A stretch of DNA of 64,000 bases from positions 62,001 through 126,000 of the IMG/VR virus record IMGVR_UViG_3300025869_002060. One strand, 5' to 3'. A program made the translations under genes and the position numbers. Below are positions 1 to 64,000 of the stretch, one piece after another. Numbering within the stretch: the stretch's first letter is position 1; each line of letters starts with the position of its first letter. The notes beneath the pieces were generated by a model. That model made no database searches and was not told where the DNA came from. It saw only the letters and a program-made list of their open reading frames with translations.

Positions 1-3
1 ACA

Positions 4-987
4 GTGCCATTAAAAGATGTAAACGACGAACTGGGTCGTATTGCATTATGCACATTATCAGCAATTAACTTTGGTAATATATCAAAGCCTGAGGACTTTG
101 AAAAAATGTGTACGTTAGCAGTACGTGGTTTAGATGCACTATTAACATATCAGAACTATCCTATTAAAGCCGCAGAATTAGCAACTAGAGAATATAGGCC
201 ACTTGGTATTGGTATTATTAACCTAGCATACTTTTTAGCACGCCAAGGACTTTCTTATAGCGATCCAAGTGCTCTTCCCGTTATTGATGAATACATGGAA
301 GCCTGGAGTTATTATCTTATTAAGGCTAGTGCTGATCTCGCCGTTGAGCATGGTCCATGTGAAGGTTGGAAAAATCTAAAGAGTGCTGATGGTATTCTGC
401 CAATTGACACATACAAAAAAGAAGTTGATGAACTAGTAGCTCACAAAGAACGTATGCCTTGGAAGAGTCTGCGTAAACAAATACAAGAAACTGGACAACG
501 TAATGCTACATTGATGGCTATCATGCCTGCAGAAACATCAGCACAAATTAGTAATGCTACAAATGGTATTGAACCTCCTCGTGCATTGGTAAGTGTTAAG
601 CAAAGCAAACATGGAGCATTAAGGCAGGTTGTGCCAGGTTATTGGAAGTTAAGGACTAAGTACGAACTACTATGGGATCAGACTAGTCCACAAGGTTATT
701 TAAAAATTTGTGCAGTTATGCAGAAGTATATTGATCAGGGAATGAGTGTAAATACAAGTTACAACCCACAGCATTACGAAGACGAAAAGATTCCGATGAG
801 TACAATGCTTGGTGATATACTGCTTAGTTACAAGTACGGTATTAAGCAACTATACTATTTTAATACATACGATGGCCAAGGCGAAATTGATATTAATAGT
901 ATGGTAGGACAGATCAAAGAACAAGATCTTAAACAAGTAGAACTAGAACCAATCATTGAAGAAGATTGCGATAGTTGCGTAATTTAG
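4..987 (+). CDS. nrdA: Ribonucleotide reductase class Ia alpha subunit, C-terminal part (gene begins upstream of the window)
   Basis: ALCTLSAIN, RPLGIGIIN, MPAETSAQISNATNGIEP, GIKQLYY and C-terminal CDSC redox pair. Confidence 0.97.
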   Translation: MPLKDVNDELGRIALCTLSAINFGNISKPEDFEKMCTLAVRGLDALLTYQNYPIKAAELATREYRPLGIGIINLAYFLARQGLSYSDPSALPVIDEYMEAWSYYLIKASADLAVEHGPCEGWKNLKSADGILPIDTYKKEVDELVAHKERMPWKSLRKQIQETGQRNATLMAIMPAETSAQISNATNGIEPPRALVSVKQSKHGALRQVVPGYWKLRTKYELLWDQTSPQGYLKICAVMQKYIDQGMSVNTSYNPQHYEDEKIPMSTMLGDILLSYKYGIKQLYYFNTYDGQGEIDINSMVGQIKEQDLKQVELEPIIEEDCDSCVI

Positions 988-1004
988 ATAAGAAAGTAAA
1001 AAAA

Positions 1005-2129
1005 ATGTCAGTATTTAATTCTAAAAAAATTGACCAAACAAAGTGTTTGGCATTCCTGGATAAATCAGGTGGAGCCAGCATTCAACGTTATGACCAGTTA
1101 AAGTATAAGCAATTTGATAAATTAACTGAAAAGCAGTTAGGTTTTTTTTGGAGACCTGAAGAAGTAGATATTGGTCGTGACAGTAAAGACTTTAAAGAGT
1201 TAACCGATCACGAAAGACATATTTTTACTAGTAATCTTAAAAGACAAATCTTGCTAGATTCAGTACAAGGTCGCAGTCCTAACTTAGCATTACTTCCAAT
1301 TGTTACTATTCCAGAACTTGAAACATTTATTGAAACATGGGCATTCAATGAAACTATTCATAGTAGAAGTTATACACATATTATTAGAAACGTATATTCT
1401 AATCCTAGCGAAGTTTTTGATTCAATGTTGGATATTCAGGAAATTGTTGATTGTGCAACTGACATCAGTACCAATTATGATTCTCTTATTGAAAGTGTAA
1501 ATCTTTACAATTTGTTTGGTGTAGGCACACATACACTTAACGGAAAGAAAGTTACTGTTGATTTGTATGATATCAAAAAGAAACTATTTTTAGCTATTAC
1601 AAGTATTAACGCATTAGAAGGTTTGCGTTTCTATGTGAGTTTTGCATGTAGTTGGGCATTTGCCGAACTTAAGAAGATGGAAGGCAATGCAAAAATTATC
1701 AAGTTTATTGCACGTGATGAAAATGTACATCTTGCCGCTACACAAACATTACTTAAACTACTTCCGCAAGACGACAAAGATTTTATTAAAATACGTAAAG
1801 AAACAGAAGAAGATTGTAAAGCCATTTATTTTTCCGCCGCTCAGCAAGAAAAAGAATGGGCAAAGTATTTGTTTTCAGGCGGGTCAATGATTGGTTTAAA
1901 CGAAGTATTATTAGGCCAATATGTTGATTGGTTACTATGCAAACGTATGACAGCAGTTGGACTTGATTGTGGCTTTAAGCCAGGTAGTAATCCGTTACCA
2001 TGGACGCAGAAATGGATTGCAGGTGGTAATGTACAAGTTGCTCCCCAAGAAACAGAAATTTCCAGTTATATCGTCGGCGGTACTAAACAAGATATAACAG
2101 ATAACACATTTAGCGGAATTACATTATAA
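1005..2129 (+). CDS. nrdB: Ribonucleotide reductase class Ia beta subunit
   Basis: FFWRPEE, QILLDSVQGR, ETIHSRSYTH, LEGLRFYVSF, RDENVH, VAPQETEISSY; ATG at 1005 preferred over the TTG at 975. Confidence 0.97.
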   Translation: MSVFNSKKIDQTKCLAFLDKSGGASIQRYDQLKYKQFDKLTEKQLGFFWRPEEVDIGRDSKDFKELTDHERHIFTSNLKRQILLDSVQGRSPNLALLPIVTIPELETFIETWAFNETIHSRSYTHIIRNVYSNPSEVFDSMLDIQEIVDCATDISTNYDSLIESVNLYNLFGVGTHTLNGKKVTVDLYDIKKKLFLAITSINALEGLRFYVSFACSWAFAELKKMEGNAKIIKFIARDENVHLAATQTLLKLLPQDDKDFIKIRKETEEDCKAIYFSAAQQEKEWAKYLFSGGSMIGLNEVLLGQYVDWLLCKRMTAVGLDCGFKPGSNPLPWTQKWIAGGNVQVAPQETEISSYIVGGTKQDITDNTFSGITL

Positions 2130-2159
2130 TAAATAATGTAAGCTAAAGGAAATGGAATA

Positions 2160-2405
2160 ATGATCAAAGTTTACACAAAACCTTTGTGCCCATATTGCGA
2201 TATGGCAAAGGATTATCTACAAACACAAGCAGTTATATTTGAAGAAATTAATGTTATGGAGGATAGTGATGCCCTTTCTTTTATTAAAGGTAAGGGACAT
2301 CGTACAGTACCACAAATTTACAACGAAGATGAACTGTTGGTTGAAGGTGGATACACTGGACTTGTTAAATTAGGCAGAGAGGGCTTATTAGAGGCAATTG
2401 GATAA
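2160..2405 (+). CDS. Glutaredoxin (NrdH/NrdC-like)
   Basis: CPYC active site, RTVPQI, GGY; directly follows nrdB. Confidence 0.93.
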   Translation: MIKVYTKPLCPYCDMAKDYLQTQAVIFEEINVMEDSDALSFIKGKGHRTVPQIYNEDELLVEGGYTGLVKLGREGLLEAIG

Positions 2406-2722
2406 TGACCGCCTACGAGTCCATAGAGACAAAAACGTATAAAATAATGACTTCGTTAAAAGAAGGTGTACATCTTAAGTCTAGTAAAGAGAGAAAAGAA
2501 GAGTTAGCAGAATTAGGATTTAATGTAGAGGTTGATATGCGTATAGGTATGCTGTATACACTCGAGTGTGAATCGAATAAAGTTGAGGCTATAGCAAAAG
2601 CATTAATAAGTCCAACAATGGAAGACTACTTTATTACTGAAGTTAAAAAAGAGTTTGATACACTAGAAGAAGTTGCGTATGTTAATGTTGATAAGCAGTA
2701 TAAGATAGAGATGATAAAATGA
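2405..2722 (+). CDS. PurS-like protein (FGAM synthase small-subunit fold), divergent
   Basis: LKEGV...ELGF..VDMRIG..YTLE...LISPTMEDY resembles PurS LKPGVLDP..LG..DVRVGK..LANPVIEDY; the DP motif is absent. Confidence 0.55.
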   Translation: MTAYESIETKTYKIMTSLKEGVHLKSSKERKEELAELGFNVEVDMRIGMLYTLECESNKVEAIAKALISPTMEDYFITEVKKEFDTLEEVAYVNVDKQYKIEMIK

Positions 2723-3009
2723 CCGCAGTACATAGAGATACTGACGCAAGAGTTTGTGGGGCCGCTACTACCGTTGTTGGAAATAGGACTGTTAAAGTTA
2801 ATGGTCTTCTTGCTAGTGTCAATGATGACCCAAATAGTCATGGCGGCGGAGCCATTAGTGCAAGTACTGCTAGAGTATTTGTTGAAGGTAAGATGCTAGT
2901 TGAAGTTGGAGATGCCGCCGCACCAGATGGATTATGCCCACCAGTTGGTGGCGCTCATTGTGCTCCAGCAACAGCCAGCGGAAGCCCAGACGTCGTTGTC
3001 GGATCATAA
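2719..3009 (+). CDS. PAAR-domain baseplate spike tip protein (T4 gp5.4-like)
   Basis: 96 aa; VKVNG..ASVND, VFVEGK..VGD, HCAP..SGSPDV; His/Cys ligands. Confidence 0.88.
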   Translation: MTAVHRDTDARVCGAATTVVGNRTVKVNGLLASVNDDPNSHGGGAISASTARVFVEGKMLVEVGDAAAPDGLCPPVGGAHCAPATASGSPDVVVGS

Positions 3010-3035
3010 TAATAACCCAACATTTAAGTAAGCGG

Positions 3036-3041
3036 TAAATA
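3036..3041 (+). promoter_or_regulatory. T4-like late promoter core TAAATA, 5 nt before the ATG
   Basis: GGTAAATA-GTAGT-ATG; no Shine-Dalgarno. Confidence 0.7.
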
Positions 3042-3046
3042 GTAGT

Positions 3047-5053
3047 ATGACTATTACGCCCACAGTATTAATTGCCGCCAATGGCATACTTAACGACCAA
3101 GCATTTGGAGTAAATTCTGATTTTGGCACAGAAGTATTTGACCTACAAGACTATGTTGTTAGTAACGTTGCTGGAACACAAAACACTAGTATATTAAATG
3201 CACTTCTAGTACTCAAAGAAAATTGGGAAACTGAAGTTATGACTGATGCAACGGATAGAGATGCATTGTGGGCATTAATTGAAAATTATAAATTTTTACG
3301 TGGCAATCGTACTACTAAAACAGAATCACTAACAGCATCAAGTATTCGTGTAACTGATCCTAAATGGGTATGTGACAAGTACAACGACATACATGTATTA
3401 TTTAATGCTAGTGCAAACAAAACATTTAAAGTAAATTATCTAATGCAACAGTTTGAACCTGTTGTTACGTCAAGCGAAAAAACACATATTTCACTTGCTA
3501 AGTTTAAAGATGCTGAATGGGACGACATTAGTTTAGATGTTAAATCACATGATGAAATTGCAAACAACGGTCTTGTAAGATTACTATTAACTGGCAGTGA
3601 TGTTCAAATTGACAATATCAATTTACTTAAACAAAATTTACGTGTAGCTGAACGCCTTGATGATGTAGCCGGTAGAAGACTTGCTGTATTAAGCAAAGCA
3701 CTAAGAGATCTTGGACAGTTATTTGACGCTAAAGATTTGGCCAACATGGGCCTAGCTAAAACATTAATTGAAAATATGTACAGTCTTGGTTTAAGTCAAA
3801 TTGGTGCGTTACATAAAAAAGTATTAGCATTAGAAGTTAATTCGCTTGATGATATAAAAGAAATATACTTGGTAGATATCCTTAGAGAAATTACAGGCAA
3901 AGCACTTGATGAAATAATTGAGCGTACTGGAGTTGTTCTACCAGATCCAGCTAAAGTTAAAACACTAGCAGATCTTTTAAAACAAGAAAATCTGTTTAGT
4001 AAAGAAGTCTTAGATGAATTGCCAAACGGAACACTTACAGGATTGGCGTCAGTACTAGAAAAGATACCAGGTAACTTTGAAACCTTAACACAAGTATCTG
4101 ATATGCTTGACGGAGTTGAGATACCTATATTAACCAATTTAACAGCAGAAGCATCACCGTTGCCTGCAACAGATTATGATGCAATTTTAAGTAAAACACC
4201 AAAAGGATCTGGTGTGGTTAACAATGTAATATTGCCAGACATGTTCTGCCCAATCACTGGAACTAACATATACACTGCTATTAAAATATTCAACAAGTTC
4301 AATGAAGCAGTTGAAAATTTGCTTGGCGCCGCCAGTATATATTCATTGTCAGCAGTTAATCAAGCATCACAAACAACCGACACCTGGCGTAACAACTGGA
4401 TAACAGCATTAAACTCTATTACAACTTCTACTTCTTGTATTTACTGGCTAAATCGTTGCGAAGAAGAATACGCTGAATTTTATAGACAAACTAGTGTTAC
4501 TGATAGTGTTTTTAAAGCCTTTTTTGGAACCAGCGAAAGCCTATTAAGTGAATGGTCTGGTTGGGCAGACTCAAACAACCCAAGCGGTGCAACAACATAT
4601 GACAATCCAGACGGTAATACAGATAGCTCATATGCAAGTTCTAGTAGATTGGTTAACAGTTTACATCAATTTGGAGTTGATACCGGAAACTTGGGCTACA
4701 GAGAAACTTTTGAAAAATTAGCAAAAAATAATCGTTTTGGAGACGCTATACGTTCTGCGTTGTCTGAAGGCAAAATGGCTGTCATTGAAGCACGTAATGG
4801 AAATACTCTAGTAGGAACATTCAATGAAACTGAATTTCGTGCAGGCCTTGCAAAAGAGGCACTAATTGAAGCAACTGAAAAACGTAAAAAAGCACGTATT
4901 GAATTAGATAAAATGATTGATGATATTGCTAAAGGAATAACAGTAGATAGTGACTTGCAAGATATTATTCGTATGCGAGTTGAAAGTACAGTTAATAAAG
5001 AACGTGAACTTGCATCAGTTGCAGGTGTAAAAATTAATCCATTTTTGAAATAA
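3047..5053 (+). CDS. Hypothetical protein, probably virion/baseplate-associated
   Basis: 668-aa ORF after PAAR with a late-type promoter; no recognisable motif. Confidence 0.6.
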   Translation: MTITPTVLIAANGILNDQAFGVNSDFGTEVFDLQDYVVSNVAGTQNTSILNALLVLKENWETEVMTDATDRDALWALIENYKFLRGNRTTKTESLTASSIRVTDPKWVCDKYNDIHVLFNASANKTFKVNYLMQQFEPVVTSSEKTHISLAKFKDAEWDDISLDVKSHDEIANNGLVRLLLTGSDVQIDNINLLKQNLRVAERLDDVAGRRLAVLSKALRDLGQLFDAKDLANMGLAKTLIENMYSLGLSQIGALHKKVLALEVNSLDDIKEIYLVDILREITGKALDEIIERTGVVLPDPAKVKTLADLLKQENLFSKEVLDELPNGTLTGLASVLEKIPGNFETLTQVSDMLDGVEIPILTNLTAEASPLPATDYDAILSKTPKGSGVVNNVILPDMFCPITGTNIYTAIKIFNKFNEAVENLLGAASIYSLSAVNQASQTTDTWRNNWITALNSITTSTSCIYWLNRCEEEYAEFYRQTSVTDSVFKAFFGTSESLLSEWSGWADSNNPSGATTYDNPDGNTDSSYASSSRLVNSLHQFGVDTGNLGYRETFEKLAKNNRFGDAIRSALSEGKMAVIEARNGNTLVGTFNETEFRAGLAKEALIEATEKRKKARIELDKMIDDIAKGITVDSDLQDIIRMRVESTVNKERELASVAGVKINPFLK

Positions 5054-5711
5054 ACTGATATACCTTTTTAAGTAATCTTTTTACAACTGGATGGTCAGTT
5101 TTCCAATCAAACATAGCAAAGTATGCCATTAAGTTGGGACTTAAAAACTTACCCATATCATCTTTAAAACTAGCGGCTTTCCCTGCCATTCGTAGTAATT
5201 GTAGAGCTCCATCTTTGTCTGCTTTACGCACAAGTTCATCTGCAATGTTCATTGCGTATGCTTCAATTTCGTCCGGACGAGTCATGTACTCGTAATTTGA
5301 GTCACGTTGGTCGTATCCATCTCTGCCATCAACAAAGTCTCTGCCACTATATTGTTGAGCATGTAATAGTTCATGTTTAACAGCATCAGATAATTCGTTT
5401 ATAAAATATTCTTTACCTTCGTCAGTCCAGTCTACTGTTTTGTCTTTGCTATTAAAAATTAAAGCAAGTTCAATAAACTCGTCTGCACCATCTTCATGAT
5501 CCTCTGGTTCATAATAAGCACTCAATGCCATTTCGCCACTTGGTACTTCATTTGAGTTGTGTATAACAACACGAAATTGTTCACCTGTTTCGTCAAGTAG
5601 TACTTTTCTGATAATTTTGATAATTTGAGATCGTGATTGTCCAGGCTGTAACAGGCTATACAGTTTGGATAAATTGAACTTCTTTTGGGCAGTAATCTCG
5701 TTGACTTTCAT
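5034..5711 (-). CDS. Putative zinc metallopeptidase (HExxH), possibly virion-packaged
   Basis: KHELLHAQQ plus downstream EIEAYA; start MKVNEI at 5711 lies 5 nt after TAAATA (5717-5722, minus strand). Confidence 0.65.
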   Translation of the reverse strand: MKVNEITAQKKFNLSKLYSLLQPGQSRSQIIKIIRKVLLDETGEQFRVVIHNSNEVPSGEMALSAYYEPEDHEDGADEFIELALIFNSKDKTVDWTDEGKEYFINELSDAVKHELLHAQQYSGRDFVDGRDGYDQRDSNYEYMTRPDEIEAYAMNIADELVRKADKDGALQLLRMAGKAASFKDDMGKFLSPNLMAYFAMFDWKTDHPVVKRLLKKVYQFISKMD

Positions 5712-5766
5712 AGTTGTATTTAGTATAATCAATATAAGACTTTAAACTCAGAGATGTCTGGCACGG

Positions 5767-5807
5767 TAAATACGTACAGTTCCAGCTCAGATTATTGTGC
5801 TGGAATT
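5767..5807 (+). promoter_or_regulatory. Late promoter TAAATA followed by a 5'-terminal hairpin
   Basis: TAAATA 5767-5772; AGTTCCAGC (from 5778) pairs with GCTGGAATT (to 5807). Confidence 0.55.
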
Positions 5808-5871
5808 ATGACTTAATAATGCGGAAGGTGAATAAACTAAAAAATAAATCGTAAACATAGGAGATTCAGAA

Positions 5872-6105
5872 ATGTCTTACTTTGAAAATAAAGCAAGTAA
5901 ACAAAGCGGTCGTGTAGACGATCTGTTAAATGAAGAAGTCCAAGATGAAGATTTTGTTTTTATTGTTGATGGAGTTACTGGAGAATTAAAAAGTGTGTTT
6001 TGCCCACAGTTACCGGATAATACACAAGTAAACAGTACCATCATCCGAACATTAAATGTGTTTGGAATCAACGAGCTCGGCGGTCAACCTAAAACTGTAC
6101 ATTAA
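5872..6105 (+). CDS. Hypothetical protein
   Basis: AGGAG SD upstream; 77 aa. Confidence 0.7.
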   Translation: MSYFENKASKQSGRVDDLLNEEVQDEDFVFIVDGVTGELKSVFCPQLPDNTQVNSTIIRTLNVFGINELGGQPKTVH

Positions 6106-6125
6106 TTTTAAGGAGAAAAAATTAT

Positions 6126-8348
6126 ATGATATTTGGTTATTTTACATTAATATCCGCCCTGATTATAAGTGGTATAGCGGCCTACTATTCAATTATTGGT
6201 TTGACTGCTATATTCGCGGCGGCACTAGTACCTATTATTGTTATGGGCGTTGCCCTTGAACTAGGTAAAGTTGTGTCAGCTGTATGGCTACATCGAAATT
6301 GGCACCAAGCAAGAATATGGATGCGAGGATACTTAACCTTTGCAACCATAGTACTAATGTTCATTACAAGTATGGGCATATTTGGTTTTCTAAGTAAAGC
6401 ACATATTGAACAAACGAGTGCAAGTCAAGAAAGTGTAGCTCAGATCGAGCGAATTGTAACGGAAATAGCCCGTCAAAATAGTATTATTGAACGATCCGAT
6501 AATAAAATTAAGAAACTAGAAACTACTGGGACTGGAACAGATGCTAATATCCAATCTCAAATTGACAAGGAACAAAAACGTATTGACAGTGCATATAGTC
6601 GTGTAAAACCGGCTATCGACGAACAACAACTAATTATCGATTCGCAGGCAGAAATATACAAAACTGAATTACAAAAAATTGATAATCAACTTCTTGCATT
6701 ACAATCATATATTGAAGCAGGCGAAATCAAAAAAGCACAACAAATGGTAGGCTCTAAAGCAGACGGACAGTTTGGTCCAAAGACTGCTAAGGCGTTTACA
6801 GAGTTCCAAGAAAGAAAAACACTTGACAGGTCCAAGTTGCTAACAAAAATTGAAAACTCAATTAATGATGAAAGAGCAACAGCGGCACGTGAAGAAATCA
6901 AACGTTTACGTAAATCAGTTGAAACTCAGATTGCTGACAGTAATAAGTTAATTAAGAAGTTACGCAATAAGATTTCAGCCGTTGATACCAATGATGATAT
7001 TGAAGGACAGATAGATGCTTTTAGACTTAAGATCAATGACGCAAATACAAAGATTGATACGTTAACAGAGCAAAAATATACTATTGAAACTGAATATCGT
7101 AAACTTGAAGCCGAAGTAGGTCCTGTAAAATATATTGCAGAATTTATATACGGTGAAACCGCAGATCGTACTATGCTTGAAGATGCAGTACGTTGGGTTA
7201 TTGTAATACTTGTATTAGTATTTGACCCGCTGGCTATTTGTTTAATATTGGCTGGTACTCAACAAATCATATGGGGCCGTAGGCTCAAAGCTGAGACTGT
7301 TGAAAAGCCAGACGATCATCCAGATCCAGAACCTGAAAAGGAAACGGATCATGATCCAGAAGAGGATGAGGACCAACAAGAAAAACATCTAGACGCCGAT
7401 GAAGTCTCCGGCGAACCAAAGAGACTTCAGCTTGAATTGGATCAAGCTACATCTGACTTACACCTTGCCGCGGAACTAGCCGCTGAATTTGAGAGCCGTA
7501 ATCAACAAGCGGAAACTAGGATTGCTGAATTGGAGAGCGCCTTGGCGCAGGCGGAAGGTGAAGACACACCTATAGAGGATACAATCATTGAAGAGATTGA
7601 AGTTCATGGTGTGGAAATTGACGAACCTGAATACGTTGCTATTGATGAAGATTTAGATGAGACCAAAGAACCGCCAATGCCTGAGCCTTCTGAAAAGTTT
7701 CAGAATACTGTTTGGCCGGAAGAACTAGATAAAGATCCAGTAGCAGAAGTTGATTCAGCAATTGAAGAAGTGATTGAAGAAATCGTTATTGAGGATGTTA
7801 CAAACGAAAGTACGGAAGAACAAATCGAAGACAAAGTACAAGAAGAAGTACAAGAAGTTTCTGATTTGGAAAGTGTCGCACCAGACGAAACCAGGGAACA
7901 GTATGTCGAACCAACAACTTTGCTAGACGGTGACAGTTCAGCAACAACTGGTCCACTTTCCAAAGAAGAAAAAGAAGAAGTAGAACTGCAATTAAAAACA
8001 ATTGATTACCAAAGAGGTACTGGAAAAGTATTACAAGCAAGTCCACTATTTGAAGCAAAGCCAGACAATACTACTGTAATACAAAGTGGTTTTGGTAGTA
8101 TGTTTCCAAATGACAGTAATGTTAAAAGAGGAGATATGTTTTTAAGAACAGATTATCTACCTAGTAGACTGTTCAAATTCAATGGAGATACTTGGATAGA
8201 AACATCAAAAACTTTAAGTAACAGTTATGTATATGATACTAAGTACGTAGAGTATTTGATTGACAAACTTCAAACAGGAGAGTATGAGCTCGAAGATTTA
8301 GAAGATCAAGAACAAGAGCAAATACGAGATTATTTACAGAATGTATAG
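6126..8348 (+). CDS. Membrane protein: N-terminal TM helices, coiled coil with peptidoglycan-binding motif, further TM helix, acidic tail
   Basis: Hydrophobic N-terminal ~90 aa, ADGQFGPKTAKAFTEFQ, WVIVILVLVFDPLAICLILAG, Glu-rich C-terminal half; AAGGAG SD. Confidence 0.75.
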   Translation: MIFGYFTLISALIISGIAAYYSIIGLTAIFAAALVPIIVMGVALELGKVVSAVWLHRNWHQARIWMRGYLTFATIVLMFITSMGIFGFLSKAHIEQTSASQESVAQIERIVTEIARQNSIIERSDNKIKKLETTGTGTDANIQSQIDKEQKRIDSAYSRVKPAIDEQQLIIDSQAEIYKTELQKIDNQLLALQSYIEAGEIKKAQQMVGSKADGQFGPKTAKAFTEFQERKTLDRSKLLTKIENSINDERATAAREEIKRLRKSVETQIADSNKLIKKLRNKISAVDTNDDIEGQIDAFRLKINDANTKIDTLTEQKYTIETEYRKLEAEVGPVKYIAEFIYGETADRTMLEDAVRWVIVILVLVFDPLAICLILAGTQQIIWGRRLKAETVEKPDDHPDPEPEKETDHDPEEDEDQQEKHLDADEVSGEPKRLQLELDQATSDLHLAAELAAEFESRNQQAETRIAELESALAQAEGEDTPIEDTIIEEIEVHGVEIDEPEYVAIDEDLDETKEPPMPEPSEKFQNTVWPEELDKDPVAEVDSAIEEVIEEIVIEDVTNESTEEQIEDKVQEEVQEVSDLESVAPDETREQYVEPTTLLDGDSSATTGPLSKEEKEEVELQLKTIDYQRGTGKVLQASPLFEAKPDNTTVIQSGFGSMFPNDSNVKRGDMFLRTDYLPSRLFKFNGDTWIETSKTLSNSYVYDTKYVEYLIDKLQTGEYELEDLEDQEQEQIRDYLQNV

Positions 8349-8724
8349 CAATTTTGTTACACCACCAGATTTTGTGGAAGATGATTACCATAGTGTTCTT
8401 CTAATAGATCCTGTTGAATCGCAAGTAATGGACATTTCATTACTATGTAAAAGTGTTGGGTCAGATTTTAATGTCTATGTATACCTTGATCATTACAATG
8501 ACTATAAATGGTTAGAGGAAGCATTTAACAGAAGTGATTCAGTACTTATTAATACAGTACCGAATTCTAGTTCAAAAGTTAAGGATAAACTAGTTGAACA
8601 TCATAAATCACAACATTACGGTCCTAAACGTTTCTTTGATAACGATAGGCGTATTGAACTTCCAATTGAGTACTTTATAAACTATGTCAAAAAACATTCA
8701 ACAAGCCAATATGCTGATTTGTAA
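8341..8724 (+). CDS. Hypothetical protein
   Basis: 127-aa ORF overlapping both neighbours, operon-like. Confidence 0.65.
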   Translation: MYSNFVTPPDFVEDDYHSVLLIDPVESQVMDISLLCKSVGSDFNVYVYLDHYNDYKWLEEAFNRSDSVLINTVPNSSSKVKDKLVEHHKSQHYGPKRFFDNDRRIELPIEYFINYVKKHSTSQYADL

Positions 8725-9937
8725 TTTTTGCGAGAAAGCAAAAAACGAAGTCAATAAACTTATAGTCGCAGATGGTGCGGCCATTTGTAATGAATGTATA
8801 GAGACTTGCTCAGGTATTATCACTAACGAAAAGTATACCGCAAGGTACAAAAAGTCGGGTATTTTTAAGAGTCTTGACCCGCTAAGAGTTAAAAAATACC
8901 TCGATGAGTTCATCATTGGCCAGGATAGTGCAAAAGAAGCTATCAGTGTAGCAATTATAAATCATTATAAAAGACTGTTCTATAATACAACAATTGAGTT
9001 AGAAAAAAGCAATGTTCTATTACACGGTCCAACTGGTAATGGTAAAACAATGCTGGCTAGAATTGTGGCTAAGTTTTTAGAAGTGCCTTTTGTAGTATGT
9101 GATGCTACTACACTTACTGAAGCAGGTTATATAGGCGAGGACTCAAGCAGTGTCATTGAACGATTATTAATGGCCGCTGATGGTGACCTTGAACATGCAG
9201 AACGTGGCATTATTTTTATTGACGAGATTGACAAGATTGGTCGTGTAGCAGATGCACACGGAAGTGTTGGGCGTGACGTCGGTGGCGAAGGTGTGCAACA
9301 AAGTTTACTAAAAATACTTGAAGGCGGAGATATAAAAGTATCTTATAACGACGGAAATCATAAAGAAGAAATTGACTTTAATACCAAAGATGTACTTTTT
9401 ATTGCCGCAGGTGCTTTTCCTGATTTACAAAAGATAGCATCTAATAATGCAAATAAAGGATCAACAATAGGATTCGCATCAACGATTCCGGATCCTAATC
9501 AAGTAGTAACTCCAAAGATAACAGATTTTGTGCAATACGGAATGATACCTGAGTTCATGGGACGGTTTCCTATTACAATACAAGTTAAAGAATTAACTGA
9601 CCACGAAATGCGTCGAGTGCTAACTGAGCCTAGAAACAATCTTATCAAACAATATTTTTTCTATTTTGATGTTGACGGTGTTAAGTTAGAATTTAGCCAT
9701 GATGCTATTGATGCTGTTATAGAATTAACTGCTAAAGAAAAAATTGGAGCCAGAGGACTTCGTGCAATCATTGAAAAAGTATTGCACCCACATATGTTCA
9801 ATTTGAGAAATTTAAAAAATAGTAACGTAAAGAAACTAACTATTACAGCCGACACAGTATTAAAACAACAACAACCAATACTTGAATACCACGACGAAAG
9901 GGGAATAGAAAATGACACAATTGAGCTTGGATCTTAG
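8684..9937 (+). CDS. clpX: ATP-dependent Clp protease ATPase subunit ClpX
   Basis: CNFC...CNEC zinc finger, Walker A GPTGNGKT, GYIGED pore loop, IFIDEIDKI, RDVGGEGVQQ, IGF loop, GARGLR. Confidence 0.95.
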   Translation: MSKNIQQANMLICNFCEKAKNEVNKLIVADGAAICNECIETCSGIITNEKYTARYKKSGIFKSLDPLRVKKYLDEFIIGQDSAKEAISVAIINHYKRLFYNTTIELEKSNVLLHGPTGNGKTMLARIVAKFLEVPFVVCDATTLTEAGYIGEDSSSVIERLLMAADGDLEHAERGIIFIDEIDKIGRVADAHGSVGRDVGGEGVQQSLLKILEGGDIKVSYNDGNHKEEIDFNTKDVLFIAAGAFPDLQKIASNNANKGSTIGFASTIPDPNQVVTPKITDFVQYGMIPEFMGRFPITIQVKELTDHEMRRVLTEPRNNLIKQYFFYFDVDGVKLEFSHDAIDAVIELTAKEKIGARGLRAIIEKVLHPHMFNLRNLKNSNVKKLTITADTVLKQQQPILEYHDERGIENDTIELGS

Positions 9938-10328
9938 TATATCGGGAGACCAATATGAGTTTGACCTGGGAGACGAACCTGTTACTAATACTATCACTAT
10001 CACTGCTCCTGATACGGTAAATGCATCGTTTACGTTGAATTCATCTTATGTAGGCGGTTCCACTATTACTGTACCAACGAGTAGCATTACTACCAATTCG
10101 GGTTTTAATAATTGGCTTACCACGCAAGAAAATTCAACGTTGACTGCTGATGACCTTGAAGTTCAAAATGACATTTTAATTGGTGGTAAAAGTGTAAATG
10201 CAACTCTTGAAGCTATTTGTAAGCATTTGGGAGTAATTGTACCAAAAGAAGGCGATTTAGATACGCCGGGTCTCAAAGACCTATACGAAAAGTATGAAAT
10301 TTTATCCAGTTTGGTAAAAAAATCATAA
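9912..10328 (+). CDS. Hypothetical protein
   Basis: 138-aa ORF overlapping the end of clpX. Confidence 0.65.
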   Translation: MTQLSLDLSISGDQYEFDLGDEPVTNTITITAPDTVNASFTLNSSYVGGSTITVPTSSITTNSGFNNWLTTQENSTLTADDLEVQNDILIGGKSVNATLEAICKHLGVIVPKEGDLDTPGLKDLYEKYEILSSLVKKS

Positions 10329-10347
10329 ATAATTTTGTAGAAGCTCT

Positions 10348-10376
10348 TGACTTTTAACGTAAGAGTAACTATATTA
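10348..10376 (+). promoter_or_regulatory. Sigma70-like promoter for hsp20
   Basis: TTGACT-N17-ATATTA, with TATATT at 16-nt spacing. Confidence 0.5.
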
Positions 10377-10380
10377 TATA

Positions 10381-10442
10381 TGTAGGTGCCGATTAGCGGG
10401 CCTACTTACATTAATCTTGCTTAATAAAGGAGATAGCAAATG
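10381..10442 (+). ncRNA. ROSE-like RNA thermometer in the hsp20 5' UTR
   Basis: GTAGG...CCTAC hairpin, then ATCTTGCT (10414-10421) pairing with the SD AGGAGAT (10428-10434) with a bulged G, the U(U/C)GCU hallmark of ROSE elements. Confidence 0.75.
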
Positions 10443-10868
10443 AATAGATTAACAACTCTCGACCTCAATAAACTCACCCCACATGCACTAGGTTTTGATA
10501 GCCTATTTGATGGACTGCTACGTCAAGTAGAACATGCTCCACAACAGGGGTTCCCACCTTATAACATTCGTCAAGATGAAAACAAGTTTCAAATTGAAAT
10601 GGCTCTCGCTGGTGTAGAACTAGATGATCTTGATATTGAAACTGCTGAAGGAGTATTGACTATAGTTCATGATCCTAAATCAGATTCTGACGAAGAAACA
10701 ATGTTGCATAGAGGTATTGCAATTCGTAAATTTAAACGAAGTTTTACCCTTGCTGATGATGTACTAGTTAAAGGTGCCCGTATGAAGAACGGTATGTTGT
10801 TCATTGAACTAGAGAAGATCATTCCTGAAGAAAAGATGCCCAAAAAGATTGCAATTTCTTCAAGCTAG
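10440..10868 (+). CDS. Small heat-shock protein Hsp20 (IbpA-like)
   Basis: LGFD.LF, FPPYNI, IEMALAG, LHRGIA.RKF.RSFTL, NGML.IEL, PKKIAI. Confidence 0.95.
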   Translation: MNRLTTLDLNKLTPHALGFDSLFDGLLRQVEHAPQQGFPPYNIRQDENKFQIEMALAGVELDDLDIETAEGVLTIVHDPKSDSDEETMLHRGIAIRKFKRSFTLADDVLVKGARMKNGMLFIELEKIIPEEKMPKKIAISSS

Positions 10869-10890
10869 TCGTATACTCAGTTAGATAAAA

Positions 10891-10932
10891 AGGTGCATAG
10901 GATCAGTTTATAATAATTGGTCCTATGCACTT
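10891..10932 (+). terminator. Long hairpin after hsp20, probable terminator
   Basis: AGGTGCATAGGATCAGTT / AATTGGTCCTATGCACTT inverted repeat; weak U tail. Confidence 0.6.
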
Positions 10933-10976
10933 AATTTAAGTAAATAGTATTATTAACATTTAAGGGTTATTAACTG

Positions 10977-11294
10977 ATGACAGACGCACTACCAGAACAA
11001 GAAGTTAAGAAGAAAACTAAAGCAAAAGAAAATCTTAGAGAGCCGGTGCGTTTTCGTGTAATTTACATCAACGATGAAGTTACCACAACTGAATTTGTTG
11101 TTGAAACATTGAAGACTATTTTTGATTATGATGAGCAACCAGCCGTTGCACTTACTCACAAAATACATCAAGATGGTCTTGCAACAGTAGCAGTATTACC
11201 TTTTGAAATGGCTGAACAAAAAGGTGTTGAAGTTACAATACTAGCACGAAATCACGGTTTCCCTTTACAAATAAAGATTGAACCAGATCAATGA
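10977..11294 (+). CDS. clpS: N-end rule adaptor ClpS
   Basis: FRVIYINDEVTTTEFVVETL, KIHQDGLATV, EMAEQK, ARNHGFPLQIKIE. Confidence 0.92.
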   Translation: MTDALPEQEVKKKTKAKENLREPVRFRVIYINDEVTTTEFVVETLKTIFDYDEQPAVALTHKIHQDGLATVAVLPFEMAEQKGVEVTILARNHGFPLQIKIEPDQ

Positions 11295-11770
11295 TATTTG
11301 CAAAAGCAAAAGAATTAAGAGATGAAGGCAAAACAGTAGGTATTACATTTAGTCAGTTTGACTTGTTACATGCAGGACATGTAGCAATGTTAAGTGAAGC
11401 TAAAAATCATTGTGATTATCTAATTGCTGGATTACAAAACGATGCCAGTGCAGTTGGACGCCCTGGTAAAAATACACCTATTCAAAGTATAGTTGAACGA
11501 CAAATTATGTTAAGCAGTCAACGTTGGGTTGATGAAATTGTTGTTTATAACACTGAGTCAGACATCGACGATATCTTACTTACACTTCCAATTGATGTAA
11601 GAATTATTGGTGTTGAATATAAATCCAAGGGGTTTACTGGTGATCAAATCTGTAAAGATAGAAATATTAAAATAGTATACAACACACGAGATCATAGTTT
11701 CAGTAGTTCCGGGTTACGACAACGTGTAACATTAATGGAAGAACAAAACAACCGTGAAATTATATCATGA
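11291..11770 (+). CDS. Cytidylyltransferase (TagD/RfaE-like, HIGH family)
   Basis: FDLLHAGH, CDYLIAGLQ, ERQ, VDEI, RDHSFSSSGLR. Confidence 0.9.
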   Translation: MIFAKAKELRDEGKTVGITFSQFDLLHAGHVAMLSEAKNHCDYLIAGLQNDASAVGRPGKNTPIQSIVERQIMLSSQRWVDEIVVYNTESDIDDILLTLPIDVRIIGVEYKSKGFTGDQICKDRNIKIVYNTRDHSFSSSGLRQRVTLMEEQNNREIIS

Positions 11771-12665
11771 TGAGAATGTTCCTGATGATGCATCTGATGA
11801 ACATAGAGAAGTATATCTAAAATTACCTGGAAATGAAGACTTTGAAACCATGCTTGATAAGTGTGGTGGCAAGTTAATAAATGACCATATCTTGCACTTT
11901 CCGGTTAATGGTACTAAAACTGTTATACTCATAGCTGGTGGTCGCGGAGCATTAGAAATTCGCAAAGACTGGGATTTCCCAGCAGGACACCTAGTTCCAA
12001 GTAGTTTGGTTCCACATTTCCAAGAACAAGGATACAATGTAACACTGGTACACAGTGGCGATTATCCATTGCCTTGGCTTATTAATGTATTATTTTCTAA
12101 GATTCCTGGATTAGTGTTAAATGATAGATTTCAATTACCAAAAGTTTGGATGGAAAAAAATGCAACTTTCAATCTTAAACGTGCATTACATGCAGTACAT
12201 GTAATTAGTAAAGAACTTAAACGTGCCGTTGATATGAGCGATGTTCCAGTCTGGTTAATGGGACAATGTAGTAGTAATTATATTATGTCAAGATACTATC
12301 ATCATTTCCAAGATACATCTCCAATCGAAGGACTTATATTTTCTGCTGTGAATAGCCCTCCTACTCAACTAGGAAAATATGCTAAAAACTATTATGATCG
12401 TTGTAATTTTTTCAGACGGGATCAGCGGGTTACAGTACCTTTACATATTATACATCATGAACTAGATATATCAGATTACACTGATATTCCAACATGTCAG
12501 CTTATACTTGATCAATTTGAATTTGTTCAAAGCAGTTTAAATATTGTAAGTGGAGGGTACAACGAAGGTCACCCTAAAATGAACTTTGGACATCATGGAT
12601 TTAGAGGAATTGAAAAAGAAATTGCCCATTTGTCAATCAAACTAATGAATTCAATTGACAACTAA
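11754..12665 (+). CDS. Alpha/beta-hydrolase-fold protein with an atypical nucleophile elbow
   Basis: VILIAGGRG, PVWLMGQCSS (GxSxG position), VPLHIIHH, GHHGFRGIE. Confidence 0.55.
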   Translation: MKLYHDENVPDDASDEHREVYLKLPGNEDFETMLDKCGGKLINDHILHFPVNGTKTVILIAGGRGALEIRKDWDFPAGHLVPSSLVPHFQEQGYNVTLVHSGDYPLPWLINVLFSKIPGLVLNDRFQLPKVWMEKNATFNLKRALHAVHVISKELKRAVDMSDVPVWLMGQCSSNYIMSRYYHHFQDTSPIEGLIFSAVNSPPTQLGKYAKNYYDRCNFFRRDQRVTVPLHIIHHELDISDYTDIPTCQLILDQFEFVQSSLNIVSGGYNEGHPKMNFGHHGFRGIEKEIAHLSIKLMNSIDN

Positions 12666-12710
12666 CTATAATGTGTTATAATAAAGACTGTAATTAGATA
12701 GGAAGAATTT

Positions 12711-13241
12711 ATGGACTTAATGTTGGATATTGAAACACTAGGCACTAGACCCAAGTGTGTTGTATTAACTATTGGCGTTGTGAAGTTTGATCCTCGCAAA
12801 CCCGGAACTAAACAAACATTATATTTAAAACCAAATATTGATGAACAATCAAATTTAGGTAGAGAAATACAAGAAGATACTGTAGCATGGTGGGAACAAC
12901 AAGCCGACGATGTTAAAGAAGAAGCACTTAGCAATGACAATCGAATCTCAGTAACTGAAACATTAAAAGAACTTAACAAGTTTTTTGTCGGTGCTAACAA
13001 TATGTGGGCTCAAGGTCCTGCATTTGATTTTGTTATTATGGAAGATCTTTACAGAGATTTTAATATGCCTACTCCTTGGAATTTTTGGCAGATTAGAGAT
13101 AGTCGTACACTATTTGGTGTACACGGCGACCCAAGGCAAAAAGGTAAAGCAGGACTACACAATGCACTAGAAGATGCAATTAGCCAAGCTGAAGCAGTAC
13201 AGACAGTATTCAAACGAATAGGATTTAGTCATGCGTATTGA
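12711..13241 (+). CDS. DEDDh 3'-5' exo(ribo)nuclease
   Basis: MLDIETL, WAQGPAFDF, RDSRT, HNALEDA; sigma70-like TTGACA...TATAAT upstream (~12655-12682). Confidence 0.9.
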   Translation: MDLMLDIETLGTRPKCVVLTIGVVKFDPRKPGTKQTLYLKPNIDEQSNLGREIQEDTVAWWEQQADDVKEEALSNDNRISVTETLKELNKFFVGANNMWAQGPAFDFVIMEDLYRDFNMPTPWNFWQIRDSRTLFGVHGDPRQKGKAGLHNALEDAISQAEAVQTVFKRIGFSHAY

Positions 13242-14376
13242 AAGTGATGTCAAGTTAGATTATAACAATGTACTGATTAGACCTAAACGTTCAACTCTAG
13301 GTAGTCGTAAAGAAGTTGACTTATCACGAAAATTTAAATTCCGCAACTATGGCGGAGGATTTGATCTTGGTCAATATGATTATGAAGGCGTGCCAATTAT
13401 GGCGGCTAACATGGATGGTGTTGGTACGTTTGAAATGGCTGAAACATTGGCAAAAAAGAAAATGTTTACTTGTCTTGCAAAATCATATACCGGTGATGAT
13501 ATAATCAATTGGCTTAACACATCAACAAATAATATTGCTGATATATCAGACTACTTTGCATATAGCATGGGCATTGTTGAACAGGATCTTGACAAGTTTG
13601 ACTATGTTTATAGCTCTTATCCTGAAATGATTAAATACGTTTGTGTTGATGTAGCCAATGGTTATAGTGAACGATTTGTAGACTTTATTAGAAATCTACG
13701 TAAAGAGTATCCAAACATTGTTATTATTGCAGGTAATGTAGTGACAGCAGATCAGACTCAGGAGTTGCTTCTAAATGGAGCCGACATTATTAAGGTGGGC
13801 ATTGGTCCTGGTAGTGTTTGCACTACTCGTATACAGACTGGTGTGGGATATCCCCAACTTTCCGCTGTCATTGAATGTGCTGATGCGGCTCACGGTCTTG
13901 GTGGCCTTATTATCGCTGATGGTGGATGTACTTGTCCTGGAGATGTGGCAAAGGCTTTTGCAGGCGGCGCTGACTTTGTAATGCTCGGGGGTATGTTGTC
14001 TGGACATGTTGAAGGTGGCGGCGAGGTAATTACTAAGATTTACGAAACTAACGAAGTAACTAAAACTGATGACGGATTCTTTGAATTAGTTTATGAAGAA
14101 AAACAGTTTGTACAGTTCTACGGTATGAGTAGCAAAGCCGCAAACGAAAAACACTTTGGCGGGCTTAAAGAATATCGAAGTAGCGAAGGTCGTGAAGTAC
14201 TGGTTCCTTTTAAAGGAGAAGTAGGAAATACAGTACAAGATTTGTTGGGTGGTATCCGAAGTACTTGTACATATGTTGGAGCAAACAATCTTAAACAACT
14301 AAGTAAGTGTACAACTTTTATAATTGCACAAAGTCAATATAACTCTGTGTACGAACATATGGATACATCAAAATGA
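13231..14376 (+). CDS. guaC: GMP reductase
   Basis: [67 protein letters not shown]. Confidence 0.96.
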
Positions 14377-14684
14377 ATATAATTATTGGTAAGGAAATAG
14401 CTGAAGAGCTAGGAAAAAAGTATACAGTATTGCCTCTTGAACAACTAGAACGAGAAGGACAAATCATTGATGCTTTTTGTGTTATTCCTGCTGATAAGAT
14501 TAACCTTGGCGAAATGGTTGCACTTGATGCTAACGTTAGAATGCACCATGCTTTCAATGAAGCATATGCCAACGAAGACTGGGATAAAATGAAAGAAATT
14601 GCCGAACACCTAATAGGTAAGTTTGGTGGTGAATGTGATACATTTTATGAAGAATTGCTTAATAGACAGCCCACTGAAGCATAA
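14373..14684 (+). CDS. Hypothetical protein with weak resemblance to the C-terminal region of class III nucleotidyl cyclases
   Basis: IIIGKEIAEEL..KYTVLPLE ... AY..EDWD ... FGGE.DTFY. Confidence 0.55.
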   Translation: MNIIIGKEIAEELGKKYTVLPLEQLEREGQIIDAFCVIPADKINLGEMVALDANVRMHHAFNEAYANEDWDKMKEIAEHLIGKFGGECDTFYEELLNRQPTEA

Positions 14685-14756
14685 ATTAATAAATACCATT
14701 GTAAAAATCAATAACAGATTACTTAATGATCATAAGTAGTCAGAAGGAAATCAGTG

Positions 14757-14957
14757 ATGGCTAGTAAAAATAAAAATGATAAAGTTTGGATGATCCCCGA
14801 AGATGAAGACCGCAAACATGCAAGTTTTCATTTTGTTCACCCAAAGAGTTTATCTGCTACACGTGAAGGTAAAAAACTAAGAATGAGAAAGTATCACCCA
14901 GTTAAGCAAAAGCACGTTTGGTTTATTGAATCTAAAATGCCACCACATAGTAAATGA
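14757..14957 (+). CDS. rpmG: Ribosomal protein bL33-like (Cys-free form)
   Basis: KLRMRKYHPVKQKHVWFIESK matches bL33 KLELKKYDPVVRKHV.FKE.K; AAGGA SD; N-terminal half divergent. Confidence 0.7.
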   Translation: MASKNKNDKVWMIPEDEDRKHASFHFVHPKSLSATREGKKLRMRKYHPVKQKHVWFIESKMPPHSK

Positions 14958-14966
14958 GGCTAAACA

Positions 14967-15242
14967 ATGGCTAAGAAAAAACAAAGAGCAAGTCAAACTT
15001 CCAAGGGTGAAATTGGAGTTAACAAATCACTTCGTAAAGCATACAGAAGAGAGTATAAAGGAACATTGGCGCAGGCTATTAACCAACATACAGCATGGAA
15101 AAAGTTTAAAAATGTTGTTCTAACTGTTCCAAATCCTAATAAGAACGAAACGGCTAAACCTTTTATTAGAGTAAATGCACGTGATTATTGGGGAAGTCCA
15201 AAACGTACCAGTGGTGTTTTGTCTAAATCAACCACACCATAA
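14967..15242 (+). CDS. Basic hypothetical protein
   Basis: K/R-rich 91 aa, GAGG SD, VVLTVPNPNK.ET.KPFIRV motif. Confidence 0.7.
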   Translation: MAKKKQRASQTSKGEIGVNKSLRKAYRREYKGTLAQAINQHTAWKKFKNVVLTVPNPNKNETAKPFIRVNARDYWGSPKRTSGVLSKSTTP

Positions 15243-15830
15243 TTTTACTGTATCGTTAACAATTTCAGTAGTTTTATAGTCGACCAATGATTCATAATGA
15301 TTTGAATTGATATAACGATATTGTATATCTTTGCGACAAGTCATTGATAGATTAGAGACTACGCCATCATTCTGGAAAGGACTTACCCACGGAGTTCTTC
15401 CTTTTGTTGGAACCAATTGTATCCATGGAATATTAAATTTAACCTGTTGCATTCCAAGTACAGGATACGCAGTTGGGCTAACATCTTGTAGCAGTTGCCA
15501 AAATGGAAATATCCAACGTGTAACTAAAGCACTACCAAGTCCAAGATATGGTGTTGCGATAGTAATTCCAGTTTTAATCTTATTAGAAAATTTTTTGTAT
15601 AGATGGGTGGCATAAATCCCACCCATGCTATGCCCAATGAGTATACAATCACCTTCTAGGTCATTGAGACGATTGCACATAATAGGAAAATTATATGCGA
15701 AACCTTTTTTATGATCGTAACTAAGATAACAAAAGTTAACACCTTTAATATCAAGTTTTTTTAATTCTCTAACTATTAGTGCAAAGCTCTTGTTACTAGC
15801 ATTCGCACCATGAATAAGGATTATGTTCAT
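15228..15830 (-). CDS. Alpha/beta hydrolase (esterase/lipase)
   Basis: LIHGA, GHSMGG nucleophile elbow, TIATPY.G, NDGVV, NH. Confidence 0.88.
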   Translation of the reverse strand: MNIILIHGANASNKSFALIVRELKKLDIKGVNFCYLSYDHKKGFAYNFPIMCNRLNDLEGDCILIGHSMGGIYATHLYKKFSNKIKTGITIATPYLGLGSALVTRWIFPFWQLLQDVSPTAYPVLGMQQVKFNIPWIQLVPTKGRTPWVSPFQNDGVVSNLSMTCRKDIQYRYINSNHYESLVDYKTTEIVNDTVKLWCG

Positions 15831-15837
15831 CCTCTAT

Positions 15838-16311
15838 TTAGTTAGCTTCCTTATACCTATTATTACTTTCGGGCGGTGGGGGTCTTTGATAGTCAATTTT
15901 TTGACCAATTCCATCTCCATATGGAGTCATAGTAGGGCCGCCTGCTGTGATGCAATATACACCCGGTGCAAGGTTCTCAATGAATGTCCAACTGGTAGTT
16001 TTAGGATTCAGCATTAACACACCTGGTGCGGGATTGCCTGGCATTTCGATTGGTCCACTAGCACGAGCCGCTAGAAACTTTCCAAACACAATTTCTTGTG
16101 AAGGTTTAAGTAGTGCTTCGATTTGTGGAGCAGATCCGCATAGAGCTTTAACTTTGATTACAAATGGTTGGTCTTCAGCAACCAGACCTGGTAAAGCTGG
16201 TGCTAAATTTTCTTGGGGGAAGCCAGGTAAAAACTTTCCTGGCTTCTGCTCTGCATAAACAGGCGAAGCAAAGATAAGTGTCATAGCTAATGCCAAAAAC
16301 AACTTCTTCAT
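15838..16311 (-). CDS. Secreted hypothetical protein
   Basis: Sec signal MKKLFLALAMTLIFASPVYA; AGGAGG SD; TAAATA upstream on the minus strand (~16344-16349). Confidence 0.75.
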   Translation of the reverse strand: MKKLFLALAMTLIFASPVYAEQKPGKFLPGFPQENLAPALPGLVAEDQPFVIKVKALCGSAPQIEALLKPSQEIVFGKFLAARASGPIEMPGNPAPGVLMLNPKTTSWTFIENLAPGVYCITAGGPTMTPYGDGIGQKIDYQRPPPPESNNRYKEAN

Positions 16312-16349
16312 TGTTGTAACCTCCTATATAAATGTTACAGTACTATTTA

Positions 16350-17564
16350 TTAATATTTTAGTACTTTGTTTAAATGTGCGATATCAGTATTTTGAACAAA
16401 GTCCCAGCCACCCGAATCAACAAAACCTTTCTTTAAGTTAGTAGTTAATTCATTTATCACCGTGTTTTTTAGTTTATAATAAAATATATTGGCATTATGT
16501 TCTAGTATAGGAGTCATTTCTTTGCGTAAATTACATTGTTGTTCATATGATAATTCACTTAAATTCTGAAGTATTTTATAAACAGCATCAATCCTTTCAG
16601 CATTGTCTATTATATCATCATAACTTTCGTCCCAAAATTCACTAAATGTTTTAAATCCATATTCTCTAAGGTATGCTAAATTTCCTTTAGCACCAAGCAA
16701 TAGAAAAGGTTGCATTGCAACAATAGGTTTGAATATCTTTTCTGTTAAATGCAATTTACCATTATAAAAACAAGTTTCACTTACTACATGTACCAATGCA
16801 CGTTGACAGTTTGCTATATCAATCCACGTACTCATACTACCATTGGGTTCATTGCTGTCAATAGAACTGCTTTCGGTTAGTAAATTAATATTATCAATAA
16901 CATGTTGATTTGTATCTTTATTAACGCGACCCATATTTACAGAATCCCGAATAACTTCTTTAATGTTATTGCCCGGGTTATAACTTACTAATCCTTGATC
17001 AATAAGTCCGCTCTCTTTTAGTCTTAATTGGAATTGTATACGATGCCATCTGTAAGGATTAATAACATTTTGATAACAGATAAAAAGTTTATCATGCGAA
17101 GTTGGAACAGAGATATTTTCTTTCCAGTATTCTCTATAATTGTCGCAACTGGCATAGCCATGATAGAACCAATATATAATTGGTGTTTGGTAAGTGTTTT
17201 CTTGTCCACTAGTAAAGTAGGATACCCGATCTCGAAGTACTTTTAATTCTTCACTTCTTTCGCTAACAAATATAACTTGTTGAAAGTTATGTTGTGGTAA
17301 ACGTTTTTCCCACAAACTTGAATCTACATCATACATCATTTCTTGTGACGACTTATACAGCCATGGTAAAATATTAGGGTATATAGGTTCTTGATCTATA
17401 AAACAAGCACACCCACGAGGCAAAGCATTTTTTTTGATGGGGTTAACATTTTTAATTAAATAGTACGGAGGCTTATTTGTAAAGTCCGTTGCCGCAAATG
17501 TATCAATTTTATATTTTTCAAAAAATTCTTTATATATTTTTTGGTAAACAAATTGAATATCCAT
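16350..17564 (-). CDS. Putative glycosyltransferase-like protein (TEK motif family)
   Basis: VVSET...HLTEKIFKPI...PFL..G..GNL.YLR.YGFKTF..FWDESYD; resembles the GT10-type xTEK motif. Confidence 0.55.
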   Translation of the reverse strand: MDIQFVYQKIYKEFFEKYKIDTFAATDFTNKPPYYLIKNVNPIKKNALPRGCACFIDQEPIYPNILPWLYKSSQEMMYDVDSSLWEKRLPQHNFQQVIFVSERSEELKVLRDRVSYFTSGQENTYQTPIIYWFYHGYASCDNYREYWKENISVPTSHDKLFICYQNVINPYRWHRIQFQLRLKESGLIDQGLVSYNPGNNIKEVIRDSVNMGRVNKDTNQHVIDNINLLTESSSIDSNEPNGSMSTWIDIANCQRALVHVVSETCFYNGKLHLTEKIFKPIVAMQPFLLLGAKGNLAYLREYGFKTFSEFWDESYDDIIDNAERIDAVYKILQNLSELSYEQQCNLRKEMTPILEHNANIFYYKLKNTVINELTTNLKKGFVDSGGWDFVQNTDIAHLNKVLKY

Positions 17565-17588
17565 TTTAAAATTACTCCAGGAGTTAGT

Positions 17589-18842
17589 ATGACATATAAA
17601 GTAGGTTTCGTTGGTTTAGGAAAATTAGGAATGCCATGTGCTGAATCAATGCAACAAATATATAACGTGACCGGCTATGATATTTACCCTAAGGAAAGTG
17701 GTGTTATAGATATTGTAGATTCGATCAAAGAAACCGTTACTGGGAAAGATTTAATTTTTGTTGCTGTACAAACTCCACACGAAAAAGAATACGACGGATC
17801 ACAACCAACTGCTCATTTAGAAAACAAAGACTTTGATTATAGTTTGGTCAAAGAAGTATTGACAGAAATTAATCAATATACAAACAAAGATACATTAATT
17901 GTTTTGATATCAACTGTACTTCCTGGAACAGTCAGACGTGAATTTGCTCCTATTGTTACAAATGCACGTTTTATATATAACCCATATTTAATAGCAATGG
18001 GCAGTGTAGCATGGGATATGGTAAACCCTGAGATGTTAATTATTGGAACAGAAAACGGAGAAACTGATAACGATGCTAATATACTACAAGAGTTTTATAT
18101 GCCGTTAATGGAAAACAATCCAAGAACTGTAATAGGCACTTGGGAAGAAGCAGAAAGTATTAAGATTTTTTACAATACATTTATTAGTGCTAAACTAAGT
18201 CTTGTTAATATGATACAAGATGTAAGTATGAAACTTGGTAATATGAATGTTGATGTAGTTACTGATGCTCTTGCGGCAAGTACCAAAAGAATAGTAAGTC
18301 CAAAATATATGACTGCTGGGATGGGTGATGGCGGGCCATGTCATCCGCGTGACAATATTGCGTTACGCCATATGGCACAGGATTTAAATTTAGGCTACGA
18401 TTTATTTGATGCTATTATGCAGTCAAGAGAACTACAAGCACGTAACGTTGCATTGTATTTGCAGAAGTTACATAGAGAACATTATATGCCTGTTGTTATA
18501 CACGGAAAAGCATACAAACCAGATGTACCGTTCACTGATGGAAGTTACAGTTTATTAATTGGACATTACCTTGACGAACTAGATGTACATTATTACTATG
18601 CTGATCCATTGGTTGCTAGTAAAGATTTTGATGATTGGTACAAGGATGAAATTGGTGTACGTTGTATTTTGTTTCTTGCACATAACCGAATGGTCACGTA
18701 TGGTTATACAGGAACTAGACAAGAACAGAACTTGTATGTTACACTAAAAAGTAAGAGCATAGTTGTTGATCCGTGGAGAAACTTTGAAACCGATCGTAAC
18801 GACATTAAAGTAATACACTACGGAAACACAAGGAAAACATGA
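17589..18842 (+). CDS. UDP-glucose/GDP-mannose 6-dehydrogenase family protein
   Basis: VGFVGLGKLG, FVAVQTP, STVLPGT, YNP, AESIK..YN, GGPCHPRD, GKAYKP; GGAG SD. Confidence 0.92.
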   Translation: MTYKVGFVGLGKLGMPCAESMQQIYNVTGYDIYPKESGVIDIVDSIKETVTGKDLIFVAVQTPHEKEYDGSQPTAHLENKDFDYSLVKEVLTEINQYTNKDTLIVLISTVLPGTVRREFAPIVTNARFIYNPYLIAMGSVAWDMVNPEMLIIGTENGETDNDANILQEFYMPLMENNPRTVIGTWEEAESIKIFYNTFISAKLSLVNMIQDVSMKLGNMNVDVVTDALAASTKRIVSPKYMTAGMGDGGPCHPRDNIALRHMAQDLNLGYDLFDAIMQSRELQARNVALYLQKLHREHYMPVVIHGKAYKPDVPFTDGSYSLLIGHYLDELDVHYYYADPLVASKDFDDWYKDEIGVRCILFLAHNRMVTYGYTGTRQEQNLYVTLKSKSIVVDPWRNFETDRNDIKVIHYGNTRKT

Positions 18843-19363
18843 CAAACATAATTCACGGAAAACTAGAGTTTGATATAGACAATGAATTTTTAGAATTAGA
18901 TTATCAACGAGAAGATTTTAACAACCCCAAAGACTTAAACGAATGGAATGATAACCACTACGATTGGGTAACGCATTTTACTGGATTTTTATGTGATATG
19001 CGTAAGCCACAGCCAAGTTGGAACGAAAAAATAATTGAATATTTCGAATCTACATTTGGATGGCAAGATATTGGAACCAGTTATTATAGAATGGATAGCG
19101 GAGTTATTTTACCTACTCATCAAGATACCTATAAAAAATACGTTGATATTTTTAAACTACACGGAAAAGAAGATACAATCTATAGAGGCATAGTATTTTT
19201 ACAAGACTGGCAAAGTGGTCATTATGCCGAGTATGATAATAAGATTCTTAGCTCGTGGAAAGCAGGCAACTTCGTAGTATGGAACAACGATACTTCTCAT
19301 ATGGCCGCAAACATTGGTGTAACACCTCGTTATACTCTACAGGTAACCGGACATGTTGCATAG
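18839..19363 (+). CDS. 2OG-Fe(II) oxygenase / cupin-like protein
   Basis: LPTHQD (HxD) ... HMAANIG..PRYTLQVTG (distal His, Arg). Confidence 0.75.
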   Translation: MTNIIHGKLEFDIDNEFLELDYQREDFNNPKDLNEWNDNHYDWVTHFTGFLCDMRKPQPSWNEKIIEYFESTFGWQDIGTSYYRMDSGVILPTHQDTYKKYVDIFKLHGKEDTIYRGIVFLQDWQSGHYAEYDNKILSSWKAGNFVVWNNDTSHMAANIGVTPRYTLQVTGHVA

Positions 19364-20273
19364 TCATAATGAATGGGATCCACTTAGAGAAATAATAGTA
19401 GGCTCCGCAACTGGTGCTAATTGGCCTTCTGAAGATCCAGTCTTCAGTCAAGAGCATTTAAAAACTACATGGAAAGAAACTCCAGTCCCAAGTGGGCCAG
19501 TACCGTCCTGGGTAATTGACGAAGCAAACGAAGACCTACAAAGGTTAGCATCAGCATTGGTAAACCTTGGTGTTAAAGTTCATAGACCAAAAGATATGGA
19601 TTTTGTTGAACGCAAAGGCTTATACAATTACTGCCCACGTGATAGGCTTATTGTTGCTGGTGATAGTGTTATTGATACACCAATGCTTTATCCTTGTAGA
19701 GATATGGAAACAGAAGCACTTGATGAGGCGTTGACTCGTGCTAAACATGTGTACCGTATGCCACGTGATAAAGGTATTATACTAGATGCGGCCAATGTAC
19801 TCAGACTCAATGACAAATGGTTGTATTTAATAAGCGAGAGTGGCAACATCGAAGGGCTTGAATGGTTACGTAATAATATTCCAGATGTTGATATTGAACC
19901 CTGTAATTTTTATTCAGGAGTACATATTGATAGTACTATTACAATTATAAGAGAAGGTTTAGTTGTACTAAACGGAACAAGAGTCGATCATAATAATTGT
20001 CCTAGGGTATTTGATGGTTGGCTTAAAATTTATGTCAACGATGTTGTTCCACAGGACTTCTTTGAATACCCATATGCCAGTAAGTGGATAGCATTGAACA
20101 TGCTGGCGGTTGATGAACACACTGTTATCGTGGACAAGTGGCAGACCAAACTTATTAGAGATCTTGAAGCATTGAAGTTAACTGTAGTACCATTGGAGTT
20201 GCGTCATAGTCGCACACTAGGTGGCGGTTTTCATTGTGTAACATTAGATTTAATACGTAAAGTTAGTAGTTAA
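19353..20273 (+). CDS. Amidinotransferase (glycine/inosamine-phosphate amidinotransferase family)
   Basis: NEWDPLREIIVG, YCPRD, DAANVLR, HIDST, RTLGGGFHCVTLD (Asp-His-Cys triad). Confidence 0.92.
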   Translation: MLHSHNEWDPLREIIVGSATGANWPSEDPVFSQEHLKTTWKETPVPSGPVPSWVIDEANEDLQRLASALVNLGVKVHRPKDMDFVERKGLYNYCPRDRLIVAGDSVIDTPMLYPCRDMETEALDEALTRAKHVYRMPRDKGIILDAANVLRLNDKWLYLISESGNIEGLEWLRNNIPDVDIEPCNFYSGVHIDSTITIIREGLVVLNGTRVDHNNCPRVFDGWLKIYVNDVVPQDFFEYPYASKWIALNMLAVDEHTVIVDKWQTKLIRDLEALKLTVVPLELRHSRTLGGGFHCVTLDLIRKVSS

Positions 20274-20334
20274 TGTCTACTGTAATTTTTAGTAAATAAG
20301 TAAATGCAAAGGAACATGTCCGAAGGAATTGCAG

Positions 20335-21087
20335 ATGTCTGAAGATTATAAAAATTATAGTGAGTGTTTATTTAAAAGTGTTCACGACAATCCTAGAGTT
20401 AAAGACTTTAGTAAAAAGAAGTCTGAGATTATTGATGAAGTGCTATCTTATTATAGTCTAAACAAGCATGCCATGAGTGTACTATTTGTAGGATTTAATC
20501 CAGCAATTCTTGTATGTGATTTTCAATCTATTTCTGTGACAGGGGTCACCAGTGAAGTAGTTGAATGGTTACAAAGTCATAATAGTAATATTGAATATGT
20601 TGACTTTGATAGTATTATAGGTAACGGTAATATATCATGGGACGCAATCGTAGCAGTAGATGAGTTCTTTACATATGCATTAGATGATGATTATCAAAAA
20701 GCATCCATTGCAAACATTTGTGGTTTGGCTAACGAAGTTGTTATAAGTACATTGAAGGACTATAAGAACTTGGACTTTAAAGAAAAGGAGTTTAGTCAAC
20801 CAGCAGTATTACGTAATGGTGAAAAATTTAAAATATTTACAGAGTTCCATGATTGGGATTTTAAAGATAGAAGTTGCTGGAAAACTTCAGTTTATGTAAA
20901 TGGATCTAATAATTCACAATACGGACCGTATAACCGAAAGACTATGTATTTTAAACAACTAGCAAAATTCAGCATTGATGCTGGAGCCAGCAGTTTTCTT
21001 GTACACAAGAACTTGATGTTCAAAGGATTAATCAAAAAGAACTACGAACACGTAGTTAGCATAAGATTCAATGATGAGTATAGATGA
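20335..21087 (+). CDS. Degenerate class I SAM-methyltransferase-like protein
   Basis: SVLFVGF at the motif I position and WDAIVAVDEFFTY resembling motif IV; glycine-rich loop eroded. Confidence 0.4.
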   Translation: MSEDYKNYSECLFKSVHDNPRVKDFSKKKSEIIDEVLSYYSLNKHAMSVLFVGFNPAILVCDFQSISVTGVTSEVVEWLQSHNSNIEYVDFDSIIGNGNISWDAIVAVDEFFTYALDDDYQKASIANICGLANEVVISTLKDYKNLDFKEKEFSQPAVLRNGEKFKIFTEFHDWDFKDRSCWKTSVYVNGSNNSQYGPYNRKTMYFKQLAKFSIDAGASSFLVHKNLMFKGLIKKNYEHVVSIRFNDEYR

Positions 21088-22327
21088 TACATTAAAAAAC
21101 TTAACAGACAATGTCACAGACACAATACTAAAAGATGTTAAAGCTAAAGCATCTGAGCATGTGTCAGCAGTTATTAAGGATCATATACAAAGTATGGACC
21201 TTGACAGCATTGTCAGCGAAAGTATTAAAACCCATGTAAACACATGGCTTGACAGTCATGAAGATTGGCTAACTAAAACTGTCAATCCAATTATTGACCT
21301 AGTAAGGCGTGATGCCAGTGCCGCAGTATTAGAAAAAGCATCAGACGATATCAAAGAAGCCATTGGTAAACAAGTATCAAAATTTGATGAATTAGCAACA
21401 AAAGGTTTTGCTGATCAATTCCATGCACGATTACGTGATTTTAATTTTCCTCCAGAAAGCATACCAGCCACTGCTTTAAAATTTAATCCAGAGACCATTA
21501 GTGGAGATAACATCAGCGGTGGAATACAACGCAACTTTAATTCAGTTGGCATACAGGATTTAGCCAATGATGTTCAGATGACTGTATCCAATGATGCTAC
21601 AACATTTGAAAATAAGCTAGTAGCCAGTGAACTTGAAGTTGTTGGTAAAACAACATTGAAGTTTGTTGAAATGGAAGGTATTAATACTGCTAGTCCGTTT
21701 TATCTAAAGTTGATTGAAAATGTTAGTACCAGTGCCGCACACAAAATCAATGATGACATATTCCAATCATACAGTGATAAGGTGTTTGATCGTATTGCTA
21801 TCGAAGGTGTTGACATTACAGTATTACGAGTAAACGGAAACGTTGTATTTGAAGATAATAAAATTGGCGGACATATAACAGAAAGCAATTTACGTAAAGT
21901 TGGTAGACTTAAAGAACTAGATATTGAAGGTGAGCTTTCTGTTAGCAACAACTCACTTTATGTATCGGGCAAAAGAGTTGGCATCAACACAACAGAACCA
22001 AGTGCGGCGTTAAGTGTGTGGGATAGTGAAGTAGAAGTAGAAATAAAAAGATTTGATCAAGACACTGCTGTTATACAAACTCCACGGAATCAAGATCTTG
22101 TTATATCATCAAATAAACAATCAAATTTACGTTTAACAGTTGATGGAACTACACAAGTACAAAAATTACAAATGGGTACTATGACTTTTAAAAGCTCTGA
22201 TAAACCACCAAATTATACTGATGGTAAAGGTGCAGTAGTATTCAATGCTAACCCAAGTCTAGGTGGTCCATTGGGCTGGGTTTGTTTAGGTGGAACTAAC
22301 TGGGCTAACTTTGGCGTCATTGACTAA
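21071..22327 (+). CDS. Probable virion structural (fibre-like) protein
   Basis: Helical N-terminus; RVGINTTEPSAALSV; C-terminal PLGWVCLGGTNWANFG typical of fibre ends. Confidence 0.55.
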   Translation: MMSIDDTLKNLTDNVTDTILKDVKAKASEHVSAVIKDHIQSMDLDSIVSESIKTHVNTWLDSHEDWLTKTVNPIIDLVRRDASAAVLEKASDDIKEAIGKQVSKFDELATKGFADQFHARLRDFNFPPESIPATALKFNPETISGDNISGGIQRNFNSVGIQDLANDVQMTVSNDATTFENKLVASELEVVGKTTLKFVEMEGINTASPFYLKLIENVSTSAAHKINDDIFQSYSDKVFDRIAIEGVDITVLRVNGNVVFEDNKIGGHITESNLRKVGRLKELDIEGELSVSNNSLYVSGKRVGINTTEPSAALSVWDSEVEVEIKRFDQDTAVIQTPRNQDLVISSNKQSNLRLTVDGTTQVQKLQMGTMTFKSSDKPPNYTDGKGAVVFNANPSLGGPLGWVCLGGTNWANFGVID

Positions 22328-22351
22328 GTGAGGTATTTTGGAGATTAATTA

Positions 22352-23323
22352 ATGAAAGAGACTGTACTTGGAAAAAATTTCGGCTTGATGCTAGAAGACG
22401 TTGACTTAGTCAAGTATTCATCCGAAAATTTTGAAGAATTATATAGCAAATTTGTACACAATAAATTCTTGGTTATTCGAGGACATCGCGAATTAACTGA
22501 TCACGAGTTTTCAAACACGTTTACTATGTTTGGAGATGGGTTCGTTTGGGACGAGGCATTTGAACGAACTGGAGTTGGTGAAGTACATAAAATCATTCAT
22601 AGAGATACTCCTCCATCAGCAGGAAAAGAAAATGCCTGGCACAACGAACTTAGTTGGCAAAAAAATCCTTGTAAGGCTGTGGTAATTAATTTAAAAGTTG
22701 TTCCAGCATATGGCAGTGATACATTATGGATTGATACTAATAAAGTATGGGAAAACTTGCCGGCGCCATTGCGTCAACTTATACATAAAAAATCAGCATT
22801 ACATTCTCCACCAACAGAAAATTATCATACAGAAATTGTAAAAATGAAAGAGCAACAAGCCGATAAAGGTTTTGAAACAGATGCTATTCATCCAATGGTT
22901 ATTCAGCATCCAGATACAGGCTTGTGGCACGTATATGTTAATCCGTTGTTTACTCAATACATCAAAGGCATGGCAAAGAAAGATAGTTATTGGGTACTTC
23001 ATCAAATATACGACACATTTCATATACCTGAATTCCAGTATAGACATAGATGGCAACCAGGTGATATTATCCTATGGGACAACAGATCCACAGTACATTA
23101 TGCATGTAGTGGGTACTTTCCAAACTATCGTGAAAGCAGACGATTAATGCTCATAAGCCAAAAAGGTAAACCAGAGTGGAATACAGTTGATCATCTTCCG
23201 TTGCCTTCTGAAGAAGAATACTTTAGAAGTAACCCAGAGTTCTACGGAGGTATAAGACGCCACCGAAATAGAAAACAATGGTTCACTAGAGATATTGAAA
23301 AATTGCTTGAACAATACGGTTGA
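22352..23323 (+). CDS. TauD/TfdA-family 2OG-dependent dioxygenase
   Basis: WHNELSW (HxE), GSDTLWID, HPMVIQHPDTG, YRHRWQPGDIILWDNRSTVH, RR. Confidence 0.92.
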   Translation: MKETVLGKNFGLMLEDVDLVKYSSENFEELYSKFVHNKFLVIRGHRELTDHEFSNTFTMFGDGFVWDEAFERTGVGEVHKIIHRDTPPSAGKENAWHNELSWQKNPCKAVVINLKVVPAYGSDTLWIDTNKVWENLPAPLRQLIHKKSALHSPPTENYHTEIVKMKEQQADKGFETDAIHPMVIQHPDTGLWHVYVNPLFTQYIKGMAKKDSYWVLHQIYDTFHIPEFQYRHRWQPGDIILWDNRSTVHYACSGYFPNYRESRRLMLISQKGKPEWNTVDHLPLPSEEEYFRSNPEFYGGIRRHRNRKQWFTRDIEKLLEQYG

Positions 23324-23381
23324 CATTATCTAATATTTGTGTTACATTGTAGTTTGTATTAAGTAACATAGAGTTCACACA

Positions 23382-24416
23382 ATGTCTTTTGATCAAAGTA
23401 CACATCGTGTTGGTTTTGCCTGTAAATATTTGCACCCAGACCAAACACAAAAGAAGAAACTGCTAGAAGAAATTCAGCGTCCGTTAACTGAAAAGTGTAC
23501 AACAGTACAATGGCTCAATAGACAAACTGTAGATGTTGCAGAACAACGGCTGTGGGATATTATGGTTCATAACACTCAAGCAGTTTACAATCTAGTTGAA
23601 TGGGTTGGCTCACAAGAGCCAGAGCTTAGAATGGTACGTATTGGCAGTAATCAATTGCCTATGTATACACAACCAGATTGGCGTTATTTTTGGCAACAAC
23701 CAGATGTTAGAGAATATGCATCTAAAGAATATGCCAAGGCAGGTGATCTTGCACGTAAACTAGATGTGCGTCTAAGTATGCACCCTGGTCAGTTTACTGT
23801 TCTTGCTAGTGATAGCCCAGATATAGTAAATAGAAGTATAGAGGAGTTTGAATACCATGCAGATATTATCAGATGGATGGGCTACGGCCAACAATTCCAG
23901 GACTTTAAGTGCAACGTCCATATCTCGGGTCGAGCCGGTCCACAAGGCATCAGACAAGCATTACCGCGACTCTCCCCAGAAGCAAGAAACACAATCACGA
24001 TCGAAAACGACGAAATGTCGTGGGGCCTCGAAGCATCGCTCGAACTCCAAAATGATGTCGCACTCGTACTTGACATACACCACCACTGGGTCTCTTCAGG
24101 AGAATACATACTACCCACCGACGATAGACTTCGACGTGTAAAAGATAGTTGGCGTGGTGTCCGACCTGTTATACATTATTCTTACAGTCGTAACGAGCAT
24201 TTACCAGCAGATTTTGCACACGACACTAAGCCCAACATGGAGCAACTGCTAGAATCTGGTTCTAAAAAGCAGAAACTTAGAGCTCATAGCGATTACTATC
24301 CTAATCCACTTGTTAACCAATGGGCGGCTACATTCGCAGATAGCTTTGATATAATGTGCGAAAGCAAGTGTAAGAATCTTGCTAGTATGAAATTCTACAA
24401 CGAATATATTAAATGA
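23382..24416 (+). CDS. uvsE: UV DNA damage endonuclease UvsE/UVDE
   Basis: RVGFACK, RLSMHPGQF.VLAS, NVHISG, IENDE, LDIHHHW, HYS, RAHSD, IMCESK.K; GGTTGACA promoter upstream (~23318). Confidence 0.93.
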   Translation: MSFDQSTHRVGFACKYLHPDQTQKKKLLEEIQRPLTEKCTTVQWLNRQTVDVAEQRLWDIMVHNTQAVYNLVEWVGSQEPELRMVRIGSNQLPMYTQPDWRYFWQQPDVREYASKEYAKAGDLARKLDVRLSMHPGQFTVLASDSPDIVNRSIEEFEYHADIIRWMGYGQQFQDFKCNVHISGRAGPQGIRQALPRLSPEARNTITIENDEMSWGLEASLELQNDVALVLDIHHHWVSSGEYILPTDDRLRRVKDSWRGVRPVIHYSYSRNEHLPADFAHDTKPNMEQLLESGSKKQKLRAHSDYYPNPLVNQWAATFADSFDIMCESKCKNLASMKFYNEYIK

Positions 24417-24628
24417 ACAAACATTTTGAAGTCAATGGTTACGAATATTGGACTGACCTTGACGTAGAACCTGATGGCGACAATCAAAAACTATGGCACT
24501 ATTGCTTTAAGAAAGAAACCGAGATTCAAATGGGTAATGGTTTCTACAGTCATAGCCCATATAAATATATGAGTAAAGAAGAGTTTGCCAAACACATTCA
24601 AACTGTAGAAGTGTTTAATCAAGGATAA
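24413..24628 (+). CDS. Hypothetical protein
   Basis: 71-aa ORF overlapping the uvsE stop. Confidence 0.65.
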   Translation: MNKHFEVNGYEYWTDLDVEPDGDNQKLWHYCFKKETEIQMGNGFYSHSPYKYMSKEEFAKHIQTVEVFNQG

Positions 24629-24632
24629 CAAA

Positions 24633-25121
24633 ATGATTGGAATTGCAAGTGACCACGGCGGTTTTGTCCTAAAGCAATACTTGTTAGACAAAACACTGGG
24701 TTTCTCAAAAAATGCCCTAAGCGACTTTGGTTGTTACAACCTAGACAGTGTTGACTACCCAATATATGGTCATAAGATATCCGAGTCAATAACCAATGGA
24801 GAGATGGAACGTGGAATTATTATTTGCGGTACTGGTATTGGAATTAGCATTTCTGCTAATCGTCACCCTGGTGTAAGAGCCGCACTTTGTTACGATGTAA
24901 CAACGGCTAGACTGGCACGTGAACATAACAATGCAAATGTACTAGCACTAGGTGCTCGAATGACAGCACCAGAATTAGCATTAGAAATTTTAGATGTGTT
25001 TCTTAAAACAGAATTTGAAGGTGGGCGTCATAAGAATCGTGTAGATGCTATTGAACTGCCAAACAAGAAATCATTCAGTACCCGCTGGCGACCATACATA
25101 CTTGGGAGCAGGTCCAAGTAA
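24633..25121 (+). CDS. rpiB: Ribose-5-phosphate isomerase B
   Basis: IASDHGG, VDYP, GIIICGTGIGISISAN, AREHNNANVLALGAR, FEGGRH..R. Confidence 0.96.
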   Translation: MIGIASDHGGFVLKQYLLDKTLGFSKNALSDFGCYNLDSVDYPIYGHKISESITNGEMERGIIICGTGIGISISANRHPGVRAALCYDVTTARLAREHNNANVLALGARMTAPELALEILDVFLKTEFEGGRHKNRVDAIELPNKKSFSTRWRPYILGSRSK

Positions 25122-25322
25122 ACGACGAGCAACGGCTACGGTGTGTTTACATTTACCTCTAAATCCAAAGCCAGGACAACTACAATCAAATCCTTTTGGA
25201 TGTAGCTCAACTTCGTAGGTGTTACCTTTACTTCCTTCTACAGGCCACACCATACCAAGAAAACAATGATTTTCAGTGTTCATATCTTCCGGCTTGTAAA
25301 AAGTTGGTTTAAATTTAGGCAT
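25071..25322 (-). CDS. SWIM zinc-finger protein
   Basis: GSKGNTYEV...FDCSCPGFGFRGKCKH (CxC...CxH). Confidence 0.85.
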   Translation of the reverse strand: MPKFKPTFYKPEDMNTENHCFLGMVWPVEGSKGNTYEVELHPKGFDCSCPGFGFRGKCKHTVAVARRLLGPAPKYVWSPAGTE

Positions 25323-25536
25323 TATCAGTTACCTCAAAATTTGGGTCGTTATGCAGTTTGACCCAACGTCCATCAAAACCTTTGTGGTCTCGCGGACCTT
25401 CTGTTTTATTTTCGCTACGTAGCATCATAGCACCACGGCGAATCTCTTCAACAAGCCAACGAGTACCATGCTGATGTATCCGGTTTTTGCCGTGGCGTGT
25501 TTTGCCTTTGAGCTCTATCCAGTTTCCTACTTGCAT
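25315..25536 (-). CDS. Hypothetical early protein
   Basis: Start MQVGNW at 25536 with AAGGAG SD, behind a promoter-repeat copy. Confidence 0.7.
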   Translation of the reverse strand: MQVGNWIELKGKTRHGKNRIHQHGTRWLVEEIRRGAMMLRSENKTEGPRDHKGFDGRWVKLHNDPNFEVTDNA

Positions 25537-25544
25537 CGTCTGCT

Positions 25545-25592
25545 CCTTAATTGTTATGTACATTATACGGCAATTTGCCCAAAAGGTCAACC
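25545..25592 (-). promoter_or_regulatory. Early promoter repeat copy (minus strand)
   Basis: GGTTGACCTTTTGGGCAAATTGCCGTATAATGTACATAACAATTAAGG. Confidence 0.8.
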
Positions 25593-25701
25593 AAAAAAAG
25601 GTGGATTTTTCTGGTAAAATCAGGCAGATTTCAGTTGACAACTGCTTATACATATGCTATAGTGTATGTATAAGTTAACATAGCAGAGAGGGATACACGC
25701 T

Positions 25702-25890
25702 ATGACATTCCAACAACAGGTAGCCAAGTTCGTAAGCGATAACCTAGATCGTACAGCCGACCGCTATGAACAGATTTGGTCAATCAAGTCGGCACTGCTC
25801 GCACATGGTCATCAACTGCTGGCAACAGACAGAGAGACTATCGATAGTGTGCTAGATGTGCTGTTCGAAGAATACAATTTTCCAGCATAA
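25702..25890 (+). CDS. Hypothetical early protein
   Basis: TTGACA-N17-TATAGT promoter (25635-25663) and GAGG SD. Confidence 0.7.
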   Translation: MTFQQQVAKFVSDNLDRTADRYEQIWSIKSALLAHGHQLLATDRETIDSVLDVLFEEYNFPA

Positions 25891-25929
25891 AGAGGTTGAC
25901 AAAACACTAGGATGTGCTATTATATGTGT

Positions 25930-26250
25930 ATGATAAGGAAAAAACGCACAGACAGAAACCACATTATCTACAAGATCTCCAGTGGAGAAGACTTCTACAT
26001 TGGTGTTACTGCTAAGACACAGAGCACCGAAAAGAAGTCCTTGCAGGTACGTTTTAACAAGCACGTATACCGTAGCCGTAGCGAAAACAAGGGCTGGTTG
26101 CTATACGAAGAAATGCGCCGTAAGGGTGTAGACGAATTTACTGCTGAAGTACTTGAAATAGTACGCGGAAAGACACCTGCTCACAAACGAGAACGTGAAC
26201 TTATTTCAGAGTTACAACCCACTCTAAACACCGATATGCGAGGGTGTTAA
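25930..26250 (+). CDS. Stand-alone GIY-YIG domain protein
   Basis: IIYKI...FYIGVT, RFNKH, ERELI..LQPTLN. Confidence 0.8.
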   Translation: MIRKKRTDRNHIIYKISSGEDFYIGVTAKTQSTEKKSLQVRFNKHVYRSRSENKGWLLYEEMRRKGVDEFTAEVLEIVRGKTPAHKRERELISELQPTLNTDMRGC

Positions 26251-26254
26251 AAAA

Positions 26255-26303
26255 GGTTGACCTTTTGGGAAAGATGTCGTATACTACAAGAACAATAAGG
26301 AAA
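26255..26303 (+). repeat. Early promoter repeat copy
   Basis: GGTTGACCTTTTGGGAAAGATGTCGTATACTACAAGAACAATAAGGAAA; 48/49 identical to 36986-37034. Confidence 0.9.
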
Positions 26304-26314
26304 TGGAGAAACAA

Positions 26315-26590
26315 ATGAACGCCTTAGATATTGCCCGTGAAATTAAACAAGGTACTTTTACTGCCGATGAACTTGAACTGTTAACTCAGTCATTGAGGTT
26401 TGCTCGTGCAGAAAACGGTCGTGATACCATTCGTAAACTTATGGTAGGCGACAAGGTTAAATTTAATGGTCGTAGGAACAGAGTTGTTAAAGGTACTGTT
26501 ACGAAGATCAAGATCAAAAACGTTGTGGTTAAGGATGACAGCTCACATTCGAGTTGGAATGTTCCTGCCCAGATGCTTGAGTTGGCTTAA
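26315..26590 (+). CDS. Hypothetical protein with SH3/KOW-like C-terminus
   Basis: LMVGDKVKF..R...KGTVTKIKIKNVVV...WNVP. Confidence 0.65.
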   Translation: MNALDIAREIKQGTFTADELELLTQSLRFARAENGRDTIRKLMVGDKVKFNGRRNRVVKGTVTKIKIKNVVVKDDSSHSSWNVPAQMLELA

Positions 26591-26820
26591 TGATTACAGA
26601 GCAACTCACAAAGAGCTTGGAGGGTCTTGCACATGGTGCAGACCCGTCCCAAGAGCTGACGAAGCTAACCTCAGATGAGATATATAGTCTTCAGCTATTC
26701 GTCGACAATTTAAATAATCAACTTCAGGACATAAGGGAATCTGTTCTTGGTACTACGTTTGATTTGTCTTCTTCTCACCCCTTGTTAGACGTAGGAATAA
26801 AAAGTGCAAAAGAAAAATAA
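26590..26820 (+). CDS. Hypothetical protein
   Basis: TAATG-coupled 76-aa ORF. Confidence 0.55.
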   Translation: MITEQLTKSLEGLAHGADPSQELTKLTSDEIYSLQLFVDNLNNQLQDIRESVLGTTFDLSSSHPLLDVGIKSAKEK

Positions 26821-26821
26821 G

Positions 26822-26992
26822 ATGGAACCAATGAAGCCTGAGAAAGCGGCCGCTAAGGCTGTTTTTGAAATGCAGATGAATACCAAAGAAGCAATTCGTT
26901 TTGTTGAACGAAGAGCTAGGGTTGATGAAAAAACTGCTAAGAAAGCGATTGAAGATGCACCAGTCTGGTACAAAAATAAAGACAAAGATTAG
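26822..26992 (+). CDS. Hypothetical protein
   Basis: Small charged ORF in the operon. Confidence 0.55.
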   Translation: MEPMKPEKAAAKAVFEMQMNTKEAIRFVERRARVDEKTAKKAIEDAPVWYKNKDKD

Positions 26993-27227
26993 CATCGTGG
27001 CTTTAACGGCTATGTTGGCAATGGGCGGTTGCACTGCCTATCATAAGCCACAGTATAGCATGGCTGTTGAATCTGGAGTAAGTGTTGATTGTCGTAATGC
27101 TCATATTATGATTAATTATTATGCTGAGCTACTAGACAAAGAGATTAACGAACCCATTTATGCCGACGATTACAATCGTGGACTTATGCATCAAATTACA
27201 AGAATTCGTTCAGTGTGCGGAGTATAG
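26955..27227 (+). CDS. Putative lipoprotein
   Basis: KIKTKISIVALTAMLAMGG-C lipobox-like signal. Confidence 0.6.
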   Translation: MHQSGTKIKTKISIVALTAMLAMGGCTAYHKPQYSMAVESGVSVDCRNAHIMINYYAELLDKEINEPIYADDYNRGLMHQITRIRSVCGV

Positions 27228-27230
27228 ACA

Positions 27231-27698
27231 ATGAAAGTTAAACATGTATTAGGAATGTTTGCTGTATTTGCAACTCTAACATCTGGTGCTACGGCTACAG
27301 TAGCCAACGAAACTTGGAGAATGAATCCCGATCATCTTAATAATTTTAGGTATGATTGTAGAGTAAAAGAACAACAACTTGCCTTTTTGGCATCGCAATT
27401 ACCCACACCATGGGAAGTATTTAAAGGTGATGTATTTGGCAATGGTATACTTTCACAGGTGCTTCACTTACATGCTGGCACATATAAACGACACCGAGCA
27501 GTACGTAATCGCTCACAACAGGCTGTCGTAAAATGGATCATGCATGATATTGTTACAAACTGTGATTGGCACACAATTAGATCACCGCAATGTATGCAAA
27601 TTACTGATGAATCAGATTATGGTACTTCTGTTGCGAAACGTTGCTATGATGGGCGAAACCCACAGCCTATTATTAACAAGTGGGAAAAGGTTGACTAA
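27231..27698 (+). CDS. Secreted hypothetical protein
   Basis: Signal peptide MKVKHVLGMFAVFATLTSGATA; four Cys. Confidence 0.65.
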   Translation: MKVKHVLGMFAVFATLTSGATATVANETWRMNPDHLNNFRYDCRVKEQQLAFLASQLPTPWEVFKGDVFGNGILSQVLHLHAGTYKRHRAVRNRSQQAVVKWIMHDIVTNCDWHTIRSPQCMQITDESDYGTSVAKRCYDGRNPQPIINKWEKVD

Positions 27699-27752
27699 TG
27701 GTAACTTCTGTGTTACTATATCAACAATGTTAAATGTTTATGGAGAAACATT

Positions 27753-28352
27753 ATGAATAAGAAGCTAGTTATTGTTCCGTTGATTGCTACGGCGTTCCTT
27801 GGTGCCTGTTCTTCGCAGAACAAGTGGGAAGAACGTGCTGAGCGAAGGATGGAATTACGCCAGGAACGAGTTGAAAGTGCTCTCGACGAGGCTCCAGACT
27901 GGATGACTGAACTCCCTGAAAATAGTAATTCTGTAGTGTATGCGAGCGGAACTGCTTCTTCAGGAGACTTTAATATGGCAATGGGTGTAGCCAGGACAAA
28001 TGCTTTTGAAGGTATTTGTATGGCGGCAGGCGGAGCCGTAAAGAGTCAGACTAAAGTGTACAGAAATGATACACAAAAGTCAACATCAAGCATGAATACT
28101 ACTGCTATTAAGAGTATTTGCCCATCAGTTGATATTACTGGTGCAGAGATTGTTGAAAGCAAGATAGTGCCAGAATACGGTATGTTCAGAGCATACGTTT
28201 TGGCCGCATTGCCAATTGGTGAAGCTAACGTGTTAAAGACTACTAAAGTTAATAACCACCTTAGCAAACTTAGCATTCAATCACGATCCGCTGAGTTTAA
28301 GGAACTTGATAAAGAGTCTGATAAACTCGTAAATAGAGTTCCGGTTCAATAA
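27753..28352 (+). CDS. Lipoprotein (LPP20-like)
   Basis: LGA-C lipobox, APDWM, YASGTA.S, RAYVL; GGAG SD. Confidence 0.75.
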   Translation: MNKKLVIVPLIATAFLGACSSQNKWEERAERRMELRQERVESALDEAPDWMTELPENSNSVVYASGTASSGDFNMAMGVARTNAFEGICMAAGGAVKSQTKVYRNDTQKSTSSMNTTAIKSICPSVDITGAEIVESKIVPEYGMFRAYVLAALPIGEANVLKTTKVNNHLSKLSIQSRSAEFKELDKESDKLVNRVPVQ

Positions 28353-28367
28353 TACCAATATATAAAC

Positions 28368-28399
28368 AAAAACGGCGCTTCACAGGCGCCGTTTTTTTT
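28368..28399 (+). terminator. Intrinsic terminator
   Basis: AAAAACGGCGC-loop-GCGCCG followed by T8. Confidence 0.9.
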
Positions 28400-28429
28400 G
28401 ACTAAAAATAGAACACCTTAAATACTAAT

Positions 28430-29470
28430 ATGAATATATGTTACCAACCTTGGGTAGGACTTGATATTAGTCCACAAGGAGAATACAAACCTTGTTGCAA
28501 ATACTCACATGCAATCAGTGACAACTACAACGATTATCGTAACAGTGATGAACTTAACCAATTAAAACTAGATCATCTCAACGGTAAACGTCCTGACGGT
28601 TGTGCCAGATGTTGGAAAGATGAAGATAACGGGTTACCCAGCAAAAGGCAAATGGATTACGAATATCATTTGAATTCACAGCCTCCTGAACTTGAAAAAA
28701 CGTTGTTGTTAAGTGTAGCATTTGGTAATACATGCAATCTAGCATGTCGCATATGTTCTAGTTATAGCAGTAGTCGCTGGAGCAACGAAGCAAAAAAACT
28801 TGGCGCTTTGTTTCCCAAGTTCATGCATCAGCAATTCTACAAAACAGATGAGTTTAAATCAATGTTGAATGACCTAAGTGGAGACTTGGTTCATATTGAT
28901 ATTCCTGGCGGAGAGCCATTTTTAACTGAAATACCAGAACATATTGAATTCTTAAAACATTTGATTGCTATTGACAATACACCAAGTCTACATTACACAA
29001 CTAACGGAACTCAATGGCCAAAAGGATTAACCAAATTATGGAACCATTTTCCAGAAGTAGATATACAACTAAGTCTTGACGGTACAGGTTCTAAATTTGA
29101 ATACCAACGTTGGCCTGCTAAATGGGATATTGTATACGAGAATATTAAACAATTCCAAGAACTATCAAATAAACATCAGAATATAAGGTTAAGTGTTAGT
29201 CATTCTGTTAGCATATATAATATATTAGACTTAGACAATTTCAAAACATGGTGTGATGCAGAAGGACTACCAACACCATGGATAGGCTTGGTAACAAGAC
29301 CCGAGTACTTAGATATAAAGTGTGCTCCGGAAAATTTTAAAGATAATTTGGATAATATAGACTTTGACAATTTTATAAAATATGTTAATATACTAGACAG
29401 TTCACGAGGACAAAACTTTAAAACTACTTTTCCTGAGCTATGGAATTTAATTAACGATAGGAAGAAATGA
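28430..29470 (+). CDS. Radical SAM protein with N-terminal SPASM/twitch-like Cys cluster
   Basis: CYQPW...KPCC...CARC; CNLACRIC (CxxxCxxC); GGEP; YTTNGT; SLDG; TAAATA-N5-ATG start. Confidence 0.88.
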
Positions 29471-30060
29471 TGCCCAATTTAATACCCACAGTTCTTGAAA
29501 AAACAAGCGAAGGTGAACGTGCCTATGACATTTATAGCCGTTTGCTCAAAGATAGAATTGTATTACTTGATACTGAAGTAAATGAACATAGTGCAAGTTT
29601 GCTTGTTAGTCAATTTTTATTCTTAGAAGCAGATGATCCTGATAGCGATATTATGTTTTATATTAACAGTCCTGGTGGTAGTGTTACTGCTGGTATGGCT
29701 ATATATGATGTTATGCAATTTGTTAAAAGTGATGTTTCAACCATTGTTATGGGACAAGCCTGTTCAATGGGTAGTCTATTAAGCACGGCTGGTGCCGCTG
29801 GAAAACGTTTTATTCTCCCACATGCAAGACACATGATTCATCAACCAAGCGGTGGTGCCAGAGGACAAGCAACAGACATGCAAATACAGGTAGAAGAGAT
29901 TATAGAAATGAAACGTTATCTAACTCAAATCTACGTTGACCACAATAGCAAAGGAAAAACATTTGAAGAGTTTGCTGAAGGTATGGAAAGAGACAATTTT
30001 ATGTCCGCACAACAATCAGTTGATTTTGGACTGGTAGATGAGATTCTAACCAAACGATGA
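29467..30060 (+). CDS. clpP: ATP-dependent Clp protease proteolytic subunit ClpP
   Basis: [34 protein letters not shown] (Ser), MIHQP (His), ERDNFM (Asp). Confidence 0.97.
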
Positions 30061-30653
30061 CCTTAGAAAATAGTCTAAGTAAGAAGTTCAATATCAAACG
30101 TCTTGAAGATTTAAAGTATGATCCTGTTCATCCTGATAGCATACACAATCCTCGACGTTTAGGTGATGACAGAGAAATATTTTTCTTATTAGAAGAAGAT
30201 ACAACAACGTTTGTTTTATGTGTAGCATATACTGATGTATTACCTAACACAATGGATGAAATTTTAGATACTAGTCATGTAGCTAAGAATCCTAAGTTTG
30301 CTATTTTTTACAGTGTTTTTAAAACTCCACACATACAAAATACAGTACACAAAGGTGGTTGGTTAATACTTAGTGCGGCCAGTTATATTAAAGAAAACTA
30401 TCCCACCATTGAACATTTTACTACAATGAGCCCTATACCTAGTCTCTCTAAAAAGTTTGATGCAACTGTTACAGAACAGCAAATAAATGATTATATTATG
30501 ACACGTAAAGATCCTGTCAGTTCATTTCATTTAAAGAACGGTGCTGATTTGATTAGAATTATTCCTGACGCTGATAGTACTGCAATACGTATTAGTCAGA
30601 GCTGGGGATACATGGCCAATTACGATTATACGTCACTCGTCAATACTCTCTAA
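30057..30653 (+). CDS. Minimal malonyl-CoA decarboxylase-like catalytic (GNAT-fold) domain
   Basis: [29 protein letters not shown]...[11 protein letters not shown] match MCD AVFYSI / TLSPIP / DPVAxFHLxNGA / QSxGxMVNYxY. Confidence 0.8.
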
Positions 30654-30695
30654 TACAAATAAATAACACTATAATCGATTTATAGTGAGAGTAAA

Positions 30696-31139
30696 ATGTA
30701 CGAGTATAAATGTAAAATTCTAAAAGTAATTGACGGCGACACCGTTGATATTGATATTGACCTAGGTTTTGACGTAGTATTAACTAACCAACGTGTTAGA
30801 ATGTTTGGAATTGATACTCCAGAATCCAGAACAAGAGATAAAGAAGAAAAGAAATTTGGACTACTAAGTAAAAAGTATGTTCTTGACAGGCTACCTAAAG
30901 GAAGTTACCAAACACTTAAAACTGAAATTGACAGAGATGGCGATGATGCAAGAGGAAAATTTGGTCGTATACTTGGTAGTTTTATGGTATATGATAGTGT
31001 TGATGATCGACAAAGTAGTATCAATGAAATGATGATACGAGATGGGTATGCTGTAGCATATCACGGTCAGAACAAAGATGATATACTTGCAGAGCATATG
31101 TCCAATAGAGACAAGCTAAAGGCCGCTGGCGTTATATGA
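30696..31139 (+). CDS. Thermonuclease (SNase) family protein
   Basis: VIDGDTV, RVRMFGIDTPE, GKFGRILG, INEMMI.DGYA; TAAATA at 30660-30665. Confidence 0.92.
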   Translation: MYEYKCKILKVIDGDTVDIDIDLGFDVVLTNQRVRMFGIDTPESRTRDKEEKKFGLLSKKYVLDRLPKGSYQTLKTEIDRDGDDARGKFGRILGSFMVYDSVDDRQSSINEMMIRDGYAVAYHGQNKDDILAEHMSNRDKLKAAGVI

Positions 31140-34100
31140 AAATCAAAGAACTCAAGATAGACAAACCAGTTGATAGCAACTGGGGCATTCCTCGTTCACA
31201 AATGCCTCAGATACAAACCAACGACTATCCTGCGTTCCTTGACTACCTAGATTCGCATGGTGTTAATTTTGTAAAAGATACTGTTCCAGCACACTCATTA
31301 AAACCTATACAAGGCGAATTTAGTGATAAAGGTGTTGAGAAAGCACTAGCTAAACGTAAACTTGATAAACCTTGTATTGTTAGCAGTGATGGTCATATCA
31401 TTGACGGACACCACAGGTGGTTGGCGGCACTTAACACAAAGCAAAACGTTAGTGTATACAAAGCTGATATACCAGCACACGATTTATTAAAGTTAGTAAA
31501 CGATTTTCCTAAAGTGTATTACAAAAACATATACACTGAAAGTGATGTTAACTATGTTAAACCACAGTTTGATGTAGAATGGGAAGAAGCAAATCGTTAT
31601 AACTACTTTGACAAACTAGGACAAGCAGGTTGGGAAGAACTTGCAAGTAAAGGAAAAGTTGTAAAAGTTAATACAAATAGTGTAAAGAAAATAGGCAATA
31701 CAGGTGCAGACGGAAGCGAATCATTAGATGATTTAGAAACAGATAAAGTTGCAAGATTAAAAAAAGCAATGGCCAGCGGTACAGTTGAAATGCCAATAGT
31801 TGTTAAACAACCAAATGGAAGTTTAGATTTGGTTGCAGGAAACACTAGACTAATAGGACTTATAAGCACACAAGGTGAAGCAAAAGTTTGGTTAGTGGAT
31901 GCAAGTAAGTTAGAAGAAAACTTTGCAGACGGTAAAGTAAAAGGTAAAAGTAGACCAGGACGAGTTAAAAAGTCCGGTGCTAGTTGTAATGGATCAGTAA
32001 CAAGTCTTAGAGCCAAAGCAAAAAAAGCAAGTGGCGAAAAAGCAAAAATGTATCATTGGTGTGCTAACATGAAATCAGGAAAGAAGAAAGCCAAGAAAGA
32101 ATCAGTGGAATCAGACAACATAATATCTGATGAAGTTCGTGTACTTGGAAAACTGTTTACCAAAAACGGATACGAAATAAGAGTGGTAGGTGGTGCAGTT
32201 AGAGATGTAGCACTTGGAAAAGAACCAAAAGACATTGATTTAGCTACAGATGCAACACCAACAGAGATGCAAGCCATGTTTGATAAGGCTAACCTTAAAC
32301 ATATACCTACAGGCATAGAACACGGTACAATTAGTGTTATAATTGACAAAGAACCCTACGAAATTACCACCTTAAGGGCAGATAAAGAGACTGACGGACG
32401 ACATGCTGAAGTAGAGTTTGTTCGTAGTTGGGAACAAGATGCTGAACGTAGAGACTTAACATACAATGCAATGAGCATGGACATGGATGGTAAAATTCAT
32501 GACTACTTTAATGGCATGGATGATCTACAAGATAAAGTAAGTCGTTTTGTTGGTGATCCTACTAAACGTATACAAGAAGATTATCTACGTATATTACGAT
32601 ACTTTCGTTTTCAAGCAAGGCTAGACAAACCAAAGTTTGACAAAGAAGCAATTGATGCTATTAGCAAAGAAGCAAAAGGACTTAAACAAATAAGTGCCGA
32701 ACGTGTATGGATGGAAATATCAAAGTTATTGATTGCACCAAGTGCAATACCAGTGCTAAAGCAAATGGGAGAAACTGGCGTAGCTGATGTTATTGGATTA
32801 GATGTTAGCAATGCTAACAGTGTTAAATTTGATAATCCTATTATGAATCTAGCAATGTTATCAGATGATGTTGGTATTGGTGCTAAGTGGAAAATGTCCA
32901 ACGACAACAAAACTGAATTAGCATTTTATATAGCACACAAAAATAAAAAATTAAGTCAACAAGATGTTGAGGATATGATCAGTGATGGAGCGCCTGCAAC
33001 CTACTTAGCAAATGTTCTAAAGATACAAGGGCAAGATCCAAATTGGGCTAAGGCACAAGTTCCGCAATTTCCTGTAACAGGTAAAGACTTGATTAATTTT
33101 GGAATTAAACCTGGTCCAAACATGGGTAAGATGCTTGATGTATTAAAACAGCAATGGAAGAAATCACGTTTTACAGCCAGCAAAGAAGATTTATTAAACA
33201 CATTAAAGGAATCATTGATTAATCCTGATCCAAAATTACCAAATCTTAAAGAACCAAAAAAATTAAGCAAGTATTCAAAACGTAAAAAAGTGTTCAGTGA
33301 TAATAAAGATAAACCTGAAAACGAGGAACCCGAAAACTCCACCGATAACATTGTTGAAGACCTATCAGCTAATGCAGAATTGTATGTAGACATGGATGGT
33401 GTACTTGCGGACTTCTTTGGCGAGTGGGCAAAACTAATAGGTGTTGATAGCTGGCGTAATATTAAAAACATTGAACCAGCATTAGAGAAGATCAGGCAAC
33501 AAAAAGATTTCTGGATTAACTTGCCAATGACAAGCAATGCTCTACAATTATTAAGTGCCATTAAAGCATACAAAGGCAAGTATAACATATTAAGTGCTCC
33601 GTTACCCGGTGATAAGAACTCTGAACCACAGAAACGTGCATGGATTAAAAAGAATTTAAGTTCTTTCCCGCCAGAAAAAATTATTATTGATCATAACAAG
33701 GCCGCCTATGCAACCCAACCAGATGGAACACCAAATGGATTGATTGATGACTTTGGGCAAAATGTTAGTAAATGGGAAGCCGCAGGTGGAATTGCTATTA
33801 AACATAATGATCTAAAAATAGATAGAACTATAAGCAAATTGGACAAAGAAACAAGTACACCTTCGTATAGTATAAACGAAGATGATGTTGAAGTAAGCAT
33901 GTATGGTGATGCTGAAAAAGGTTATACACTAAGCAAAATTGTAGTACCAAAAGAATTACGTGGGACAGGTATTGGTTCCAAGAAGATGCGAGAGCTTGTT
34001 GATAAAGCAGATAACGAAGGCGCTATTATTGCACTCACACCAGACACAACGTTTGGAGCATCATCTAAAGGACGATTAATTAAATTTTATAAAGGATTTG

Positions 34101-34198
34101 GATTTGTACCGAATGTAGGCCGTAACAAAGATTTCCGTTACAGGGAGACCATGATTCGTTACCCCAAGTCGAGTGGAGGTAAAGATAGCACTCAATGA
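31136..34198 (+). CDS. Multidomain protein: two ParB/Srx-like domains, basic module, CCA-adding tRNA nucleotidyltransferase, HAD 5'(3')-nucleotidase-like domain, GNAT acetyltransferase
   Basis: IIDGHHRW; PIVV...LVAGNTR; VGGAVRD..DIDLAT, RRDLTYNAM, EDYLRILR; YVDMDGVLADF, LIDD; VPKELRGTGIG, FYKGFGF. Confidence 0.88.
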   Translation: MKIKELKIDKPVDSNWGIPRSQMPQIQTNDYPAFLDYLDSHGVNFVKDTVPAHSLKPIQGEFSDKGVEKALAKRKLDKPCIVSSDGHIIDGHHRWLAALNTKQNVSVYKADIPAHDLLKLVNDFPKVYYKNIYTESDVNYVKPQFDVEWEEANRYNYFDKLGQAGWEELASKGKVVKVNTNSVKKIGNTGADGSESLDDLETDKVARLKKAMASGTVEMPIVVKQPNGSLDLVAGNTRLIGLISTQGEAKVWLVDASKLEENFADGKVKGKSRPGRVKKSGASCNGSVTSLRAKAKKASGEKAKMYHWCANMKSGKKKAKKESVESDNIISDEVRVLGKLFTKNGYEIRVVGGAVRDVALGKEPKDIDLATDATPTEMQAMFDKANLKHIPTGIEHGTISVIIDKEPYEITTLRADKETDGRHAEVEFVRSWEQDAERRDLTYNAMSMDMDGKIHDYFNGMDDLQDKVSRFVGDPTKRIQEDYLRILRYFRFQARLDKPKFDKEAIDAISKEAKGLKQISAERVWMEISKLLIAPSAIPVLKQMGETGVADVIGLDVSNANSVKFDNPIMNLAMLSDDVGIGAKWKMSNDNKTELAFYIAHKNKKLSQQDVEDMISDGAPATYLANVLKIQGQDPNWAKAQVPQFPVTGKDLINFGIKPGPNMGKMLDVLKQQWKKSRFTASKEDLLNTLKESLINPDPKLPNLKEPKKLSKYSKRKKVFSDNKDKPENEEPENSTDNIVEDLSANAELYVDMDGVLADFFGEWAKLIGVDSWRNIKNIEPALEKIRQQKDFWINLPMTSNALQLLSAIKAYKGKYNILSAPLPGDKNSEPQKRAWIKKNLSSFPPEKIIIDHNKAAYATQPDGTPNGLIDDFGQNVSKWEAAGGIAIKHNDLKIDRTISKLDKETSTPSYSINEDDVEVSMYGDAEKGYTLSKIVVPKELRGTGIGSKKMRELVDKADNEGAIIALTPDTTFGASSKGRLIKFYKGFGFVPNVGRNKDFRYRETMIRYPKSSGGKDSTQ

Positions 34199-34491
34199 AG
34201 TCCAGAAAAGTCTTACCTATTCTGATAGTAGCAATGCTAACAGGATGTGCTGGGCCACTGGAAATAGTAAATACCATAGGCTATTTCTTTGTGGATGGAG
34301 TTACAGAAGCCCAAACAGGAAAAGGGGTTATTGATAACGCAGTTAGCACGGTAGTTGGCAAAGACTGTAAAGTTAAAAACGTATTTAAGTCAAAGGAAAA
34401 ACTCTGCATAGAGCAAAAAACAAATAAAAACCATGGAGAGGTTAATGGAGATAAAGACAATCAACGAAGCAATAGATCTATTGAAAGATAA
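34195..34491 (+). CDS. Lipoprotein
   Basis: MKSRKVLPILIVAMLTG-C lipobox; GGAGG SD. Confidence 0.75.
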   Translation: MKSRKVLPILIVAMLTGCAGPLEIVNTIGYFFVDGVTEAQTGKGVIDNAVSTVVGKDCKVKNVFKSKEKLCIEQKTNKNHGEVNGDKDNQRSNRSIER

Positions 34492-35233
34492 AGACTGGGA
34501 TAATGAATTATGGTGTGATGCACTATTTGCACAAATTTCTCGTATTTCATATTTAGATGGTAAACCAGCTAAGAAAATATTCAAACAACTAGGATTTATT
34601 AAACATAAATTTATTGAAAATGATGGAGCACAAGCACATATCATCGAAGATGAATCCAATTTGGTTTTTGCATTCCGCGGAACTGAACCAACACAATTTA
34701 ATGATATAGCCGCTGACCTTAAAGCATGGAAAATGAAGAGTCGTACTGCTGGAAGAGTACATGATGGATTTTTTGATGAAACAAACAAGTTATGGCCAAT
34801 GATTGAAAACTATCCAATTAATAAAAAGAAAATTTGGATTTGTGGGCATAGCCTTGGCGGTGCAATGGCAACGATATGTGCAACACGTTTATGTTTAGCG
34901 TCGCCGATGTTATACACATATGGATCTCCGCGTGTGGGAGATAGAAGATGGTTAAAAAACAATAACAGTATTAATCATCATAGATTTGTTAATAACAATG
35001 ACATAGTTCCTAAAGTACCTTTAGCAATGATGGGATTCAAACACCAAGGATTACAATGTTACATCAATTATTATGGTAATATACGACATCCAACTTTTTG
35101 GCAAAAAACCAAAGATCAATTTAGAGCTAGACGAAGAGCATGGAGTAAAGGAAAGCCGTTCAGCGGTTTTACTGATCACAGTATCAGTCGATATTCACAA
35201 AAACTCTTAGATTTATATTTAAGTTCTGATTAA
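34433..35233 (+). CDS. Class 3 lipase
   Basis: AFRGTE, VHDGF, GHSLGGAMA, YTYGSPRVG, NNDIVP.VP, DH. Confidence 0.93.
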   Translation: MERLMEIKTINEAIDLLKDKDWDNELWCDALFAQISRISYLDGKPAKKIFKQLGFIKHKFIENDGAQAHIIEDESNLVFAFRGTEPTQFNDIAADLKAWKMKSRTAGRVHDGFFDETNKLWPMIENYPINKKKIWICGHSLGGAMATICATRLCLASPMLYTYGSPRVGDRRWLKNNNSINHHRFVNNNDIVPKVPLAMMGFKHQGLQCYINYYGNIRHPTFWQKTKDQFRARRRAWSKGKPFSGFTDHSISRYSQKLLDLYLSSD

Positions 35234-35424
35234 GTCCAAGGTCTTCCGGGAACAAGACCGCCGGCATTGTCAACAACATTATTTCCGCTATATTTAGATG
35301 GCAATAAGTCTCTGTTATAGGTGTCTCTGCGACCACTTGACGTACGATTAATTTTTGCTAAATCTAGTTTCGCAATCTGACGAAGTTCTTTGTTGGCTAG
35401 AGTGCTGATTCCGTTTGCGGCCAT
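35230..35424 (-). CDS. Small hypothetical late protein
   Basis: AAGGAG SD, TATAAATA upstream on the minus strand; ends GLVPGRPWT. Confidence 0.7.
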   Translation of the reverse strand: MAANGISTLANKELRQIAKLDLAKINRTSSGRRDTYNRDLLPSKYSGNNVVDNAGGLVPGRPWT

Positions 35425-35498
35425 ATAATTTCTCCTTTTGTTAAATATATTTATAATAAGAGGTTGACAATGCGATTGATGTGTGTAATACTGTGTTT

Positions 35499-35639
35499 AT
35501 GATTATAGAGCATTTTTTAATTCGAACTGACAAGCCAATGGACTTTGTTGTTATAGATACACGGACAAATCATGTGATTATGAAGACGTCCAGCCGTAAT
35601 ATTGCACTGAGAACCGTACAAAACTTGCTGAACTCTTAG
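35499..35639 (+). CDS. Small hypothetical protein (46 aa, not in ORF track)
   Basis: MIIEHFLIRTDKPMDFVVIDTRTNHVIMKTSSRNIALRTVQNLLNS, just after a TTGACA promoter at 35464. Confidence 0.45.
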   Translation: MIIEHFLIRTDKPMDFVVIDTRTNHVIMKTSSRNIALRTVQNLLNS

Positions 35640-35674
35640 ATTTTCACAAAAAAGTGAAAAATCTGGTAGATTCT

Positions 35675-35730
35675 GGTTGACCTTTTGGGAAAATTGTCGT
35701 ATAGTATATACACAATAAGAACTTAGGAGA
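35675..35730 (+). repeat. Early promoter repeat copy
   Basis: GGTTGACCTTTTGGGAAAATTGTCGTATAGTATATACACAATAAGAACTTAGGAGA. Confidence 0.85.
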
Positions 35731-35735
35731 AGGTT

Positions 35736-35993
35736 ATGTACACAGTTGAAATTTACCGAGCAGACCGTCGCAAGAAAGAAGGCGAACGCCTTGTGCTCAA
35801 GAAGGACTACGACACTGACAACCGTTCAATGTTGGAGCACACGGTGAAGACCACCATGCAGAAGGGTGAGCGGTATGAGATCCACGAGACCTTCGTAACG
35901 AAGAAAAGCCTAATGAACGGAAAAGAGTTTCAGGAGCGATATGACACTCCCTACTACTGTTCACCTAGTTCTGAAGCATACTGGAGCATGTAA
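35736..35993 (+). CDS. Hypothetical early protein
   Basis: AGGAG SD; ends TPYYCSPSSEAYWSM. Confidence 0.75.
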   Translation: MYTVEIYRADRRKKEGERLVLKKDYDTDNRSMLEHTVKTTMQKGERYEIHETFVTKKSLMNGKEFQERYDTPYYCSPSSEAYWSM

Positions 35994-35994
35994 T

Positions 35995-36231
35995 ATGAAA
36001 AAGATCTCAGACAATTTCCACAACGAACTATGGGTAGGTATGAATGCCGCCCTAGCCAGAACAGAGAACTATTATAGTGATGGTGCTGTTAATTGGAGTT
36101 ATGTAGATGCAGATGTGTATATGCATATGGCTAAACAGTATGATGTAAGGACTAGCAATAGCCTTAATGACAAGTATAGGAATCTATTTGAAGCGGCATG
36201 TGATACGATAGATGAGGGTATGGCAATATGA
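35995..36231 (+). CDS. Hypothetical protein
   Basis: Start MKKISD after GGAG; NWSYVDADVY motif. Confidence 0.65.
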   Translation: MKKISDNFHNELWVGMNAALARTENYYSDGAVNWSYVDADVYMHMAKQYDVRTSNSLNDKYRNLFEAACDTIDEGMAI

Positions 36232-36749
36232 AAGAAAATGAAGTTAAACCGTTGGCTCTAAGAGCCTTACAGTTTGCCACTGAAGCACATGCATCAATTG
36301 GGCAGAAACGAAAGTATAGTGGGGAAGACTATATAGTACACCCCATCGAAGTTTCTGGACTAGTTAAAAAGTATGGCGGATCTGCTGAAATGCAGGCCGC
36401 GGCTCTGTTGCATGATACAGTAGAAGATACTCCTGTTACCATTGGTGATATTAACAGTGAGTTTGGTCCTGTTGTGGCCAAATTGGTTGCTGATCTAACT
36501 GACATCAGTAAACCTGAAGATGGTAATCGTAAACTACGTAAATCCATGGATAGAGACCATACTGCTAATGCTAGTAGAGATGCTCAGATCATCAAGTTGG
36601 CTGATTTAGTCAGCAACACGGTAAGTATCAAGGCGGAAGACCCTAATTTTTGGAAAGTATACAAAGTAGAGAAAATTGCTTTGCTTGATGTTATGACCAA
36701 AGTTACAGATCATCCGTTGTACAAAATAGCATTGGAGCAAATCAAATGA
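36228..36749 (+). CDS. HD-domain (p)ppGpp hydrolase-like protein (small alarmone hydrolase/Mesh1 type)
   Basis: FATEAH..GQKRK.SGEDYIVHP.EV, AALLHDTVEDT, LTD, IIKLAD..SN. Confidence 0.88.
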   Translation: MKENEVKPLALRALQFATEAHASIGQKRKYSGEDYIVHPIEVSGLVKKYGGSAEMQAAALLHDTVEDTPVTIGDINSEFGPVVAKLVADLTDISKPEDGNRKLRKSMDRDHTANASRDAQIIKLADLVSNTVSIKAEDPNFWKVYKVEKIALLDVMTKVTDHPLYKIALEQIK

Positions 36750-36970
36750 CCTTGAACGAAGGCGATAAAATTATAGTTACTTGCACTGATACAAACAATT
36801 CTGTTGAAGGTGTTGTGCATAGACGCAACGGAAATACCCTATGGGTGCTGATCAATCCAGCAGTGCCTGCCATTGGAATGCACCTTACTCACCCAGGATT
36901 CTATGTGGGCAAACAGGGCGGAATGGAGTTTACTGTGGGTAAACGTGAAAAAACTTCAAAAATTTCTTAA
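36746..36970 (+). CDS. Hypothetical protein
   Basis: 74 aa, GGAG SD, YVGKQGGMEFT. Confidence 0.65.
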   Translation: MTLNEGDKIIVTCTDTNNSVEGVVHRRNGNTLWVLINPAVPAIGMHLTHPGFYVGKQGGMEFTVGKREKTSKIS

Positions 36971-36985
36971 AAAATGGTAAAAAAA

Positions 36986-37034
36986 GGTTGACCTTTTGGG
37001 AAAGATGCCGTATACTACAAGAACAATAAGGAAA
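36986..37034 (+). repeat. Early promoter repeat copy
   Basis: GGTTGACCTTTTGGGAAAGATGCCGTATACTACAAGAACAATAAGGAAA. Confidence 0.9.
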
Positions 37035-37051
37035 CGAAGGAAATAAGCGAA

Positions 37052-37396
37052 ATGACAATGACCCGCAAAGAACGTGAACTTAGTGATGCAAAAGCAAAAT
37101 TTGAAGCTGGCGATCACGTTATTGAGAATGACGTTATTCTTTGGAAGTCAAACAACCGTTCGCCCATGGACGATTTGATGACGAATTGGTTGGAACTGGG
37201 TCTTATTTTGCAGGTTGAATTTGATGCAACCGAAAAAGCTCGGGACGCTCAAAACCAGGATTTCTTTGCACAATACCGACAAGCTCGTGCCAATCGCACC
37301 CCGGAGCAGATTGCTGAAGAACAGTTTGAAATGAGAGCCGCTTTTGGTTCTGGTACGGTAGTTAACATTATTACCGGAGAAAGGACGGTCCTCTAA
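37052..37396 (+). CDS. Hypothetical early protein
   Basis: EEQFEMRAAFG.G.VVNIITG motif; follows a promoter repeat. Confidence 0.75.
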   Translation: MTMTRKERELSDAKAKFEAGDHVIENDVILWKSNNRSPMDDLMTNWLELGLILQVEFDATEKARDAQNQDFFAQYRQARANRTPEQIAEEQFEMRAAFGSGTVVNIITGERTVL

Positions 37397-37515
37397 TGAC
37401 AATGGAACGAGGCATATTTTTGATAGGCGTTGCGGTATTAATCCACGTGCTATATCAAATTGGTTTAGACGTAGTTATTGGTGTTGAATATTACGGCGAC
37501 ATCACTGGCTATTAA
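37396..37515 (+). CDS. Small hydrophobic protein (39 aa, not in ORF track)
   Basis: TAATG coupling; MTMERGIFLIGVAVLIHVLYQIGLDVVIGVEYYGDITGY. Confidence 0.5.
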   Translation: MTMERGIFLIGVAVLIHVLYQIGLDVVIGVEYYGDITGY

Positions 37516-37584
37516 AAAAAAATGGTTGACAAAATGGGCATACTATAGTATATTATGGTTATGCTAAGAGAAAGAGGTTTGAAG

Positions 37585-37716
37585 ATGAAGAGTTTTATTT
37601 TAGTATTTGGGTGTTTATTCATGCTTAATGCATGTGGAACAGTTGGAGGCGCAATTGATGGCGCGGGCGACGATCTAAAGCAGGCAGGAAAATGGGTAAA
37701 GCAAGTAGGAAAATAA
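37585..37716 (+). CDS. Entericidin EcnA/B-like small lipoprotein (43 aa, not in ORF track)
   Basis: MKSFILVFGCLFMLNA-CGTVGGAIDGAGDDLKQAGKWVKQVGK; GAGG SD; TTGACA promoter at ~37526. Confidence 0.65.
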   Translation: MKSFILVFGCLFMLNACGTVGGAIDGAGDDLKQAGKWVKQVGK

Positions 37717-37739
37717 TTTACTGGATAAGGAGAGTTTTC

Positions 37740-37898
37740 ATGATGAAATTTATTATGGGAGTAGTAGTTGGTATCGCATTATCTACATGGGGTATTGAAG
37801 GATCTACCGCAATGGTGAAAAAAGGTATTGGCCTTGTGCAAGATGGAGCACAAACAGTACAAAGCACTATCACTTCATCTAAAGGCCTAAAAGACTAA
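37740..37898 (+). CDS. Small membrane-anchored protein
   Basis: AAGGAG SD; MMKFIMGVVVGIALSTWG hydrophobic N-terminus. Confidence 0.65.
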   Translation: MMKFIMGVVVGIALSTWGIEGSTAMVKKGIGLVQDGAQTVQSTITSSKGLKD

Positions 37899-37988
37899 AT
37901 GGCTTTAACTAATTTTGGGAATGATCCCAGAACAACAGACGAATGCAATGAAGCATCGTCACAATCAACTAACTTTGGAGAATCAAAG

Positions 37989-38375
37989 ATGACTGACAAA
38001 CTATACTCGATCGTTGGCGTTGCACTTACACCTTATGGATATAAGGTTCGTTTCGCTAATGACATGACCCGAATTAAGGTACTGTCTAAGACTGATAGAA
38101 ATATTGAGCTTTATAATATGCCGGAGCCTTCAACTAAAGCAGAAGCAGTAAAGTTTATTAAGACCAAGAAGGCTTATACTGACGAAACGTTTTTGGATTC
38201 AGACTCAGTCCGTGAAGCGATTGATAATGCAATCCTGAAATACAATGCGGTACGTGCAAAAGGCAAGCGAGTAACCGCTGGGCCTAGCATGGCGTCACTT
38301 GTGGAAAGGGCTAATGCTCAAGCCGCTCAGACAGAGACTGTTCAGGTAGAAACTTCTGAAGCAGTGACTGAGTAA
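37989..38375 (+). CDS. Hypothetical protein with a structured 5' leader
   Basis: GGAG SD before ATG 37989; YKVRFANDMTRIKVL motif. Confidence 0.7.
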   Translation: MTDKLYSIVGVALTPYGYKVRFANDMTRIKVLSKTDRNIELYNMPEPSTKAEAVKFIKTKKAYTDETFLDSDSVREAIDNAILKYNAVRAKGKRVTAGPSMASLVERANAQAAQTETVQVETSEAVTE

Positions 38376-38391
38376 ATACTCCTGCATTGGG

Positions 38392-38420
38392 AGAAAAGGA
38401 CCTTCGGGTCCTTTTCTTTT
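38392..38420 (+). terminator. Intrinsic terminator with C(UUCG)G tetraloop
   Basis: AGAAAAGGACC-TTCG-GGTCCTTTTCT-TTT. Confidence 0.92.
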
Positions 38421-38452
38421 GAGTGTCGTGTCAATAGGCATTAAATAGCAGT

Positions 38453-39760
38453 ATGTTAGAACTACTGTTAATTGGTATACTAGGACTAGTTGTTGGAATG
38501 GCACTAGGACTGTTTAGTGTTTTTCCTATATATTTTGCAGGCTTTGTTGTGTATGCATTACACACGGCTTGGACACCTGAGTTGTTATTGGTGTTTTGGG
38601 CTACAGCCGCTATTGGAAGTCAGTTCTTTGGAAGTGTTAGTACAATCACACTGGGTATACCTGGAGAAGCAAGTGCCTTAGTATGGATCAAAGACCTCAA
38701 AGGCATGAGTTTACAAGAACGAAACTATTTGCTATACCATACTGCTAAAGGTAGTTTGTTTGCAGGATTAATAGCTCTAGGTGTTGTGTGGTTAGCCTAT
38801 CATTGGGTAAGTGCTTACAGTTACTTTCTATCAAGCGTCAATTTTGTATTAGCAATGTTCCTGTTGGTTATTGCACTATTTGCATTTACCGATCGTAAAC
38901 CTTTAATAGCAATTGGTTTGTTATGTTTGGGTACGTTCTTAGGCCCTGTTAATAACTTTGCATTGCCACCCTGGTGGTATCATGTGCAACTTTGGTTTGA
39001 AAATACCAGCTTCTTTATGCTTATTGCAAGTATGATGTTGATACCAGATCTAATAATGGACAGAGCTAACTTTAAACATATAAAAACAGATCATTTTGAA
39101 CCCAGTGATAACGACGAACGAACATGGTGGACTATATCTAAGAGTACCGTTATTGGTTTATTCAGCGGATTGGTACCAGGACCAGCGGCTGAAACTGCTA
39201 GTGCATTGGCATACCATGCTCACAAAAAGAAAGGTAGATTCCATCAGATTGTTGGTGCCGAAACTGCTAACAATCCCGGAGTGGTAATGATGTTACTTCC
39301 TTTCTTTGCAATGGGTTTACCAATTACTGCTAGTGCTTTGATTATATCAACAGTACTAGATGTTAAGAACGTCGATCCTGTAGAATTTGTAGCAAGTGCA
39401 TCATCAGTCATTCCAAGTTTCAGTGTATTTGATGTTATCATAATGGTAGCTTCAATTGCTACAGTATTTTATTATCTACTCAGCACTCGCTTTATTGATC
39501 TGTACGTAAACATTGTAAAATTCTTATACAGTAAGAGTGCTTACTTGTTGGTCATTATTGTGTTTGCAATGATAATAGCAGATATGAGTGTCAACGAAAC
39601 GCCAGTCTGGCTTTACTCAATCTTACTACTTTTTTTTACCGTCGGCGGTATCTTGCTTAAATACTTCAGTATTAATCCTATCCTGTTTATATTTGGAACA
39701 ATGTTCGGCGATAAACTAATTTGGACACTCATGCAGTTTACATCAATAAACTTTTCATAA
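38453..39760 (+). CDS. Tripartite tricarboxylate transporter permease TctA-like
   Basis: About 12 TM segments, FFGSVSTITLGIPGEAS, GLVPG, GAETANN, LPFFAMGLPITAS. Confidence 0.8.
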   Translation: MLELLLIGILGLVVGMALGLFSVFPIYFAGFVVYALHTAWTPELLLVFWATAAIGSQFFGSVSTITLGIPGEASALVWIKDLKGMSLQERNYLLYHTAKGSLFAGLIALGVVWLAYHWVSAYSYFLSSVNFVLAMFLLVIALFAFTDRKPLIAIGLLCLGTFLGPVNNFALPPWWYHVQLWFENTSFFMLIASMMLIPDLIMDRANFKHIKTDHFEPSDNDERTWWTISKSTVIGLFSGLVPGPAAETASALAYHAHKKKGRFHQIVGAETANNPGVVMMLLPFFAMGLPITASALIISTVLDVKNVDPVEFVASASSVIPSFSVFDVIIMVASIATVFYYLLSTRFIDLYVNIVKFLYSKSAYLLVIIVFAMIIADMSVNETPVWLYSILLLFFTVGGILLKYFSINPILFIFGTMFGDKLIWTLMQFTSINFS

Positions 39761-39788
39761 ACATCAAAAATTTAAGGAGTAAAATCTT

Positions 39789-40706
39789 ATGAAAAAAATA
39801 CTACTTTTAACTTTGGCCGGCTTGGCTTCTTTGGTTGTCACTGCAACCTCTGCAACCGCCAAAGACACTATCACTGTAGTCAATCCTAGCAACAAAGCTA
39901 GTCCAGCAACAGTATTTGCTAAGAGTTACGAACAAGCTCTAAGAGACGCACAATCAGACTATAACGTTGAATTTTATCAGGCATCAAGTTGTGCAGATGC
40001 TGACAAGAAGTATAAATCAACTGATAATGCCGTAATGGTATTTAATGCAGACGTTCGTATTGCTAGTATGGCAAAAGGCGTTGGTTGTGATTTTTCTGCA
40101 AGTGCCAAAAACACAACATTAATCACGAAGAGCTATTTGAAGTTTTGTCGTGCTCCTGGATCAACAAAGGAATTTGGTACAGAAAATACTACAGTAGGTA
40201 TTGCTAGTGTTATTCTAAGTAAAGGTTTATTTGATGATTTAAACGGTGGAGTTAGAAAACTTAAAGGTGTTCCTTACTCAGGTTCAAAGACAGTGTTAGC
40301 GGCAGTACTTGCTGGTGATATTGACTATGGAATTATTGGCGCAGGTGTTGTTAATTCACCATTGAAGGCCGGTAAGATTGAATGTGTTTATGATTACGAT
40401 CCAAGTGCGCCTAACTTTATTGGTGCAACTTTAAAGGAACTACAAGTTCCAACATTACCTATTATCCAAATGATTCATCATAACGGTGATAGTGCAATGG
40501 GTAAAGCCGTAGCAAAAGCAGGAACAAATAAAAAGTTCTTAGACGGTATTGCATTTAATGGATTTAGTGATACTAAGAATGCAGGTGTGAACGCAGATGA
40601 TGTAACTGTCGTTGATAACCACATTGTTAACGTATACGAAAACTACTGGAAAGCCGATGGCGAAGAAGGTGGTATTTGGAGTACAATCAAAGGTTGGTTT
40701 AACTAA
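39789..40706 (+). CDS. TctC/Bug-like periplasmic solute-binding protein
   Basis: Sec signal peptide; VPYSGSKTVLAAVLAGDID matches TctC VPYKG...ALLGGEVD; adjacent to tctA-like gene. Confidence 0.7.
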   Translation: MKKILLLTLAGLASLVVTATSATAKDTITVVNPSNKASPATVFAKSYEQALRDAQSDYNVEFYQASSCADADKKYKSTDNAVMVFNADVRIASMAKGVGCDFSASAKNTTLITKSYLKFCRAPGSTKEFGTENTTVGIASVILSKGLFDDLNGGVRKLKGVPYSGSKTVLAAVLAGDIDYGIIGAGVVNSPLKAGKIECVYDYDPSAPNFIGATLKELQVPTLPIIQMIHHNGDSAMGKAVAKAGTNKKFLDGIAFNGFSDTKNAGVNADDVTVVDNHIVNVYENYWKADGEEGGIWSTIKGWFN

Positions 40707-40726
40707 GCAACCAAAACAAACCCATT

Positions 40727-40761
40727 AAAAAAGCCCGGTTTTTATACCGGGCTTTTTCTTT
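40727..40761. terminator. Bidirectional intrinsic terminator
   Basis: AAAAAAGCCCGGT-loop-ACCGGGCTTTTT between convergent genes. Confidence 0.9.
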
Positions 40762-40782
40762 GACTTAAAAATTAAGTAAAAA

Positions 40783-41736
40783 TTACTTAGCTTCTAAAAT
40801 CTGACCTACTAAGTCTTGGCTGAAATAACCATCAAACTGGTCATAAACTGTAGAAGTTGCGTCTTTAAATTCTGCAACTGCTTCAGGTGTCCATTCGATA
40901 ACTTTAATGCCTTCTTCAATAGCACGACTTTTAGCGGCCGCACCGTCGATTAATGACTCTTCTCTTTCAGCTACTGCGGCAATCTTTGCACATTCAGTAA
41001 TAACAGCCTGTTGTTCGGCTGTTAGGCTATTCCAAATCTTGTCTGAAATAACAATGCTTGTTAAGAATAAAGCATGTTCAGTATCTGCAACTGTATCAGT
41101 GACAGTGTTGACAGCAGAACGGAAGTAACGTGGGAACACGTTCTCGCCGCCTTCACACTCGCCAGATGCAACTGACTGTGCAAAACCATCAACGCCCATT
41201 GGTACTGTGTTAACACCAACTGCTTTGAAAGTAGCTTCTGAAACTGGGCTTGTACCACATCTCATTGTTGTACCAGCAAAGTCTGCAATACTATGAACTT
41301 CGTCATTAGTAGCAATCATTTTGAATCCACCACTGTATGTGAACGCAAGTCCACGTGCGCCGGAAGTATCAGCTAGTCCGTCTAGTAGGTAGTGTCCTAC
41401 TGGTCCGTCTAGTACACGAGCGGCATGATCGTGATTTTCAAAGATGAAAGGCATATCGAGTGAATAGTAGTCTTCATTTAAAAGACCAAGAACAGTACTA
41501 TAAGTTTGGCTCATAGAAACTTCACCTTGCTCTAGCTTCTTTAGAAGAGCACGGTTTCCAATTTCTTCACCGTTATTGTACTTGTCTTGCCATTCGTTTT
41601 TACCTAGGACTTCAACTTCAATTGCTCCATCAGTTTTTTCACTTACTGCCTTACTGAAAGCTTCAGCTGAGCGAAGGAAAAGATCGTATGGAACATGAGC
41701 TAAGACCCAAGTAAGTTTTAGGGTATCTTTGTTCAT
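40783..41736 (-). CDS. TRAP transporter DctP-like solute-binding protein lacking a signal peptide
   Basis: FSKAVSEKTDGAIEVEV, LDMPFIFENHDHA.RVLDGPVG, DFAGTTMR, GGEN, IWNSLTAEQQ; AAGGAG SD 10 nt before ATG 41736. Confidence 0.85.
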   Translation of the reverse strand: MNKDTLKLTWVLAHVPYDLFLRSAEAFSKAVSEKTDGAIEVEVLGKNEWQDKYNNGEEIGNRALLKKLEQGEVSMSQTYSTVLGLLNEDYYSLDMPFIFENHDHAARVLDGPVGHYLLDGLADTSGARGLAFTYSGGFKMIATNDEVHSIADFAGTTMRCGTSPVSEATFKAVGVNTVPMGVDGFAQSVASGECEGGENVFPRYFRSAVNTVTDTVADTEHALFLTSIVISDKIWNSLTAEQQAVITECAKIAAVAEREESLIDGAAAKSRAIEEGIKVIEWTPEAVAEFKDATSTVYDQFDGYFSQDLVGQILEAK

Positions 41737-41920
41737 TTTATACATTCTCCTTATATATGCATATATTTTAGCTTTACATCTATTCAACAAAAAAATTTAC
41801 TAGTATATATCTTTGTTGGGGGAATCTACAACGGGTTGGTTGTAAAGTATAAGATTTCTGCTAATGTTATTTATGCTGTCTAGGAAATCTAGTCAACATA
41901 TCTTCTAGTTTACTACCTTA

Positions 41921-42397
41921 TTATTCAGGTAGAAAAAACGGGTCAGCTTGTTTTGCGGCATCAGTATAATCCACTGCGACACTTTTAACTTCTAGTGTAG
42001 TATTATCATGTAACTTAGTTACTAATGCATCACTGTCATCAAGAATTTCAATTTTAGTTCTGATGTCGTTAGCAATATGATAAGCATTGATTGTACTCAT
42101 GTTACCGTGTGTAACAAAAACTCTACTGAATGTAGTTGCATCTGCTTCAGATCCAAAACCGTCCCACATAATTGTGAGTTGTTTTTTACCATTCTCAAGT
42201 GTAGTAACAGTACCTGTGTCTACTTTTTGAGGTGAAGTTTCAGCATTCTCATTATTATCCATGGATTCGATCAATGCTCTATTTCGATCCCATTGTTGCT
42301 CCTTGATAGCATTCAGTGAAGCATCATCAGTCTTTTTTTGCACAAAGTCTGCTTCGTTATCTGCTACGTATGAGAAGCGAATTTTAAAATTGGCCAT
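41921..42397 (-). CDS. Hypothetical late protein
   Basis: AAGGAG SD; TAAATA upstream on the minus strand (~42446-42451). Confidence 0.7.
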   Translation of the reverse strand: MANFKIRFSYVADNEADFVQKKTDDASLNAIKEQQWDRNRALIESMDNNENAETSPQKVDTGTVTTLENGKKQLTIMWDGFGSEADATTFSRVFVTHGNMSTINAYHIANDIRTKIEILDDSDALVTKLHDNTTLEVKSVAVDYTDAAKQADPFFLPE

Positions 42398-42576
42398 TTT
42401 ATGTATTCTCCTTAGCTAAAAGAGGGTTTTTCTCTTCTTCAGTATTATTTATCAGATACTGGTGTATACAATTAAAATAGCTTTATTAATAGGTTGACAT
42501 CCTGGAAGTATATGCTATAATTAACTAACTTTTTTACAGAACCTAATAAAATCAATGACTTAACGGGGCAGAAAAT

Positions 42577-42631
42577 GGTTGACTTTTTGGTAAATCCACC
42601 GTATAATATATACATAATAAGGAATTAGGAG
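42577..42631 (+). repeat. Early promoter repeat, divergent copy
   Basis: GGTTGACTTTTTGGTAAATCCACCGTATAATATATACATAATAAGGAATTAGGAG. Confidence 0.7.
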
Positions 42632-42639
42632 TTTAGCCC

Positions 42640-43059
42640 GTGAACAAGAAAATAGCCAAAACAGCCATAGCAATAATTATAGCACTGATAGTTGCTCTGT
42701 TTGCTACAGATGTGATTGCAGAAGGTGTTGGCAAACATATTGATGTAAACGGTGTTGAATGCCCTACAACAGAATCTGGACGTTATCAGACTGATAGCTG
42801 GGGACAATGTGAGATGAATCCTAAAGAATTTAACTTTAGACTTGCAGATACATGGCAGGACGAGATTGATGTCGTTCTTATGGTAATTGCAGGATTTATA
42901 CTGTTTCCAGTTCTATGTATTATCCTTATTAACATCTTGCCAGTGGTACTTAGCTCACCATTTAAGATACTTGCAGTTGGTGTAGCAGGATATGGATTCT
43001 ACATTGACCATTTTGGTATCACTACATTTATAAAAACAACCGTAACAGGAATTTTCTAA
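42640..43059 (+). CDS. Membrane protein
   Basis: Signal/TM N-terminus and two C-terminal hydrophobic segments; GTG start with AGGAG. Confidence 0.7.
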   Translation: MNKKIAKTAIAIIIALIVALFATDVIAEGVGKHIDVNGVECPTTESGRYQTDSWGQCEMNPKEFNFRLADTWQDEIDVVLMVIAGFILFPVLCIILINILPVVLSSPFKILAVGVAGYGFYIDHFGITTFIKTTVTGIF

Positions 43060-43069
43060 GGAGATACGA

Positions 43070-44377
43070 ATGAAGCCGTGGGAAGTAATTAGCAAACTTG
43101 AAAGTGACAATAGCAGACTAGCCAAAGAGGCTATTGTTTTACAGGAAGCCCAAGAAGGTAACGATGCATTTTTTAATGGTGCTAAACTAGCACTTGACAG
43201 TATGGTAACATTTGGAATAAAACAAGTTCCAGAAGCAACCAAGTCTGGTGCTGGATTACAGCCTGAAACATTCTTTAAGTTTCTTAATCAATTTGCTGAC
43301 AGAGAAATAACAGGTAATGAGGCCATTGCTAATGTTAATTTTCTACGTATGAAAGCCACAGTAGATGAATGGAACAGTTGGTACAGACGTATTTTGATTA
43401 AAGATTTACGTTGTGGCGTTACTGAAAAAACCATTAACAACGTAGTTAAAAAAGAGTTTCCGCAATACGAGATTCCAGTATTTTCATGTCAACTAGCACA
43501 CGATGGTGCCAAGCACGAAAAGAAGATTGCAGGTACTAAAATGGTAGAAGTAAAGCTCGATGGTGTTCGAGTTATTACAATAGTATACCCAGATGGTAAT
43601 GTAAATCAGTATAGCCGTAACGGTAAAGAACTACACAACTTTGCACACATCAAAGAGCAATTTGCACAATCTGCAAAATTACTTTCACAGCCTACAGTGT
43701 TTGACGGCGAAGTTATGAGTGCTAACTTTCAGGATCTTATGAAGCAGATCCATAGAAAAGAAAATGCAGAAACTACAGATGCCGTACTACATTTGTTTGA
43801 TATCTTAACACTTGCTGAATTCAAAGCAGGCAAAAGCGAGCATAGACAGTTTGAAAGATCTCAAACATTGCATAATTGGCATAAACATCTTGAAGGAATG
43901 ATGCCTAATGTTGTTGTATGTGGTTTTGCTACTATAAACCTTGATTCTGATGATGGTATGGAAGCATTTAAGATAATTAATAATGATGCCATTGCTAAAG
44001 GGTACGAAGGGATTATGATTAAAGATCCAATGGCAATATACGAAACAAAACGTACTCATTCATGGCTAAAACAAAAACCTTATATTGAGGTAACATTGGA
44101 GGTAAAGGATGTCGAAGAAGGCACAGGACGTAACGAAGGAAAACTTGGAGCTCTTGTCTGTGAAGGAGAAGATGACGGACAAGTTATTTCAGTTAACGTT
44201 GGCAGTGGACTCACAGATACTAATCGCGATGATTTTTGGAGTTCTCGTGATAAGTTGCCTGGTCAGCTTGTAGAAGTTAGAGCTGACGCAATTACACAAA
44301 ACCAAGATGGCACATATAGTCTAAGGTTCCCTCGTTTCTTAAGGTTCCGTGGCTTTAGTGTTGGAGAAAAAATTTAA
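43070..44377 (+). CDS. ATP-dependent DNA ligase
   Basis: EVKLDGVR (KxDG), FDGEV, LFD, EGIMIKDP, WLKQK, VGSGL, SLRFPRF. Confidence 0.95.
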   Translation: MKPWEVISKLESDNSRLAKEAIVLQEAQEGNDAFFNGAKLALDSMVTFGIKQVPEATKSGAGLQPETFFKFLNQFADREITGNEAIANVNFLRMKATVDEWNSWYRRILIKDLRCGVTEKTINNVVKKEFPQYEIPVFSCQLAHDGAKHEKKIAGTKMVEVKLDGVRVITIVYPDGNVNQYSRNGKELHNFAHIKEQFAQSAKLLSQPTVFDGEVMSANFQDLMKQIHRKENAETTDAVLHLFDILTLAEFKAGKSEHRQFERSQTLHNWHKHLEGMMPNVVVCGFATINLDSDDGMEAFKIINNDAIAKGYEGIMIKDPMAIYETKRTHSWLKQKPYIEVTLEVKDVEEGTGRNEGKLGALVCEGEDDGQVISVNVGSGLTDTNRDDFWSSRDKLPGQLVEVRADAITQNQDGTYSLRFPRFLRFRGFSVGEKI

Positions 44378-44583
44378 TGTCTTTACGTGAAAGAATTGAA
44401 ACCAGGCTGGATGCACTTCAGCACTGGATGGAGAGTGACTACCATTTAGAACGACCAGACGAAGTTATGCAACTATCATTAAGTATTAGTAAATTTTGGT
44501 CAGTGCTTAGTGAAGAAGATCGGGAATACGTACAGTATGCCCAACTTGCAATTGAAGATAAACTATCATGGAAAGGAAAGTAA
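44377..44583 (+). CDS. Hypothetical protein
   Basis: TAATG-coupled 68-aa ORF. Confidence 0.65.
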   Translation: MSLRERIETRLDALQHWMESDYHLERPDEVMQLSLSISKFWSVLSEEDREYVQYAQLAIEDKLSWKGK

Positions 44584-44856
44584 ATGACATATACAAAAGA
44601 TGAGATTCAAGCAATGTTGCGAAGTGGGCTATTTACAGTCACCTTTAATAAAGTCAATGGTGACGAACGTGTTATGCCGTGTACCTTGGTTGAAAGTTAT
44701 ATCCCGGAGAGTGCCAAACCTAAGGGTACTAGCAAAGAACCAACTGCAAAACAACTTGAGAATCTTGGTGTTTGGTCCCTTGAAAGTGAAGGGTGGAGAA
44801 GTTTTAAGATTGAAAATGTTACTAATGTAGAGCCTTACATTCCGGAACCAGCCTAG
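44584..44856 (+). CDS. WYL_2/DUF2693-like Sm-fold protein
   Basis: VTFNKVNGDERVMPCTL ... VWSLE..GWRSFK. Confidence 0.8.
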   Translation: MTYTKDEIQAMLRSGLFTVTFNKVNGDERVMPCTLVESYIPESAKPKGTSKEPTAKQLENLGVWSLESEGWRSFKIENVTNVEPYIPEPA

Positions 44857-44861
44857 TCCAA

Positions 44862-45209
44862 ATGGACTATGATCCAAACCAAGATCTCGAGTACGTATTA
44901 AAAACTAGCGAATATATTAGGAGTAAATGTACTTCTAGTAGGAGTTATTCTGAAAACCTATACAGAGCTTTGTGCGATGTTGTATGGATCAGTAAACACC
45001 CATTTGCTATTCTTAAACGTGATTCCTGGAACTGTTCATGGCGATATGCCGCTGAAATAGTTGGCGACTTAGCTTCTACTACAGAAGAGATGTCTGACCA
45101 TTTAGATTGGTACTCAGTTGGTGGAGAAGGGATCGTATCAAAAGAACTACTAGAAGATTTAGACAAATTAGGATTTATGCCTGTGTCTTTTGGTAAAACT
45201 AGTAGTTGA
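44862..45209 (+). CDS. Hypothetical protein
   Basis: WNCSWRYAAEIV, DWYS..GEG motifs. Confidence 0.7.
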   Translation: MDYDPNQDLEYVLKTSEYIRSKCTSSRSYSENLYRALCDVVWISKHPFAILKRDSWNCSWRYAAEIVGDLASTTEEMSDHLDWYSVGGEGIVSKELLEDLDKLGFMPVSFGKTSS

Positions 45210-45293
45210 CTATACTAAAACGTTATGTTATATTATGTGTATTGTTTCAGTAGAATAGCTGAAGCAACGAACAAACTTAAAGGAGAAAGACAT

Positions 45294-45578
45294 ATGTCTA
45301 ATACTGTTCAATTTACGTCAAAGCAAAGTAAGGTTCTATCAGCTCTAACATCTGGTGAAGCTCTTACTGCAAAGCAGATCGAAGCAAGATTTGGTGTTGG
45401 TAATGCCAGGTCAACTGTTTCAGCTCTTCGCATGAAAGGTTATGCAATCTTTTTGAACAGCCATAAGGATACTAAAGGTCGTCAGACTCAGAAGTATCGT
45501 ATTGGTTCTGCGCCAAGAGCAGTTGTAGCCGCAGGTTATAAAGCACTTGCCGCTCAGGGTGAATCAGTTCACTCTTAA
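45294..45578 (+). CDS. Winged helix-turn-helix DNA-binding protein
   Basis: VLSAL.SGEALTAKQIEARFGVGNARSTVSALRMKGY; AAGGAG SD; own TTGACT promoter (~45206). Confidence 0.78.
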   Translation: MSNTVQFTSKQSKVLSALTSGEALTAKQIEARFGVGNARSTVSALRMKGYAIFLNSHKDTKGRQTQKYRIGSAPRAVVAAGYKALAAQGESVHS

Positions 45579-45600
45579 TAGCTAGTTAAATAGCTAATTC

Positions 45601-45636
45601 AGAAGCCGGAGTCGTACTTGTCTCCGGCTTCTTCTT
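45601..45636 (+). terminator. Hairpin terminator after the wHTH gene
   Basis: AGAAGCCGGAG-loop-CTCCGGCTTCT-TCTT. Confidence 0.7.
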
Positions 45637-45773
45637 GATCATTAATTCAAATTGACAAACGTCATCACAGTCACATTTTGGTAAAAATTCAGGATCATTT
45701 ATAAATCCATCAAAAAAGCCGCCGGTAATCGTAGAGCCCATAACACGCTCTTTCTTTTTACAAAGGGTTTCCA

Positions 45774-46217
45774 TTATCTTATCTCTGGGAAGGTATGCTC
45801 GACTTCTTCAAACTTAATGCTTTTGATGCCAAGTCTTATTCTATTTGTGTTATTCCATTTTTGGAATAAATTGTAACGTATTGTTCGTTCGGGTTCGCCG
45901 GGTAGTTTAATTTGTTTTACGGTATCCCAGCAATGTGTTGAATCTAAGGCTCTCCTGGCATTCCAAAACCAAAGTTTAAGATCGCTAGGAGTTTTACTTG
46001 GATAGTCAAAAAAGTGATAGTATCTATAACATTGACTTGGATTTACTGAAACTGTTTCTGACAGATACTCTGCTTCGCCAGCCCGTGATCCATAGTAATA
46101 TATTTTTGATTCGAGATAGTTGAATGATTCTTTGATTTCTGTAGTCGGGCATAGTCCACTTTGCATGGCTAGTACACCTTCAGGAGATTGGTAGGTAATC
46201 TTGATCATTCTAGGCAT
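45774..46217 (-). CDS. Hypothetical protein, paralogue family member 1
   Basis: MPRMIKITY..., DYPSKTPSDLKLWFW..RRALD, YN..QKW, EEVEHTFPE. Confidence 0.75.
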   Translation of the reverse strand: MPRMIKITYQSPEGVLAMQSGLCPTTEIKESFNYLESKIYYYGSRAGEAEYLSETVSVNPSQCYRYYHFFDYPSKTPSDLKLWFWNARRALDSTHCWDTVKQIKLPGEPERTIRYNLFQKWNNTNRIRLGIKSIKFEEVEHTFPEIR

Positions 46218-46233
46218 TCATCTACCTTATTGT

Positions 46234-46264
46234 AAAAATGATACGGCTCGAAGGCCGTATCATT
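46234..46264 (-). terminator. Intrinsic terminator (minus strand)
   Basis: AATGATACGGC-CTTCGA-GCCGTATCATT-TTT. Confidence 0.8.
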
Positions 46265-46296
46265 AATTTATTATACTAACGTACCCAAATTATATA

Positions 46297-46743
46297 TTAC
46301 TCTGGAAAGGAGTGTTCTACTTCTTCCCACGCGGTAAATGTAATTCCATTGGCGTTAAAATATTCGTTAATCCATTTTTGATAAACATTGTAATTTAATG
46401 TTCTAGCATCACCAGTGATTGGATCAGTAATGGATTTAGTAGTGTCTGATAGTTCGGCGGTATCGATAGCTCTTTTCTTATCCCAGAACCAGCTCTTAAG
46501 GTTTGATGGAGTTGAATCTGGATAGTCATTAAATTTAAAATAAATTTGCATGTGTAGGTCGTCTGGGCTATCAAATACAGTTTGTTTTATATAAGCGGCC
46601 GGATCAGTACTAGTATATAGTGTTTTAGCTTGGACTGCGGCATGCGACGTAACTACAGCATCTCCTGGGTTTTCGTCAGCAACAATACCCCAACCAATAC
46701 TGTTAGATGGGCGTTTGAGTGTGACTTTAATCATTTTAGGCAT
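46297..46743 (-). CDS. Hypothetical protein, paralogue family member 2
   Basis: MPKMIKVTL..., DYPDSTPSNLKSWFW..KRAID, YNVYQKW, EEVEHSFPE; AGGAG SD; TAAATA at ~46794-46799. Confidence 0.78.
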   Translation of the reverse strand: MPKMIKVTLKRPSNSIGWGIVADENPGDAVVTSHAAVQAKTLYTSTDPAAYIKQTVFDSPDDLHMQIYFKFNDYPDSTPSNLKSWFWDKKRAIDTAELSDTTKSITDPITGDARTLNYNVYQKWINEYFNANGITFTAWEEVEHSFPE

Positions 46744-46824
46744 TTAGTATCTCCTGTTTAGAATCCTGCACGAGGGCTTTTCCTCTTATAATGTATTTAT
46801 AAAACTTTAATGATACAGCCTTAT

Positions 46825-47292
46825 TTACCCCATCCAAGTAGATACTTTTGAACTATCAACAACAGTGATATCAGAAACAGTTAAATTTTTCTCACGTTTA
46901 TATACAGTTGCCCAGTATGCATATTGATTGTAGTCAAAACCATCACATTCACGTATACCGGGTCGTGTTACGGCTTTGCTGGATGCATCTGCCGCTATTT
47001 GTGTTAAAATTTCTCTAGTGTTAGTTAAGTACCAGTCCATTAAATATTCTGGCTCGGGATCTGGTAAATTTTCAAACCAATAGTATTGATAGCAGTAAAG
47101 TGGATCTTCTTCTAATGTATAATACTTTGGATCAATACGTATTGTAGTATCTGTTCCGTCTTTTGGATCTGTTATTGCTGTTAAATTTTTAAACGATTCA
47201 ATAACGTTTTCATCTTCACAATGGAATACAGCCTCTGTGGGCCATTCGTCGTCAGTGAATTGTCTTTGGTGTGTCACCCTAACTAATCTCAT
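46825..47292 (-). CDS. Hypothetical protein, divergent paralogue family member 3
   Basis: MRLVRVTHQR..., FENLPDPEPEYLMDWY, YNQYAYW; GGAG SD. Confidence 0.7.
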   Translation of the reverse strand: MRLVRVTHQRQFTDDEWPTEAVFHCEDENVIESFKNLTAITDPKDGTDTTIRIDPKYYTLEEDPLYCYQYYWFENLPDPEPEYLMDWYLTNTREILTQIAADASSKAVTRPGIRECDGFDYNQYAYWATVYKREKNLTVSDITVVDSSKVSTWMG

Positions 47293-47377
47293 TTATGATT
47301 CTCCAATGATTATTTTATCAGCTTACTTTTACTTAGCGGTAAGTAATACGATGTATAAGTTTTAAATTGGTACATGA

Positions 47378-47776
47378 ATGACAGACATTTTTGACATGAT
47401 AATAACGGGGATTATGATATGGGCCGCAGTCCACATAGTCGGCCGTATACTATATCGGTTTCTTGAGGTTTATAGACATAATCAGAATCGGCGCGAATAC
47501 AATCGAGCATTGACAATGGGTTATGAAATAGAAAATCTTAAAAATGAAATAGATAAAAAGTTTGTTGTTGTAGACATCGAAAGAAATAATGATCAATTGT
47601 ATGCATATAATAACAGTACAAAAACATTCTTATACCAAGGAAAGACGTTGGATGAATTAAAAACTGGAATTGAAGAACGGTTTCCAGGAGTTCATTTAAT
47701 GCTAACAGAAAAATCTGAAAACTTATTTAAATCTGACCTTGCTAAACTCAGATCAAGAAAGGACACGCAGGAATAA
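47378..47776 (+). CDS. Hypothetical protein with N-terminal TM helix
   Basis: TM segment then LYAYN..TKTFLYQGKTLDEL. Confidence 0.7.
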   Translation: MTDIFDMIITGIMIWAAVHIVGRILYRFLEVYRHNQNRREYNRALTMGYEIENLKNEIDKKFVVVDIERNNDQLYAYNNSTKTFLYQGKTLDELKTGIEERFPGVHLMLTEKSENLFKSDLAKLRSRKDTQE

Positions 47777-47782
47777 CCGCAT

Positions 47783-48010
47783 ATGGCAAAAGATGAAAAA
47801 CTGACAGTATCAGGTGAAATCACAGATATTTTACCAAATACTATGTTTAAAGTTAAGTTACTAGAAGAAAATCTGAATCACGAAATAATTGCATACTTAG
47901 GAGGAAAATTACGTCAACATAATATTAAAATCATACAAGGTGATATAGTTGATGTTGAAATGACTCCATACGATTTGTCGAAAGGTCGTATTGTATATCG
48001 AAACAAATGA
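47783..48010 (+). CDS. infA: Translation initiation factor IF-1
   Basis: [57 protein letters not shown]. Confidence 0.96.
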
Positions 48011-48036
48011 TATTAATAGAGTTGATAAATAGTTGC

Positions 48037-48594
48037 ATGTCCGATGATATTATAAAAAAATCTATACAAATAGTTGAACGTAGCGAACGCCCGCAGATGT
48101 CTGTGTTTAAGCCTCGTTATAGTGTTCCTTATGGGCTAAGTCCAATTACAAGTAGTTCAACTCTTGACAACCATTATAATAAACTTTATAAAGGTTATGT
48201 TGACAAATATAACAAAGGTATCAATGTTGGCACTAATAAAGCCGGTGCTTATTTGCACGAAAAATGGTTTGAACAATTTAGACCTCGTAGACAAGTTAAT
48301 AGACCCTCTGGCAAAATACTAGACTTAGTTAACAGACACTACGGAAGTATGAAAGACTTCAAAGATGCTCTTGTTGATGAGTGCCAAAAAGTATATGGAA
48401 GTGGTTGGGTTTATGTTAATCGCAATATGAAAATTAAACAAATACGCAATCATAGAATTCCACCAGATGGAATTATTTTAATAGTAGACATGTGGGAACA
48501 TGCATGGGTAAGAGATTACGGATCTAATAAAAAACAGTATGTACAAAATCTTTGGAAACTGTTTGATTGGACTGTAATTAATGCTAGGACATAA
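48037..48594 (+). CDS. Fe/Mn superoxide dismutase-like protein
   Basis: LSP..S..TLDNHY.KLYKGYV, YLHEKWF, YGSGW, DMWEHAW; start set at the TAAATA-N5-ATG. Confidence 0.82.
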   Translation: MSDDIIKKSIQIVERSERPQMSVFKPRYSVPYGLSPITSSSTLDNHYNKLYKGYVDKYNKGINVGTNKAGAYLHEKWFEQFRPRRQVNRPSGKILDLVNRHYGSMKDFKDALVDECQKVYGSGWVYVNRNMKIKQIRNHRIPPDGIILIVDMWEHAWVRDYGSNKKQYVQNLWKLFDWTVINART

Positions 48595-48917
48595 TGATTA
48601 CAATAAATGAAGTTGGAGCCGTACGGGTTCAACAATTACAAAAAGAACAAGATAAACCAGATAGTCCGCTAAGAGTCTTTATTCAAGGCGGCGGTTGTTC
48701 AGGATTTCAATATGGACTTGAACTTGATAATACAATTACCGACGAAGATGACGTATTCGAAAGTAATGGTATAAAACTGGTGGTAGACCGCGTAAGTCAA
48801 CTGTACTTGTTTGGCAGTGAAATTATATTTAAAAATGAATTGGGCGGGTACTCATACTCTTTAGAGAACCCAAATGCGGCCAGTGGTTGTAGTTGCGGAT
48901 CTAGCTTTTCTGTTTAA
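48594..48917 (+). CDS. A-type Fe-S carrier (HesB/IscA/ErpA family)
   Basis: LRVFIQGGGCSGFQY, NPNA..GCSCGSSF. Confidence 0.93.
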   Translation: MITINEVGAVRVQQLQKEQDKPDSPLRVFIQGGGCSGFQYGLELDNTITDEDDVFESNGIKLVVDRVSQLYLFGSEIIFKNELGGYSYSLENPNAASGCSCGSSFSV

Positions 48918-48921
48918 AATA

Positions 48922-48969
48922 TTCGTTATACATTGCTAAATACTGTATAATATACCTACGTATAACGAA
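48922..48969 (+). promoter_or_regulatory. Inverted repeat enclosing the late promoter of the fibre gene
   Basis: TTCGTTATAC (48922-48931) / GTATAACGAA (48960-48969) with TAAATA at 48937-48942 between them. Confidence 0.6.
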
Positions 48970-48985
48970 ATTAGGATGAGAAAAG

Positions 48986-51900
48986 ATGCCGTTTACTAAC
49001 ATTAATACCAGCCCTGGATCAGGTGATTCATTAAAAGCCGCTTTTGACATTGTTAATGCAAACTTCGATCAAATCGAAGATGGTACGTACACTATCACTT
49101 CATCTGCTCCAATCAGTACAGTAGCAGGTAGAACTGGAGATGTTGTACTAACTGTTGGAGACATAACAGGTGCCGCGAGCACCGGATATGTCGATGGTGT
49201 AGTTGCAGGAATAAATGCCGTAACAGAAGGAACTGTTGATAGCAAAATTACACTTGCTATAAACAATTTACTTGACGGGGCACCAGCCGCGTTAGATACA
49301 CTAGCAGAACTAGCTACTGCAATCGGAAACGATGCAGATGTAGCAAACACATTAACTGGACAAATATCAAGTTTAAATACTACAGTTACCAACAACAACA
49401 ATACATTAACCGCAGAAATCAACTTAATTAACGGTAAACTTACAGCATCAGGCATCGGTGCTGGAGGTGATATATCCGCCGCAACAATTACAGCAACAAC
49501 AGAATTCGTAGGTAACCTAACAGGAAACGTAACAGGTAATACAGCAGGAGTACACACTGGTGCAGTAACTGGTGCAGTAACAGGTAATGTTACAGGAAAC
49601 TTAACTGGCAACTCTGCAGGAGTACATACAGGTGCAGTAGTTGGAGATGTTACAGGTGACTTAACAGGTGATGTAACTGGTAACGTAACAGGTAATGTAA
49701 CTGGCAACTTAACAGGTGATGTAACGTCAGGCGGAACAAGTACATTTACTACAGTTGATATCAATGGAGGTGCCATTGATGGTGCAATTATTGGTGCTAA
49801 CTCAGCCGCGGCAATTACAGGTACTACTATAACAGCAACAGGCTTTGTAGGTCCAATCACAGGAAATGTAACAGGTAATACCGCAGGAGTACATACAGGT
49901 GCAGTAGTTGGAGATGTTACAGGTGATATAACAGGTAACTCAACTGGAACACATACTGGTACAGTAATTGGTAATGTAACTGGTAATGTTACAGGTAACG
50001 TAACTGGTCAAGTTAGTCTTCTTGATAACCACTCAACAAACGGACTAACAGAAGGTGGAAATAATCTTTACTATACAGACGCCAGAGCTGATGCACGTAT
50101 AGGTGCCGCAGATATAAGTGCATTATCAGATGTACACACAACAGCGGCCACTGACGGTCAAATACTTGCATGGGATAATGCAAACAGTCGTTGGGCACCT
50201 GCTAACAATCCAGACACAGTTTATACAACTTTTGCGTCAGACTTTGATACAAGACTTGGAACTAAAACAACCGCTAACCTAACAGAAAACACAAACTTAT
50301 ATTATACAGATGCAAGAGTTGACAGCCACCTAAGTGGCGGAACAGGCGTTACGTACAATGCTGGTGCTATCAGTATTGGACAGTCTGTAGGAACAGGTGA
50401 TAATGTAACATTTAATAATACTACAATCACTGGAAACTTAACAGTAAACGGAACTACTACAACTATCAATGCAACTGATTTAAGTGTAACAGATTTAAAT
50501 ATTACAGTGGCCAAAGATGCCGCTGATGCAACTGCGGCAAACGGTGCAGGACTGACAGTTGCCGGTGCAAGTGCTACATTAACATATGTTAGTGCATCTG
50601 ACTCTTGGGCAATGAACAAAAATTTAAGTGCTAACGTAGTTGGAAACTTAACAGGAAATGTAACAGGTAATACCGCAGGAGTACATACAGGAAATGTAAC
50701 TGGAGATGTAACTGGTAATACAGCAGGAGTACATACAGGAAATGTAACTGGAGATGTAACTGGAAATGTAACAGGTAATACAGCAGGAGTACATACAGGT
50801 GCCGTAACAGGTGATGTAACTGGTGATGTTACAGGTGCAGTAACTGGTAATGTTACAGGAAACTTAACAGGTAATGTAACCGGAACAGTTTCAAGTATTG
50901 CTAATTTTACTACTGCTAACCTAACAGAAAACACAAACTTATATTATACAGATGCTAGAGCAGATGCACGTATAGGTGCATCATCAATAAATGCTTTGTC
51001 TGATGTTAATACCACAGGCGCCGCAAATAATAAAATTTTAAAGTATAACGGTACAAACTGGGTAGTAGCAGACGAAACCGCAGGATTAACAAACACTGAT
51101 GGATTAGCAGAAGGTACAACTAACCTTTACTACACAGATGCTAGAGCAGACGCTAGAGTAGCTGGTTGGTTGGCAACCGCAACGTCAGATAATATACCCG
51201 AAGGTACAACAAGTTTATATGCCACCAATGGCAATTTAGATACCTATCTTGCTACTAAAAATACTGCTAATTTAGCTGAAGGGTCAAACCTTTATTATAC
51301 CGATGCAAGAGCAGATGCAAGAATTGGAGCCGCAGTATTAAGTGCATTGTCAGATGTGCATACAACCGTAGCAACAGATGGACAAGTTTTAACTTGGGAT
51401 AATGCTAATACTAGATGGGCACCAGCAACACCAGGCGGAAGTGCTAATGTAGGTAACTTTACATTTACTAGTAATACAATAGCAGTAACTGATGCCAATG
51501 GCGGAATTACAATTGATGCTAACGGCAATGGTGAAATTGTAATGGGTGATAATGTTGGTATTAACAATACCAACCCAGGTGTTTGGTTGCATGTTGGTAA
51601 CCAAGGAGACTTAACAGAAACTGGTAGTATTGCGATTGCATATGGAGATGTAACTCAAGTACAAGAAAGTAAAACACAAGGTGGTGAAGCATTACTTACA
51701 TGGGATTGGTCAAACGGAGTTTCAGCAGGTAGCAACGTAGACGGAACTAACCATGCAATATTTGGAATTTACAATGGTGCGTTAGCACAACCTTTTATTA
51801 CGTTTGATAGACCAAGTGCAGGTAGATCAAGTCCATTACACATTGATGAAACTGGTAATGCAACATTTAAAGATGATATTATTCTTAGCCAACCTGCAGA

Positions 51901-53122
51901 AATAAAATTCCAAGACGGAGACAAGTCAAACTATGTTGGATTTACCGCTCCGGTTACTGTAGGAGCCAATGTTGTTTGGACACTTCCAAACACAGACGGA
52001 ACACCAGGACAATACCTAATAACAGATGGATCCGGAGCACTTAGTTGGGCCGCAGGACTAGCATCAGGATTAGCCGCAACAGATTTAAGTGTTACTGTCG
52101 CAAGTGTAGGTACCGCAGGATTAACATATGATAACGCAGGTGTGTTTACATATACTCCGCCAGACCTAAGCACATATTTAACAAGTGTTCCAGCACAAAC
52201 TTTTGCTAGTTTAACTGGCAAACCAACTACAATAGCAGGTTATGGAATTACTGATGCATTGGCATTGGGTACAACTAGTACAACAGCTTTAGCAGGTGAT
52301 ACTGCACTACTAGCATTGGGTACAACTAGTACAACAGCTTTAGCAGGTGATACAGCTATTCCTAGTGCATTAACAGATTTAGGAATTACAGACGGTACCG
52401 CAGGACAACAACTAACAACAGATGGTAGTGGAAACTTTACTTTCCAAGCCGCTGGTAGTGGTAGCGGTATTGCACTAACTGATCTAAGTGTTACAACTGG
52501 CTCAGCAAGTAGCGGTGGAACACTAGCTTATGATAACTCCACTGGAGTGTTTAGTTTTGCACCAGCAGACACGTCAACATTTATTACAGCAACTTCAACT
52601 AATACACTCACAAATAAAACAATGGGTGCTACTACAATGGGTGGGCATCTAATTCCAGATTCCGATGCCGCATACGATTTTGGTAATGCAACTAACAAAA
52701 TTAGACATTTGTTCCTGAGCAATAACAGTATTAAATTTGGAGATTCTGAACTAGCCTTGGGCGTTGATGTTACAGCAGGTACTATTCAGTTTAACACACA
52801 TACTATTGCAACAAGTACTACTGAAGTTAACGATACGCCAGGTGCTCTTGACATTACAAAACGCAATCATTTTGTTACCCCAGGTGTAAATTACACACTA
52901 GCAGATGGAACTTATACAGGTCAAGAATTGCATATATGGAAATCAGGACTTGCTACTGGTGTTTGTGATATTACAATAGCAAATGCAATACATACCAATG
53001 CCGGCGATGTTACAGCGGCAGTAGCCGCCTTTGTTTGGAGACTAACAGGTGCTCAAGGTAGATTCAGTTGCATATGGAACGGAACACAATGGATTATTGG
53101 AGACGGTGGAATTGCCGCTTAA
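48986..53122 (+). CDS. Long tail-fibre-like protein with G[ND]VT tetrapeptide and NLYYTDARADAR repeats
   Basis: N-terminal GSGDSLKAAF..VNANF, APAALDTLAELA.A, many GxVT repeats, FASLTGKPTTIAGYGITD, HLIP..D.AYDFG. Confidence 0.85.
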   Translation: MPFTNINTSPGSGDSLKAAFDIVNANFDQIEDGTYTITSSAPISTVAGRTGDVVLTVGDITGAASTGYVDGVVAGINAVTEGTVDSKITLAINNLLDGAPAALDTLAELATAIGNDADVANTLTGQISSLNTTVTNNNNTLTAEINLINGKLTASGIGAGGDISAATITATTEFVGNLTGNVTGNTAGVHTGAVTGAVTGNVTGNLTGNSAGVHTGAVVGDVTGDLTGDVTGNVTGNVTGNLTGDVTSGGTSTFTTVDINGGAIDGAIIGANSAAAITGTTITATGFVGPITGNVTGNTAGVHTGAVVGDVTGDITGNSTGTHTGTVIGNVTGNVTGNVTGQVSLLDNHSTNGLTEGGNNLYYTDARADARIGAADISALSDVHTTAATDGQILAWDNANSRWAPANNPDTVYTTFASDFDTRLGTKTTANLTENTNLYYTDARVDSHLSGGTGVTYNAGAISIGQSVGTGDNVTFNNTTITGNLTVNGTTTTINATDLSVTDLNITVAKDAADATAANGAGLTVAGASATLTYVSASDSWAMNKNLSANVVGNLTGNVTGNTAGVHTGNVTGDVTGNTAGVHTGNVTGDVTGNVTGNTAGVHTGAVTGDVTGDVTGAVTGNVTGNLTGNVTGTVSSIANFTTANLTENTNLYYTDARADARIGASSINALSDVNTTGAANNKILKYNGTNWVVADETAGLTNTDGLAEGTTNLYYTDARADARVAGWLATATSDNIPEGTTSLYATNGNLDTYLATKNTANLAEGSNLYYTDARADARIGAAVLSALSDVHTTVATDGQVLTWDNANTRWAPATPGGSANVGNFTFTSNTIAVTDANGGITIDANGNGEIVMGDNVGINNTNPGVWLHVGNQGDLTETGSIAIAYGDVTQVQESKTQGGEALLTWDWSNGVSAGSNVDGTNHAIFGIYNGALAQPFITFDRPSAGRSSPLHIDETGNATFKDDIILSQPAEIKFQDGDKSNYVGFTAPVTVGANVVWTLPNTDGTPGQYLITDGSGALSWAAGLASGLAATDLSVTVASVGTAGLTYDNAGVFTYTPPDLSTYLTSVPAQTFASLTGKPTTIAGYGITDALALGTTSTTALAGDTALLALGTTSTTALAGDTAIPSALTDLGITDGTAGQQLTTDGSGNFTFQAAGSGSGIALTDLSVTTGSASSGGTLAYDNSTGVFSFAPADTSTFITATSTNTLTNKTMGATTMGGHLIPDSDAAYDFGNATNKIRHLFLSNNSIKFGDSELALGVDVTAGTIQFNTHTIATSTTEVNDTPGALDITKRNHFVTPGVNYTLADGTYTGQELHIWKSGLATGVCDITIANAIHTNAGDVTAAVAAFVWRLTGAQGRFSCIWNGTQWIIGDGGIAA
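50273..50955 (+). repeat. Exact 41-bp direct repeat pair (starts 50273 and 50915) flanking a tandem GGAGTACATACAGG-containing array
   Basis: GCTAACCTAACAGAAAACACAAACTTATATTATACAGATGC twice; GNTAGVHT units repeated at ~50660-50800. Confidence 0.8.
52262..52353 (+). repeat. Tandem duplication, 41 bp exact, period 51 bp
   Basis: GCATTGGGTACAACTAGTACAACAGCTTTAGCAGGTGATAC at 52262 and 52313 (ALGTTSTTALAGDT x2). Confidence 0.88.
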
Positions 53123-53156
53123 TAACATGATAAATACTGTAAGGAAAGATTAAAAT

Positions 53157-54137
53157 ATGCCTAGTTTAGATACAATTAATATTGGTGCCTCAGCAAACGA
53201 TGGGTCCGGCGATAGCATACGTGAAGCATTTAGTAAAGCACGTAATAATTTTAACACAATTGAAACTACTTTAGTTCCAACTCTAATTAGTACGGCCGTT
53301 GCTAATATTAGTGCAACTTTCTCAGGCGGTACAATTACTAACGACACTAGTTTTACTTCAGCAACCAATGCAACTAACTCAACATCAGGTGCGTTACAAG
53401 TAACTGGTGGTGTTGGCGTAGGTGGAGATGCATTCTTTGCAAACAACTTAACTGCTACAACGATTAATTCATCTTCGTATACAGCAACTGGAACAGTTAC
53501 AGCAAATGCTTTTGCTGGCCCAATTAACGGAGCAGTCGGTGGAACAACACCAGCCGCTGGTGCGTTTACAACTATTACATCTAGTTCTGGATATACAGGT
53601 ACAGTAACTGGAGCAGTGACAGGAGACGTAACTGGCAATTTAACAGGTAACGTAACAGGTAACGTAACTGGTGACTTAACTGGCAGTTCAACTGGTGCTC
53701 ATGATGGTACAGTTGGAGCAACTACACCAGCAACAGGTGCATTTACAAATGTAACTGCCACAGGAACTGTTACAGCTCAAACTGGAATGACTGCTACTAC
53801 AGGTAACATTCGAGTATTAAACGGAAACTTGTATTGTTTAACAACTGGTACCGGAGACGGTAGAATTGAAACAACTGTTTTTGTATCAGGCTTTGGAGCT
53901 TTTAGACGTGGACAAATTGGACAGTCAGGCGGAAGTGGCGATCCTAGTAATCCAAACAATTTTGCAATTTATACAGAAGACGGCAACTTAATAGTTAAAA
54001 CTAATAGTATTCCAAGTAGTGCAACTGATACCGGCACTGAAGGTGAAGTTATTATTGGCACCGACTCTGGAACAACATATATCTATTATTGTACTGCCGC
54101 AAACACTTGGGTACGTAGTGCTTTCGCTACTTGGTAA
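53157..54137 (+). CDS. Short fibre / baseplate-attached protein
   Basis: INIGASANDGSGDSIREAFSK.RNNF N-terminus, GxVT repeats, C-terminal YIYYCTAANTWVRSAFATW; TAAATA at 53131. Confidence 0.82.
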   Translation: MPSLDTINIGASANDGSGDSIREAFSKARNNFNTIETTLVPTLISTAVANISATFSGGTITNDTSFTSATNATNSTSGALQVTGGVGVGGDAFFANNLTATTINSSSYTATGTVTANAFAGPINGAVGGTTPAAGAFTTITSSSGYTGTVTGAVTGDVTGNLTGNVTGNVTGDLTGSSTGAHDGTVGATTPATGAFTNVTATGTVTAQTGMTATTGNIRVLNGNLYCLTTGTGDGRIETTVFVSGFGAFRRGQIGQSGGSGDPSNPNNFAIYTEDGNLIVKTNSIPSSATDTGTEGEVIIGTDSGTTYIYYCTAANTWVRSAFATW

Positions 54138-54147
54138 GGAATAGATA

Positions 54148-57100
54148 ATGGCAATCGGTGAAGTTGCACGACATAAGTGGATAACACAAGGTGGAGATAT
54201 CGGGACTGTTCCTGAACTTGAGTTCATTGACATTCCGCTTGAAGTTACCAATCCAACTCAAGACAATATTATATTTGATTTAATTAGTGGTGAGTTGCCT
54301 CCTGGTGTGCAAATTGAACGTATGCCTGGTGCAATTCAAGGTGTTCCTGTTGTACTGGATCCATTACCAGTTGACGAAGCAAGAACATATCGTTTTAGTA
54401 TTAGAGCTTCATCAACCTCAGGCATTGTTACAGACAGAAGTTTTGAAATAACTGTTACTAACTTATTTCCTCCTTATATTACTCCTCGTACTGCCAACCT
54501 TGGTACAGTATTTGATGGAACATATTATAAGAAACAACTAAGTGCTACAGAACCAAACCCAAATGCAGTATTGAATTGGACTGTAGCAAGTGGGCAACTA
54601 CCACCAGGCATTACACTGAGTTCAAGCGGATTAATTAGTGGATATATTACAATTGAGTCCACTGATGCAGACAATGTTATTCCGGGTTACGATGCACAGA
54701 GTTCAGGTGGATCAGTAGCATTTTATGATGTAGCCGGTTGGGATACTTTAGGTCGCAGTAGAAATAGAAAATATACTTTTACTGTACAAGTATCTGATGG
54801 AAGCAGTGTTGATAGTTTAACTTATCAACTTGGTATTGCAAGTAAAATATTATTCACAGCAGACCAGGATCATACATCTATTAGCGGTAGTGCAGAACAA
54901 CCAATTGCTATTAGTGCAGACAACGACGAACTCTCAATAGATGCTGACAACAGATACGTTCCGGTTATTACAACTCCTCCAGCAAGTTTACCACAAGTTA
55001 GACAAGAAAACTTCTTTGCATATAAATTTGATGCATTGGACTTTGAGGGAGACCCAATTGAGTTCCAATTTAGATTGGCTGAGGGCGGAAGTTTTGATCA
55101 AGGTGGCGGTGCTATATTTGGTTGGAAAGATCCACGCAACGGTAATGGTGTCACTGGACAATTTGAACCCAACGAAGGCAGAGCAAAAAACAACCCACGT
55201 ACAGTACAGTATTTTGATACTGATGAACATGAACTAGCATATAACTTAATTACAGAAAATTATCCAGTAGGAAGTCAATTTGATATTATAGGTGTATGGT
55301 ATGAAACCGACGCCGGTGTTGTTACTATATTTGAAGAAGGTGTTGACTTTACTGTTAACGTAACCAACACATTGGTTACAGTAACTGATCCTGCTGATGT
55401 TCCAGACAATGGACGTCTTGCAGTTGACTTTTATATTATATTACCAGACAATACATTTGGTGTTGGTAGCGGATTAGACGAAGGACTTTATGATCAAAGT
55501 GAAAGCAAACTTCCACCAACATTAACAATTGATGCCAATGGCTGGCTTAATGGTTATGTTGATCCTCAAGTTGAAGATAGAAAAGTATACGAATTTATTA
55601 TTTCTGCTAACAAAATAGAAGATGCAACATACGAAAGTGCTCCTGTACAATTTGCTTTAACAATATTAGGTAGTTTAACTGATACAATTACTTGGGTAAC
55701 TCCAACAGACTTGGGTTCACTTATTCCAGGTGAAGTAAGTCAGTTGAGTGTACAAGCAACCAGTGCCAACGGACAGGCAATTACATATAGTATTGAAGAA
55801 GACACAAAAGTTAATACACCACAAGGTTTAAGTTTAGATATATTACCAAATGGGTTTATTAGTGGACGTACCTCGTTTAGAACATTTCAAATGGATTCAG
55901 GTGTAGTTACATTTGATAAAGGTAAAACTCTTTTTGATAATAAATACGAGTTCACTGTAACTGCTACCACTGTAGACGGATTAGTTAGTAGTAACAGAAC
56001 ATTTACTCTGCGTCTAAATCCACGTTACACAAGACCATATGAAAACTTGTATCTGAAAGCATTGCCAACACAAGCACAAAGACAATCATTCTTGGATATT
56101 GTAAACAACCAAGCAATATTCCCAGACAACTTGATATTCAGAAAAGAAGATCCATGGTTTGGTAGAGCTAAAACTATTAAGTTCCTTGCACTTGCTGGAG
56201 TTAATCCAAGCACACTTGCAAGTTATACCGAAGCCATTGACAAAAACCATTACACTAAAAAGATTGATTTTGGTAAAGTAAAAACAGCGAGAGCAGTTGA
56301 TGAGTTCTACAACGTAAAATACGAAGTAGTATATGTTGAAGTTGAAGATCCGCAAAACATCAATGATACTGATGTTACTTTGTCAAACAAAGTTGGAACA
56401 ATAACTCCGCCAATGGGAGGACAGTTCTTCCTTGACAGTGAACAGCCAACAATTAACAAATACATTGACGAACAGGGTGTGGAATACGATACTATCTATC
56501 CTAATACATTTGAAAATATGAATACTAGAGTTATCAATTCATTGGGCTATAGTGCTAGAGGTGTATTCCCAGACTGGATGTTAAGTGTACAAGAAGATAA
56601 AACAGTAATTGGATTTAAACGTGCGGTGGTATTGGCTTATACAGTACCGGGTGCAAGTAAGTTAATTGCTTATAGATTAAAAAGTAATAACGTAAGTTTC
56701 AGCAAAATTGAATTTGTTGTAGACAGATACCAACTTGATAACGTACTGAGTAAAAACTTTGACATTCCGCAAAACCAGTTTCTACCAAGTGAAGAAACAA
56801 CCTATGATAGACTATTAATTGGCCCAGGTGAACTACAATACCCAGTTACATATGCTGTTGAACAATCATTCGATAGTATTCATTTAAGAACCAAAGCATA
56901 TATTAATGATAACCAAGCCGCCAATCCTTTATTACCTCCAGGAATTGATGGTACTAAGAATTACAAACATGGCGAAACTCTTATCTTTGCTAAACAGGAA
57001 GGTTTTGCTAATGTAGCAAGTCCTGATACAGATGGATGGGTCGAATATCAAAACTTATTTGTTGGTGATATTCCAGGAGATGGAATTGAAAGTGAAGCCG

Positions 57101-59493
57101 TTACAGAAAATGGCGAGCGTGTTAGCAGTAGCCTTACAAGCGGAAATGCAAATTGGACATTTAGTAATGGAACAGTAAGTATAAAAGCAACAGGGTTACC
57201 TTATCATAGTAGAGGCAATCCAGCGGCACCGTTTAATTCAGCCGCTCAATCATATAGTATGACATGGTCGAACCATGCCGGTAGAGATTATCCAAACTCA
57301 GGAACTAAAACACCATTACCATTGAACCATATTGGTTTTTGGCTAAACGGAGTTGCAATTTATAACCCTGCAGGAGGTGATCGTGCTCCAATTGGTATGT
57401 CACCTATTGCAGGAATGAACTTTAACCTTGCTTTTCAAAGTGCGACTGACTTAGGATATTCTTTTGGAGATGATTTAGCTGGCGGTCATGCAGATGTTAA
57501 CGGAGTGTATAGTTATAGAGATCGCACATTTACACAATCCTGGACAAGTGGAATTGGAGCAACAGACAATTCAGTTGGCGGTAAAGAATTAGAACAAATT
57601 CCTTATATAGGTAGCAACTTAGCTCACCCTGATGGACATAGTAAAATACTTGGTTGGTCATTAGACGGATATCCAATTTACGGACCTAATGGTTATACTA
57701 ACTATAACGACAATACTTCAGCAGTAATTAGAATGACTAGTGCTTGGGCTATCAAATCAGATTTTAGTCACAGGACTGGTGTTGCAAATGATCCATCAAC
57801 ATATCCATTGGGCATATTCATTGAAGATTTTGAACATGTAGGTGGCGGAACTCTTGACAAGTGGAACGGAAGGTATTGTGTTACACCTGACTATCCAACT
57901 GGAACTTATGCTTACTTTGTTACAGAAGATGCTGACGGTGATGCAGTTTATCCATATGTAATTGGCCAAGAGTATTACGGTTATGCAAGTGCGTTTGATA
58001 TTAGCACTAGCAACAGTGGTTTAGGATTTGAACCAGCTGGCACTGATTTAATTAGTTCAGGGTCAATGACTGACTACGATGGTGTATTTGGATTTGATTC
58101 ATATAAAGTTATTCCGGGTTTCCGTGAAAGAGGATTAACTATTTCACAATTACTATTAGTGAATACTGCGGCAAGTGGTTCAACTAGTTTTGATGTTGAA
58201 TACCAATACGGAGCGGATCTAATAGGAAAAGCCTTTTTAGCACCTAGTAACGATGCCATACCAGATAATACAAAAATCTTACAACAACAGACAGTTGATA
58301 TTAGTGTAACGCCAGGCGTTGTAAGTTTAGTTACACGTCTTGTAGTTAACAACCCAAGTACTATTGGTTTAACCAAAGGTTCACCAGTTGATATTGTATC
58401 AGCAGTAACTTCAACACAGATTGGTGTTGGAGATACTATTATTGTTGACAGTATTCCAAGCGATCTAAAACCAGGTATGAGTATACAAGGAAAAAATATA
58501 CCAGCTGAAACTTATATTAGAGCAGTTGATAGTGGTACAAATAGAATCGAAACTACTAGTCAACTTAGTACAGTAGAGAGCGGTACTATAATTAGATACC
58601 TACAAACAAATCAACGTGCTGGTATCTGGAGAATCAATATCACTGGAACACAAACACTAGTAAACTTTGATCATACAGCTCATTATGCATTGAACTATAA
58701 ATGGAGTGACATACATGGACAAGCCTGGAGTACATTCTTATTAAACAATCCTAATGCAATTGATGGTGTTCGTAGTATTGCTGACCTTCAAGATAAAGAA
58801 CTTATTTTCCTAGGCGACATAGGTAACGAAGACGGCTGGACACCTAAGGATATATGGGACTTAACAAGGTATGATCCAGATGCAATCAGCGGAACCACTA
58901 TTCCGTATCATAATAGACGTCAAGTTTGGAAACTAACATTCCAAGAAACAGATATAATTATTAATCAGAGAGTTGCACCCAGTGACGTACTAGACTTTGA
59001 TGCGTTCGATGAGGATAAGCAGTTTCAACCATTTATCCTTGGTAAAGAGTATATTATGCAACTTACCCTAGTAACTGCAAAAGATGTAGAGCGTGGCGAT
59101 AGAGTACGTGTTACGCTAGGAACATATAAAGATAAGGACATGTCACTTGATTTTGCTGATAATTACACTGAAACTGAAATAATTATATCAGATGAACTAG
59201 TTAGACTTGATTTTGTTCGTGAAATTGACGTTGGAACGAAGATTAAAGTAGCAAAAGGGCAGAGTTACGGTTTCTCTTTCCTAACGTATGATGCTACATT
59301 AGAGGCCGATCAAACCGTGCCAAAGTATAAATATTGGAAAGGGAGTGTAGAAGCAGAGCCCGGCACCGACAACAAAGACTATACCAGGTTTGATGGTGGA
59401 GGTACCCGTTTCTTCAATTACAGAGATAGTTATCATAAGCCTGAAGACGGTGATAAATATATTAAATTCCCACAGATAGGAGTGTTTACATAA
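54148..59493 (+). CDS. Large baseplate wedge-like virion protein with Ig-like repeats and an inserted YHYH-like domain
   Basis: Repeated SGxLPPG...SG.ISG and Y.F.V.A Ig-like units; IKATGLP.H, NGVAIYNP, GHSKILGW.LDGYPIYGP, LDKWNGRYCVTPDYP.GTYAYF. Confidence 0.75.
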   Translation: MAIGEVARHKWITQGGDIGTVPELEFIDIPLEVTNPTQDNIIFDLISGELPPGVQIERMPGAIQGVPVVLDPLPVDEARTYRFSIRASSTSGIVTDRSFEITVTNLFPPYITPRTANLGTVFDGTYYKKQLSATEPNPNAVLNWTVASGQLPPGITLSSSGLISGYITIESTDADNVIPGYDAQSSGGSVAFYDVAGWDTLGRSRNRKYTFTVQVSDGSSVDSLTYQLGIASKILFTADQDHTSISGSAEQPIAISADNDELSIDADNRYVPVITTPPASLPQVRQENFFAYKFDALDFEGDPIEFQFRLAEGGSFDQGGGAIFGWKDPRNGNGVTGQFEPNEGRAKNNPRTVQYFDTDEHELAYNLITENYPVGSQFDIIGVWYETDAGVVTIFEEGVDFTVNVTNTLVTVTDPADVPDNGRLAVDFYIILPDNTFGVGSGLDEGLYDQSESKLPPTLTIDANGWLNGYVDPQVEDRKVYEFIISANKIEDATYESAPVQFALTILGSLTDTITWVTPTDLGSLIPGEVSQLSVQATSANGQAITYSIEEDTKVNTPQGLSLDILPNGFISGRTSFRTFQMDSGVVTFDKGKTLFDNKYEFTVTATTVDGLVSSNRTFTLRLNPRYTRPYENLYLKALPTQAQRQSFLDIVNNQAIFPDNLIFRKEDPWFGRAKTIKFLALAGVNPSTLASYTEAIDKNHYTKKIDFGKVKTARAVDEFYNVKYEVVYVEVEDPQNINDTDVTLSNKVGTITPPMGGQFFLDSEQPTINKYIDEQGVEYDTIYPNTFENMNTRVINSLGYSARGVFPDWMLSVQEDKTVIGFKRAVVLAYTVPGASKLIAYRLKSNNVSFSKIEFVVDRYQLDNVLSKNFDIPQNQFLPSEETTYDRLLIGPGELQYPVTYAVEQSFDSIHLRTKAYINDNQAANPLLPPGIDGTKNYKHGETLIFAKQEGFANVASPDTDGWVEYQNLFVGDIPGDGIESEAVTENGERVSSSLTSGNANWTFSNGTVSIKATGLPYHSRGNPAAPFNSAAQSYSMTWSNHAGRDYPNSGTKTPLPLNHIGFWLNGVAIYNPAGGDRAPIGMSPIAGMNFNLAFQSATDLGYSFGDDLAGGHADVNGVYSYRDRTFTQSWTSGIGATDNSVGGKELEQIPYIGSNLAHPDGHSKILGWSLDGYPIYGPNGYTNYNDNTSAVIRMTSAWAIKSDFSHRTGVANDPSTYPLGIFIEDFEHVGGGTLDKWNGRYCVTPDYPTGTYAYFVTEDADGDAVYPYVIGQEYYGYASAFDISTSNSGLGFEPAGTDLISSGSMTDYDGVFGFDSYKVIPGFRERGLTISQLLLVNTAASGSTSFDVEYQYGADLIGKAFLAPSNDAIPDNTKILQQQTVDISVTPGVVSLVTRLVVNNPSTIGLTKGSPVDIVSAVTSTQIGVGDTIIVDSIPSDLKPGMSIQGKNIPAETYIRAVDSGTNRIETTSQLSTVESGTIIRYLQTNQRAGIWRINITGTQTLVNFDHTAHYALNYKWSDIHGQAWSTFLLNNPNAIDGVRSIADLQDKELIFLGDIGNEDGWTPKDIWDLTRYDPDAISGTTIPYHNRRQVWKLTFQETDIIINQRVAPSDVLDFDAFDEDKQFQPFILGKEYIMQLTLVTAKDVERGDRVRVTLGTYKDKDMSLDFADNYTETEIIISDELVRLDFVREIDVGTKIKVAKGQSYGFSFLTYDATLEADQTVPKYKYWKGSVEAEPGTDNKDYTRFDGGGTRFFNYRDSYHKPEDGDKYIKFPQIGVFT

Positions 59494-59494
59494 G

Positions 59495-60268
59495 ATGTCA
59501 TCAGAAATCAACCCATTTAACATTAATGGCAGTTTTCCTATTGCAGGTCAAGACAACGATAGCCAAGGCTTTCGTGATAACTTTACTAATACCCGCAATA
59601 ACTTTAACTTAGCCAAAACAGAATTAGAGGACTTACAGAATAAAGTAGTTCTCAAAAGCCCATTAAGCGGAGAGCTGGCGACAGACGCGGCTTACAATAA
59701 TCTTAATGGCACAGTATTAACGGCGCCAGAACTTAAAGCATGGCGCTCAACCAAAGTTCTTAAAGATCCAGCAGGAGCCAGCGTAGACGTTGACTTCTCA
59801 GCAGGAAACTTTTATCAACTTGTAACAAATGCTTCAACAACCTTAAGTTTTTCAGGTTTTCCAAACGATGCTTATTCAGCAATACGTGTTTGGTTAACAG
59901 TTGATGCTTCACATACAGTTACATTACCAAGTGGTGTAATGGTTGGAGCAAGTACAATTGAAGGATTTGATGTAAGTAACGACAGTGTTACTTTTGCCGC
60001 AACAGGCAGTTATTTGTGGGAAATTAGTTCTTATAATGGTAGCACATTCTTTATTGAAGACTTGAGCAGAAACAGAAATGCAGTAACTACACTAGCTATT
60101 TCTAATCTTGTTACATTTACTCCATTAGCCGCTGAACCATCTGGTGCAATTGATGGCACTGTGGCAGTAGCAAACGGACTTGCCGCAGGATGGGATCCAG
60201 CTTCAGTTGGTGGAACAACATCATATCCAGTATACTATGATGGAGCCGCTTGGCACAAGATGATTTAA
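59495..60268 (+). CDS. Virion structural protein
   Basis: FPIAGQDNDSQGFRDNF N-terminus; coupled to the baseplate-like gene. Confidence 0.7.
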   Translation: MSSEINPFNINGSFPIAGQDNDSQGFRDNFTNTRNNFNLAKTELEDLQNKVVLKSPLSGELATDAAYNNLNGTVLTAPELKAWRSTKVLKDPAGASVDVDFSAGNFYQLVTNASTTLSFSGFPNDAYSAIRVWLTVDASHTVTLPSGVMVGASTIEGFDVSNDSVTFAATGSYLWEISSYNGSTFFIEDLSRNRNAVTTLAISNLVTFTPLAAEPSGAIDGTVAVANGLAAGWDPASVGGTTSYPVYYDGAAWHKMI

Positions 60269-60359
60269 GGTAATTAACTTACCTTTTGGTTGATTTTTAC
60301 ATTGACTCCTTGTTGTAACTAATATATACTATTAGTAATTAGTTCCAAGGAGTTTTTGT

Positions 60360-60773
60360 ATGACTAAAGAAATTGATCTCGACAAATATGCCGAGTTTGT
60401 TGATGCTGTTACTAGCAATGAAAGTAAAGCAAACAACGATTATATTATGCGTTGGACTACACTTGTAAATCAACGCAATGCCAACCTACCTCGAATGTTA
60501 ACCGCATGCCTCGGACTTAGTGCTGAAGCAGGTGAGTTTACTGAAATTGTTAAAAAAATTGTATTCCAAGGCAAACCATTGGATGACGATAACATCTTTC
60601 ACATGAAGCGTGAGCTTGGTGATGTAATGTGGTATTGGATGCAAGCCTGTATGGCATTAGAGCTTGATCCCAATGATGTCATTGCAGAAAATGTAAAGAA
60701 GTTAGAAGCACGTTATCCTGGAGGTAGCTTTGATACATTTCAGAGCGAAAATAGGAAAGAAGGAGATTTATGA
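60360..60773 (+). CDS. MazG-like NTP pyrophosphohydrolase
   Basis: LGLSAEAGEFTEIVKK, RELGDVMWY, NVKKLEARYP. Confidence 0.9.
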   Translation: MTKEIDLDKYAEFVDAVTSNESKANNDYIMRWTTLVNQRNANLPRMLTACLGLSAEAGEFTEIVKKIVFQGKPLDDDNIFHMKRELGDVMWYWMQACMALELDPNDVIAENVKKLEARYPGGSFDTFQSENRKEGDL

Positions 60774-60961
60774 GTTATCCTAAACGTACAGGTCCAAACA
60801 GTTGGATAGTAGAAGTAAAACAGGACGGAAAATCAAAAGAACTATACTTAGAGTTTCCGGTTGGCAGTATTGATCAAGCTGGTTGGGATGTCGGTGATGA
60901 TCTTATTTGGGAAGAATTAGATGAAAAAACATGGTCAATATCTAAAAAAGAAACACAATGA
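60770..60961 (+). CDS. AbrB/MazE-like small protein
   Basis: LYLEFP..SIDQAGWDVGDDLIWE swapped-hairpin signature. Confidence 0.7.
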   Translation: MSYPKRTGPNSWIVEVKQDGKSKELYLEFPVGSIDQAGWDVGDDLIWEELDEKTWSISKKETQ

Positions 60962-61167
60962 GTGGACAAAGACGTTATCTAAGAGTTTGGGCTAGAACAG
61001 TTGGTATGCCAATTGGTTTAAATGATGAAGATAAACCAGAGTTTCTTCCTATTACTCAAACAGAGGTACGTAGGGCTTTAGCCTTTCGTACTTTTTGGAT
61101 TGTATTACATGTACTAACATGTTTTATGATTATAGCTGGAAATGCTAAAGCATTAGGCTGGTGGTGA
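60958..61167 (+). CDS. Small membrane protein
   Basis: VWARTVG..IG ... RTFWIVLHVLTCFMIIAGN. Confidence 0.7.
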   Translation: MSGQRRYLRVWARTVGMPIGLNDEDKPEFLPITQTEVRRALAFRTFWIVLHVLTCFMIIAGNAKALGWW

Positions 61168-61246
61168 TACCAAACCATTTAAAAATTGCAAAAAACGCAA
61201 GATACGACAATAAGTAATGTTGTATAAACGACATAAGGAGAAAACA

Positions 61247-61435
61247 ATGTCAGCAAGTAAATCAGAAATGGAAGCACATATGGCTTCATTTTTAGCAGAG
61301 CATGAAAAATTCACTGGTGGTAATGCATCAGCTGGTACTCGTGCAAGAAAAGCACTTAGTGAAATGTCAAAGTTGGCAAAGGTAATTCGTAACGAAATTA
61401 CTGCTGAAAAGAATGCACGAAAAGAAGGCAAGTAG
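61247..61435 (+). CDS. Histone H1-like (Hc1-family) small basic protein
   Basis: EKFTGGNASAGTRARKALSEMSKLAKVIRNEI; AAGGAG SD. Confidence 0.75.
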   Translation: MSASKSEMEAHMASFLAEHEKFTGGNASAGTRARKALSEMSKLAKVIRNEITAEKNARKEGK

Positions 61436-61440
61436 TTTCA

Positions 61441-61692
61441 ATGCACCCTCTTGGTAGCGATCTGTCTGAATTGAGTGACTCTGATTTACAAGAACGTATT
61501 TCAGAATTGCATCAAAAAAGAATGACAGCAAATCGAGTTGGCAGTATGGATTTACTGAGACAAATTGATATGTTGTTAGCAGATTGTAACCAAGAGGTGT
61601 ACGACCGCAATGCAAAGATTATGCATAAAATGGATACTAAACGTGAAGAGAGCGGTTTAGATAAACTTATTAATGTATCGAAAAAGAAATGA
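61441..61692 (+). CDS. Hypothetical helical protein
   Basis: 83 aa; MHPL..DLSELSD.DL. Confidence 0.7.
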   Translation: MHPLGSDLSELSDSDLQERISELHQKRMTANRVGSMDLLRQIDMLLADCNQEVYDRNAKIMHKMDTKREESGLDKLINVSKKK

Positions 61693-62210
61693 TTAACTAC
61701 GATAAATTTGGACAAGCATATTGCACACAGGAAGATTTATGTGATGTATTATACAAAAATCCTAACCAAGATATTTCAAAGTTTCTCTTAGTACAAGAAG
61801 AAACAGATTTATATAATAAGTCTGTTGAACGTTACTTTAATCAAGTACCAACAATCAATGCATACAAAATGCTTGATGGTGACATTGAAGACTTTGATAA
61901 TTTTAATCAATCCCATTGGGATATGCCCAATGAGTATAAAGAATTAGACATCTGTGCATGGTTACTTGAACAATGCAATCACGACACAGAATTACAAAGA
62001 GTAGGAGAAGAACTTTTACTCTATCAAGAAAGAGATTTATTTGACTTGCTTAAATTTCTTAAGTATTTTATTGACACACTTAGATCTAACGATATAGTAT
62101 GGGGTGTTGGTAGAGGAAGTAGTGTAGCAAGTTTCGTGTTATACCTAATAGGTGTACACAAAATTAACAGTATATATTACGATTTAGATATCAGTGAATT
62201 TTTACGATAA
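61689..62210 (+). CDS. Stand-alone fragment homologous to DNA polymerase III alpha (DnaE)
   Basis: RVGEELLLY ... IVWGVGRGSSVASFVLYLIGVHKINSIYYDL matches DnaE VGPGRGSAAGSLVAYxLGITxIDP. Confidence 0.8.
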   Translation: MINYDKFGQAYCTQEDLCDVLYKNPNQDISKFLLVQEETDLYNKSVERYFNQVPTINAYKMLDGDIEDFDNFNQSHWDMPNEYKELDICAWLLEQCNHDTELQRVGEELLLYQERDLFDLLKFLKYFIDTLRSNDIVWGVGRGSSVASFVLYLIGVHKINSIYYDLDISEFLR

Positions 62211-62241
62211 ATAGTAATATACACATATAACGGAGAATAAC

Positions 62242-62859
62242 ATGGCAGACAAATCAATGTATCGTTCAGCAATGGGAAAGAATATCGACATCGATAGTCT
62301 AAGAGTTGCAAACGAAGAATTAATTGCCGTTGGTAACATGAGAGTTAATGCAAGAGGTGATGAATTAGGGCCTGGTGGTGTAGTACTACGTTCAAGAGAA
62401 GAAGTACTAGCAGATACCAATCCGCCTTCTAAACCAACACCAACCCATGCAACAGCAACTAACCCTAATTTACCAGTCAATGCCCCCAGAAAAGAAACCC
62501 CAAAAACACCAGTGGAGGAAGCAATGGCTCAAGCACCAGTTCCAGTTGAATTTCCAGATGATCTTGGCAACGAAGATGAAGTAGTATTAAGACCAGATCC
62601 GGTCCCTGCTCCAATTCCAGATCCTCAGCCTATAGTTGCTCAACCAGTTCCACAAGTTGTTCCAGACGTAGTTCCGGCACCAACTCCACCAGTGGTTGAA
62701 GAGCCAGTGGTTGAAGAATCATCAGGATTTATTGAGCCCGGAGCACCAGTTGAAAGAACTGTTAGAGGATCATTGGCGGCATCAGTAGCAGGTGGAAAAA
62801 CTGTTACGCAAGAAGCTCAGCCAAATCCAAAAAAAGCAAACGGTCCAAGGAGACTATAA
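62242..62859 (+). CDS. Pro-rich late hypothetical protein
   Basis: YRSAMGKNIDID.LR..NE..IAVGNMRVNARGDELGPGG then Pro-rich tail; TAAATA at 62208. Confidence 0.75.
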   Translation: MADKSMYRSAMGKNIDIDSLRVANEELIAVGNMRVNARGDELGPGGVVLRSREEVLADTNPPSKPTPTHATATNPNLPVNAPRKETPKTPVEEAMAQAPVPVEFPDDLGNEDEVVLRPDPVPAPIPDPQPIVAQPVPQVVPDVVPAPTPPVVEEPVVEESSGFIEPGAPVERTVRGSLAASVAGGKTVTQEAQPNPKKANGPRRL

Positions 62860-62862
62860 TTA

Positions 62863-63003
62863 ATGGCTAAGAAATTAATGTCGGGTAAAGATCCAAAAGC
62901 AAAAGGTAAAAAAGTATCGCATGGTAACTCACATGCCAGTGCTGATGAAGTACGGTGGGACGAAACTGCACACAAATGGGTAACAAGAAATAAAGGAAAC
63001 TAA
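62863..63003 (+). CDS. Small basic protein (46 aa, not in ORF track)
   Basis: MAKKLMSGKDPKAKGKKVSHGNSHASADEVRWDETAHKWVTRNKGN; fills the gap exactly; GGAG SD. Confidence 0.6.
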   Translation: MAKKLMSGKDPKAKGKKVSHGNSHASADEVRWDETAHKWVTRNKGN

Positions 63004-63004
63004 A

Positions 63005-63379
63005 ATGTCAAACTATCTACCAATACATAGTTCAAGTGGAATCAGAGCATTGCGTGATCACGTTATAGTTGAAGATATTCAATTTGGTGAACGTAAAACA
63101 TCTGGTGGTATTATTGTTCTTGATGACGATGGAAAAACTCAAGGCATCCGTGCTAGATGGGCTAAAGTACATGCAGTTGGTCCAGAACAAACAGATGTTA
63201 AAGTAGGACAATGGGTTCTAATTGAACACGGTCGTTGGACACGAGCACTTAAAATTGAAATTGAAAGTGTAGTTAAAATGATTTCTCGTGCTGATAACGA
63301 TGGTATTCTTGCTGTCAGTGATGATGCACCAGACGATAATGCTGAAACATGGGCATCGTCGAGTGTAATGCATGCCTAA
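63005..63379 (+). CDS. groES: Co-chaperonin GroES-like
   Basis: IRALRDHVIV, ERKTSGGIIV mobile loop, VHAVGP, VKVGQWVL, GILAV. Confidence 0.88.
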   Translation: MSNYLPIHSSSGIRALRDHVIVEDIQFGERKTSGGIIVLDDDGKTQGIRARWAKVHAVGPEQTDVKVGQWVLIEHGRWTRALKIEIESVVKMISRADNDGILAVSDDAPDDNAETWASSSVMHA

Positions 63380-63533
63380 ATGGGGTGTTGAATACGAGCC
63401 GAGAATTGAAGATCCGGTTATCGTTGCAAAGTTTGATACTAAAGATGAAGCAACTGCTCATTTAGAGTATATAAAAAATGTAAGACCAAAAGCAAGTCCA
63501 TATCATACAATAGTGGAGATTGATGATGCATGA
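63372..63533 (+). CDS. Small hypothetical protein (53 aa, not in ORF track)
   Basis: MPKWGVEYEPRIEDPVIVAKFDTKDEATAHLEYIKNVRPKASPYHTIVEIDDA; overlaps both neighbours. Confidence 0.55.
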   Translation: MPKWGVEYEPRIEDPVIVAKFDTKDEATAHLEYIKNVRPKASPYHTIVEIDDA

Positions 63534-63789
63534 AGTTCGAATACAATCAGATAAAGTTACTCAACGAGGACGTTGGGTTGGTGAAGAATCCGGAACCAGT
63601 GTTGAAGGTGGTGCGTTGAATGCAAACTATCGAGATACCGAAGCACTTGCTATTGTAGCAAATCGTTTGGGACAATATAGTTTAGAATATGGTAAAGATT
63701 TCCATTTTAAGACTTGCGGATTAGACGAAATTGTGTTAGAATTTAACGATAATAAAGATGCACTTCTCGCACATTTGAAATGGATATAA
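63523..63789 (+). CDS. Hypothetical protein
   Basis: GGAG SD; ~88 aa. Confidence 0.65.
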   Translation: MMHEVRIQSDKVTQRGRWVGEESGTSVEGGALNANYRDTEALAIVANRLGQYSLEYGKDFHFKTCGLDEIVLEFNDNKDALLAHLKWI

Positions 63790-63792
63790 CAC

Positions 63793-64000
63793 ATGAAAGA
63801 ACTTTGGACAGAAAAATACAGGCCTGCAACTGTATCCGACTACGTATTTACAGACCAACAACAACGCTCACAAGTTGAAAGCTGGGTAAAAGATCAAACT
63901 ATTCCACACTTGTTACTAAGTGGAAGCCCAGGAACAGGCAAAACAACTCTTGCTAAAGTTTTAATTAACGAACTAAACATTCAAGACTTTGATATTTTAC
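63793..64000 (+). CDS. Clamp loader AAA+ subunit (T4 gp44/RFC-like), 5' part, truncated by the window end
   Basis: MKELWTEKYRP, IPHLLLSGSPGTGKTTLAK. Confidence 0.92.
   Translation, partial: MKELWTEKYRPATVSDYVFTDQQQRSQVESWVKDQTIPHLLLSGSPGTGKTTLAKVLINELNIQDFDIL

What the first reader, a model, noticed from the sequence alone, without database searches (positions are those of the whole stretch)
3036..48039. A class of probable leaderless late mRNAs: TAAATA-N5-ATG five times
Seen: five genes begin exactly 5 nt after a TAAATA and have no Shine-Dalgarno. They are 3047 (TAAATA GTAGT ATG), 5711 minus (CAACT), 28430 (CTAAT), 38453 (GCAGT) and 48037 (GTTGC). Other TAAATA genes (16311, 35424, 42397, 46743, 53157, 62242) have longer leaders with a clear SD. 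At 5767 a hairpin starts exactly at the 6th base after TAAATA, consistent with +1 there. Established: T4 gp55 late promoters are TATAAATA with initiation a few nt downstream. Inference: the A of ATG is +1, so late transcripts split into leadered and leaderless classes, possibly tuned by the phage IF-1 and bL33-like proteins.
Basis: partly seen in the sequence, partly recalled or inferred. Interest (0 to 1): 0.75.

Follow-up and report, generated by a model that had tools for sequence, protein, structure and literature searches.

The report
Promoter-abutted, probably leaderless phage genes
In this marine giant phage and its uncultured relatives, about a dozen genes start exactly 5 bases after a T4-like late-promoter box and have no ribosome-binding site, so their mRNAs most likely begin at the AUG itself; this layout is known from Thermus phages but not from T4-related ones.

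Summary
In the 228-kb record, TAAATA-Nk-ATG opening an ORF of at least 100 aa occurs 9 times at k=5, against a mean of 0.55 for other k (P~8e-9). With TAAGTA included there are 12 sites. None has a Shine-Dalgarno. The base before the ATG is a pyrimidine in 11/11 sites, against 37% at SD-led starts. Three sites lie directly after strong terminators. Orthologues at 38-63% protein identity keep motif-N5-ATG while the flanks diverge. Four uncultured relatives show the same near-start cluster at N4-N7. T4, Serratia BF, Vibrio 2.275.O, Phosso and Atu_ph07 do not.

The leaderless reading is therefore well supported indirectly. It is not proven, because the metatranscriptome contigs gave no 5'-end information.

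- A gp55-like sigma is absent from this 65%-complete record. It is present in a 97%-complete relative, in the region this record lacks. gp33 and gp45 were not found.
- Sigma-70-type early promoters also abut ATGs, so the class is not purely late.
- IF-1 does not co-occur with the trait, and the bL33 match is below threshold.

The closest precedent is Thermus phage phiYS40. I rate this a new variant of a known kind.

The parts
3036..3049 (+). TAAATA (3036-3041), a 5-nt spacer GTAGT and the ATG (3047) of a 668-aa protein of unknown function (CDS 3047-5053). There is no SD, and the next in-frame start is 192 nt downstream.
   Evidence: Orthologue L120 (38% aa) has ATAAATA-GTAAT-ATG with N-terminus MSITPTVLIA against MTITPTVLIA here, and the early codon differences are synonymous.
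5709..5722 (-). TAAATA (5722..5717), spacer CAACT and the ATG (5711) of a 225-aa HExxH-motif protein (CDS 5034-5711, minus strand). It is the divergent partner of the promoter at 5767.
   Evidence: Orthologue in L120 (59% aa) has TATACTAAATA-GTAGC-ATG, and homology starts at MLVNEIT against MKVNEIT here. A natural G>A variant at 5716 in run X9 keeps the spacing.
5767..5807 (+). Leadered comparator: TAAATA 5767-5772, then a 9-bp stem-loop at 5778-5807 that begins on the 6th base after the box. An SD (TAGGAGA) and the ATG at 5872 follow.
   Evidence: A divergent leadered TAAATA promoter is also present at the orthologous place in L120.
28368..28432 (+). Terminator hairpin (28368-28396 plus a T-run), TTGACT (28398-28403), a 15-nt spacer, TAAATA (28419-28424), CTAAT and the ATG at 28430 of a radical-SAM protein (CDS 28430-29470). 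ClpP (29467-30060) and an MCD-like gene (30057-30653) follow and overlap it.
   Evidence: Hairpin dG -17.6, z -5.2. G002 orthologue (58% aa): terminator, TTGACC-N15-TAAATA-TACAT-ATG. Distant homologues begin at the same Met-x-(N)-I-C-x-x-P-W.
38392..38455 (+). Terminator hairpin (38392-38417, UUCG loop, T-run), TTGAGT, a 17-nt spacer, TAAATA (38442-38447), GCAGT and the ATG at 38453 of a TctA-family membrane protein (CDS 38453-39760).
   Evidence: the Pfam TctA profile begins at residue 5; dG -16.4, z -3.9. G002 orthologue (81% aa): a compensated terminator, TTGACC-N15-TAAATA-CCATTG-ATG, so the spacing there is 6.
47783..48039 (+). Phage IF-1 gene (47783-48010), then GATAAATA (TAAATA 48026-48031), GTTGC and the ATG at 48037 of an Fe/Mn superoxide dismutase (CDS 48037-48594). 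An alternative in-frame ATG at 48007 overlaps the IF-1 stop.
   Evidence: In G002 the homology (78% aa) begins at this Met, and there the layout is IF-1 stop, TCA, TAAATA-CGGT-ATG, so the spacing is 4.
20293..20342 (+). TAAATA-AGTAA-ATG opening only a 12-codon ORF. The real gene starts at 20329/20335 behind an AAGGA SD. If +1 is this A, it would be a leaderless mini-ORF inside a leader.
15827..15840 (-). Possible sixth case in the window, with spacing 4: TAAATA (15840..15835), GAGG and the ATG at 15830 of a 200-aa ORF (15228-15830, minus strand). No usable SD.
   Evidence: Not followed up in relatives.
16311..16349 (-). Leadered TAAATA gene used as a comparator (d=32, SD AGGAGGT). The others are at 35453->35424 (-), 42451->42397 (-), 46799->46743 (-), 53131->53157 (+) and 62208->62242 (+).

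Best explanation
These genes are transcribed from short promoters that consist essentially of a -10-type box. The consensus is (A)TAAATA and TAAGTA is tolerated. The box sits so that RNA polymerase starts on the A of the ATG, or within 1-2 nt of it.

The resulting mRNAs have no 5' leader and no Shine-Dalgarno. They must be translated by the leaderless pathway, in which the ribosome recognises a 5'-terminal AUG.

The same box, placed at least 19 nt from the start codon, drives ordinary SD-led genes, including the tail-fibre genes. Distances of about 8-18 nt are avoided: such a leader would be too long for leaderless initiation and too short to hold an SD.

The box is most likely read by host RNA polymerase carrying the clade's gp55-like late sigma. 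The same layout also occurs at sigma-70-type early promoters of this phage, so leaderless initiation is a general expression mode of this lineage, not a purely late one.

Shown: the geometry, the statistics, the conservation and the reality of the N-termini. Inferred: the position of +1, which sigma reads the box, and the timing.
For: - **Spacing spike.** 9 sites at N5 against 0.55 expected (P 8e-9), and 12 with TAAGTA. TAAATA at d=5 is the only non-SD hexamer/distance pair among the top pairs upstream of starts.
- **No SD and no alternative start.** There is no SD-led in-frame start for 180-220 nt at 3047, 5711 and 28430. 12 of 13 sites stay clean under an automatic filter.
- **Real N-termini.** Pfam profiles begin at residues 2-5, and orthologue homology begins at the Met.
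- **Start-site signature.** Pyrimidine at -1 in 11/11 sites against 37% at SD-led starts (P 1.7e-5). All start codons are ATG.
- **Terminators.** Strong terminators end 6-25 nt before the box at w28430, w38453 and genome 54254, which leaves no room for a leader.
- **Divergent pairs.** Genome 8234(-)/8273(+) lie 38 nt apart, each with a box-N5-ATG.
- **Conservation.** Motif-N5-ATG is kept at 38-63% aa identity for w3047, w5711, w28430, genome 54254 (in two relatives) and genome 130867.
- **Independent genomes of the lineage.** G005 (338 kb) has 25 clean sites at N4-N7, G003 has 8 and G002 has 3. Five cultured controls, T4 included, have 1-4 each.
- **Late use in a relative.** In G005 the class includes a tail-tube-domain protein and a virion structural protein.
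- **Leadered class.** 74% purine at the 6th base after the box, and A at -1 of the box in 24/39.
- **T4 numbering.** It places +1 at that base (PMC2988020).
- **Clade background.** ATAAATA is already the predicted late box in this clade (PMC5259590).
Against: - No 5' ends were mapped. RNA contigs from four metatranscriptomes bridge 3047, and in one run they bridge the divergent 5712-5871 spacer. Depth is flat at 3-10x, the contigs are unstranded and the tool warns of DNA carry-over.
- No gp55-like gene is in this record.
- Only 2 of the 8 N5 sites have the A before TAAATA that 62% of leadered sites have.
- 3 of 8 have a TTGAnn box 15-17 nt upstream, so some may belong to another promoter class.
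- In relatives the spacing drifts to 4, 6 or 7. That needs flexible start-site choice or 1-3-nt leaders.
- The host is unknown, and leaderless AUGs work poorly in E. coli (about 10% of leadered initiation, PMC4633059).
Confidence: 0.7

Rival explanations
1. The layout is leaderless as above, but at these sites the box is not a gp55-type late promoter. It acts as the -10 element of an early or middle promoter, read by host sigma-70 or by another phage sigma together with a TTGAC-like box 15-17 nt upstream. The genes involved (radical SAM, TctA, SOD and others) would then be early or middle genes, not late ones.
For: - TTGACT-N15-TAAATA at w28398. TTGAGT-N17 at w38419. TTGATT-N16 at genome 10725.
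- TTGACC-N15-TAAATA occurs twice in G002. The same architecture appears at genome 22119 and 138866.
- 3/8 leaderless sites carry such a box, against 2/39 leadered sites.
- The encoded functions look metabolic, not structural.
- Bona fide TTGACA-N17-TATAAT promoters also abut ATGs.
- Rak2-like phages encode an extra sigma-70-like factor (PMC5259590).
Against: - A 15-nt spacer is short for sigma-70.
- The alternative sigma-70 reading at 28398 (TTGACT-17-AATACT) would start transcription inside or beyond the ATG.
- Five of the eight sites have no -35-like box.
- At genome 54254 only 6 nt separate the terminator T-run from the box.
- In G005 virion proteins use the same layout.
Confidence: 0.25
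2. The genes are translated from longer transcripts that start upstream or read through. The A/U-rich TAAATA then acts at the RNA level as an unstructured, S1-binding, SD-independent initiation region.
For: RNA contigs bridge 3047 in three runs and bridge 5712-5871 in one run. 3047 and 48037 follow co-directional genes with no terminator between.
Against: - An RNA enhancer would not need single-nucleotide spacing.
- It would not be identical to the box that sits 19-50 nt upstream of SD-led genes.
- It would not need a pyrimidine at -1.
- Three sites follow strong terminators, and two pairs are divergent with no upstream transcript available.
- The bridging contigs are unstranded and may be DNA.
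Confidence: 0.08
3. The pattern is chance plus mis-called starts, and the real start codons lie elsewhere.
For: - In Vibrio phage 2.275.O and Serratia phage BF, several TAAATA-N4/N7-ATG cases (3 of the 5 listed) are visibly followed by an SD and a second ATG.
- One of the nine N5 hits here (genome 32477) is internal to a gene, and two more open only mini-ORFs.
Against: P 8e-9 for the spike. There are no downstream SD-led starts. N-terminal homology and the motif are conserved across orthologues.
Confidence: 0.03

Closest known systems
Thermus phages phiYS40 and Lalka27a: leaderless middle/late mRNAs
   Same: Late promoters are essentially a -10 box with the start site 6 bp downstream. The A or G of the start codon is the 5' end of most transcripts (bioRxiv 10.64898/2026.04.20.719267). 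In phiYS40 the infection shifts the IF2/IF3 balance in favour of leaderless mRNAs (PMC3594737). The logic is the same as proposed here, including the idea of tuning initiation factors.
   Different: The phage lineage, the host phylum (Thermus is itself rich in leaderless mRNAs) and the box (TAGGGT) are all unrelated. There, most transcripts are leaderless. Here it is a minority class next to a strong SD-led majority (214 of 299 crude gene calls have an SD within 120 nt of the ORF start). No 5' ends have been mapped here.
Phage T4 late promoters (TATAAATA; gp55, gp33, gp45)
   Same: The core box and its implied position (-13 to -6, +1 on the 6th base after it) are the same. Most sites have no -35 element. 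The box precedes the tail-fibre genes (PMC2988020).
   Different: T4 shows no cluster at N4-N7, and its leadered peak is at d~28. Only ATAAATA or TAAATA is conserved here. gp33 and gp45 were not detected in this clade. gp55-like is found only in relatives.
Rak2-like and Atu_ph07-like giant T4-related phages (CBB, GAP32, Serratia BF, Vibrio 2.275.O, Phosso)
   Same: The nearest DNA polymerases are 42-50% identical. The expected genome size is about 350 kb. These phages have a predicted ATAAATA late box and a gp55-like sigma without gp33 or gp45 (PMC5259590).
   Different: The cultured members examined have only the leadered hump. The promoter-abutted class is confined to the uncultured marine lineage: G000, G002, G003, G005 and small contigs.
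Classical single leaderless phage mRNAs (lambda cI from PRM) and leaderless genes of mycobacteria
   Same: The -10 element lies a few bases upstream of a 5'-terminal AUG, with no SD. A 5'-terminal ATG or GTG is necessary and sufficient in mycobacteria (PMC4633059). The lambda example rests on my own knowledge.
   Different: Here one dedicated phage promoter box at fixed spacing serves a whole set of genes, and it is conserved across a phage lineage.

Membership tests
Leaderless mRNA | The primary transcript's 5' end lies on the first base of the start codon (a 5' UTR of 0 to a few nt). | tested here: inconclusive
   the Logan RNA contigs are low-depth and unstranded, and they bridge the sites. 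The tool warns of DNA in the library. Raw reads were not available.
Leaderless mRNA | AUG (rarely GUG) start codon. | tested here: met
   candidate starts at d=5 of TAAATA are ATG 8, GTG 0, TTG 0, and the three TAAGTA d=5 sites are ATG. The 12-site count comes from an ATG-containing pattern.
Leaderless mRNA | No Shine-Dalgarno upstream of the start codon. | tested here: met
   no SD core of 4 nt or more. Only 11 nt lie between the start of the box and the ATG.
Leaderless mRNA | A promoter -10 element 5-7 nt upstream of the start codon. | tested here: met
   for TAAATA and TAAGTA at N5. for TATAAT and TATAGT at N5-N7.
T4-type late transcription (gp55 system) | A TATAAATA-like box without a -35 element. 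| tested here: met
   ATAAATA is the top upstream 7-mer (30 of 49 copies lie upstream of genes, 14-fold enrichment). Profile. The form is relaxed: the first T and A are not conserved. 3 of the 8 N5 sites carry a TTGAnn box at 15-17 nt.
T4-type late transcription (gp55 system) | A phage-encoded gp55 late sigma. | tested here: inconclusive
   Not found in this record, which is 65% complete. Found in G005 (E 3.7e-24), within a 116-kb block that has no counterpart in this record. Also found in four cultured relatives.
T4-type late transcription (gp55 system) | The gp33 co-activator and the gp45 sliding-clamp activator. | tested here: not met
   phrog_223 (gp45) has no match in this record. phrog_254 (gp33) has no match in G000, G005, W01 or W02, and a marginal one (E 0.026) in W04. 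This agrees with PMC5259590.
T4-type late transcription (gp55 system) | Initiation on about the 6th base after the box, with late, replication-coupled timing. | not testable with these tools
   Indirect support only: purine in 29/39 leadered sites at that base, the hairpin at 5778, and the minimum leadered distance of 19.
Sigma-70-type early promoter | TTGACA, 16-18 nt, TATAAT. | tested here: not met
   Not met for the five window sites. The only match, TTGACT-17-AATACT at 28398, would start inside or after the ATG. It is met for genome 30690, 42810 and 57730, which lie outside the window.

The most novel reading that the evidence does not exclude
A marine lineage of giant T4-related phages has evolved a compact 'box-N5-AUG' expression module. 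It fuses the promoter to the start codon and is used for both early and late genes. This gives the phage a second translation regime, independent of the anti-SD sequence. That regime could keep selected genes expressed when SD-dependent initiation is shut down, saturated or attacked (by the phage itself or by a host defence). Orthologous genes switch between the leadered and leaderless forms over evolutionary time. One example is the Lon-like protease, which is leadered here and N5 in G005.
Probability: 0.2. Interest if true: 0.8.

Novelty: new variant of a known kind. Interest (0 to 1): 0.55.

Why it matters
If 5'-end mapping confirms it, this would be the first T4-related (gp55-type) phage lineage in which the late promoter box doubles as the positioning signal for leaderless translation.

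It would also give gene callers a simple sequence rule: box, 4-7 nt, ATG, no SD. SD-trained gene callers risk mis-placing such starts; at 5711 and 48037 the longest ORF runs to an upstream TTG or ATG.

The contrast between the uncultured marine lineage and its cultured relatives offers a natural experiment on when phages adopt leaderless expression. It may also hint at a host whose ribosomes translate leaderless mRNAs efficiently. The empty 8-18-nt zone is a clean in-genome illustration of the two mutually exclusive initiation modes.

Tried and rejected
- **RNA evidence.** One read-laying run with four metatranscriptome runs on w2000-7999 gave fragmentary, unstranded contigs at 3-10x. Contigs cross 3047 and, in one run, the divergent spacer. 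They cannot be used for 5' ends. Synteny with G005 explains the gp55 gap.\n- **A clade-wide trait.** Rejected: four cultured relatives and T4 lack the cluster.\n- **An IF-1 link.** Rejected on co-occurrence. The bL33-like match is sub-threshold.\n- **A sigma-70 reading of 28398-28426.** Rejected, because it would cut off the start codon.\n- **5'-terminal hairpins as a general mark of +1.** Other leadered sites have stems that start at various offsets (inspection), so the hairpin at 5778 is only anecdotal.\n- **No orthologues.** None were found for genome 10758 or, beyond identical copies, for genome 149835.\n- **Terminator scan.** It missed the clear hairpin at 38392-38417, so I folded that stretch directly instead.

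Full report
**What the window is.** The window is bases 62001-126000 of a 228,348-bp single-contig IMG/VR virus record. CheckV rates the record 65% complete, which implies a genome of about 350 kb. GC content is about 37%. The DNA polymerase is T4-type family B (phrog_262, E 2e-185). Its nearest relatives are Sinorhizobium phage Phosso (50%), Agrobacterium phage Atu_ph07 (46%), and Vibrio phage 2.275.O and Serratia phage BF (42%). These belong to the giant Rak2-like/Atu_ph07-like branch of T4-related phages. The sequence occurs in many marine metagenomes and in four metatranscriptomes of one study.

**The observation.**
- All five sites exist as written.
- TAAATA is depleted in the window: 65 observed against 100 expected. 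TAAATA-N5-ATG is enriched: 6 against 1.96, and 1 of 100 shuffles reaches 6.
- With 299 crude gene calls for the whole record, the distance from TAAATA to candidate starts shows 8 ATGs at exactly 5. Distances 0-4 and 6-18 are almost empty, and a broad hump begins at 19.
- Without any gene model, TAAATA-Nk-ATG opening an ORF of at least 100 aa gives 9 at k=5 against a mean of 0.55 for the other k (Poisson 8e-9). TAA[AG]TA gives 12.
- Among all hexamer/distance pairs upstream of starts, TAAATA at 5 ranks with the Shine-Dalgarno hexamers and is the only non-SD entry.
- The sites, in genome coordinates (window coordinate = genome coordinate minus 62000): TAAATA at 8234(-), 10758, 65047, 67711(-), 90430, 100453, 110037 and 149835, plus one internal hit at 32477; TAAGTA at 8273, 54254 and 130867(-).

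**Are these the real start codons?**
- At 3047, 5711 and 28430 the next in-frame start lies 180-220 nt downstream and has no SD.
- Pfam profiles begin at residue 5 for TctA, residue 5 for DUF3307 at genome 8234, and residue 2 for the Fe-S protein at genome 57730.
- Orthologue homology begins at the proposed Met for the SOD gene (48037, not 48007), for the 5711 gene (not the TTG at 5732) and for genome 130867 (not 130900).
- Between the 668-aa protein and its 38%-identical orthologue, the first ten codons differ almost only at synonymous positions.

**Signs that transcription starts at the ATG.**
1. In T4, TATAAATA occupies -13 to -6 (PMC2988020). The sixth base after TAAATA is therefore +1, which is the A of these ATGs.
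2. The base before the ATG is a pyrimidine at 11 of 11 sites, against 37% at SD-led starts (P 1.7e-5). This is the usual -1/+1 preference of bacterial RNA polymerase (established knowledge).
3. In the 39 leadered TAAATA sites, the equivalent base is a purine in 29 and a C in only 1.
4. Strong terminator hairpins with T-runs end 6-25 nt before the box at w28430, w38453 and genome 54254 (dG -17.6, -16.4 and -16.6; z -5.2, -3.9 and -4.7). The promoter must therefore lie in that short gap, and there is no room for a leader.
5. Genome 8234(-) and 8273(+) are divergent genes only 38 nt apart, each with box-N5-ATG. 5711(-) and 5767(+) form a similar divergent pair.
6. The hairpin at 5778-5807 starts on the sixth base after the 5767 box.
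7. The shortest leadered distance is 19, which gives a 14-nt leader that just holds an SD. The empty 8-18 zone is what two mutually exclusive initiation modes predict.

**Conservation.** Two syntenic uncultured relatives were fetched: G002 (36 kb) and G003 (112 kb). A 338,510-bp, 97%-complete relative, G005, was also fetched. In G005, 145 of 299 proteins match at a mean identity of 48%. Two small contigs, L120 and L127, added further orthologues.

| Gene here | Relative | Layout in the relative |
|---|---|---|
| w3047 | L120 | ATAAATA-GTAAT-ATG |
| w5711 | L120 | CTAAATA-GTAGC-ATG; the divergent leadered promoter is also kept |
| w28430 | G002 | terminator, TTGACC-N15-TAAATA-TACAT-ATG |
| w38453 | G002 | spacing 6 |
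| w48037 | G002 | spacing 4 |
| genome 54254 (TAAGTA) | G003 | TAAGTA-TTAGC-ATG, after a terminator with a different stem |
| genome 54254 (TAAGTA) | G005 | TAAATA-CCTAC-ATG, after a terminator with a different stem |
| genome 130867 (TAAGTA) | L127 | TAAATA-ACAGT-ATG |

The flanks and the spacer letters differ, while the box and the spacing persist.

**Other genomes.** Counts are of TAA[AG]TA-N4..7-ATG opening an ORF of at least 100 aa with no SD-led alternative start.

| Genome | Size | Clean sites |
|---|---|---|
| G000 (this record) | 228 kb | 12 |
| G005 | 338 kb | 25 |
| G003 | 112 kb | 8 |
| G002 | 36 kb | 3 |
| Phosso | 469 kb | 1 |
| Atu_ph07 (part) | 320 kb | 2 |
| Vibrio 2.275.O | 349 kb | 3 |
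| Serratia BF | 357 kb | 4 |
| T4 | 169 kb | 2 |

Several of the few cases in the cultured phages are visibly followed by an SD and a second ATG. T4's own distribution peaks at d~28. The class is therefore a property of this uncultured marine lineage, not of the clade.

**Which polymerase reads the box, and when?**
- ATAAATA is the most enriched 7-mer upstream of genes: 30 of 49 copies, 14-fold. It precedes the tail-fibre genes at 215-223 kb. It matches the late box predicted for phage CBB and GAP32 (PMC5259590).
- No gp55, gp45 or gp33 homologue is in this record.
- A gp55-like ORF of about 300 aa is present in G005 (E 3.7e-24), Vibrio 2.275.O, Serratia BF, Atu_ph07 and Phosso.
- Synteny places the G005 copy (207 kb) inside a 116-kb block (110-226 kb) that has no counterpart here. 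That block corresponds to the missing third of this genome.
- In G005 the class includes a tail-tube-domain protein and a virion structural protein. Late use is therefore plausible.
- Three points argue against a purely late class:
  - 3 of the 8 N5 sites carry a TTGAnn box 15-17 nt upstream. TTGAC-N15-TAAATA recurs after terminators here and in G002.
  - The window genes are metabolic: radical SAM with ClpP, TctA and SOD.
  - The phage's abundant early promoters, GGTTGAC(A/C/T)-N17-TATA(C/A)T, abut ATGs without an SD at genome 30690 (N6), 42810 (a primase-like protein, N7) and 57730 (an Fe-S protein, N5). The first two are kept in G005 with the same spacing.

**Initiation-factor idea.** The 75-aa ORF at 47783-48010 is a real IF-1 (PF01176, E 4.8e-21). 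Homologues occur in G002 and in Phosso, which lacks the class. None occurs in G005, which has the largest class. The bL33-like match (w14865-14936) scores 19.9 bits, below the 25-bit cut-off. The idea itself has a precedent: phiYS40 makes mostly leaderless middle/late mRNAs and shifts IF2/IF3 levels (PMC3594737). In Thermus phage Lalka27a, late promoters start 6 bp after the -10 box, on the start codon (bioRxiv 10.64898/2026.04.20.719267). By contrast, no leaderless transcripts were found in phiKZ (PMC8244752), and AR9 has UTRs of 26-491 nt (PMC5312081).

**RNA data.** Four RNA runs hold the region. When laid on w2000-7999 they gave only short, unstranded Logan contigs at 3-10x. Contigs cross 3047 in three runs, and in X9 one crosses the divergent 5712-5871 spacer. 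X25 breaks at 3035|3061. X25 and X26 have no coverage around 5600-6000. The tool warns that DNA may be present. This neither supports nor refutes a start at the ATG.

**Verdict.** The leaderless mechanism is the best explanation (about 0.7), but it rests on indirect evidence. The late/gp55 label is plausible yet incomplete. The IF-1/bL33 link is unsupported. This is a new variant of a known kind of system.

Noticed in passing
window 25590(-), 25635, 25896, 26257, 27691, 36988, 37526, 42494, 42579, 45206, 60302 (first base of TTGAC); many more across the genome: A highly stereotyped early-promoter cassette, repeated about 20 times: aaaaaGGTTGAC(A/C/T)ttttgg...(c)gTATA(C/A)T, then about 12 nt, then ATAAGGAA(t)TAGGAG, then ATG. 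Promoter, leader and SD are copied almost as one unit.
   Followed up: partly
window 28398-28424; genome 22119 and 138866; G002 upstream of the rSAM and TctA genes: A recurring TTGAC(T/C)-N15-TAAATA architecture directly after terminator T-runs. It may be a distinct (middle?) promoter class. The copy at genome 22119 faces a 214-nt gap with no called gene.
   Followed up: partly
window 47346-47380: TAAGTA-ATACG-ATG opens a 4-codon mini-ORF (ATG TAT AAG TTT TAA). It ends 12 nt before the SD-less ATG of the 132-aa gene at 47378. This could be a leaderless upstream mini-ORF with re-initiation.
   Followed up: no
window 47783-48594: A phage-encoded IF-1 lies immediately upstream of an Fe/Mn superoxide dismutase. 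The pair is kept in relative G002, and IF-1 also occurs in Sinorhizobium phage Phosso.
   Followed up: partly
window 31136-34198: A 1020-aa fusion protein combines a CCA-adding/poly(A) polymerase-type nucleotidyltransferase, an NT5C-like 5'-nucleotidase and a GNAT acetyltransferase domain.
   Followed up: no
genome 203-211 kb (minus strand), outside the window: At least six paralogues of the window's radical-SAM protein (28430) lie in a row next to the tail-fibre genes (g204320m to g211181m, 21-31% identity to the G002/G003 orthologue).
   Followed up: no
genome 139848 (window 77848 equivalent, outside the window) versus G005 315876: The Lon-like ATP-dependent protease is leadered here (TAAATA, then 27 nt) but has TAAATA-TTTTT-ATG in G005. 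Orthologues evidently switch between the two layouts.
   Followed up: partly
G005 124854(-) and 117200(-): Two genes with TAAATA-N7-ATG begin directly after tRNA-like 3' ends (GGTTCGATTCC...CCA-type sequence).
   Followed up: no
window 5716 and 6116: Natural variants in RNA run X9. G>A at 5716 lies inside the 5-nt spacer of the 5711 site and leaves the spacing unchanged. A 1-nt deletion falls in the A-run between the SD and the ATG of the gene at 6126.
   Followed up: no
window 54148-59493: A 1781-aa protein has an S8-peptidase-like region. It shares a roughly 300-aa segment (37-46% identity) with hundreds of cyanophage records.
   Followed up: no

Follow-up and report, generated by a model that had tools for sequence, protein, structure and literature searches.

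The source record covers part of the genome of an abundant marine jumbo phage, which is T4-like, as relatives carry the Gp23 capsid protein; complete relatives measure 330–354 kb. In the 64,000-nucleotide stretch analysed (the window), all six genes claimed by an earlier sequence-only reading were found in their places, with a dioxygenase gene beyond them:

16350–17564, minus strand: predicted GT-B glycosyltransferase P0004, 404 aa (AlphaFold model and fold search)
17589–18842, plus strand: NDP-sugar 6-dehydrogenase-like protein (UGDH/GMD family), 417 aa (Pfam, PHROG, PDB)
18839–19363, plus strand: cupin P0002, 174 aa, of the Fe(II)/2-oxoglutarate oxygenase type (AspH/LpxO-like; motif, homologues)
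19353–20273, plus strand: amidinotransferase P0001, 306 aa, L-arginine-dependent, StrB1-like branch of the AGAT/StrB1 family (PDB phmmer)
20335–21087, plus strand: P0003, 250 aa, accessory, possibly class I methyltransferase-like, with a degenerate motif I (ESM features)
21071–22327, plus strand: P0005, 418 aa, coiled coil plus beta domain, fibre-like (model, fold matches)
22352–23323, plus strand: TauD/TfdA-family Fe(II)/2OG dioxygenase (Pfam PF02668, E 4e-45)

The dehydrogenase starts at ATG 17589, with a GGAG ribosome-binding site, rather than at TTG 17541, and since the divergent glycosyltransferase starts at 17564, the head-to-head gap is exactly 24 bp. Downstream, dehydrogenase and cupin overlap by 4 bp and cupin and amidinotransferase by 11 bp, stop-start codon overlaps that indicate translational coupling. 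Coordinates and motifs thus bear out the overlapping, co-oriented dehydrogenase (GGPC), HxD..H oxygenase and amidinotransferase of the sequence-only reading.

P0001 had no Pfam match, and phmmer searches of the PDB returned StrB1, the Streptomyces griseus L-arginine:inosamine-phosphate amidinotransferase (1bwd, E 2.4e-63), as its best solved relative, followed by AGAT (1e-31), SxtG (1e-25) and HsvA (5e-24). The alignment with StrB1 runs end to end, although P0001 lacks ~33 residues (StrB1 138–172), and alignment to solved relatives identifies D145, H191 and C295 as its catalytic triad. Among P0001 homologues, D97, D145, H191, D193, R210, S243 and C295 are invariant or nearly so; every catalytic and arginine donor-binding residue, shared with StrB1, is kept, and the enzyme is intact as had been claimed from its D-H-C triad. 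To our knowledge, all characterised members of the family amidinate a primary amine with arginine as the donor, and the acceptor of StrB1 is a cyclitol phosphate. Evolutionarily, P0001 sits in a separate phage clade, apart from Streptomyces StrB1; it shares only about 39% identity with the copy in the S. griseus genome, and its neighbours are the UGDH-like, cupin and GT-B genes rather than aminocyclitol genes. AGAT/GATM, CyrA, SxtG and HsvA belong to the same superfamily and share the covalent Cys-amidino mechanism, but their substrates are glycine, a saxitoxin precursor or polyamines, they are far more distant from P0001 than StrB1 is, and the phage gene is unaccompanied by creatine (GAMT), PKS or toxin genes. 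Homologues number in the thousands in metagenomes, with >598 viral contigs carrying one, and amidinotransferase genes were annotated earlier in Campylobacter CP220-like phages and cyanophage S-SCSM2R, so that the gene's occurrence in phages is not new in itself.

The dehydrogenase matched Pfam PF03721 (N-terminal, E 1e-15) and PF00984 (central, E 6e-17), phrog_9148 (E 6e-94) and PDB UGDH entries (up to E 3e-19), with the catalytic Cys, Lys, Asn and Asp aligned and its GGPCHPRD motif lying over GGSCFPKD of a solved UGDH. Its TIGR03026 score of 147 bits falls below the NCBIfam cut-off of 189.8, and a UDP-binding domain was not recognisable by Pfam search. Its identity is 54% to gp227 of cyanophage Bellamy and 46% to pelagiphage HTVC008M, both of which have the UGDH-like gene without an amidinotransferase; as the gene is also missing from 4/67 related loci, the two are not obligately coupled. 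In the cupin, H94-x-D96...H154 and R164 are invariant (36 homologues), and the C-terminal His...Arg stretch aligns with AtsK. Pfam AspH (PF05118) weakly matched 19/36 homologues (best E 1e-5), with the window's own copy below the Pfam cut-off for this family.

P0004 had no Pfam, PHROG or PDB match by sequence. Its AlphaFold model (pLDDT 86.6, pTM 0.89) retrieved GT-B enzymes as every top Foldseek match, with T4 beta-glucosyltransferase (BGT), T4 alpha-glucosyltransferase (AGT) and the H. pylori alpha1,3-fucosyltransferase of GT10 as nearest folds (VIA Z-scores 11.8, 10.3 and 10.2). By its modelled structure P0004 is a GT-B fold glycosyltransferase, GT10/BGT-like, although it lacks sequence-level membership in these families. 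The conserved motif ET..KLHLTEKIFKPI includes an invariant E275 and K276, a GT10-like E-K pair. The modelled fold bears out the glycosyltransferase-like label of the head-to-head gene noted earlier for its TEK motif. Other phage proteins join the P0004 domain to NDP-sugar epimerase/dehydratase or methyltransferase domains.

The three downstream genes appear more peripheral. P0003, whose true start is ATG 20335, had no Pfam, NCBIfam or PDB match; its family is conserved at 60% mean column identity and its ESM (language-model) features resemble those of class I SAM methyltransferases (score 0.94). The ORF previously called degenerate methyltransferase-like is present, its name supported only by this likeness, and it is accessory, occurring in only 36/66 related loci. 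P0005, modelled as helical at residues 1–122 and 209–245 with a beta domain at 300–418 (pLDDT about 90), gave local fold matches in BFVD and Atlas to tail-fibre, pectate-lyase tailspike and intramolecular-chaperone (Peptidase_S74) proteins and carries a weak MYRF-ICA-like motif, RVGINT..PS.AL. Its N-terminal coiled coil and fold matches lend moderate support to the fibre-like label, and it too is accessory (42/56 loci); in one locus (L101) a homologue with 34% identity adjoins a different amidinotransferase subtype. The TauD/TfdA dioxygenase probably lies outside the conserved module, as only 2/56 related loci have it close to the amidinotransferase.

Gene-neighbourhood conservation, a test set beforehand, was assessed across 70 distinct related phage loci, with denominators that differ per gene. 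The genes proved co-conserved: the cupin is present in 69/70 loci, the dehydrogenase in 63/67, and P0004 lies upstream on the opposite strand in 57/64. The tightest unit comprises only the cupin and the amidinotransferase, which would also fit free-amino-acid chemistry.

Could this co-conservation be mere inherited synteny within one phage lineage, with the genes serving unrelated processes? Most of the 70 loci come from a single clade of T4-like jumbo phages, and synteny extends to the unrelated repair gene UvdE (32/41 loci). Against this, besides the overlapping stop and start codons, the same partners recur rearranged in distant lineages (cyanophage S-SCSM2R, marine contigs and a cultured Bdellovibrio chromosome) at 24–49% protein identity. 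There the amidinotransferase has kept the cupin, the dehydrogenase, glycosyltransferases and a mini DegT-type PLP enzyme as companions, but the gene order varies: miniDegT-rSAM-GT-cupin-AmT-GT2 amid five glycosyltransferases in S-SCSM2R, carbamoyltransferase-cupin-miniDegT-AmT in L102, AmT-cupin-miniDegT-UGDH in L103, and GT-UGDH-cupin-miniDegT-FolE-AmT in L121 (AmT, amidinotransferase). In L106 the amidinotransferase lies within a deoxysugar cluster (three SDRs, RmlC, GT7), and the chromosome of Bdellovibrio sp. HCB2-146 holds an amidinotransferase, UGDH-like, SDR and mini DegT genes in a row, and a P0004 homologue (hhalign probability 99.6%). Such shuffled recurrence argues for function rather than inherited synteny, which we consider improbable, and it places the amidinotransferase in a sugar/glycan setting in independent lineages.

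S-SCSM2R offers the closest precedent for the pair: its overlapping gp308 and gp309 are homologous to the cupin (30% identity, E 2e-21) and amidinotransferase (36%), gp308 lying directly upstream of gp309, with glycosyltransferase, mini DegT and radical SAM genes around them, although UGDH is not adjacent and the tree places this amidinotransferase with those of Bdellovibrio, outside the window's clade. They were annotated as '2OG-Fe(II) oxygenase' and 'inosamine amidinotransferase', and only as an 'antibiotic synthesis gene', without a proposed pathway (PMC12801897).

The mini DegT-type enzyme, missed by the sequence-only reading, is the probable source of the amine. In the source genome (G000) it lies at 168684–169277, ~87 kb from the amidinotransferase and beside GalE and GT1; it retains the PLP-lysine motif, is found in 5/5 related genomes, and in six other lineages is a direct neighbour of the amidinotransferase. 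The neighbouring SDR in G000 scores as an ordinary GalE, so a dedicated 4-keto-forming step is not evident. Comparable logic, from NDP-sugar dehydrogenase through SDR and DegT aminotransferase to a positively charged amino sugar destined for a surface glycan, is seen in the Ugd-ArnA-ArnB route to UDP-4-amino-4-deoxy-L-arabinose and in viral DegT pathways (Mimivirus viosamine, chlorovirus glycans), and is mirrored by the Bdellovibrio UGDH-like-SDR-miniDegT row. The phage module differs in adding amidination, in its half-size DegT (about 200 aa), and in an SDR that scores as GalE rather than as an ArnA/UXS-type decarboxylase.

Functionally, we tentatively propose, with a confidence approaching an even chance, that the product of the module is an N-amidino (guanidino) sugar nucleotide, which the glycosyltransferase then transfers. 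The UGDH-like enzyme would convert an NDP-hexose to its uronic acid by oxidation at C6, the mini DegT enzyme would aminate a keto intermediate, and the amidinotransferase would pass the amidino group of L-arginine via Cys295 to the primary amine on the sugar, yielding a guanidino sugar nucleotide and ornithine. The cupin may hydroxylate the same substrate or product, and the divergently transcribed GT-B enzyme would move the finished, positively charged sugar onto an acceptor, most likely a glycan in the envelope of the infected cell or a virion fibre. In this scheme we infer the sugar's identity, the order of steps, the cupin's role, the acceptor and the biological purpose. The guanidinylated-glycan part of the sequence-only reading is thus favoured by the intact enzyme, the co-conserved genes and the recurring sugar context, whereas its creatine-like option is not.

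Less probable, though still to be taken seriously, is a role for the cupin-amidinotransferase pair apart from the sugar genes, with free amino acids or other small amines as substrates. The product would be a soluble guanidino compound, such as homoarginine, guanidinoacetate or an amidinated polyamine, or a hydroxylated form of it, with an auxiliary function in metabolism or nitrogen handling or with an effect as a toxin or antimetabolite. The characterised relatives CyrA, SxtG, AGAT and HsvA all use small amines, the pair is conserved more strongly than any other unit, and amidinotransferases also pair with unrelated 2OG oxygenases (S-SCSM2R ORF266-ORF267; the TauD-amidinotransferase fusion P0166 of Streptoalloteichus tenebrarius), with a TauD gene two genes downstream in the window. 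Yet TauD proximity is rare, and in at least six independent contexts the genes around the amidinotransferase are those of sugar-nucleotide enzymes and glycosyltransferases. Its nearest relative of solved structure uses a sugar-like cyclitol phosphate, not an amino acid, and SpeD occurs in only 1/5 genomes, so no polyamine link emerges. Nor is a GAMT-like partner conserved, which, with P0001 far nearer StrB1 than AGAT, makes a creatine-like role less likely.

DNA hypermodification is also less likely, and we hold it to be unlikely overall: the GT-B enzyme would glycosylate a modified base, or the amidinotransferase would amidinate an amine-bearing one (e.g., aminomethyl deazaguanine), giving guanidino-decorated DNA that resists host nucleases. 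The T4 DNA glucosyltransferases are the best structural neighbours of P0004, the phage is T4-like, its conserved genes include GTP cyclohydrolase I and a PTPS/QueD-like one, FolE lies directly upstream of the amidinotransferase in L121, and phage SP-15, whose DNA carries glucuronolactone, encodes UGDH. However, the BGT margin over an ordinary GT-B enzyme is small (Z 11.8 vs 10.2), QueC and TGT/DpdA were not found in five related genomes, and the sole thymidylate-synthase-family gene, present in only 3/5 genomes, scores above the NCBIfam cut-off as a genuine ThyA, indicating no hydroxymethylase; unlike T4, the lineage has no hmC or hmU pathway, and a homologous cluster sits in a Bdellovibrio chromosome. 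Least probable of all is a cyanopterin-like pathway in which a FolE- and PTPS-derived pterin is decorated with galactose and (methyl)glucuronic acid and the amidinotransferase has a side role: cyanobacterial cyanopterin needs UGDH, GalE, glycosyltransferase and methyltransferase activities, and G000 has a GT1-GalE-miniDegT-FolE-PRTase-PTPS cluster (166506–172546), but the miniDegT-FolE-AmT adjacency in L121 reflects shared ancestry rather than independent evidence (its FolE is 75% identical to that of G000), FolE is absent from the surroundings of the amidinotransferase in every other lineage, and a role for an amidinotransferase in pterin chemistry is not evident.

Our literature search turned up no account of a phage pathway of this kind, and we know of no guanidino sugar in any bacterial or viral glycan. 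If the guanidino-sugar proposal is true, this chemistry would be new both for phages and for bacterial surface glycans.

Genomically, the source IMG/VR virus record (228 kb, judged 65% complete; the window is its bases 62001-126000) has complete relatives of 329-354 kb that carry a T4-type Gp23 capsid gene, and it is therefore part of the genome of a T4-like jumbo myovirus. DNA nearly identical to it turns up in marine metagenomes with sampling dates between 2014 and 2025, and likewise in two marine metatranscriptome assemblies; since the RNA-library contigs cover both strands of the locus at a depth similar to that of DNA runs, transcription is not proven by these contigs. No cultured phage matched the locus by megablast. 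All six genes that the sequence-only reading had placed in a phage sugar-tailoring cluster were found in the window, including the 24 bp spacing between the glycosyltransferase and dehydrogenase genes (with the ATG at 17589 taken as the start of the latter), and downstream of them lie a TauD dioxygenase and then a UvdE endonuclease gene.

Genes of the cluster (window coordinates, strand, product)
16350-17564, minus strand: glycosyltransferase (P0004)
Start at the ATG at 17589, plus strand: UGDH-like NDP-sugar 6-dehydrogenase (P0006), with a GGAG site ahead of the ATG
18839-19363, plus strand: cupin (P0002), overlapping the dehydrogenase gene by 4 bp
19353-20273, plus strand: amidinotransferase (P0001), overlapping the cupin gene by 11 bp
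20335-21087, plus strand: methyltransferase-like ORF (P0003)
21071-22327, plus strand: fibre-like protein (P0005)

Scans for sigma-70 promoters, terminators and T4 late promoters gave results no better than chance. Elsewhere, the window encodes an RNR small subunit (975-2129), an IMPDH/GMP-reductase family protein a few kb upstream of the module (13231-14376, plus strand; Pfam E 1e-66), an ATP-dependent DNA ligase (43070-44377) and a 1020-aa multidomain protein (31136-34198, plus strand) that combines a cytidylyltransferase-like N-terminus with tRNA nucleotidyltransferase (CCA-adding) and 5'-3' deoxyribonucleotidase domains. A radical SAM gene (28430-29470, plus strand) sits between two ~198-aa ORFs, an arrangement annotated as ClpP - radical SAM - ClpP in a relative (L002). 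The genes for a TctA-family tricarboxylate transporter membrane subunit (38453-39760, plus strand) and a DctP-type (TRAP) solute-binding protein (40783-41790, minus strand) are nutrient-uptake auxiliary genes, which is unusual for a phage, and a 1781-aa protein with He_PIG Ig-like and YHYH domains (54148-59493, plus strand) and its 1378-aa neighbour (48986-53122), for which there were no matches, may be structural or adhesion proteins.

Functionally, P0001 is, judging from its sequence, a member of the AGAT/StrB1 amidinotransferase family (pentein/GME superfamily). It had no match in Pfam or NCBIfam and was identified through PDB sequences, aligning end to end with the solved amidinotransferases StrB1 (E 2.4e-63), AGAT (1e-31), SxtG (1e-25) and HsvA (5e-24). 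The catalytic triad is intact, as first read from the sequence: C295 (GGGFHCVTLD) aligned to StrB1 and AGAT and is invariant in two family alignments (A1 and A7), and H191 and D145 aligned to the catalytic His and Asp and are invariant or nearly so in the phage family. The counterparts are C407 of AGAT and C332 of StrB1 (GGGFHC motif), the catalytic Cys and amidino carrier, together with H303 and D254 of AGAT and H227 and D179 of StrB1, whose roles are known from published structures. Also aligned and conserved are D97 (CPRD), D193 (HID), R210 and S243, equivalent to the arginine (donor)-binding residues D170, D305, R322 and S355 of AGAT. StrB1 and P0001 thus have their conserved catalytic and arginine-binding residues in common, whereas ~33 residues between the two aligned blocks of StrB1 are missing from P0001.

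Evolutionarily, a quick maximum-likelihood tree placed P0001 in a phage clade (SH-aLRT 99), with three cupin-bearing marine contigs as its sisters, and placed Streptomyces StrB1 in a separate clade together with Microbispora and Vibrio; P0001 is therefore a member of the family and not a StrB1 orthologue. Nor does P0001 have the aminocyclitol (streptidine) genes expected around an orthologue of StrB1, a scyllo-inosamine-4-phosphate amidinotransferase; its neighbours are the UGDH-like, cupin, GT-B, fibre-like, TauD and UvdE genes. Amidinotransferases are known from the creatine, streptomycin and cyanotoxin pathways, and a creatine-like role, also suggested from the sequence, found no support here. 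Relatives of P0001 are numerous, with 7995 of 8000 scored candidates significant and many ~65% identical; given thousands of metagenomic homologues, more than 598 IMG/VR stretches encoding relatives and the near-identical marine DNA, the module is very common. The scan of genomes for homologues used a narrower amidinotransferase alignment, the broad one being too diverse for this purpose.

The UGDH-like protein scored above cut-off for both PF03721 (N-terminal NAD-binding) and PF00984 (central), and its GGPCHPRD aligned with the GGSCFPKD that contains the catalytic Cys, as did the central-helix Lys and Asn. It gave no match to PF03720 (the UDP-binding domain), for which a Bdellovibrio homologue falls just under the cut-off (29.5 vs 30), and scored 147 against a cut-off of 189.8 for TIGR03026. 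Cyanophage Bellamy (54%) and pelagiphage HTVC008M (46%) encode its closest cultured relatives, there in the company of genes for glycosyltransferases, NadE, a carbamoyltransferase and a methyltransferase but with no amidinotransferase. P0002 is a small cupin of the Fe(II)/2-oxoglutarate oxygenase type, in which an iron triad (H94, D96, H154) and a basic, 2OG-binding R164 are invariant in 36 sequences, and its C-terminal stretch aligned with AtsK. Against PF05118 (AspH/LpxO) it scored 15.8 bits, below the cut-off of 22.6, with 19 of the 36 homologues matching at E<1 (best 9.6e-6), and its profile found nothing significant among PDB sequences.

P0004 is, on its structural model, a GT-B glycosyltransferase of GT10-like type. 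The model (pLDDT 86.6) has the two-Rossmann-domain GT-B fold, with Foldseek probabilities of 0.9-1.0 to OtsA, WaaG and FUT13, and its nearest folds are T4 BGT, T4 AGT and H. pylori FucT (VIA Z 10-12). By sequence, neither PF00852 nor another CAZy-linked family was matched in Pfam, NCBIfam or PDB sequences, the sole link to a CAZy-type family being a weak Atlas lead (score 0.80). Other phage proteins join the P0004 domain to one of the NDP-sugar epimerase/dehydratase type or to a methyltransferase domain. The methyltransferase-like character initially noted for P0003 shows only as a resemblance to class I SAM methyltransferases in ESM features (similarity 0.94): motif I is degenerate (VLFVGFNP in place of the glycine-rich E/DxGxGxG), with no Pfam methyltransferase match and nothing significant in a PDB-sequence profile search. 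In P0005 a coiled coil at the N-terminus precedes a C-terminal beta domain, the one part modelled with confidence in an otherwise poor monomer model (pTM 0.32); its BFVD and Atlas neighbours are tail fibre, tailspike and intramolecular-chaperone (ICA) proteins (E 3e-4 to 1e-2), and neither structure nor sequence profile searches gave a significant PDB match.

Co-conservation of the cluster was borne out across 70 distinct viral loci of one lineage (denominators vary by gene). Upstream of the amidinotransferase are the cupin (69/70, directly adjacent in 65), the UGDH-like gene (63/67) and, on the opposite strand, a P0004-like glycosyltransferase (57/64); downstream are P0003 (36/66) and P0005 (42/56), and TauD was near the amidinotransferase in 2 of 56. 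With a single lineage as the source of all these loci, their co-conservation alone could be synteny, and UvdE is likewise syntenic with the cassette. Five loci (L035, L045, L048, L061 and L062) carry insertions between the cupin or UGDH gene and the amidinotransferase, namely 176-aa small reverse-strand ORFs, a further P0004-like paralogue or an ORF of 405 aa akin to proteins at ~205 kb of the source genome, and the module thus tolerates gene insertions. The closest "cellular" matches (57-61% identity), on two contigs of a Haliscomenobacter sp. MAG (L108 and L111) and on L109 and L110, have the phage cassette in full, UvdE included, and fall inside the phage clade; these contigs are probably of phage origin, swept into MAGs by binning, which may hint at Bacteroidota (Saprospirales) as hosts of this subclade. 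In the relatives L005-L007, the upstream flank near the module encodes ribosomal protein S21, HSP70/DnaK, HSP20, ClpS, a fatty-acid desaturase and a D-Ala-D-Ala carboxypeptidase.

Distant lineages supply the stronger evidence: the cluster's partners reappear there in rearranged order, and among them is a half-size DegT-type PLP enzyme (mini DegT). This ~200-aa protein keeps the PLP-lysine motif and occurs in all five related phage genomes; in the source genome its gene (168684-169277) lies beside GT1 and GalE, the latter above the NCBIfam cut-off. Cyanophage S-SCSM2R has the order mini DegT-radical SAM-glycosyltransferase-cupin-amidinotransferase-GT2 inside a run of glycosyltransferases, its cupin being 30% (E 2e-21) and its amidinotransferase 36% identical to those of the window. 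A Tara scaffold reads carbamoyltransferase-cupin-mini DegT-amidinotransferase; another contig, amidinotransferase-cupin-mini DegT with a UGDH-like gene on the opposite strand; a third, radical SAM-amidinotransferase-P0005-like; a phage-like contig in a Legionellales MAG, glycosyltransferase-UGDH-cupin-mini DegT-FolE-amidinotransferase; and a 95-kb contig carries the amidinotransferase within a deoxysugar cluster. On the chromosome of the cultured Bdellovibrio sp. HCB2-146, the amidinotransferase lies between radical SAM genes, beside radical SAM-UGDH-like-SDR-mini DegT and a P0004-like glycosyltransferase (hhalign 99.6%); a 161-aa ORF of this cluster was rejected as the cupin.

Two further clusters lie outside the window. 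The conserved one that holds the mini DegT gene (G000:C1:166506-172546) reads GT1 - GalE - mini DegT - GTP cyclohydrolase I - 142 aa - phosphoribosyltransferase - two ORFs - PTPS/QueD-like, and has the look of a pathway for pterins or purine derivatives that is tied to sugar genes. The other (G000:C1:190654-198086), in which a genuine ThyA adjoins a 4,6-dehydratase-like SDR and a full-length PseC/LegC-like DegT aminotransferase, also carries a P0004 paralogue (360 aa, 35% identity) and is a third sugar-tailoring cluster of the same phage.

To our knowledge, all characterised members of the amidinotransferase family move arginine's amidino group onto a primary amine via a Cys-amidino intermediate. 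By analogy, P0001 would transfer it from L-Arg to the primary amine of a sugar, which a DegT-type PLP enzyme could install, in a setting where a nucleotide-sugar oxidoreductase, an oxygenase and glycosyltransferases are the recurring partners on offer. From this family chemistry and these sugar partners, an N-amidino (guanidino) sugar nucleotide is predicted as the most likely product, with slightly less than even confidence, and the GT-B enzyme P0004 would then pass the finished sugar onward. An Ara4N-like route via a UXS/ArnA-type decarboxylase is unsupported in this phage, because the SDR adjoining mini DegT is GalE. As for the acceptor, a second amidinotransferase of S-SCSM2R lies in a KdsA/KdsB context and has been reported as detected in the virion proteome (PMC12801897); together with the fibre-like neighbour in the window, these observations point, not decisively, to a virion or envelope glycan.

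The main rival, which we consider rather improbable, is that the product is a small molecule instead of a sugar. The tightest unit is the cupin plus the amidinotransferase, and pairs of amidinotransferase and 2OG oxygenase recur with unrelated oxygenases, as in S-SCSM2R ORF266-267 (ORF267 was rejected as a P0002 homologue) and in a Streptoalloteichus TauD-amidinotransferase fusion. In the latter (P0166, 769 aa, Streptoalloteichus tenebrarius, WP_253672611.1), a TauD/TfdA dioxygenase and a StrB1-like amidinotransferase domain, 42% identical to residues 143-302 of the query, are naturally fused, which suggests that oxygenase-amidinotransferase chemistry is coupled in actinomycetes too. A polyamine link via SpeD was rejected because SpeD was found in one of five genomes only. 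DNA hypermodification by the module, which the T4 BGT and AGT folds nearest to P0004 would favour, is weakened by the absence of QueC and TGT/DpdA from five related genomes, by a ThyA that is genuine and patchy (missing from two of the five) and by the homologous cluster on the Bdellovibrio chromosome; 7-deazaguanine modification was accordingly rejected for want of QueC and TGT, and an hmC or hmU pathway on the ThyA evidence. A pterin-glycoside pathway would rest on FolE and PTPS close to mini DegT, but the FolE adjacency in the Legionellales contig reflects shared ancestry (75% identity).

We know of no amidinotransferase tied to nucleotide-sugar or glycan biosynthesis, nor of any study of a phage copy. 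Full-text literature searches found no mention of guanidino sugars, whether in phages or in glycans, and phage amidinotransferases appeared there in passing, as annotations only (Campylobacter CP220-like phages and S-SCSM2R), the S-SCSM2R enzyme being called an "antibiotic synthesis gene" (PMC12801897). The enzyme families are all known; their combination, abundance and implied chemistry are new, and the cultured cyanophage S-SCSM2R and cultured Bdellovibrio offer experimentally tractable counterparts. If the small guanidino metabolite were the true product, the module would amount to a new auxiliary pathway that consumes arginine in nitrogen-poor oceans; if the guanidino sugar were, it would supply a new cationic building block for glycobiology and a new phage route to surface remodelling. 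In its fullest form, which we put forward as possible though unlikely, cosmopolitan marine T4-like jumbo phages, some cyanophages and Bdellovibrio would turn arginine and an amino-uronic or amino-deoxy sugar into a guanidino sugar nucleotide and place the permanently cationic sugar on the virion fibre or infected-cell envelope. Such a sugar would represent a type of glycan building block so far known from no organism, and would have effects on adsorption, superinfection exclusion or resistance to cationic or anionic defences.

What the first reader, a model, noticed from the sequence alone, without database searches (positions are those of the whole stretch)
38453..41736. Late-expressed hybrid transport locus: TctA plus TctC converging on a TRAP DctP with no signal peptide
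Seen: a TctA-like permease and a secreted TctC-like binding protein (no TctB) share a bidirectional terminator with a DctP-like gene (no DctQ/M in the window). The DctP starts directly at the mature fold (MNKDTLKLTWVLAH), with no Sec, Tat or lipoprotein signal even in the upstream in-frame extension. It keeps an Arg at the carboxylate-binding position (GTTMR). Both units have TAAATA promoters. Inference: the phage imports a carboxylate through a two-component TTT, while the DctP was repurposed as a cytoplasmic or virion ligand sponge or sensor.
Basis: partly seen in the sequence, partly recalled or inferred. Interest (0 to 1): 0.66.

Follow-up and report, generated by a model that had tools for sequence, protein, structure and literature searches.

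The report
Phage DctP binding protein without export signal
An uncultured jumbo phage carries a TctB-less TctA/TctC-type uptake pair beside a DctP-type binding protein that belongs to a large, conserved clade which lost its export signal once. This clade is never found next to TRAP membrane genes and often sits beside an asparagine-synthetase-like enzyme, so it most likely binds a carboxylate inside the cell.

Summary
TctA (38453-39760), a secreted SBP with a TctC/Bug fold (39789-40706) and a DctP (40783-41736, minus strand) converge on a strong bidirectional terminator. DctP has no Sec, Tat or lipoprotein signal and keeps the canonical Arg.

This is not a truncated copy. More than 100 metagenomic clusters and 80 of 80 viral loci start 4-10 residues before the first strand. 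On a tree they form one well-supported signal-less clade nested among signal-bearing Bdellovibrionota homologues.

"No DctQM" holds only for the window. The same 228-kb record has a full dctQ-dctM-dctP(signal) operon, a second TctA/TctC pair and a second signal-less DctP. The signal-less clade is still TRAP-independent: DctQ/M were found in 0 of 135 loci and in 0 of 3 near-complete relative genomes.

Its recurrent neighbour is an AsnB-like PP-loop enzyme, seen in 42 of 100 signal-less loci against 0 of 35 signal-bearing loci. In some phages this enzyme, TctA, the TctC-like SBP and DctP lie in tight tandem.

Best reading: a cytoplasmic carboxylate-binding protein working downstream of uptake and alongside a carboxylate-adenylating enzyme. 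The sponge, sensor and virion roles and late timing remain untested. The ligand is unknown.

The parts
38391..38421 (+). Intrinsic terminator closing the upstream 158-aa gene. It marks the 5' boundary of the TctA-SBP transcription unit.
   Evidence: The hairpin folds at -20.4 kcal/mol and is followed by a U-run; z = -4.0.
38442..38447 (+). TAAATA motif 5 nt upstream of the TctA ATG. There is no Shine-Dalgarno sequence between them. It is a possible phage promoter element, which would give a nearly leaderless mRNA.
   Evidence: The sequence was read directly. The motif occurs upstream of 48 of 282 genes against about 7 expected, including several tail-fibre genes. The spacing here is atypical.
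38453..39760 (+). TctA-family permease (435 aa, about 9-10 hydrophobic segments). It is the large membrane subunit of a TTT-type transporter, and no TctB accompanies it.
   Evidence: Pfam TctA at 4e-35 over profile positions 1-422 of 423. Hydrophobic segments were counted. dN/dS is 0.08 against the L019 ortholog. No TctB is found in the record.
39789..40706 (+). Secreted solute-binding protein with a TctC/Bug fold (305 aa). It has a Sec signal peptide, with predicted cleavage after ...SATA.
   Evidence: There is no Pfam hit. The AF2 model has pLDDT 90, and its top Foldseek PDB hits are all TctC/Bug proteins with E from 1e-12 to 1e-10. The conserved VPYSGSK...AGDID segment lies where the paralog's weak Pfam TctC match falls. 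Four Cys are invariant. dN/dS is 0.13.
40728..40757 (.). Bidirectional intrinsic terminator shared by the converging TctA-SBP and DctP units.
   Evidence: A 12-bp stem flanked by an A-run and a T-run. It folds at -19.9 kcal/mol on the + strand and -21.2 on the - strand; 0 of 200 shuffles fold as well.
40783..41736 (-). Signal-less DctP-family binding protein (317 aa from the ATG at 41736, which follows an AAGGAG Shine-Dalgarno sequence). It belongs to a conserved clade that is predicted to be cytoplasmic and is independent of TRAP membrane subunits.
   Evidence: Pfam DctP at 8.7e-49. The N-terminus was analysed. The clade is described. R159 is invariant in the clade. dN/dS is 0.12.
41868..41873 (-). 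TAAATA motif (within CATAAATA) about 130 nt upstream of the DctP start, in the gap after the upstream 158-aa gene. It is a candidate promoter element only.
   Evidence: The 8-mer itself is not enriched in the window (2 found against 6 expected).
41921..42397 (-). 158-aa ORF of unknown function upstream of DctP on the same strand. Together with DctP it forms a small minus-strand island in a mostly plus-strand genome.
   Evidence: No Pfam or PHROG hit. It is syntenic, at 36% identity, in relative L019. It has its own TAAATA 48 nt upstream.

Best explanation
DctP1 is a cytoplasmic, high-affinity carboxylate-binding protein. It derives from a periplasmic DctP-type SBP through one ancient loss of the signal peptide.

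In this phage, the adjacent TctB-less TctA permease and its secreted TctC-like receptor bring a carboxylate across the host inner membrane. DctP1 then captures that compound in the cytoplasm. This would either act as a thermodynamic sink for uptake or hold and present the compound to an AsnB-like PP-loop enzyme that adenylates and amidates carboxylates. That enzyme is encoded elsewhere in the genome, next to the second TctA/TctC pair.

Shown: the gene identities, the folds, the absence of a signal, the monophyly of the clade, its independence from DctQM, the gene-neighbourhood links and purifying selection.

Inferred: the cytoplasmic location, carboxylate binding, the direction of transport and any hand-off to the enzyme.
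For: 1. No signal, with an internal control. DctP1 and its paralog DctP2 lack any hydrophobic N-region. DctP3, SBP1 and SBP2 of the same genome carry clear Sec signals.

2. The trait is conserved. 118 of the 120 listed homologues in the homologue search and 80 of 80 IMG/VR loci begin 4-10 residues before the WVLAH strand. dN/dS is 0.12.

3. A single loss. One clade of 40 representatives (SH-aLRT 99) contains only signal-less proteins. It is nested among signal-bearing Bdellovibrionota homologues.

4. The pocket is retained. R159 is present in 100% of the clade, and the core motifs are shared with the signal-bearing relatives.

5. Not a TRAP subunit.
- No DctQ or DctM lies within the flanks of 135 loci.
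- None is found in three 94-100% complete relative genomes.
- Four of five Bdellovibrionota genomes that carry the subfamily have no DctM at all.
- DctP1 is under 25% identical to the DctP3 that sits beside DctQM.

6. Partner enzyme.
- A family with an invariant SGGxDS motif lies within the flank of 42 of 100 signal-less loci, and within 1.5 kb in 36 of them. It lies near 0 of 35 signal-bearing loci.
- It is present in 12 of 12 relative records.
- Its model's best structural matches are asparagine synthetase B (Z 11.4), beta-lactam synthetase, TsnB9 and carbapenam synthetase, all of which adenylate carboxylates.

7. Tight tandem modules occur in distant phages. The order is PP-loop, TctA, SBP, DctP in L088 and L091, and PP-loop, DctP, TctA, SBP in L041.

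8. In Bdellovibrionota contigs the signal-less DctP sits with BKACE, an SDR dehydrogenase, acyl-CoA-synthetase-like enzymes and the PP-loop enzyme. These are cytoplasmic carboxylate-metabolising genes.
Against: - No localisation, ligand or expression data exist.
- SignalP was not available, so signal calls rest on hydropathy and inspection.
- In the window's own lineage the PP-loop gene is not adjacent; it lies about 80 kb away.
- More than half of the signal-less loci show no PP-loop gene within 7 kb.
- The complex prediction for the PP-loop enzyme with DctP1 gave no verdict.
- The loci are not independent samples, so the Fisher p-values are only indicative.
- The three near-complete relatives lack TctA, so uptake through TTT is not required for the clade's function.
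Confidence: 0.5

Rival explanations
1. DctP1 is a pure sequestration sponge. It soaks up a host metabolite or signalling molecule in the cytoplasm, for example to blunt a defence or starvation signal, with no onward enzymatic use.
For: The protein is signal-less, strongly conserved and keeps its pocket Arg. The genome carries two paralogs. More than half of the loci have no obvious enzyme partner nearby. Sponge proteins are an established phage strategy (general knowledge).
Against: The same clade sits in bacterial metabolic clusters with BKACE, SDR and CoA-ligase genes. It recurs beside a transporter and an adenylating enzyme, not beside recognisable anti-defence genes. No defence-related match was sought or found.
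Confidence: 0.15
2. DctP1 is a DctP-fold protein that has become an enzyme or an enzyme subunit, as the SBP-fold proteins Thi5 and MqnD have, rather than a passive binder.
For: Many polar residues are invariant: H14, R22, H102, H104, R107, E198, R203, H221, E257 and R258. The protein is predicted to be cytoplasmic and is consistently paired with an enzyme gene.
Against: Most of these invariant residues are shared with the signal-bearing, presumably periplasmic relatives, and they match general DctP motifs. Nothing points to a catalytic site.
Confidence: 0.1
3. DctP1 still works outside the cytoplasm as a TRAP receptor. It would use the phage's own DctQM (about 80 kb away) or the host's, and reach the periplasm by a non-classical route or late in infection when the membrane becomes leaky.
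For: The genome encodes an intact DctQ and DctM. The fold and the Arg of a TRAP SBP are retained.
Against: The whole clade lacks signals, while the same genome uses Sec signals on three other SBPs. DctQM already has its own adjacent DctP3. The clade is never next to DctQM, and it occurs in complete phage genomes and bacterial genomes that have no DctM.
Confidence: 0.07
4. DctP1 is a virion-packaged or injected protein.
For: Only a TAAATA motif upstream. Several tail-fibre genes carry the same motif.
Against: There is no similarity to structural proteins. The motif spacing is atypical. Bacterial chromosomal homologues sit in metabolic clusters.
Confidence: 0.03

Closest known systems
DctP-type TRAP transporter solute-binding proteins (Pfam PF03480; e.g. 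SiaP, DctP)
   Same: The family match is full length. The Venus-flytrap sequence motifs are present, and the carboxylate-selecting Arg is conserved. R159 aligns with the Arg of solved DctPs; its correspondence to SiaP R147 comes from my own knowledge together with PMC4646407.
   Different: The clade has no export signal anywhere. It is never encoded next to DctQ or DctM. It occurs in genomes with no DctM. Its recurring neighbour is an AsnB-like enzyme. It falls below the TIGR00787 dctP cut-off (124.7 against 175 bits).
Tripartite tricarboxylate transporters (TctABC; Bug/TctC receptors)
   Same: There is a full-length TctA domain. The secreted receptor has a TctC/Bug fold and sits immediately downstream in the same transcription unit.
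   Different: There is no TctB, and the compact operons of relatives leave no room for one. TctA alone is otherwise known mainly from archaea (PMC5812351). The receptor is too divergent for Pfam TctC. The system is phage-encoded and paired with a DctP-family protein.
Phage-encoded solute-binding proteins that plug into host transporters (cyanophage PstS; from my own knowledge)
   Same: A phage carries an SBP as an auxiliary metabolic gene to increase nutrient acquisition during infection.
   Different: Here the phage also brings its own membrane permeases, and the DctP copy in question lacks the export signal it would need to reach a transporter's outer face.
Asparagine synthetase B-like PP-loop synthetase domains (AsnB, beta-lactam synthetase, carbapenam synthetase, TsnB9)
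   Same: The partner protein (genome 22262-23443) has an invariant SGGxDS PP-loop, and its best structural matches are these enzymes (Z 8.3-11.4).
   Different: It has no Pfam hit, about 6-11% identity and a distinct N-terminal region. Its substrate is unknown. It lies outside the window.

Membership tests
TRAP transporter SBP (DctP family) | Sequence match to the family model above the curated threshold | tested here: met
   Pfam PF03480 scores 166.8 bits against a cut-off of 23.4. NCBIfam NF037995 scores 137.4 against 50. The stricter TIGR00787 is not reached: 124.7 against 175.
TRAP transporter SBP (DctP family) | Conserved arginine that binds the substrate carboxylate | tested here: met
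   R159 aligns with the Arg of 4p47 and 4ovs. It is 100% conserved in the signal-less clade.
TRAP transporter SBP (DctP family) | Extracytoplasmic location through an N-terminal signal peptide or lipid anchor | tested here: not met
   There is no hydrophobic N-region, Tat motif or lipobox. The fold starts at about residue 6. The same holds in 80 of 80 viral loci. SignalP itself was not available.
TRAP transporter SBP (DctP family) | Encoded with, and working with, DctQ and DctM membrane subunits | tested here: not met
   DctQ/M are found in 0 of 135 loci of the subfamily and in 0 of 3 near-complete relatives. Four of five Bdellovibrionota genomes have no DctM. The window's genome does have DctQM, but with its own distant DctP3. 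A functional interaction cannot be tested here.
Tripartite tricarboxylate transporter (TTT) | TctA large permease | tested here: met
   Pfam PF01970 at 4e-35 over the full-length profile.
Tripartite tricarboxylate transporter (TTT) | TctC/Bug periplasmic receptor | tested here: inconclusive
   There is no Pfam TctC hit for the window's SBP. The top ten structural matches are all TctC/Bug proteins, with TM 0.55-0.65. The paralog SBP2 and L012's SBP score 23-25 bits against a cut-off of 27. The signal peptide is present.
Tripartite tricarboxylate transporter (TTT) | TctB small 4-TM subunit | tested here: not met
   No PF07331 match at E <= 1 in the 228-kb record. No 4-TM small ORF flanks TctA. 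The gaps of 10-30 nt in the operons of L088 and L041 leave no room. TctB is poorly conserved, so a very divergent copy elsewhere cannot be excluded.
PP-loop ATP pyrophosphatase / AsnB-like synthetase (partner protein, outside the window) | SGGxDS PP-loop motif and AsnB-type synthetase fold | tested here: met
   S83, G84, G85, D87 and S88 are invariant in 20 sequences. VIA-align gives Z 11.4 to 1ct9, 9.8 to 1jgt and 8.3 to 1q15. The Foldseek hits are almost all PP-loop enzymes. The model's pLDDT is only 69.
T4-type late promoter (TATAAATA) | Motif at a promoter-like distance upstream of late (structural) genes | tested here: inconclusive
   TAAATA is enriched 6.7-fold upstream of genes and precedes several tail-fibre genes, but also a ClpA-like ATPase. 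Its spacing at TctA (5 nt) and DctP (about 130 nt) is atypical. No transcript data are available.

The most novel reading that the evidence does not exclude
The signal-less DctP clade is a previously undescribed class of cytoplasmic solute-binding proteins. On this reading they act as substrate-capture or substrate-presentation partners for AsnB-like carboxylate-amidating enzymes. Jumbo phages and Bdellovibrionota share the clade, and some phages add a TctB-less TctA/TctC importer to feed it. This would be a periplasmic receptor fold re-used inside the cell as part of a phage-encoded metabolic module.
Probability: 0.3. Interest if true: 0.8.

Novelty: new variant of a known kind. Interest (0 to 1): 0.62.

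Why it matters
DctP proteins are textbook extracytoplasmic receptors. A large, strongly constrained clade that has lost export and never accompanies DctQM would widen what this fold is known to do. It would also give a concrete case of a receptor re-used as an intracellular binding partner.

The finding also shows an uncultured group of jumbo phages carrying an unusually heavy transport load. This genome alone has a full TRAP system, two TctB-less TTT pairs, a YhhQ-like transporter, five desaturase paralogs and an AsnB-like enzyme. Together these point to a specific but unidentified carboxylate that these phages acquire and modify during infection.

The TctB-less pairs offer a natural minimal TTT system for mechanistic study.

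The proteins are small and soluble, so ligand screening and structure determination are straightforward. The question is directly testable.

Tried and rejected
- Truncated or pseudogene copy: rejected. The whole clade shares the short N-terminus and dN/dS is 0.12.
- Recent duplicate of the phage's TRAP SBP: rejected. DctP1 and DctP3 are under 25% identical.
- Close cultured-phage relatives: none. Megablast of the locus found no match. The tblastn hits for DctP and TctA were short unannotated, metagenomic or bacterial-genome records at 21-26% identity. The ClpA-like ATPase is only about 41% identical to PA5oct-like and Phosso jumbo phages.
- 7-deazaguanine DNA-modification link. This was suggested by a YhhQ/Vut_1 transporter and by QueC-like Atlas neighbours of the PP-loop protein. 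No TGT/DpdA is present in the record, and the better structural match is AsnB-like rather than QueC. Not supported, though the record is only 65% complete.
- Complex prediction of the PP-loop enzyme with DctP1: no verdict, score 0.00. This is evidence neither for nor against binding.
- Profile search of the SBP family against PDB sequences: nothing useful.
- Literature searches for TRAP or TTT genes in phages and for cytoplasmic SBPs: no relevant paper in the held library.
- The large representative-protein search was not needed.
Full report
**What is in the window**

- The first is a full-length TctA. Pfam gives 4e-35 over profile positions 1-422 of 423.
- The third is a DctP-family protein. 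Pfam gives 8.7e-49 and NCBIfam TRAP_S1 gives 137 bits.
- The middle protein has no Pfam match. An AlphaFold2 model built on 35 homologues (pLDDT 90) finds only TctC/Bug receptors among its best ten Foldseek PDB hits: 4x9t, Bug27, MatC, the terephthalate binders, BugD and TphC.
- That middle protein also has a classical Sec signal, four invariant cysteines and a conserved VPYSGSK...AGDID segment. That segment lies where its paralog gives a weak Pfam TctC match.

The two plus-strand genes are bounded by a terminator at 38391-38421 and by a 12-bp hairpin at 40728-40757. The hairpin folds equally well on both strands (-19.9 and -21.2 kcal/mol) and has U-runs on both sides.

**The DctP start**

An AAGGAG Shine-Dalgarno sequence precedes the ATG at 41736.

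- From that start the protein has six residues before the first beta-strand.
- The only in-frame extension (a TTG, 18 residues) is basic and not hydrophobic.
- The highest 10-residue hydropathy in the first 35 residues is 1.29, with no twin-arginine motif and no lipobox.
- The same phage's other three binding proteins score 2.3-2.7 on the same measure and have obvious n-h-c signal peptides.

This internal control is the strongest single argument that the missing signal is genuine. SignalP was not available, so the calls rest on hydropathy and inspection.

**The genome around the window**

The window is positions 62001-126000 of a 228,348-bp IMG/VR virus record that CheckV rates 65% complete. 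Tail-fibre and structural matches and a ClpA-like ATPase (about 41% identical to PA5oct-like jumbo phages) fit an uncultured jumbo phage.

Searching the whole record changed the picture. About 80 kb upstream lie, in order:
- dctQ, dctM and a dctP with a signal peptide (DctP3);
- a 393-aa ORF;
- a second TctA;
- a second secreted TctC-like protein.

A second signal-less DctP (DctP2) lies at 182 kb. No TctB was found anywhere in the record.

DctP1 and DctP2 are 38% identical. Both are under 25% identical to DctP3. So "no DctQM" is true of the window but not of the phage. Even so, DctP1 is not a recent copy of the phage's TRAP receptor.

**The signal-less state is a clade character**

- 118 of the 120 listed homologues in the homologue search begin a few residues before a conserved W-V-L-A-H strand. 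The other two are short fragments.
- So do all 80 IMG/VR loci retrieved with a family alignment.
- The family is highly constrained, with mean column identity of 61% and 43 invariant positions.
- The three genes of the locus have dN/dS of 0.08-0.13 against an 81%-identical ortholog.

A scan of one genome per prokaryote species found the same subfamily mainly in Bdellovibrionota and Elusimicrobiota MAGs. Many of these copies do have clear signal peptides.

On a maximum-likelihood tree, one branch with SH-aLRT 99 holds 40 representatives, and all of them are signal-less: 26 viral and 14 binned in MAGs. This clade is nested among signal-bearing Bdellovibrionota sequences. The simplest history is one loss of the signal followed by spread through jumbo phages and some bacteria.

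It is present in only 62% of the nearest signal-bearing relatives.

**Not a TRAP subunit**

- No DctQ or DctM lies within 6-7 kb in any of 135 loci of the subfamily.
- Three 94-100% complete relative genomes (337-354 kb) have the signal-less DctP but no DctM and no TctA.
- Four of five Bdellovibrionota genomes that carry the subfamily have no DctM at all.

The phmmer screen for DctM used the phage protein as its query. That is a caveat, but DctM is well conserved.

**What it does travel with**

The 393-aa ORF between DctP3 and TctA2 has no Pfam hit. Its family has an invariant SGGxDS PP-loop. Its model (pLDDT 69) matches:
- almost only PP-loop ATP pyrophosphatases by Foldseek;
- most closely asparagine synthetase B (Z 11.4), beta-lactam synthetase, TsnB9 and carbapenam synthetase by VIA-align.

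All of these adenylate a carboxylate and convert it to an amide-type product.

How often this family accompanies the DctP:
- It lies within the flank of 42 of 100 signal-less loci, and within 1.5 kb in 36 of them.
- It lies near none of the 35 signal-bearing loci. The loci are not independent, so the p-values are only indicative.
- It is present in all 12 larger relative records searched.

In distant phages the genes lie in tight same-strand tandems whose order varies:
- PP-loop, TctA, SBP, DctP in L088 and L091;
- PP-loop, DctP, TctA, SBP in L041;
- PP-loop x2, DctP, TctC-like SBP, 2OG-oxygenase-like in L012.

In Pseudobdellovibrionaceae contigs the signal-less DctP sits with the PP-loop protein, a beta-keto-acid cleavage enzyme, an SDR dehydrogenase and two acyl-CoA-synthetase-like enzymes. 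This is a cytoplasmic carboxylate-metabolising context.

**Interpretation**

The evidence best fits a DctP fold that now works inside the cell as a carboxylate binder. It is coupled in many lineages to an AsnB-like adenylating enzyme. In the window's lineage it is coupled to a TctB-less TctA/TctC importer that would supply the compound from outside.

It is not settled whether the protein acts as a sink, a carrier to the enzyme, a plain sponge or something catalytic. The complex prediction for the enzyme with DctP1 returned no verdict. The ligand is unknown.

"Virion" and "sensor" have no support. "Late-expressed" rests on a TAAATA motif that is truly enriched upstream of genes (48 of 282 against about 7 expected) and precedes several tail-fibre genes. 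Here, however, it sits at unusual distances from the start codons. No transcript data could be obtained.

**Comparison with what is known**

By sequence, DctP1 is a member of Pfam DctP. It fails two defining functional features of TRAP receptors: export, and partnership with DctQM.

The TctA/SBP pair is TTT-like but lacks TctB. According to the review PMC5812351, TctB is poorly conserved and absent from archaeal TctA systems, and TctA has been proposed as the core transporter.

I found no paper in the held library that describes TRAP or TTT genes in phages, or a cytoplasmic DctP clade. That is not proof of absence.

**Limits**

- The record is incomplete.
- MAG bins may contain misbinned phage contigs. 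L097 and L101 clearly look like phage fragments.
- Signal calls for bacterial homologues are heuristic, and two were corrected by eye.
- The tree used the quick search.
- The neighbourhood counts include near-duplicate loci.

Noticed in passing
Outside the window: genome 19066-22048 (L163:9066-12048): A complete, intact TRAP operon on a phage: dctQ (167 aa), dctM (459 aa) and a dctP with a Sec signal (363 aa). I found no report of this for phages in the held literature.
   Followed up: partly
Outside the window: genome 12654-18375 (L163:2654-8375): A Vut_1/YhhQ-like transporter (the queuosine-precursor or vitamin uptake family) is followed by five tandem fatty-acid-desaturase-family paralogs (Pfam 2e-13 to 6e-18), just upstream of the TRAP operon. 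This is an unusual membrane and lipid gene island for a phage.
   Followed up: partly
Outside the window: genome 22262-25550 (L008:308-3596): An AsnB-like PP-loop protein (393 aa, SGGYDS) is followed by a second TctA (27% identical to the window's) and a second secreted TctC-like SBP (Pfam TctC 25 bits).
   Followed up: yes
Outside the window: genome 180890-183240 (L002:68-2418, minus strand): A second signal-less DctP paralog (322 aa, 38% identical to DctP1) is followed by a 336-aa ORF with no family match.
   Followed up: partly
window 36228-36749 (+): A 173-aa HD_4/HD-domain protein. This domain type is found in RelA/SpoT (p)ppGpp hydrolases, so it is possibly a phage alarmone hydrolase.
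   Followed up: no
window 34433-35233 (+) and 43070-44377 (+): A class-3 lipase-family protein (Pfam 1.4e-21) and an ATP-dependent DNA ligase (ligase domain plus OB domain) flank the region.
   Followed up: no
window 37555-37898 (+): Two small overlapping ORFs lie just upstream of the locus. One is 53 aa with a lipoprotein-like signal (…LNAC). The other is 68 aa with one hydrophobic segment. Both are conserved in relative L019 (58-60% identity).
   Followed up: partly
L102:5890-12391, L098:7884-10343 (Bdellovibrionota MAG contigs): Signal-bearing members of the same DctP subfamily have no DctQM nearby. They sit next to a membrane-anchored protein with a GDS motif (it looks SGNH/DltD-like; no family match), an MBOAT acyltransferase, AMP-binding enzymes and a NitT/TauT-type ABC transporter. 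These orphan receptors may serve something other than TRAP transport.
   Followed up: partly
L134:5890-12936 (Elusimicrobia MAG contig): Five DctP-subfamily paralogs are clustered within 7 kb, again with no DctQM in the flank.
   Followed up: no
L014:13746-15823 (relative phage, 337 kb): A thioredoxin-reductase-like flavoprotein and an AhpC/peroxiredoxin pair are inserted a few kb from the TctA-SBP-DctP locus in a 67%-identical relative. They are absent from the window.
   Followed up: no
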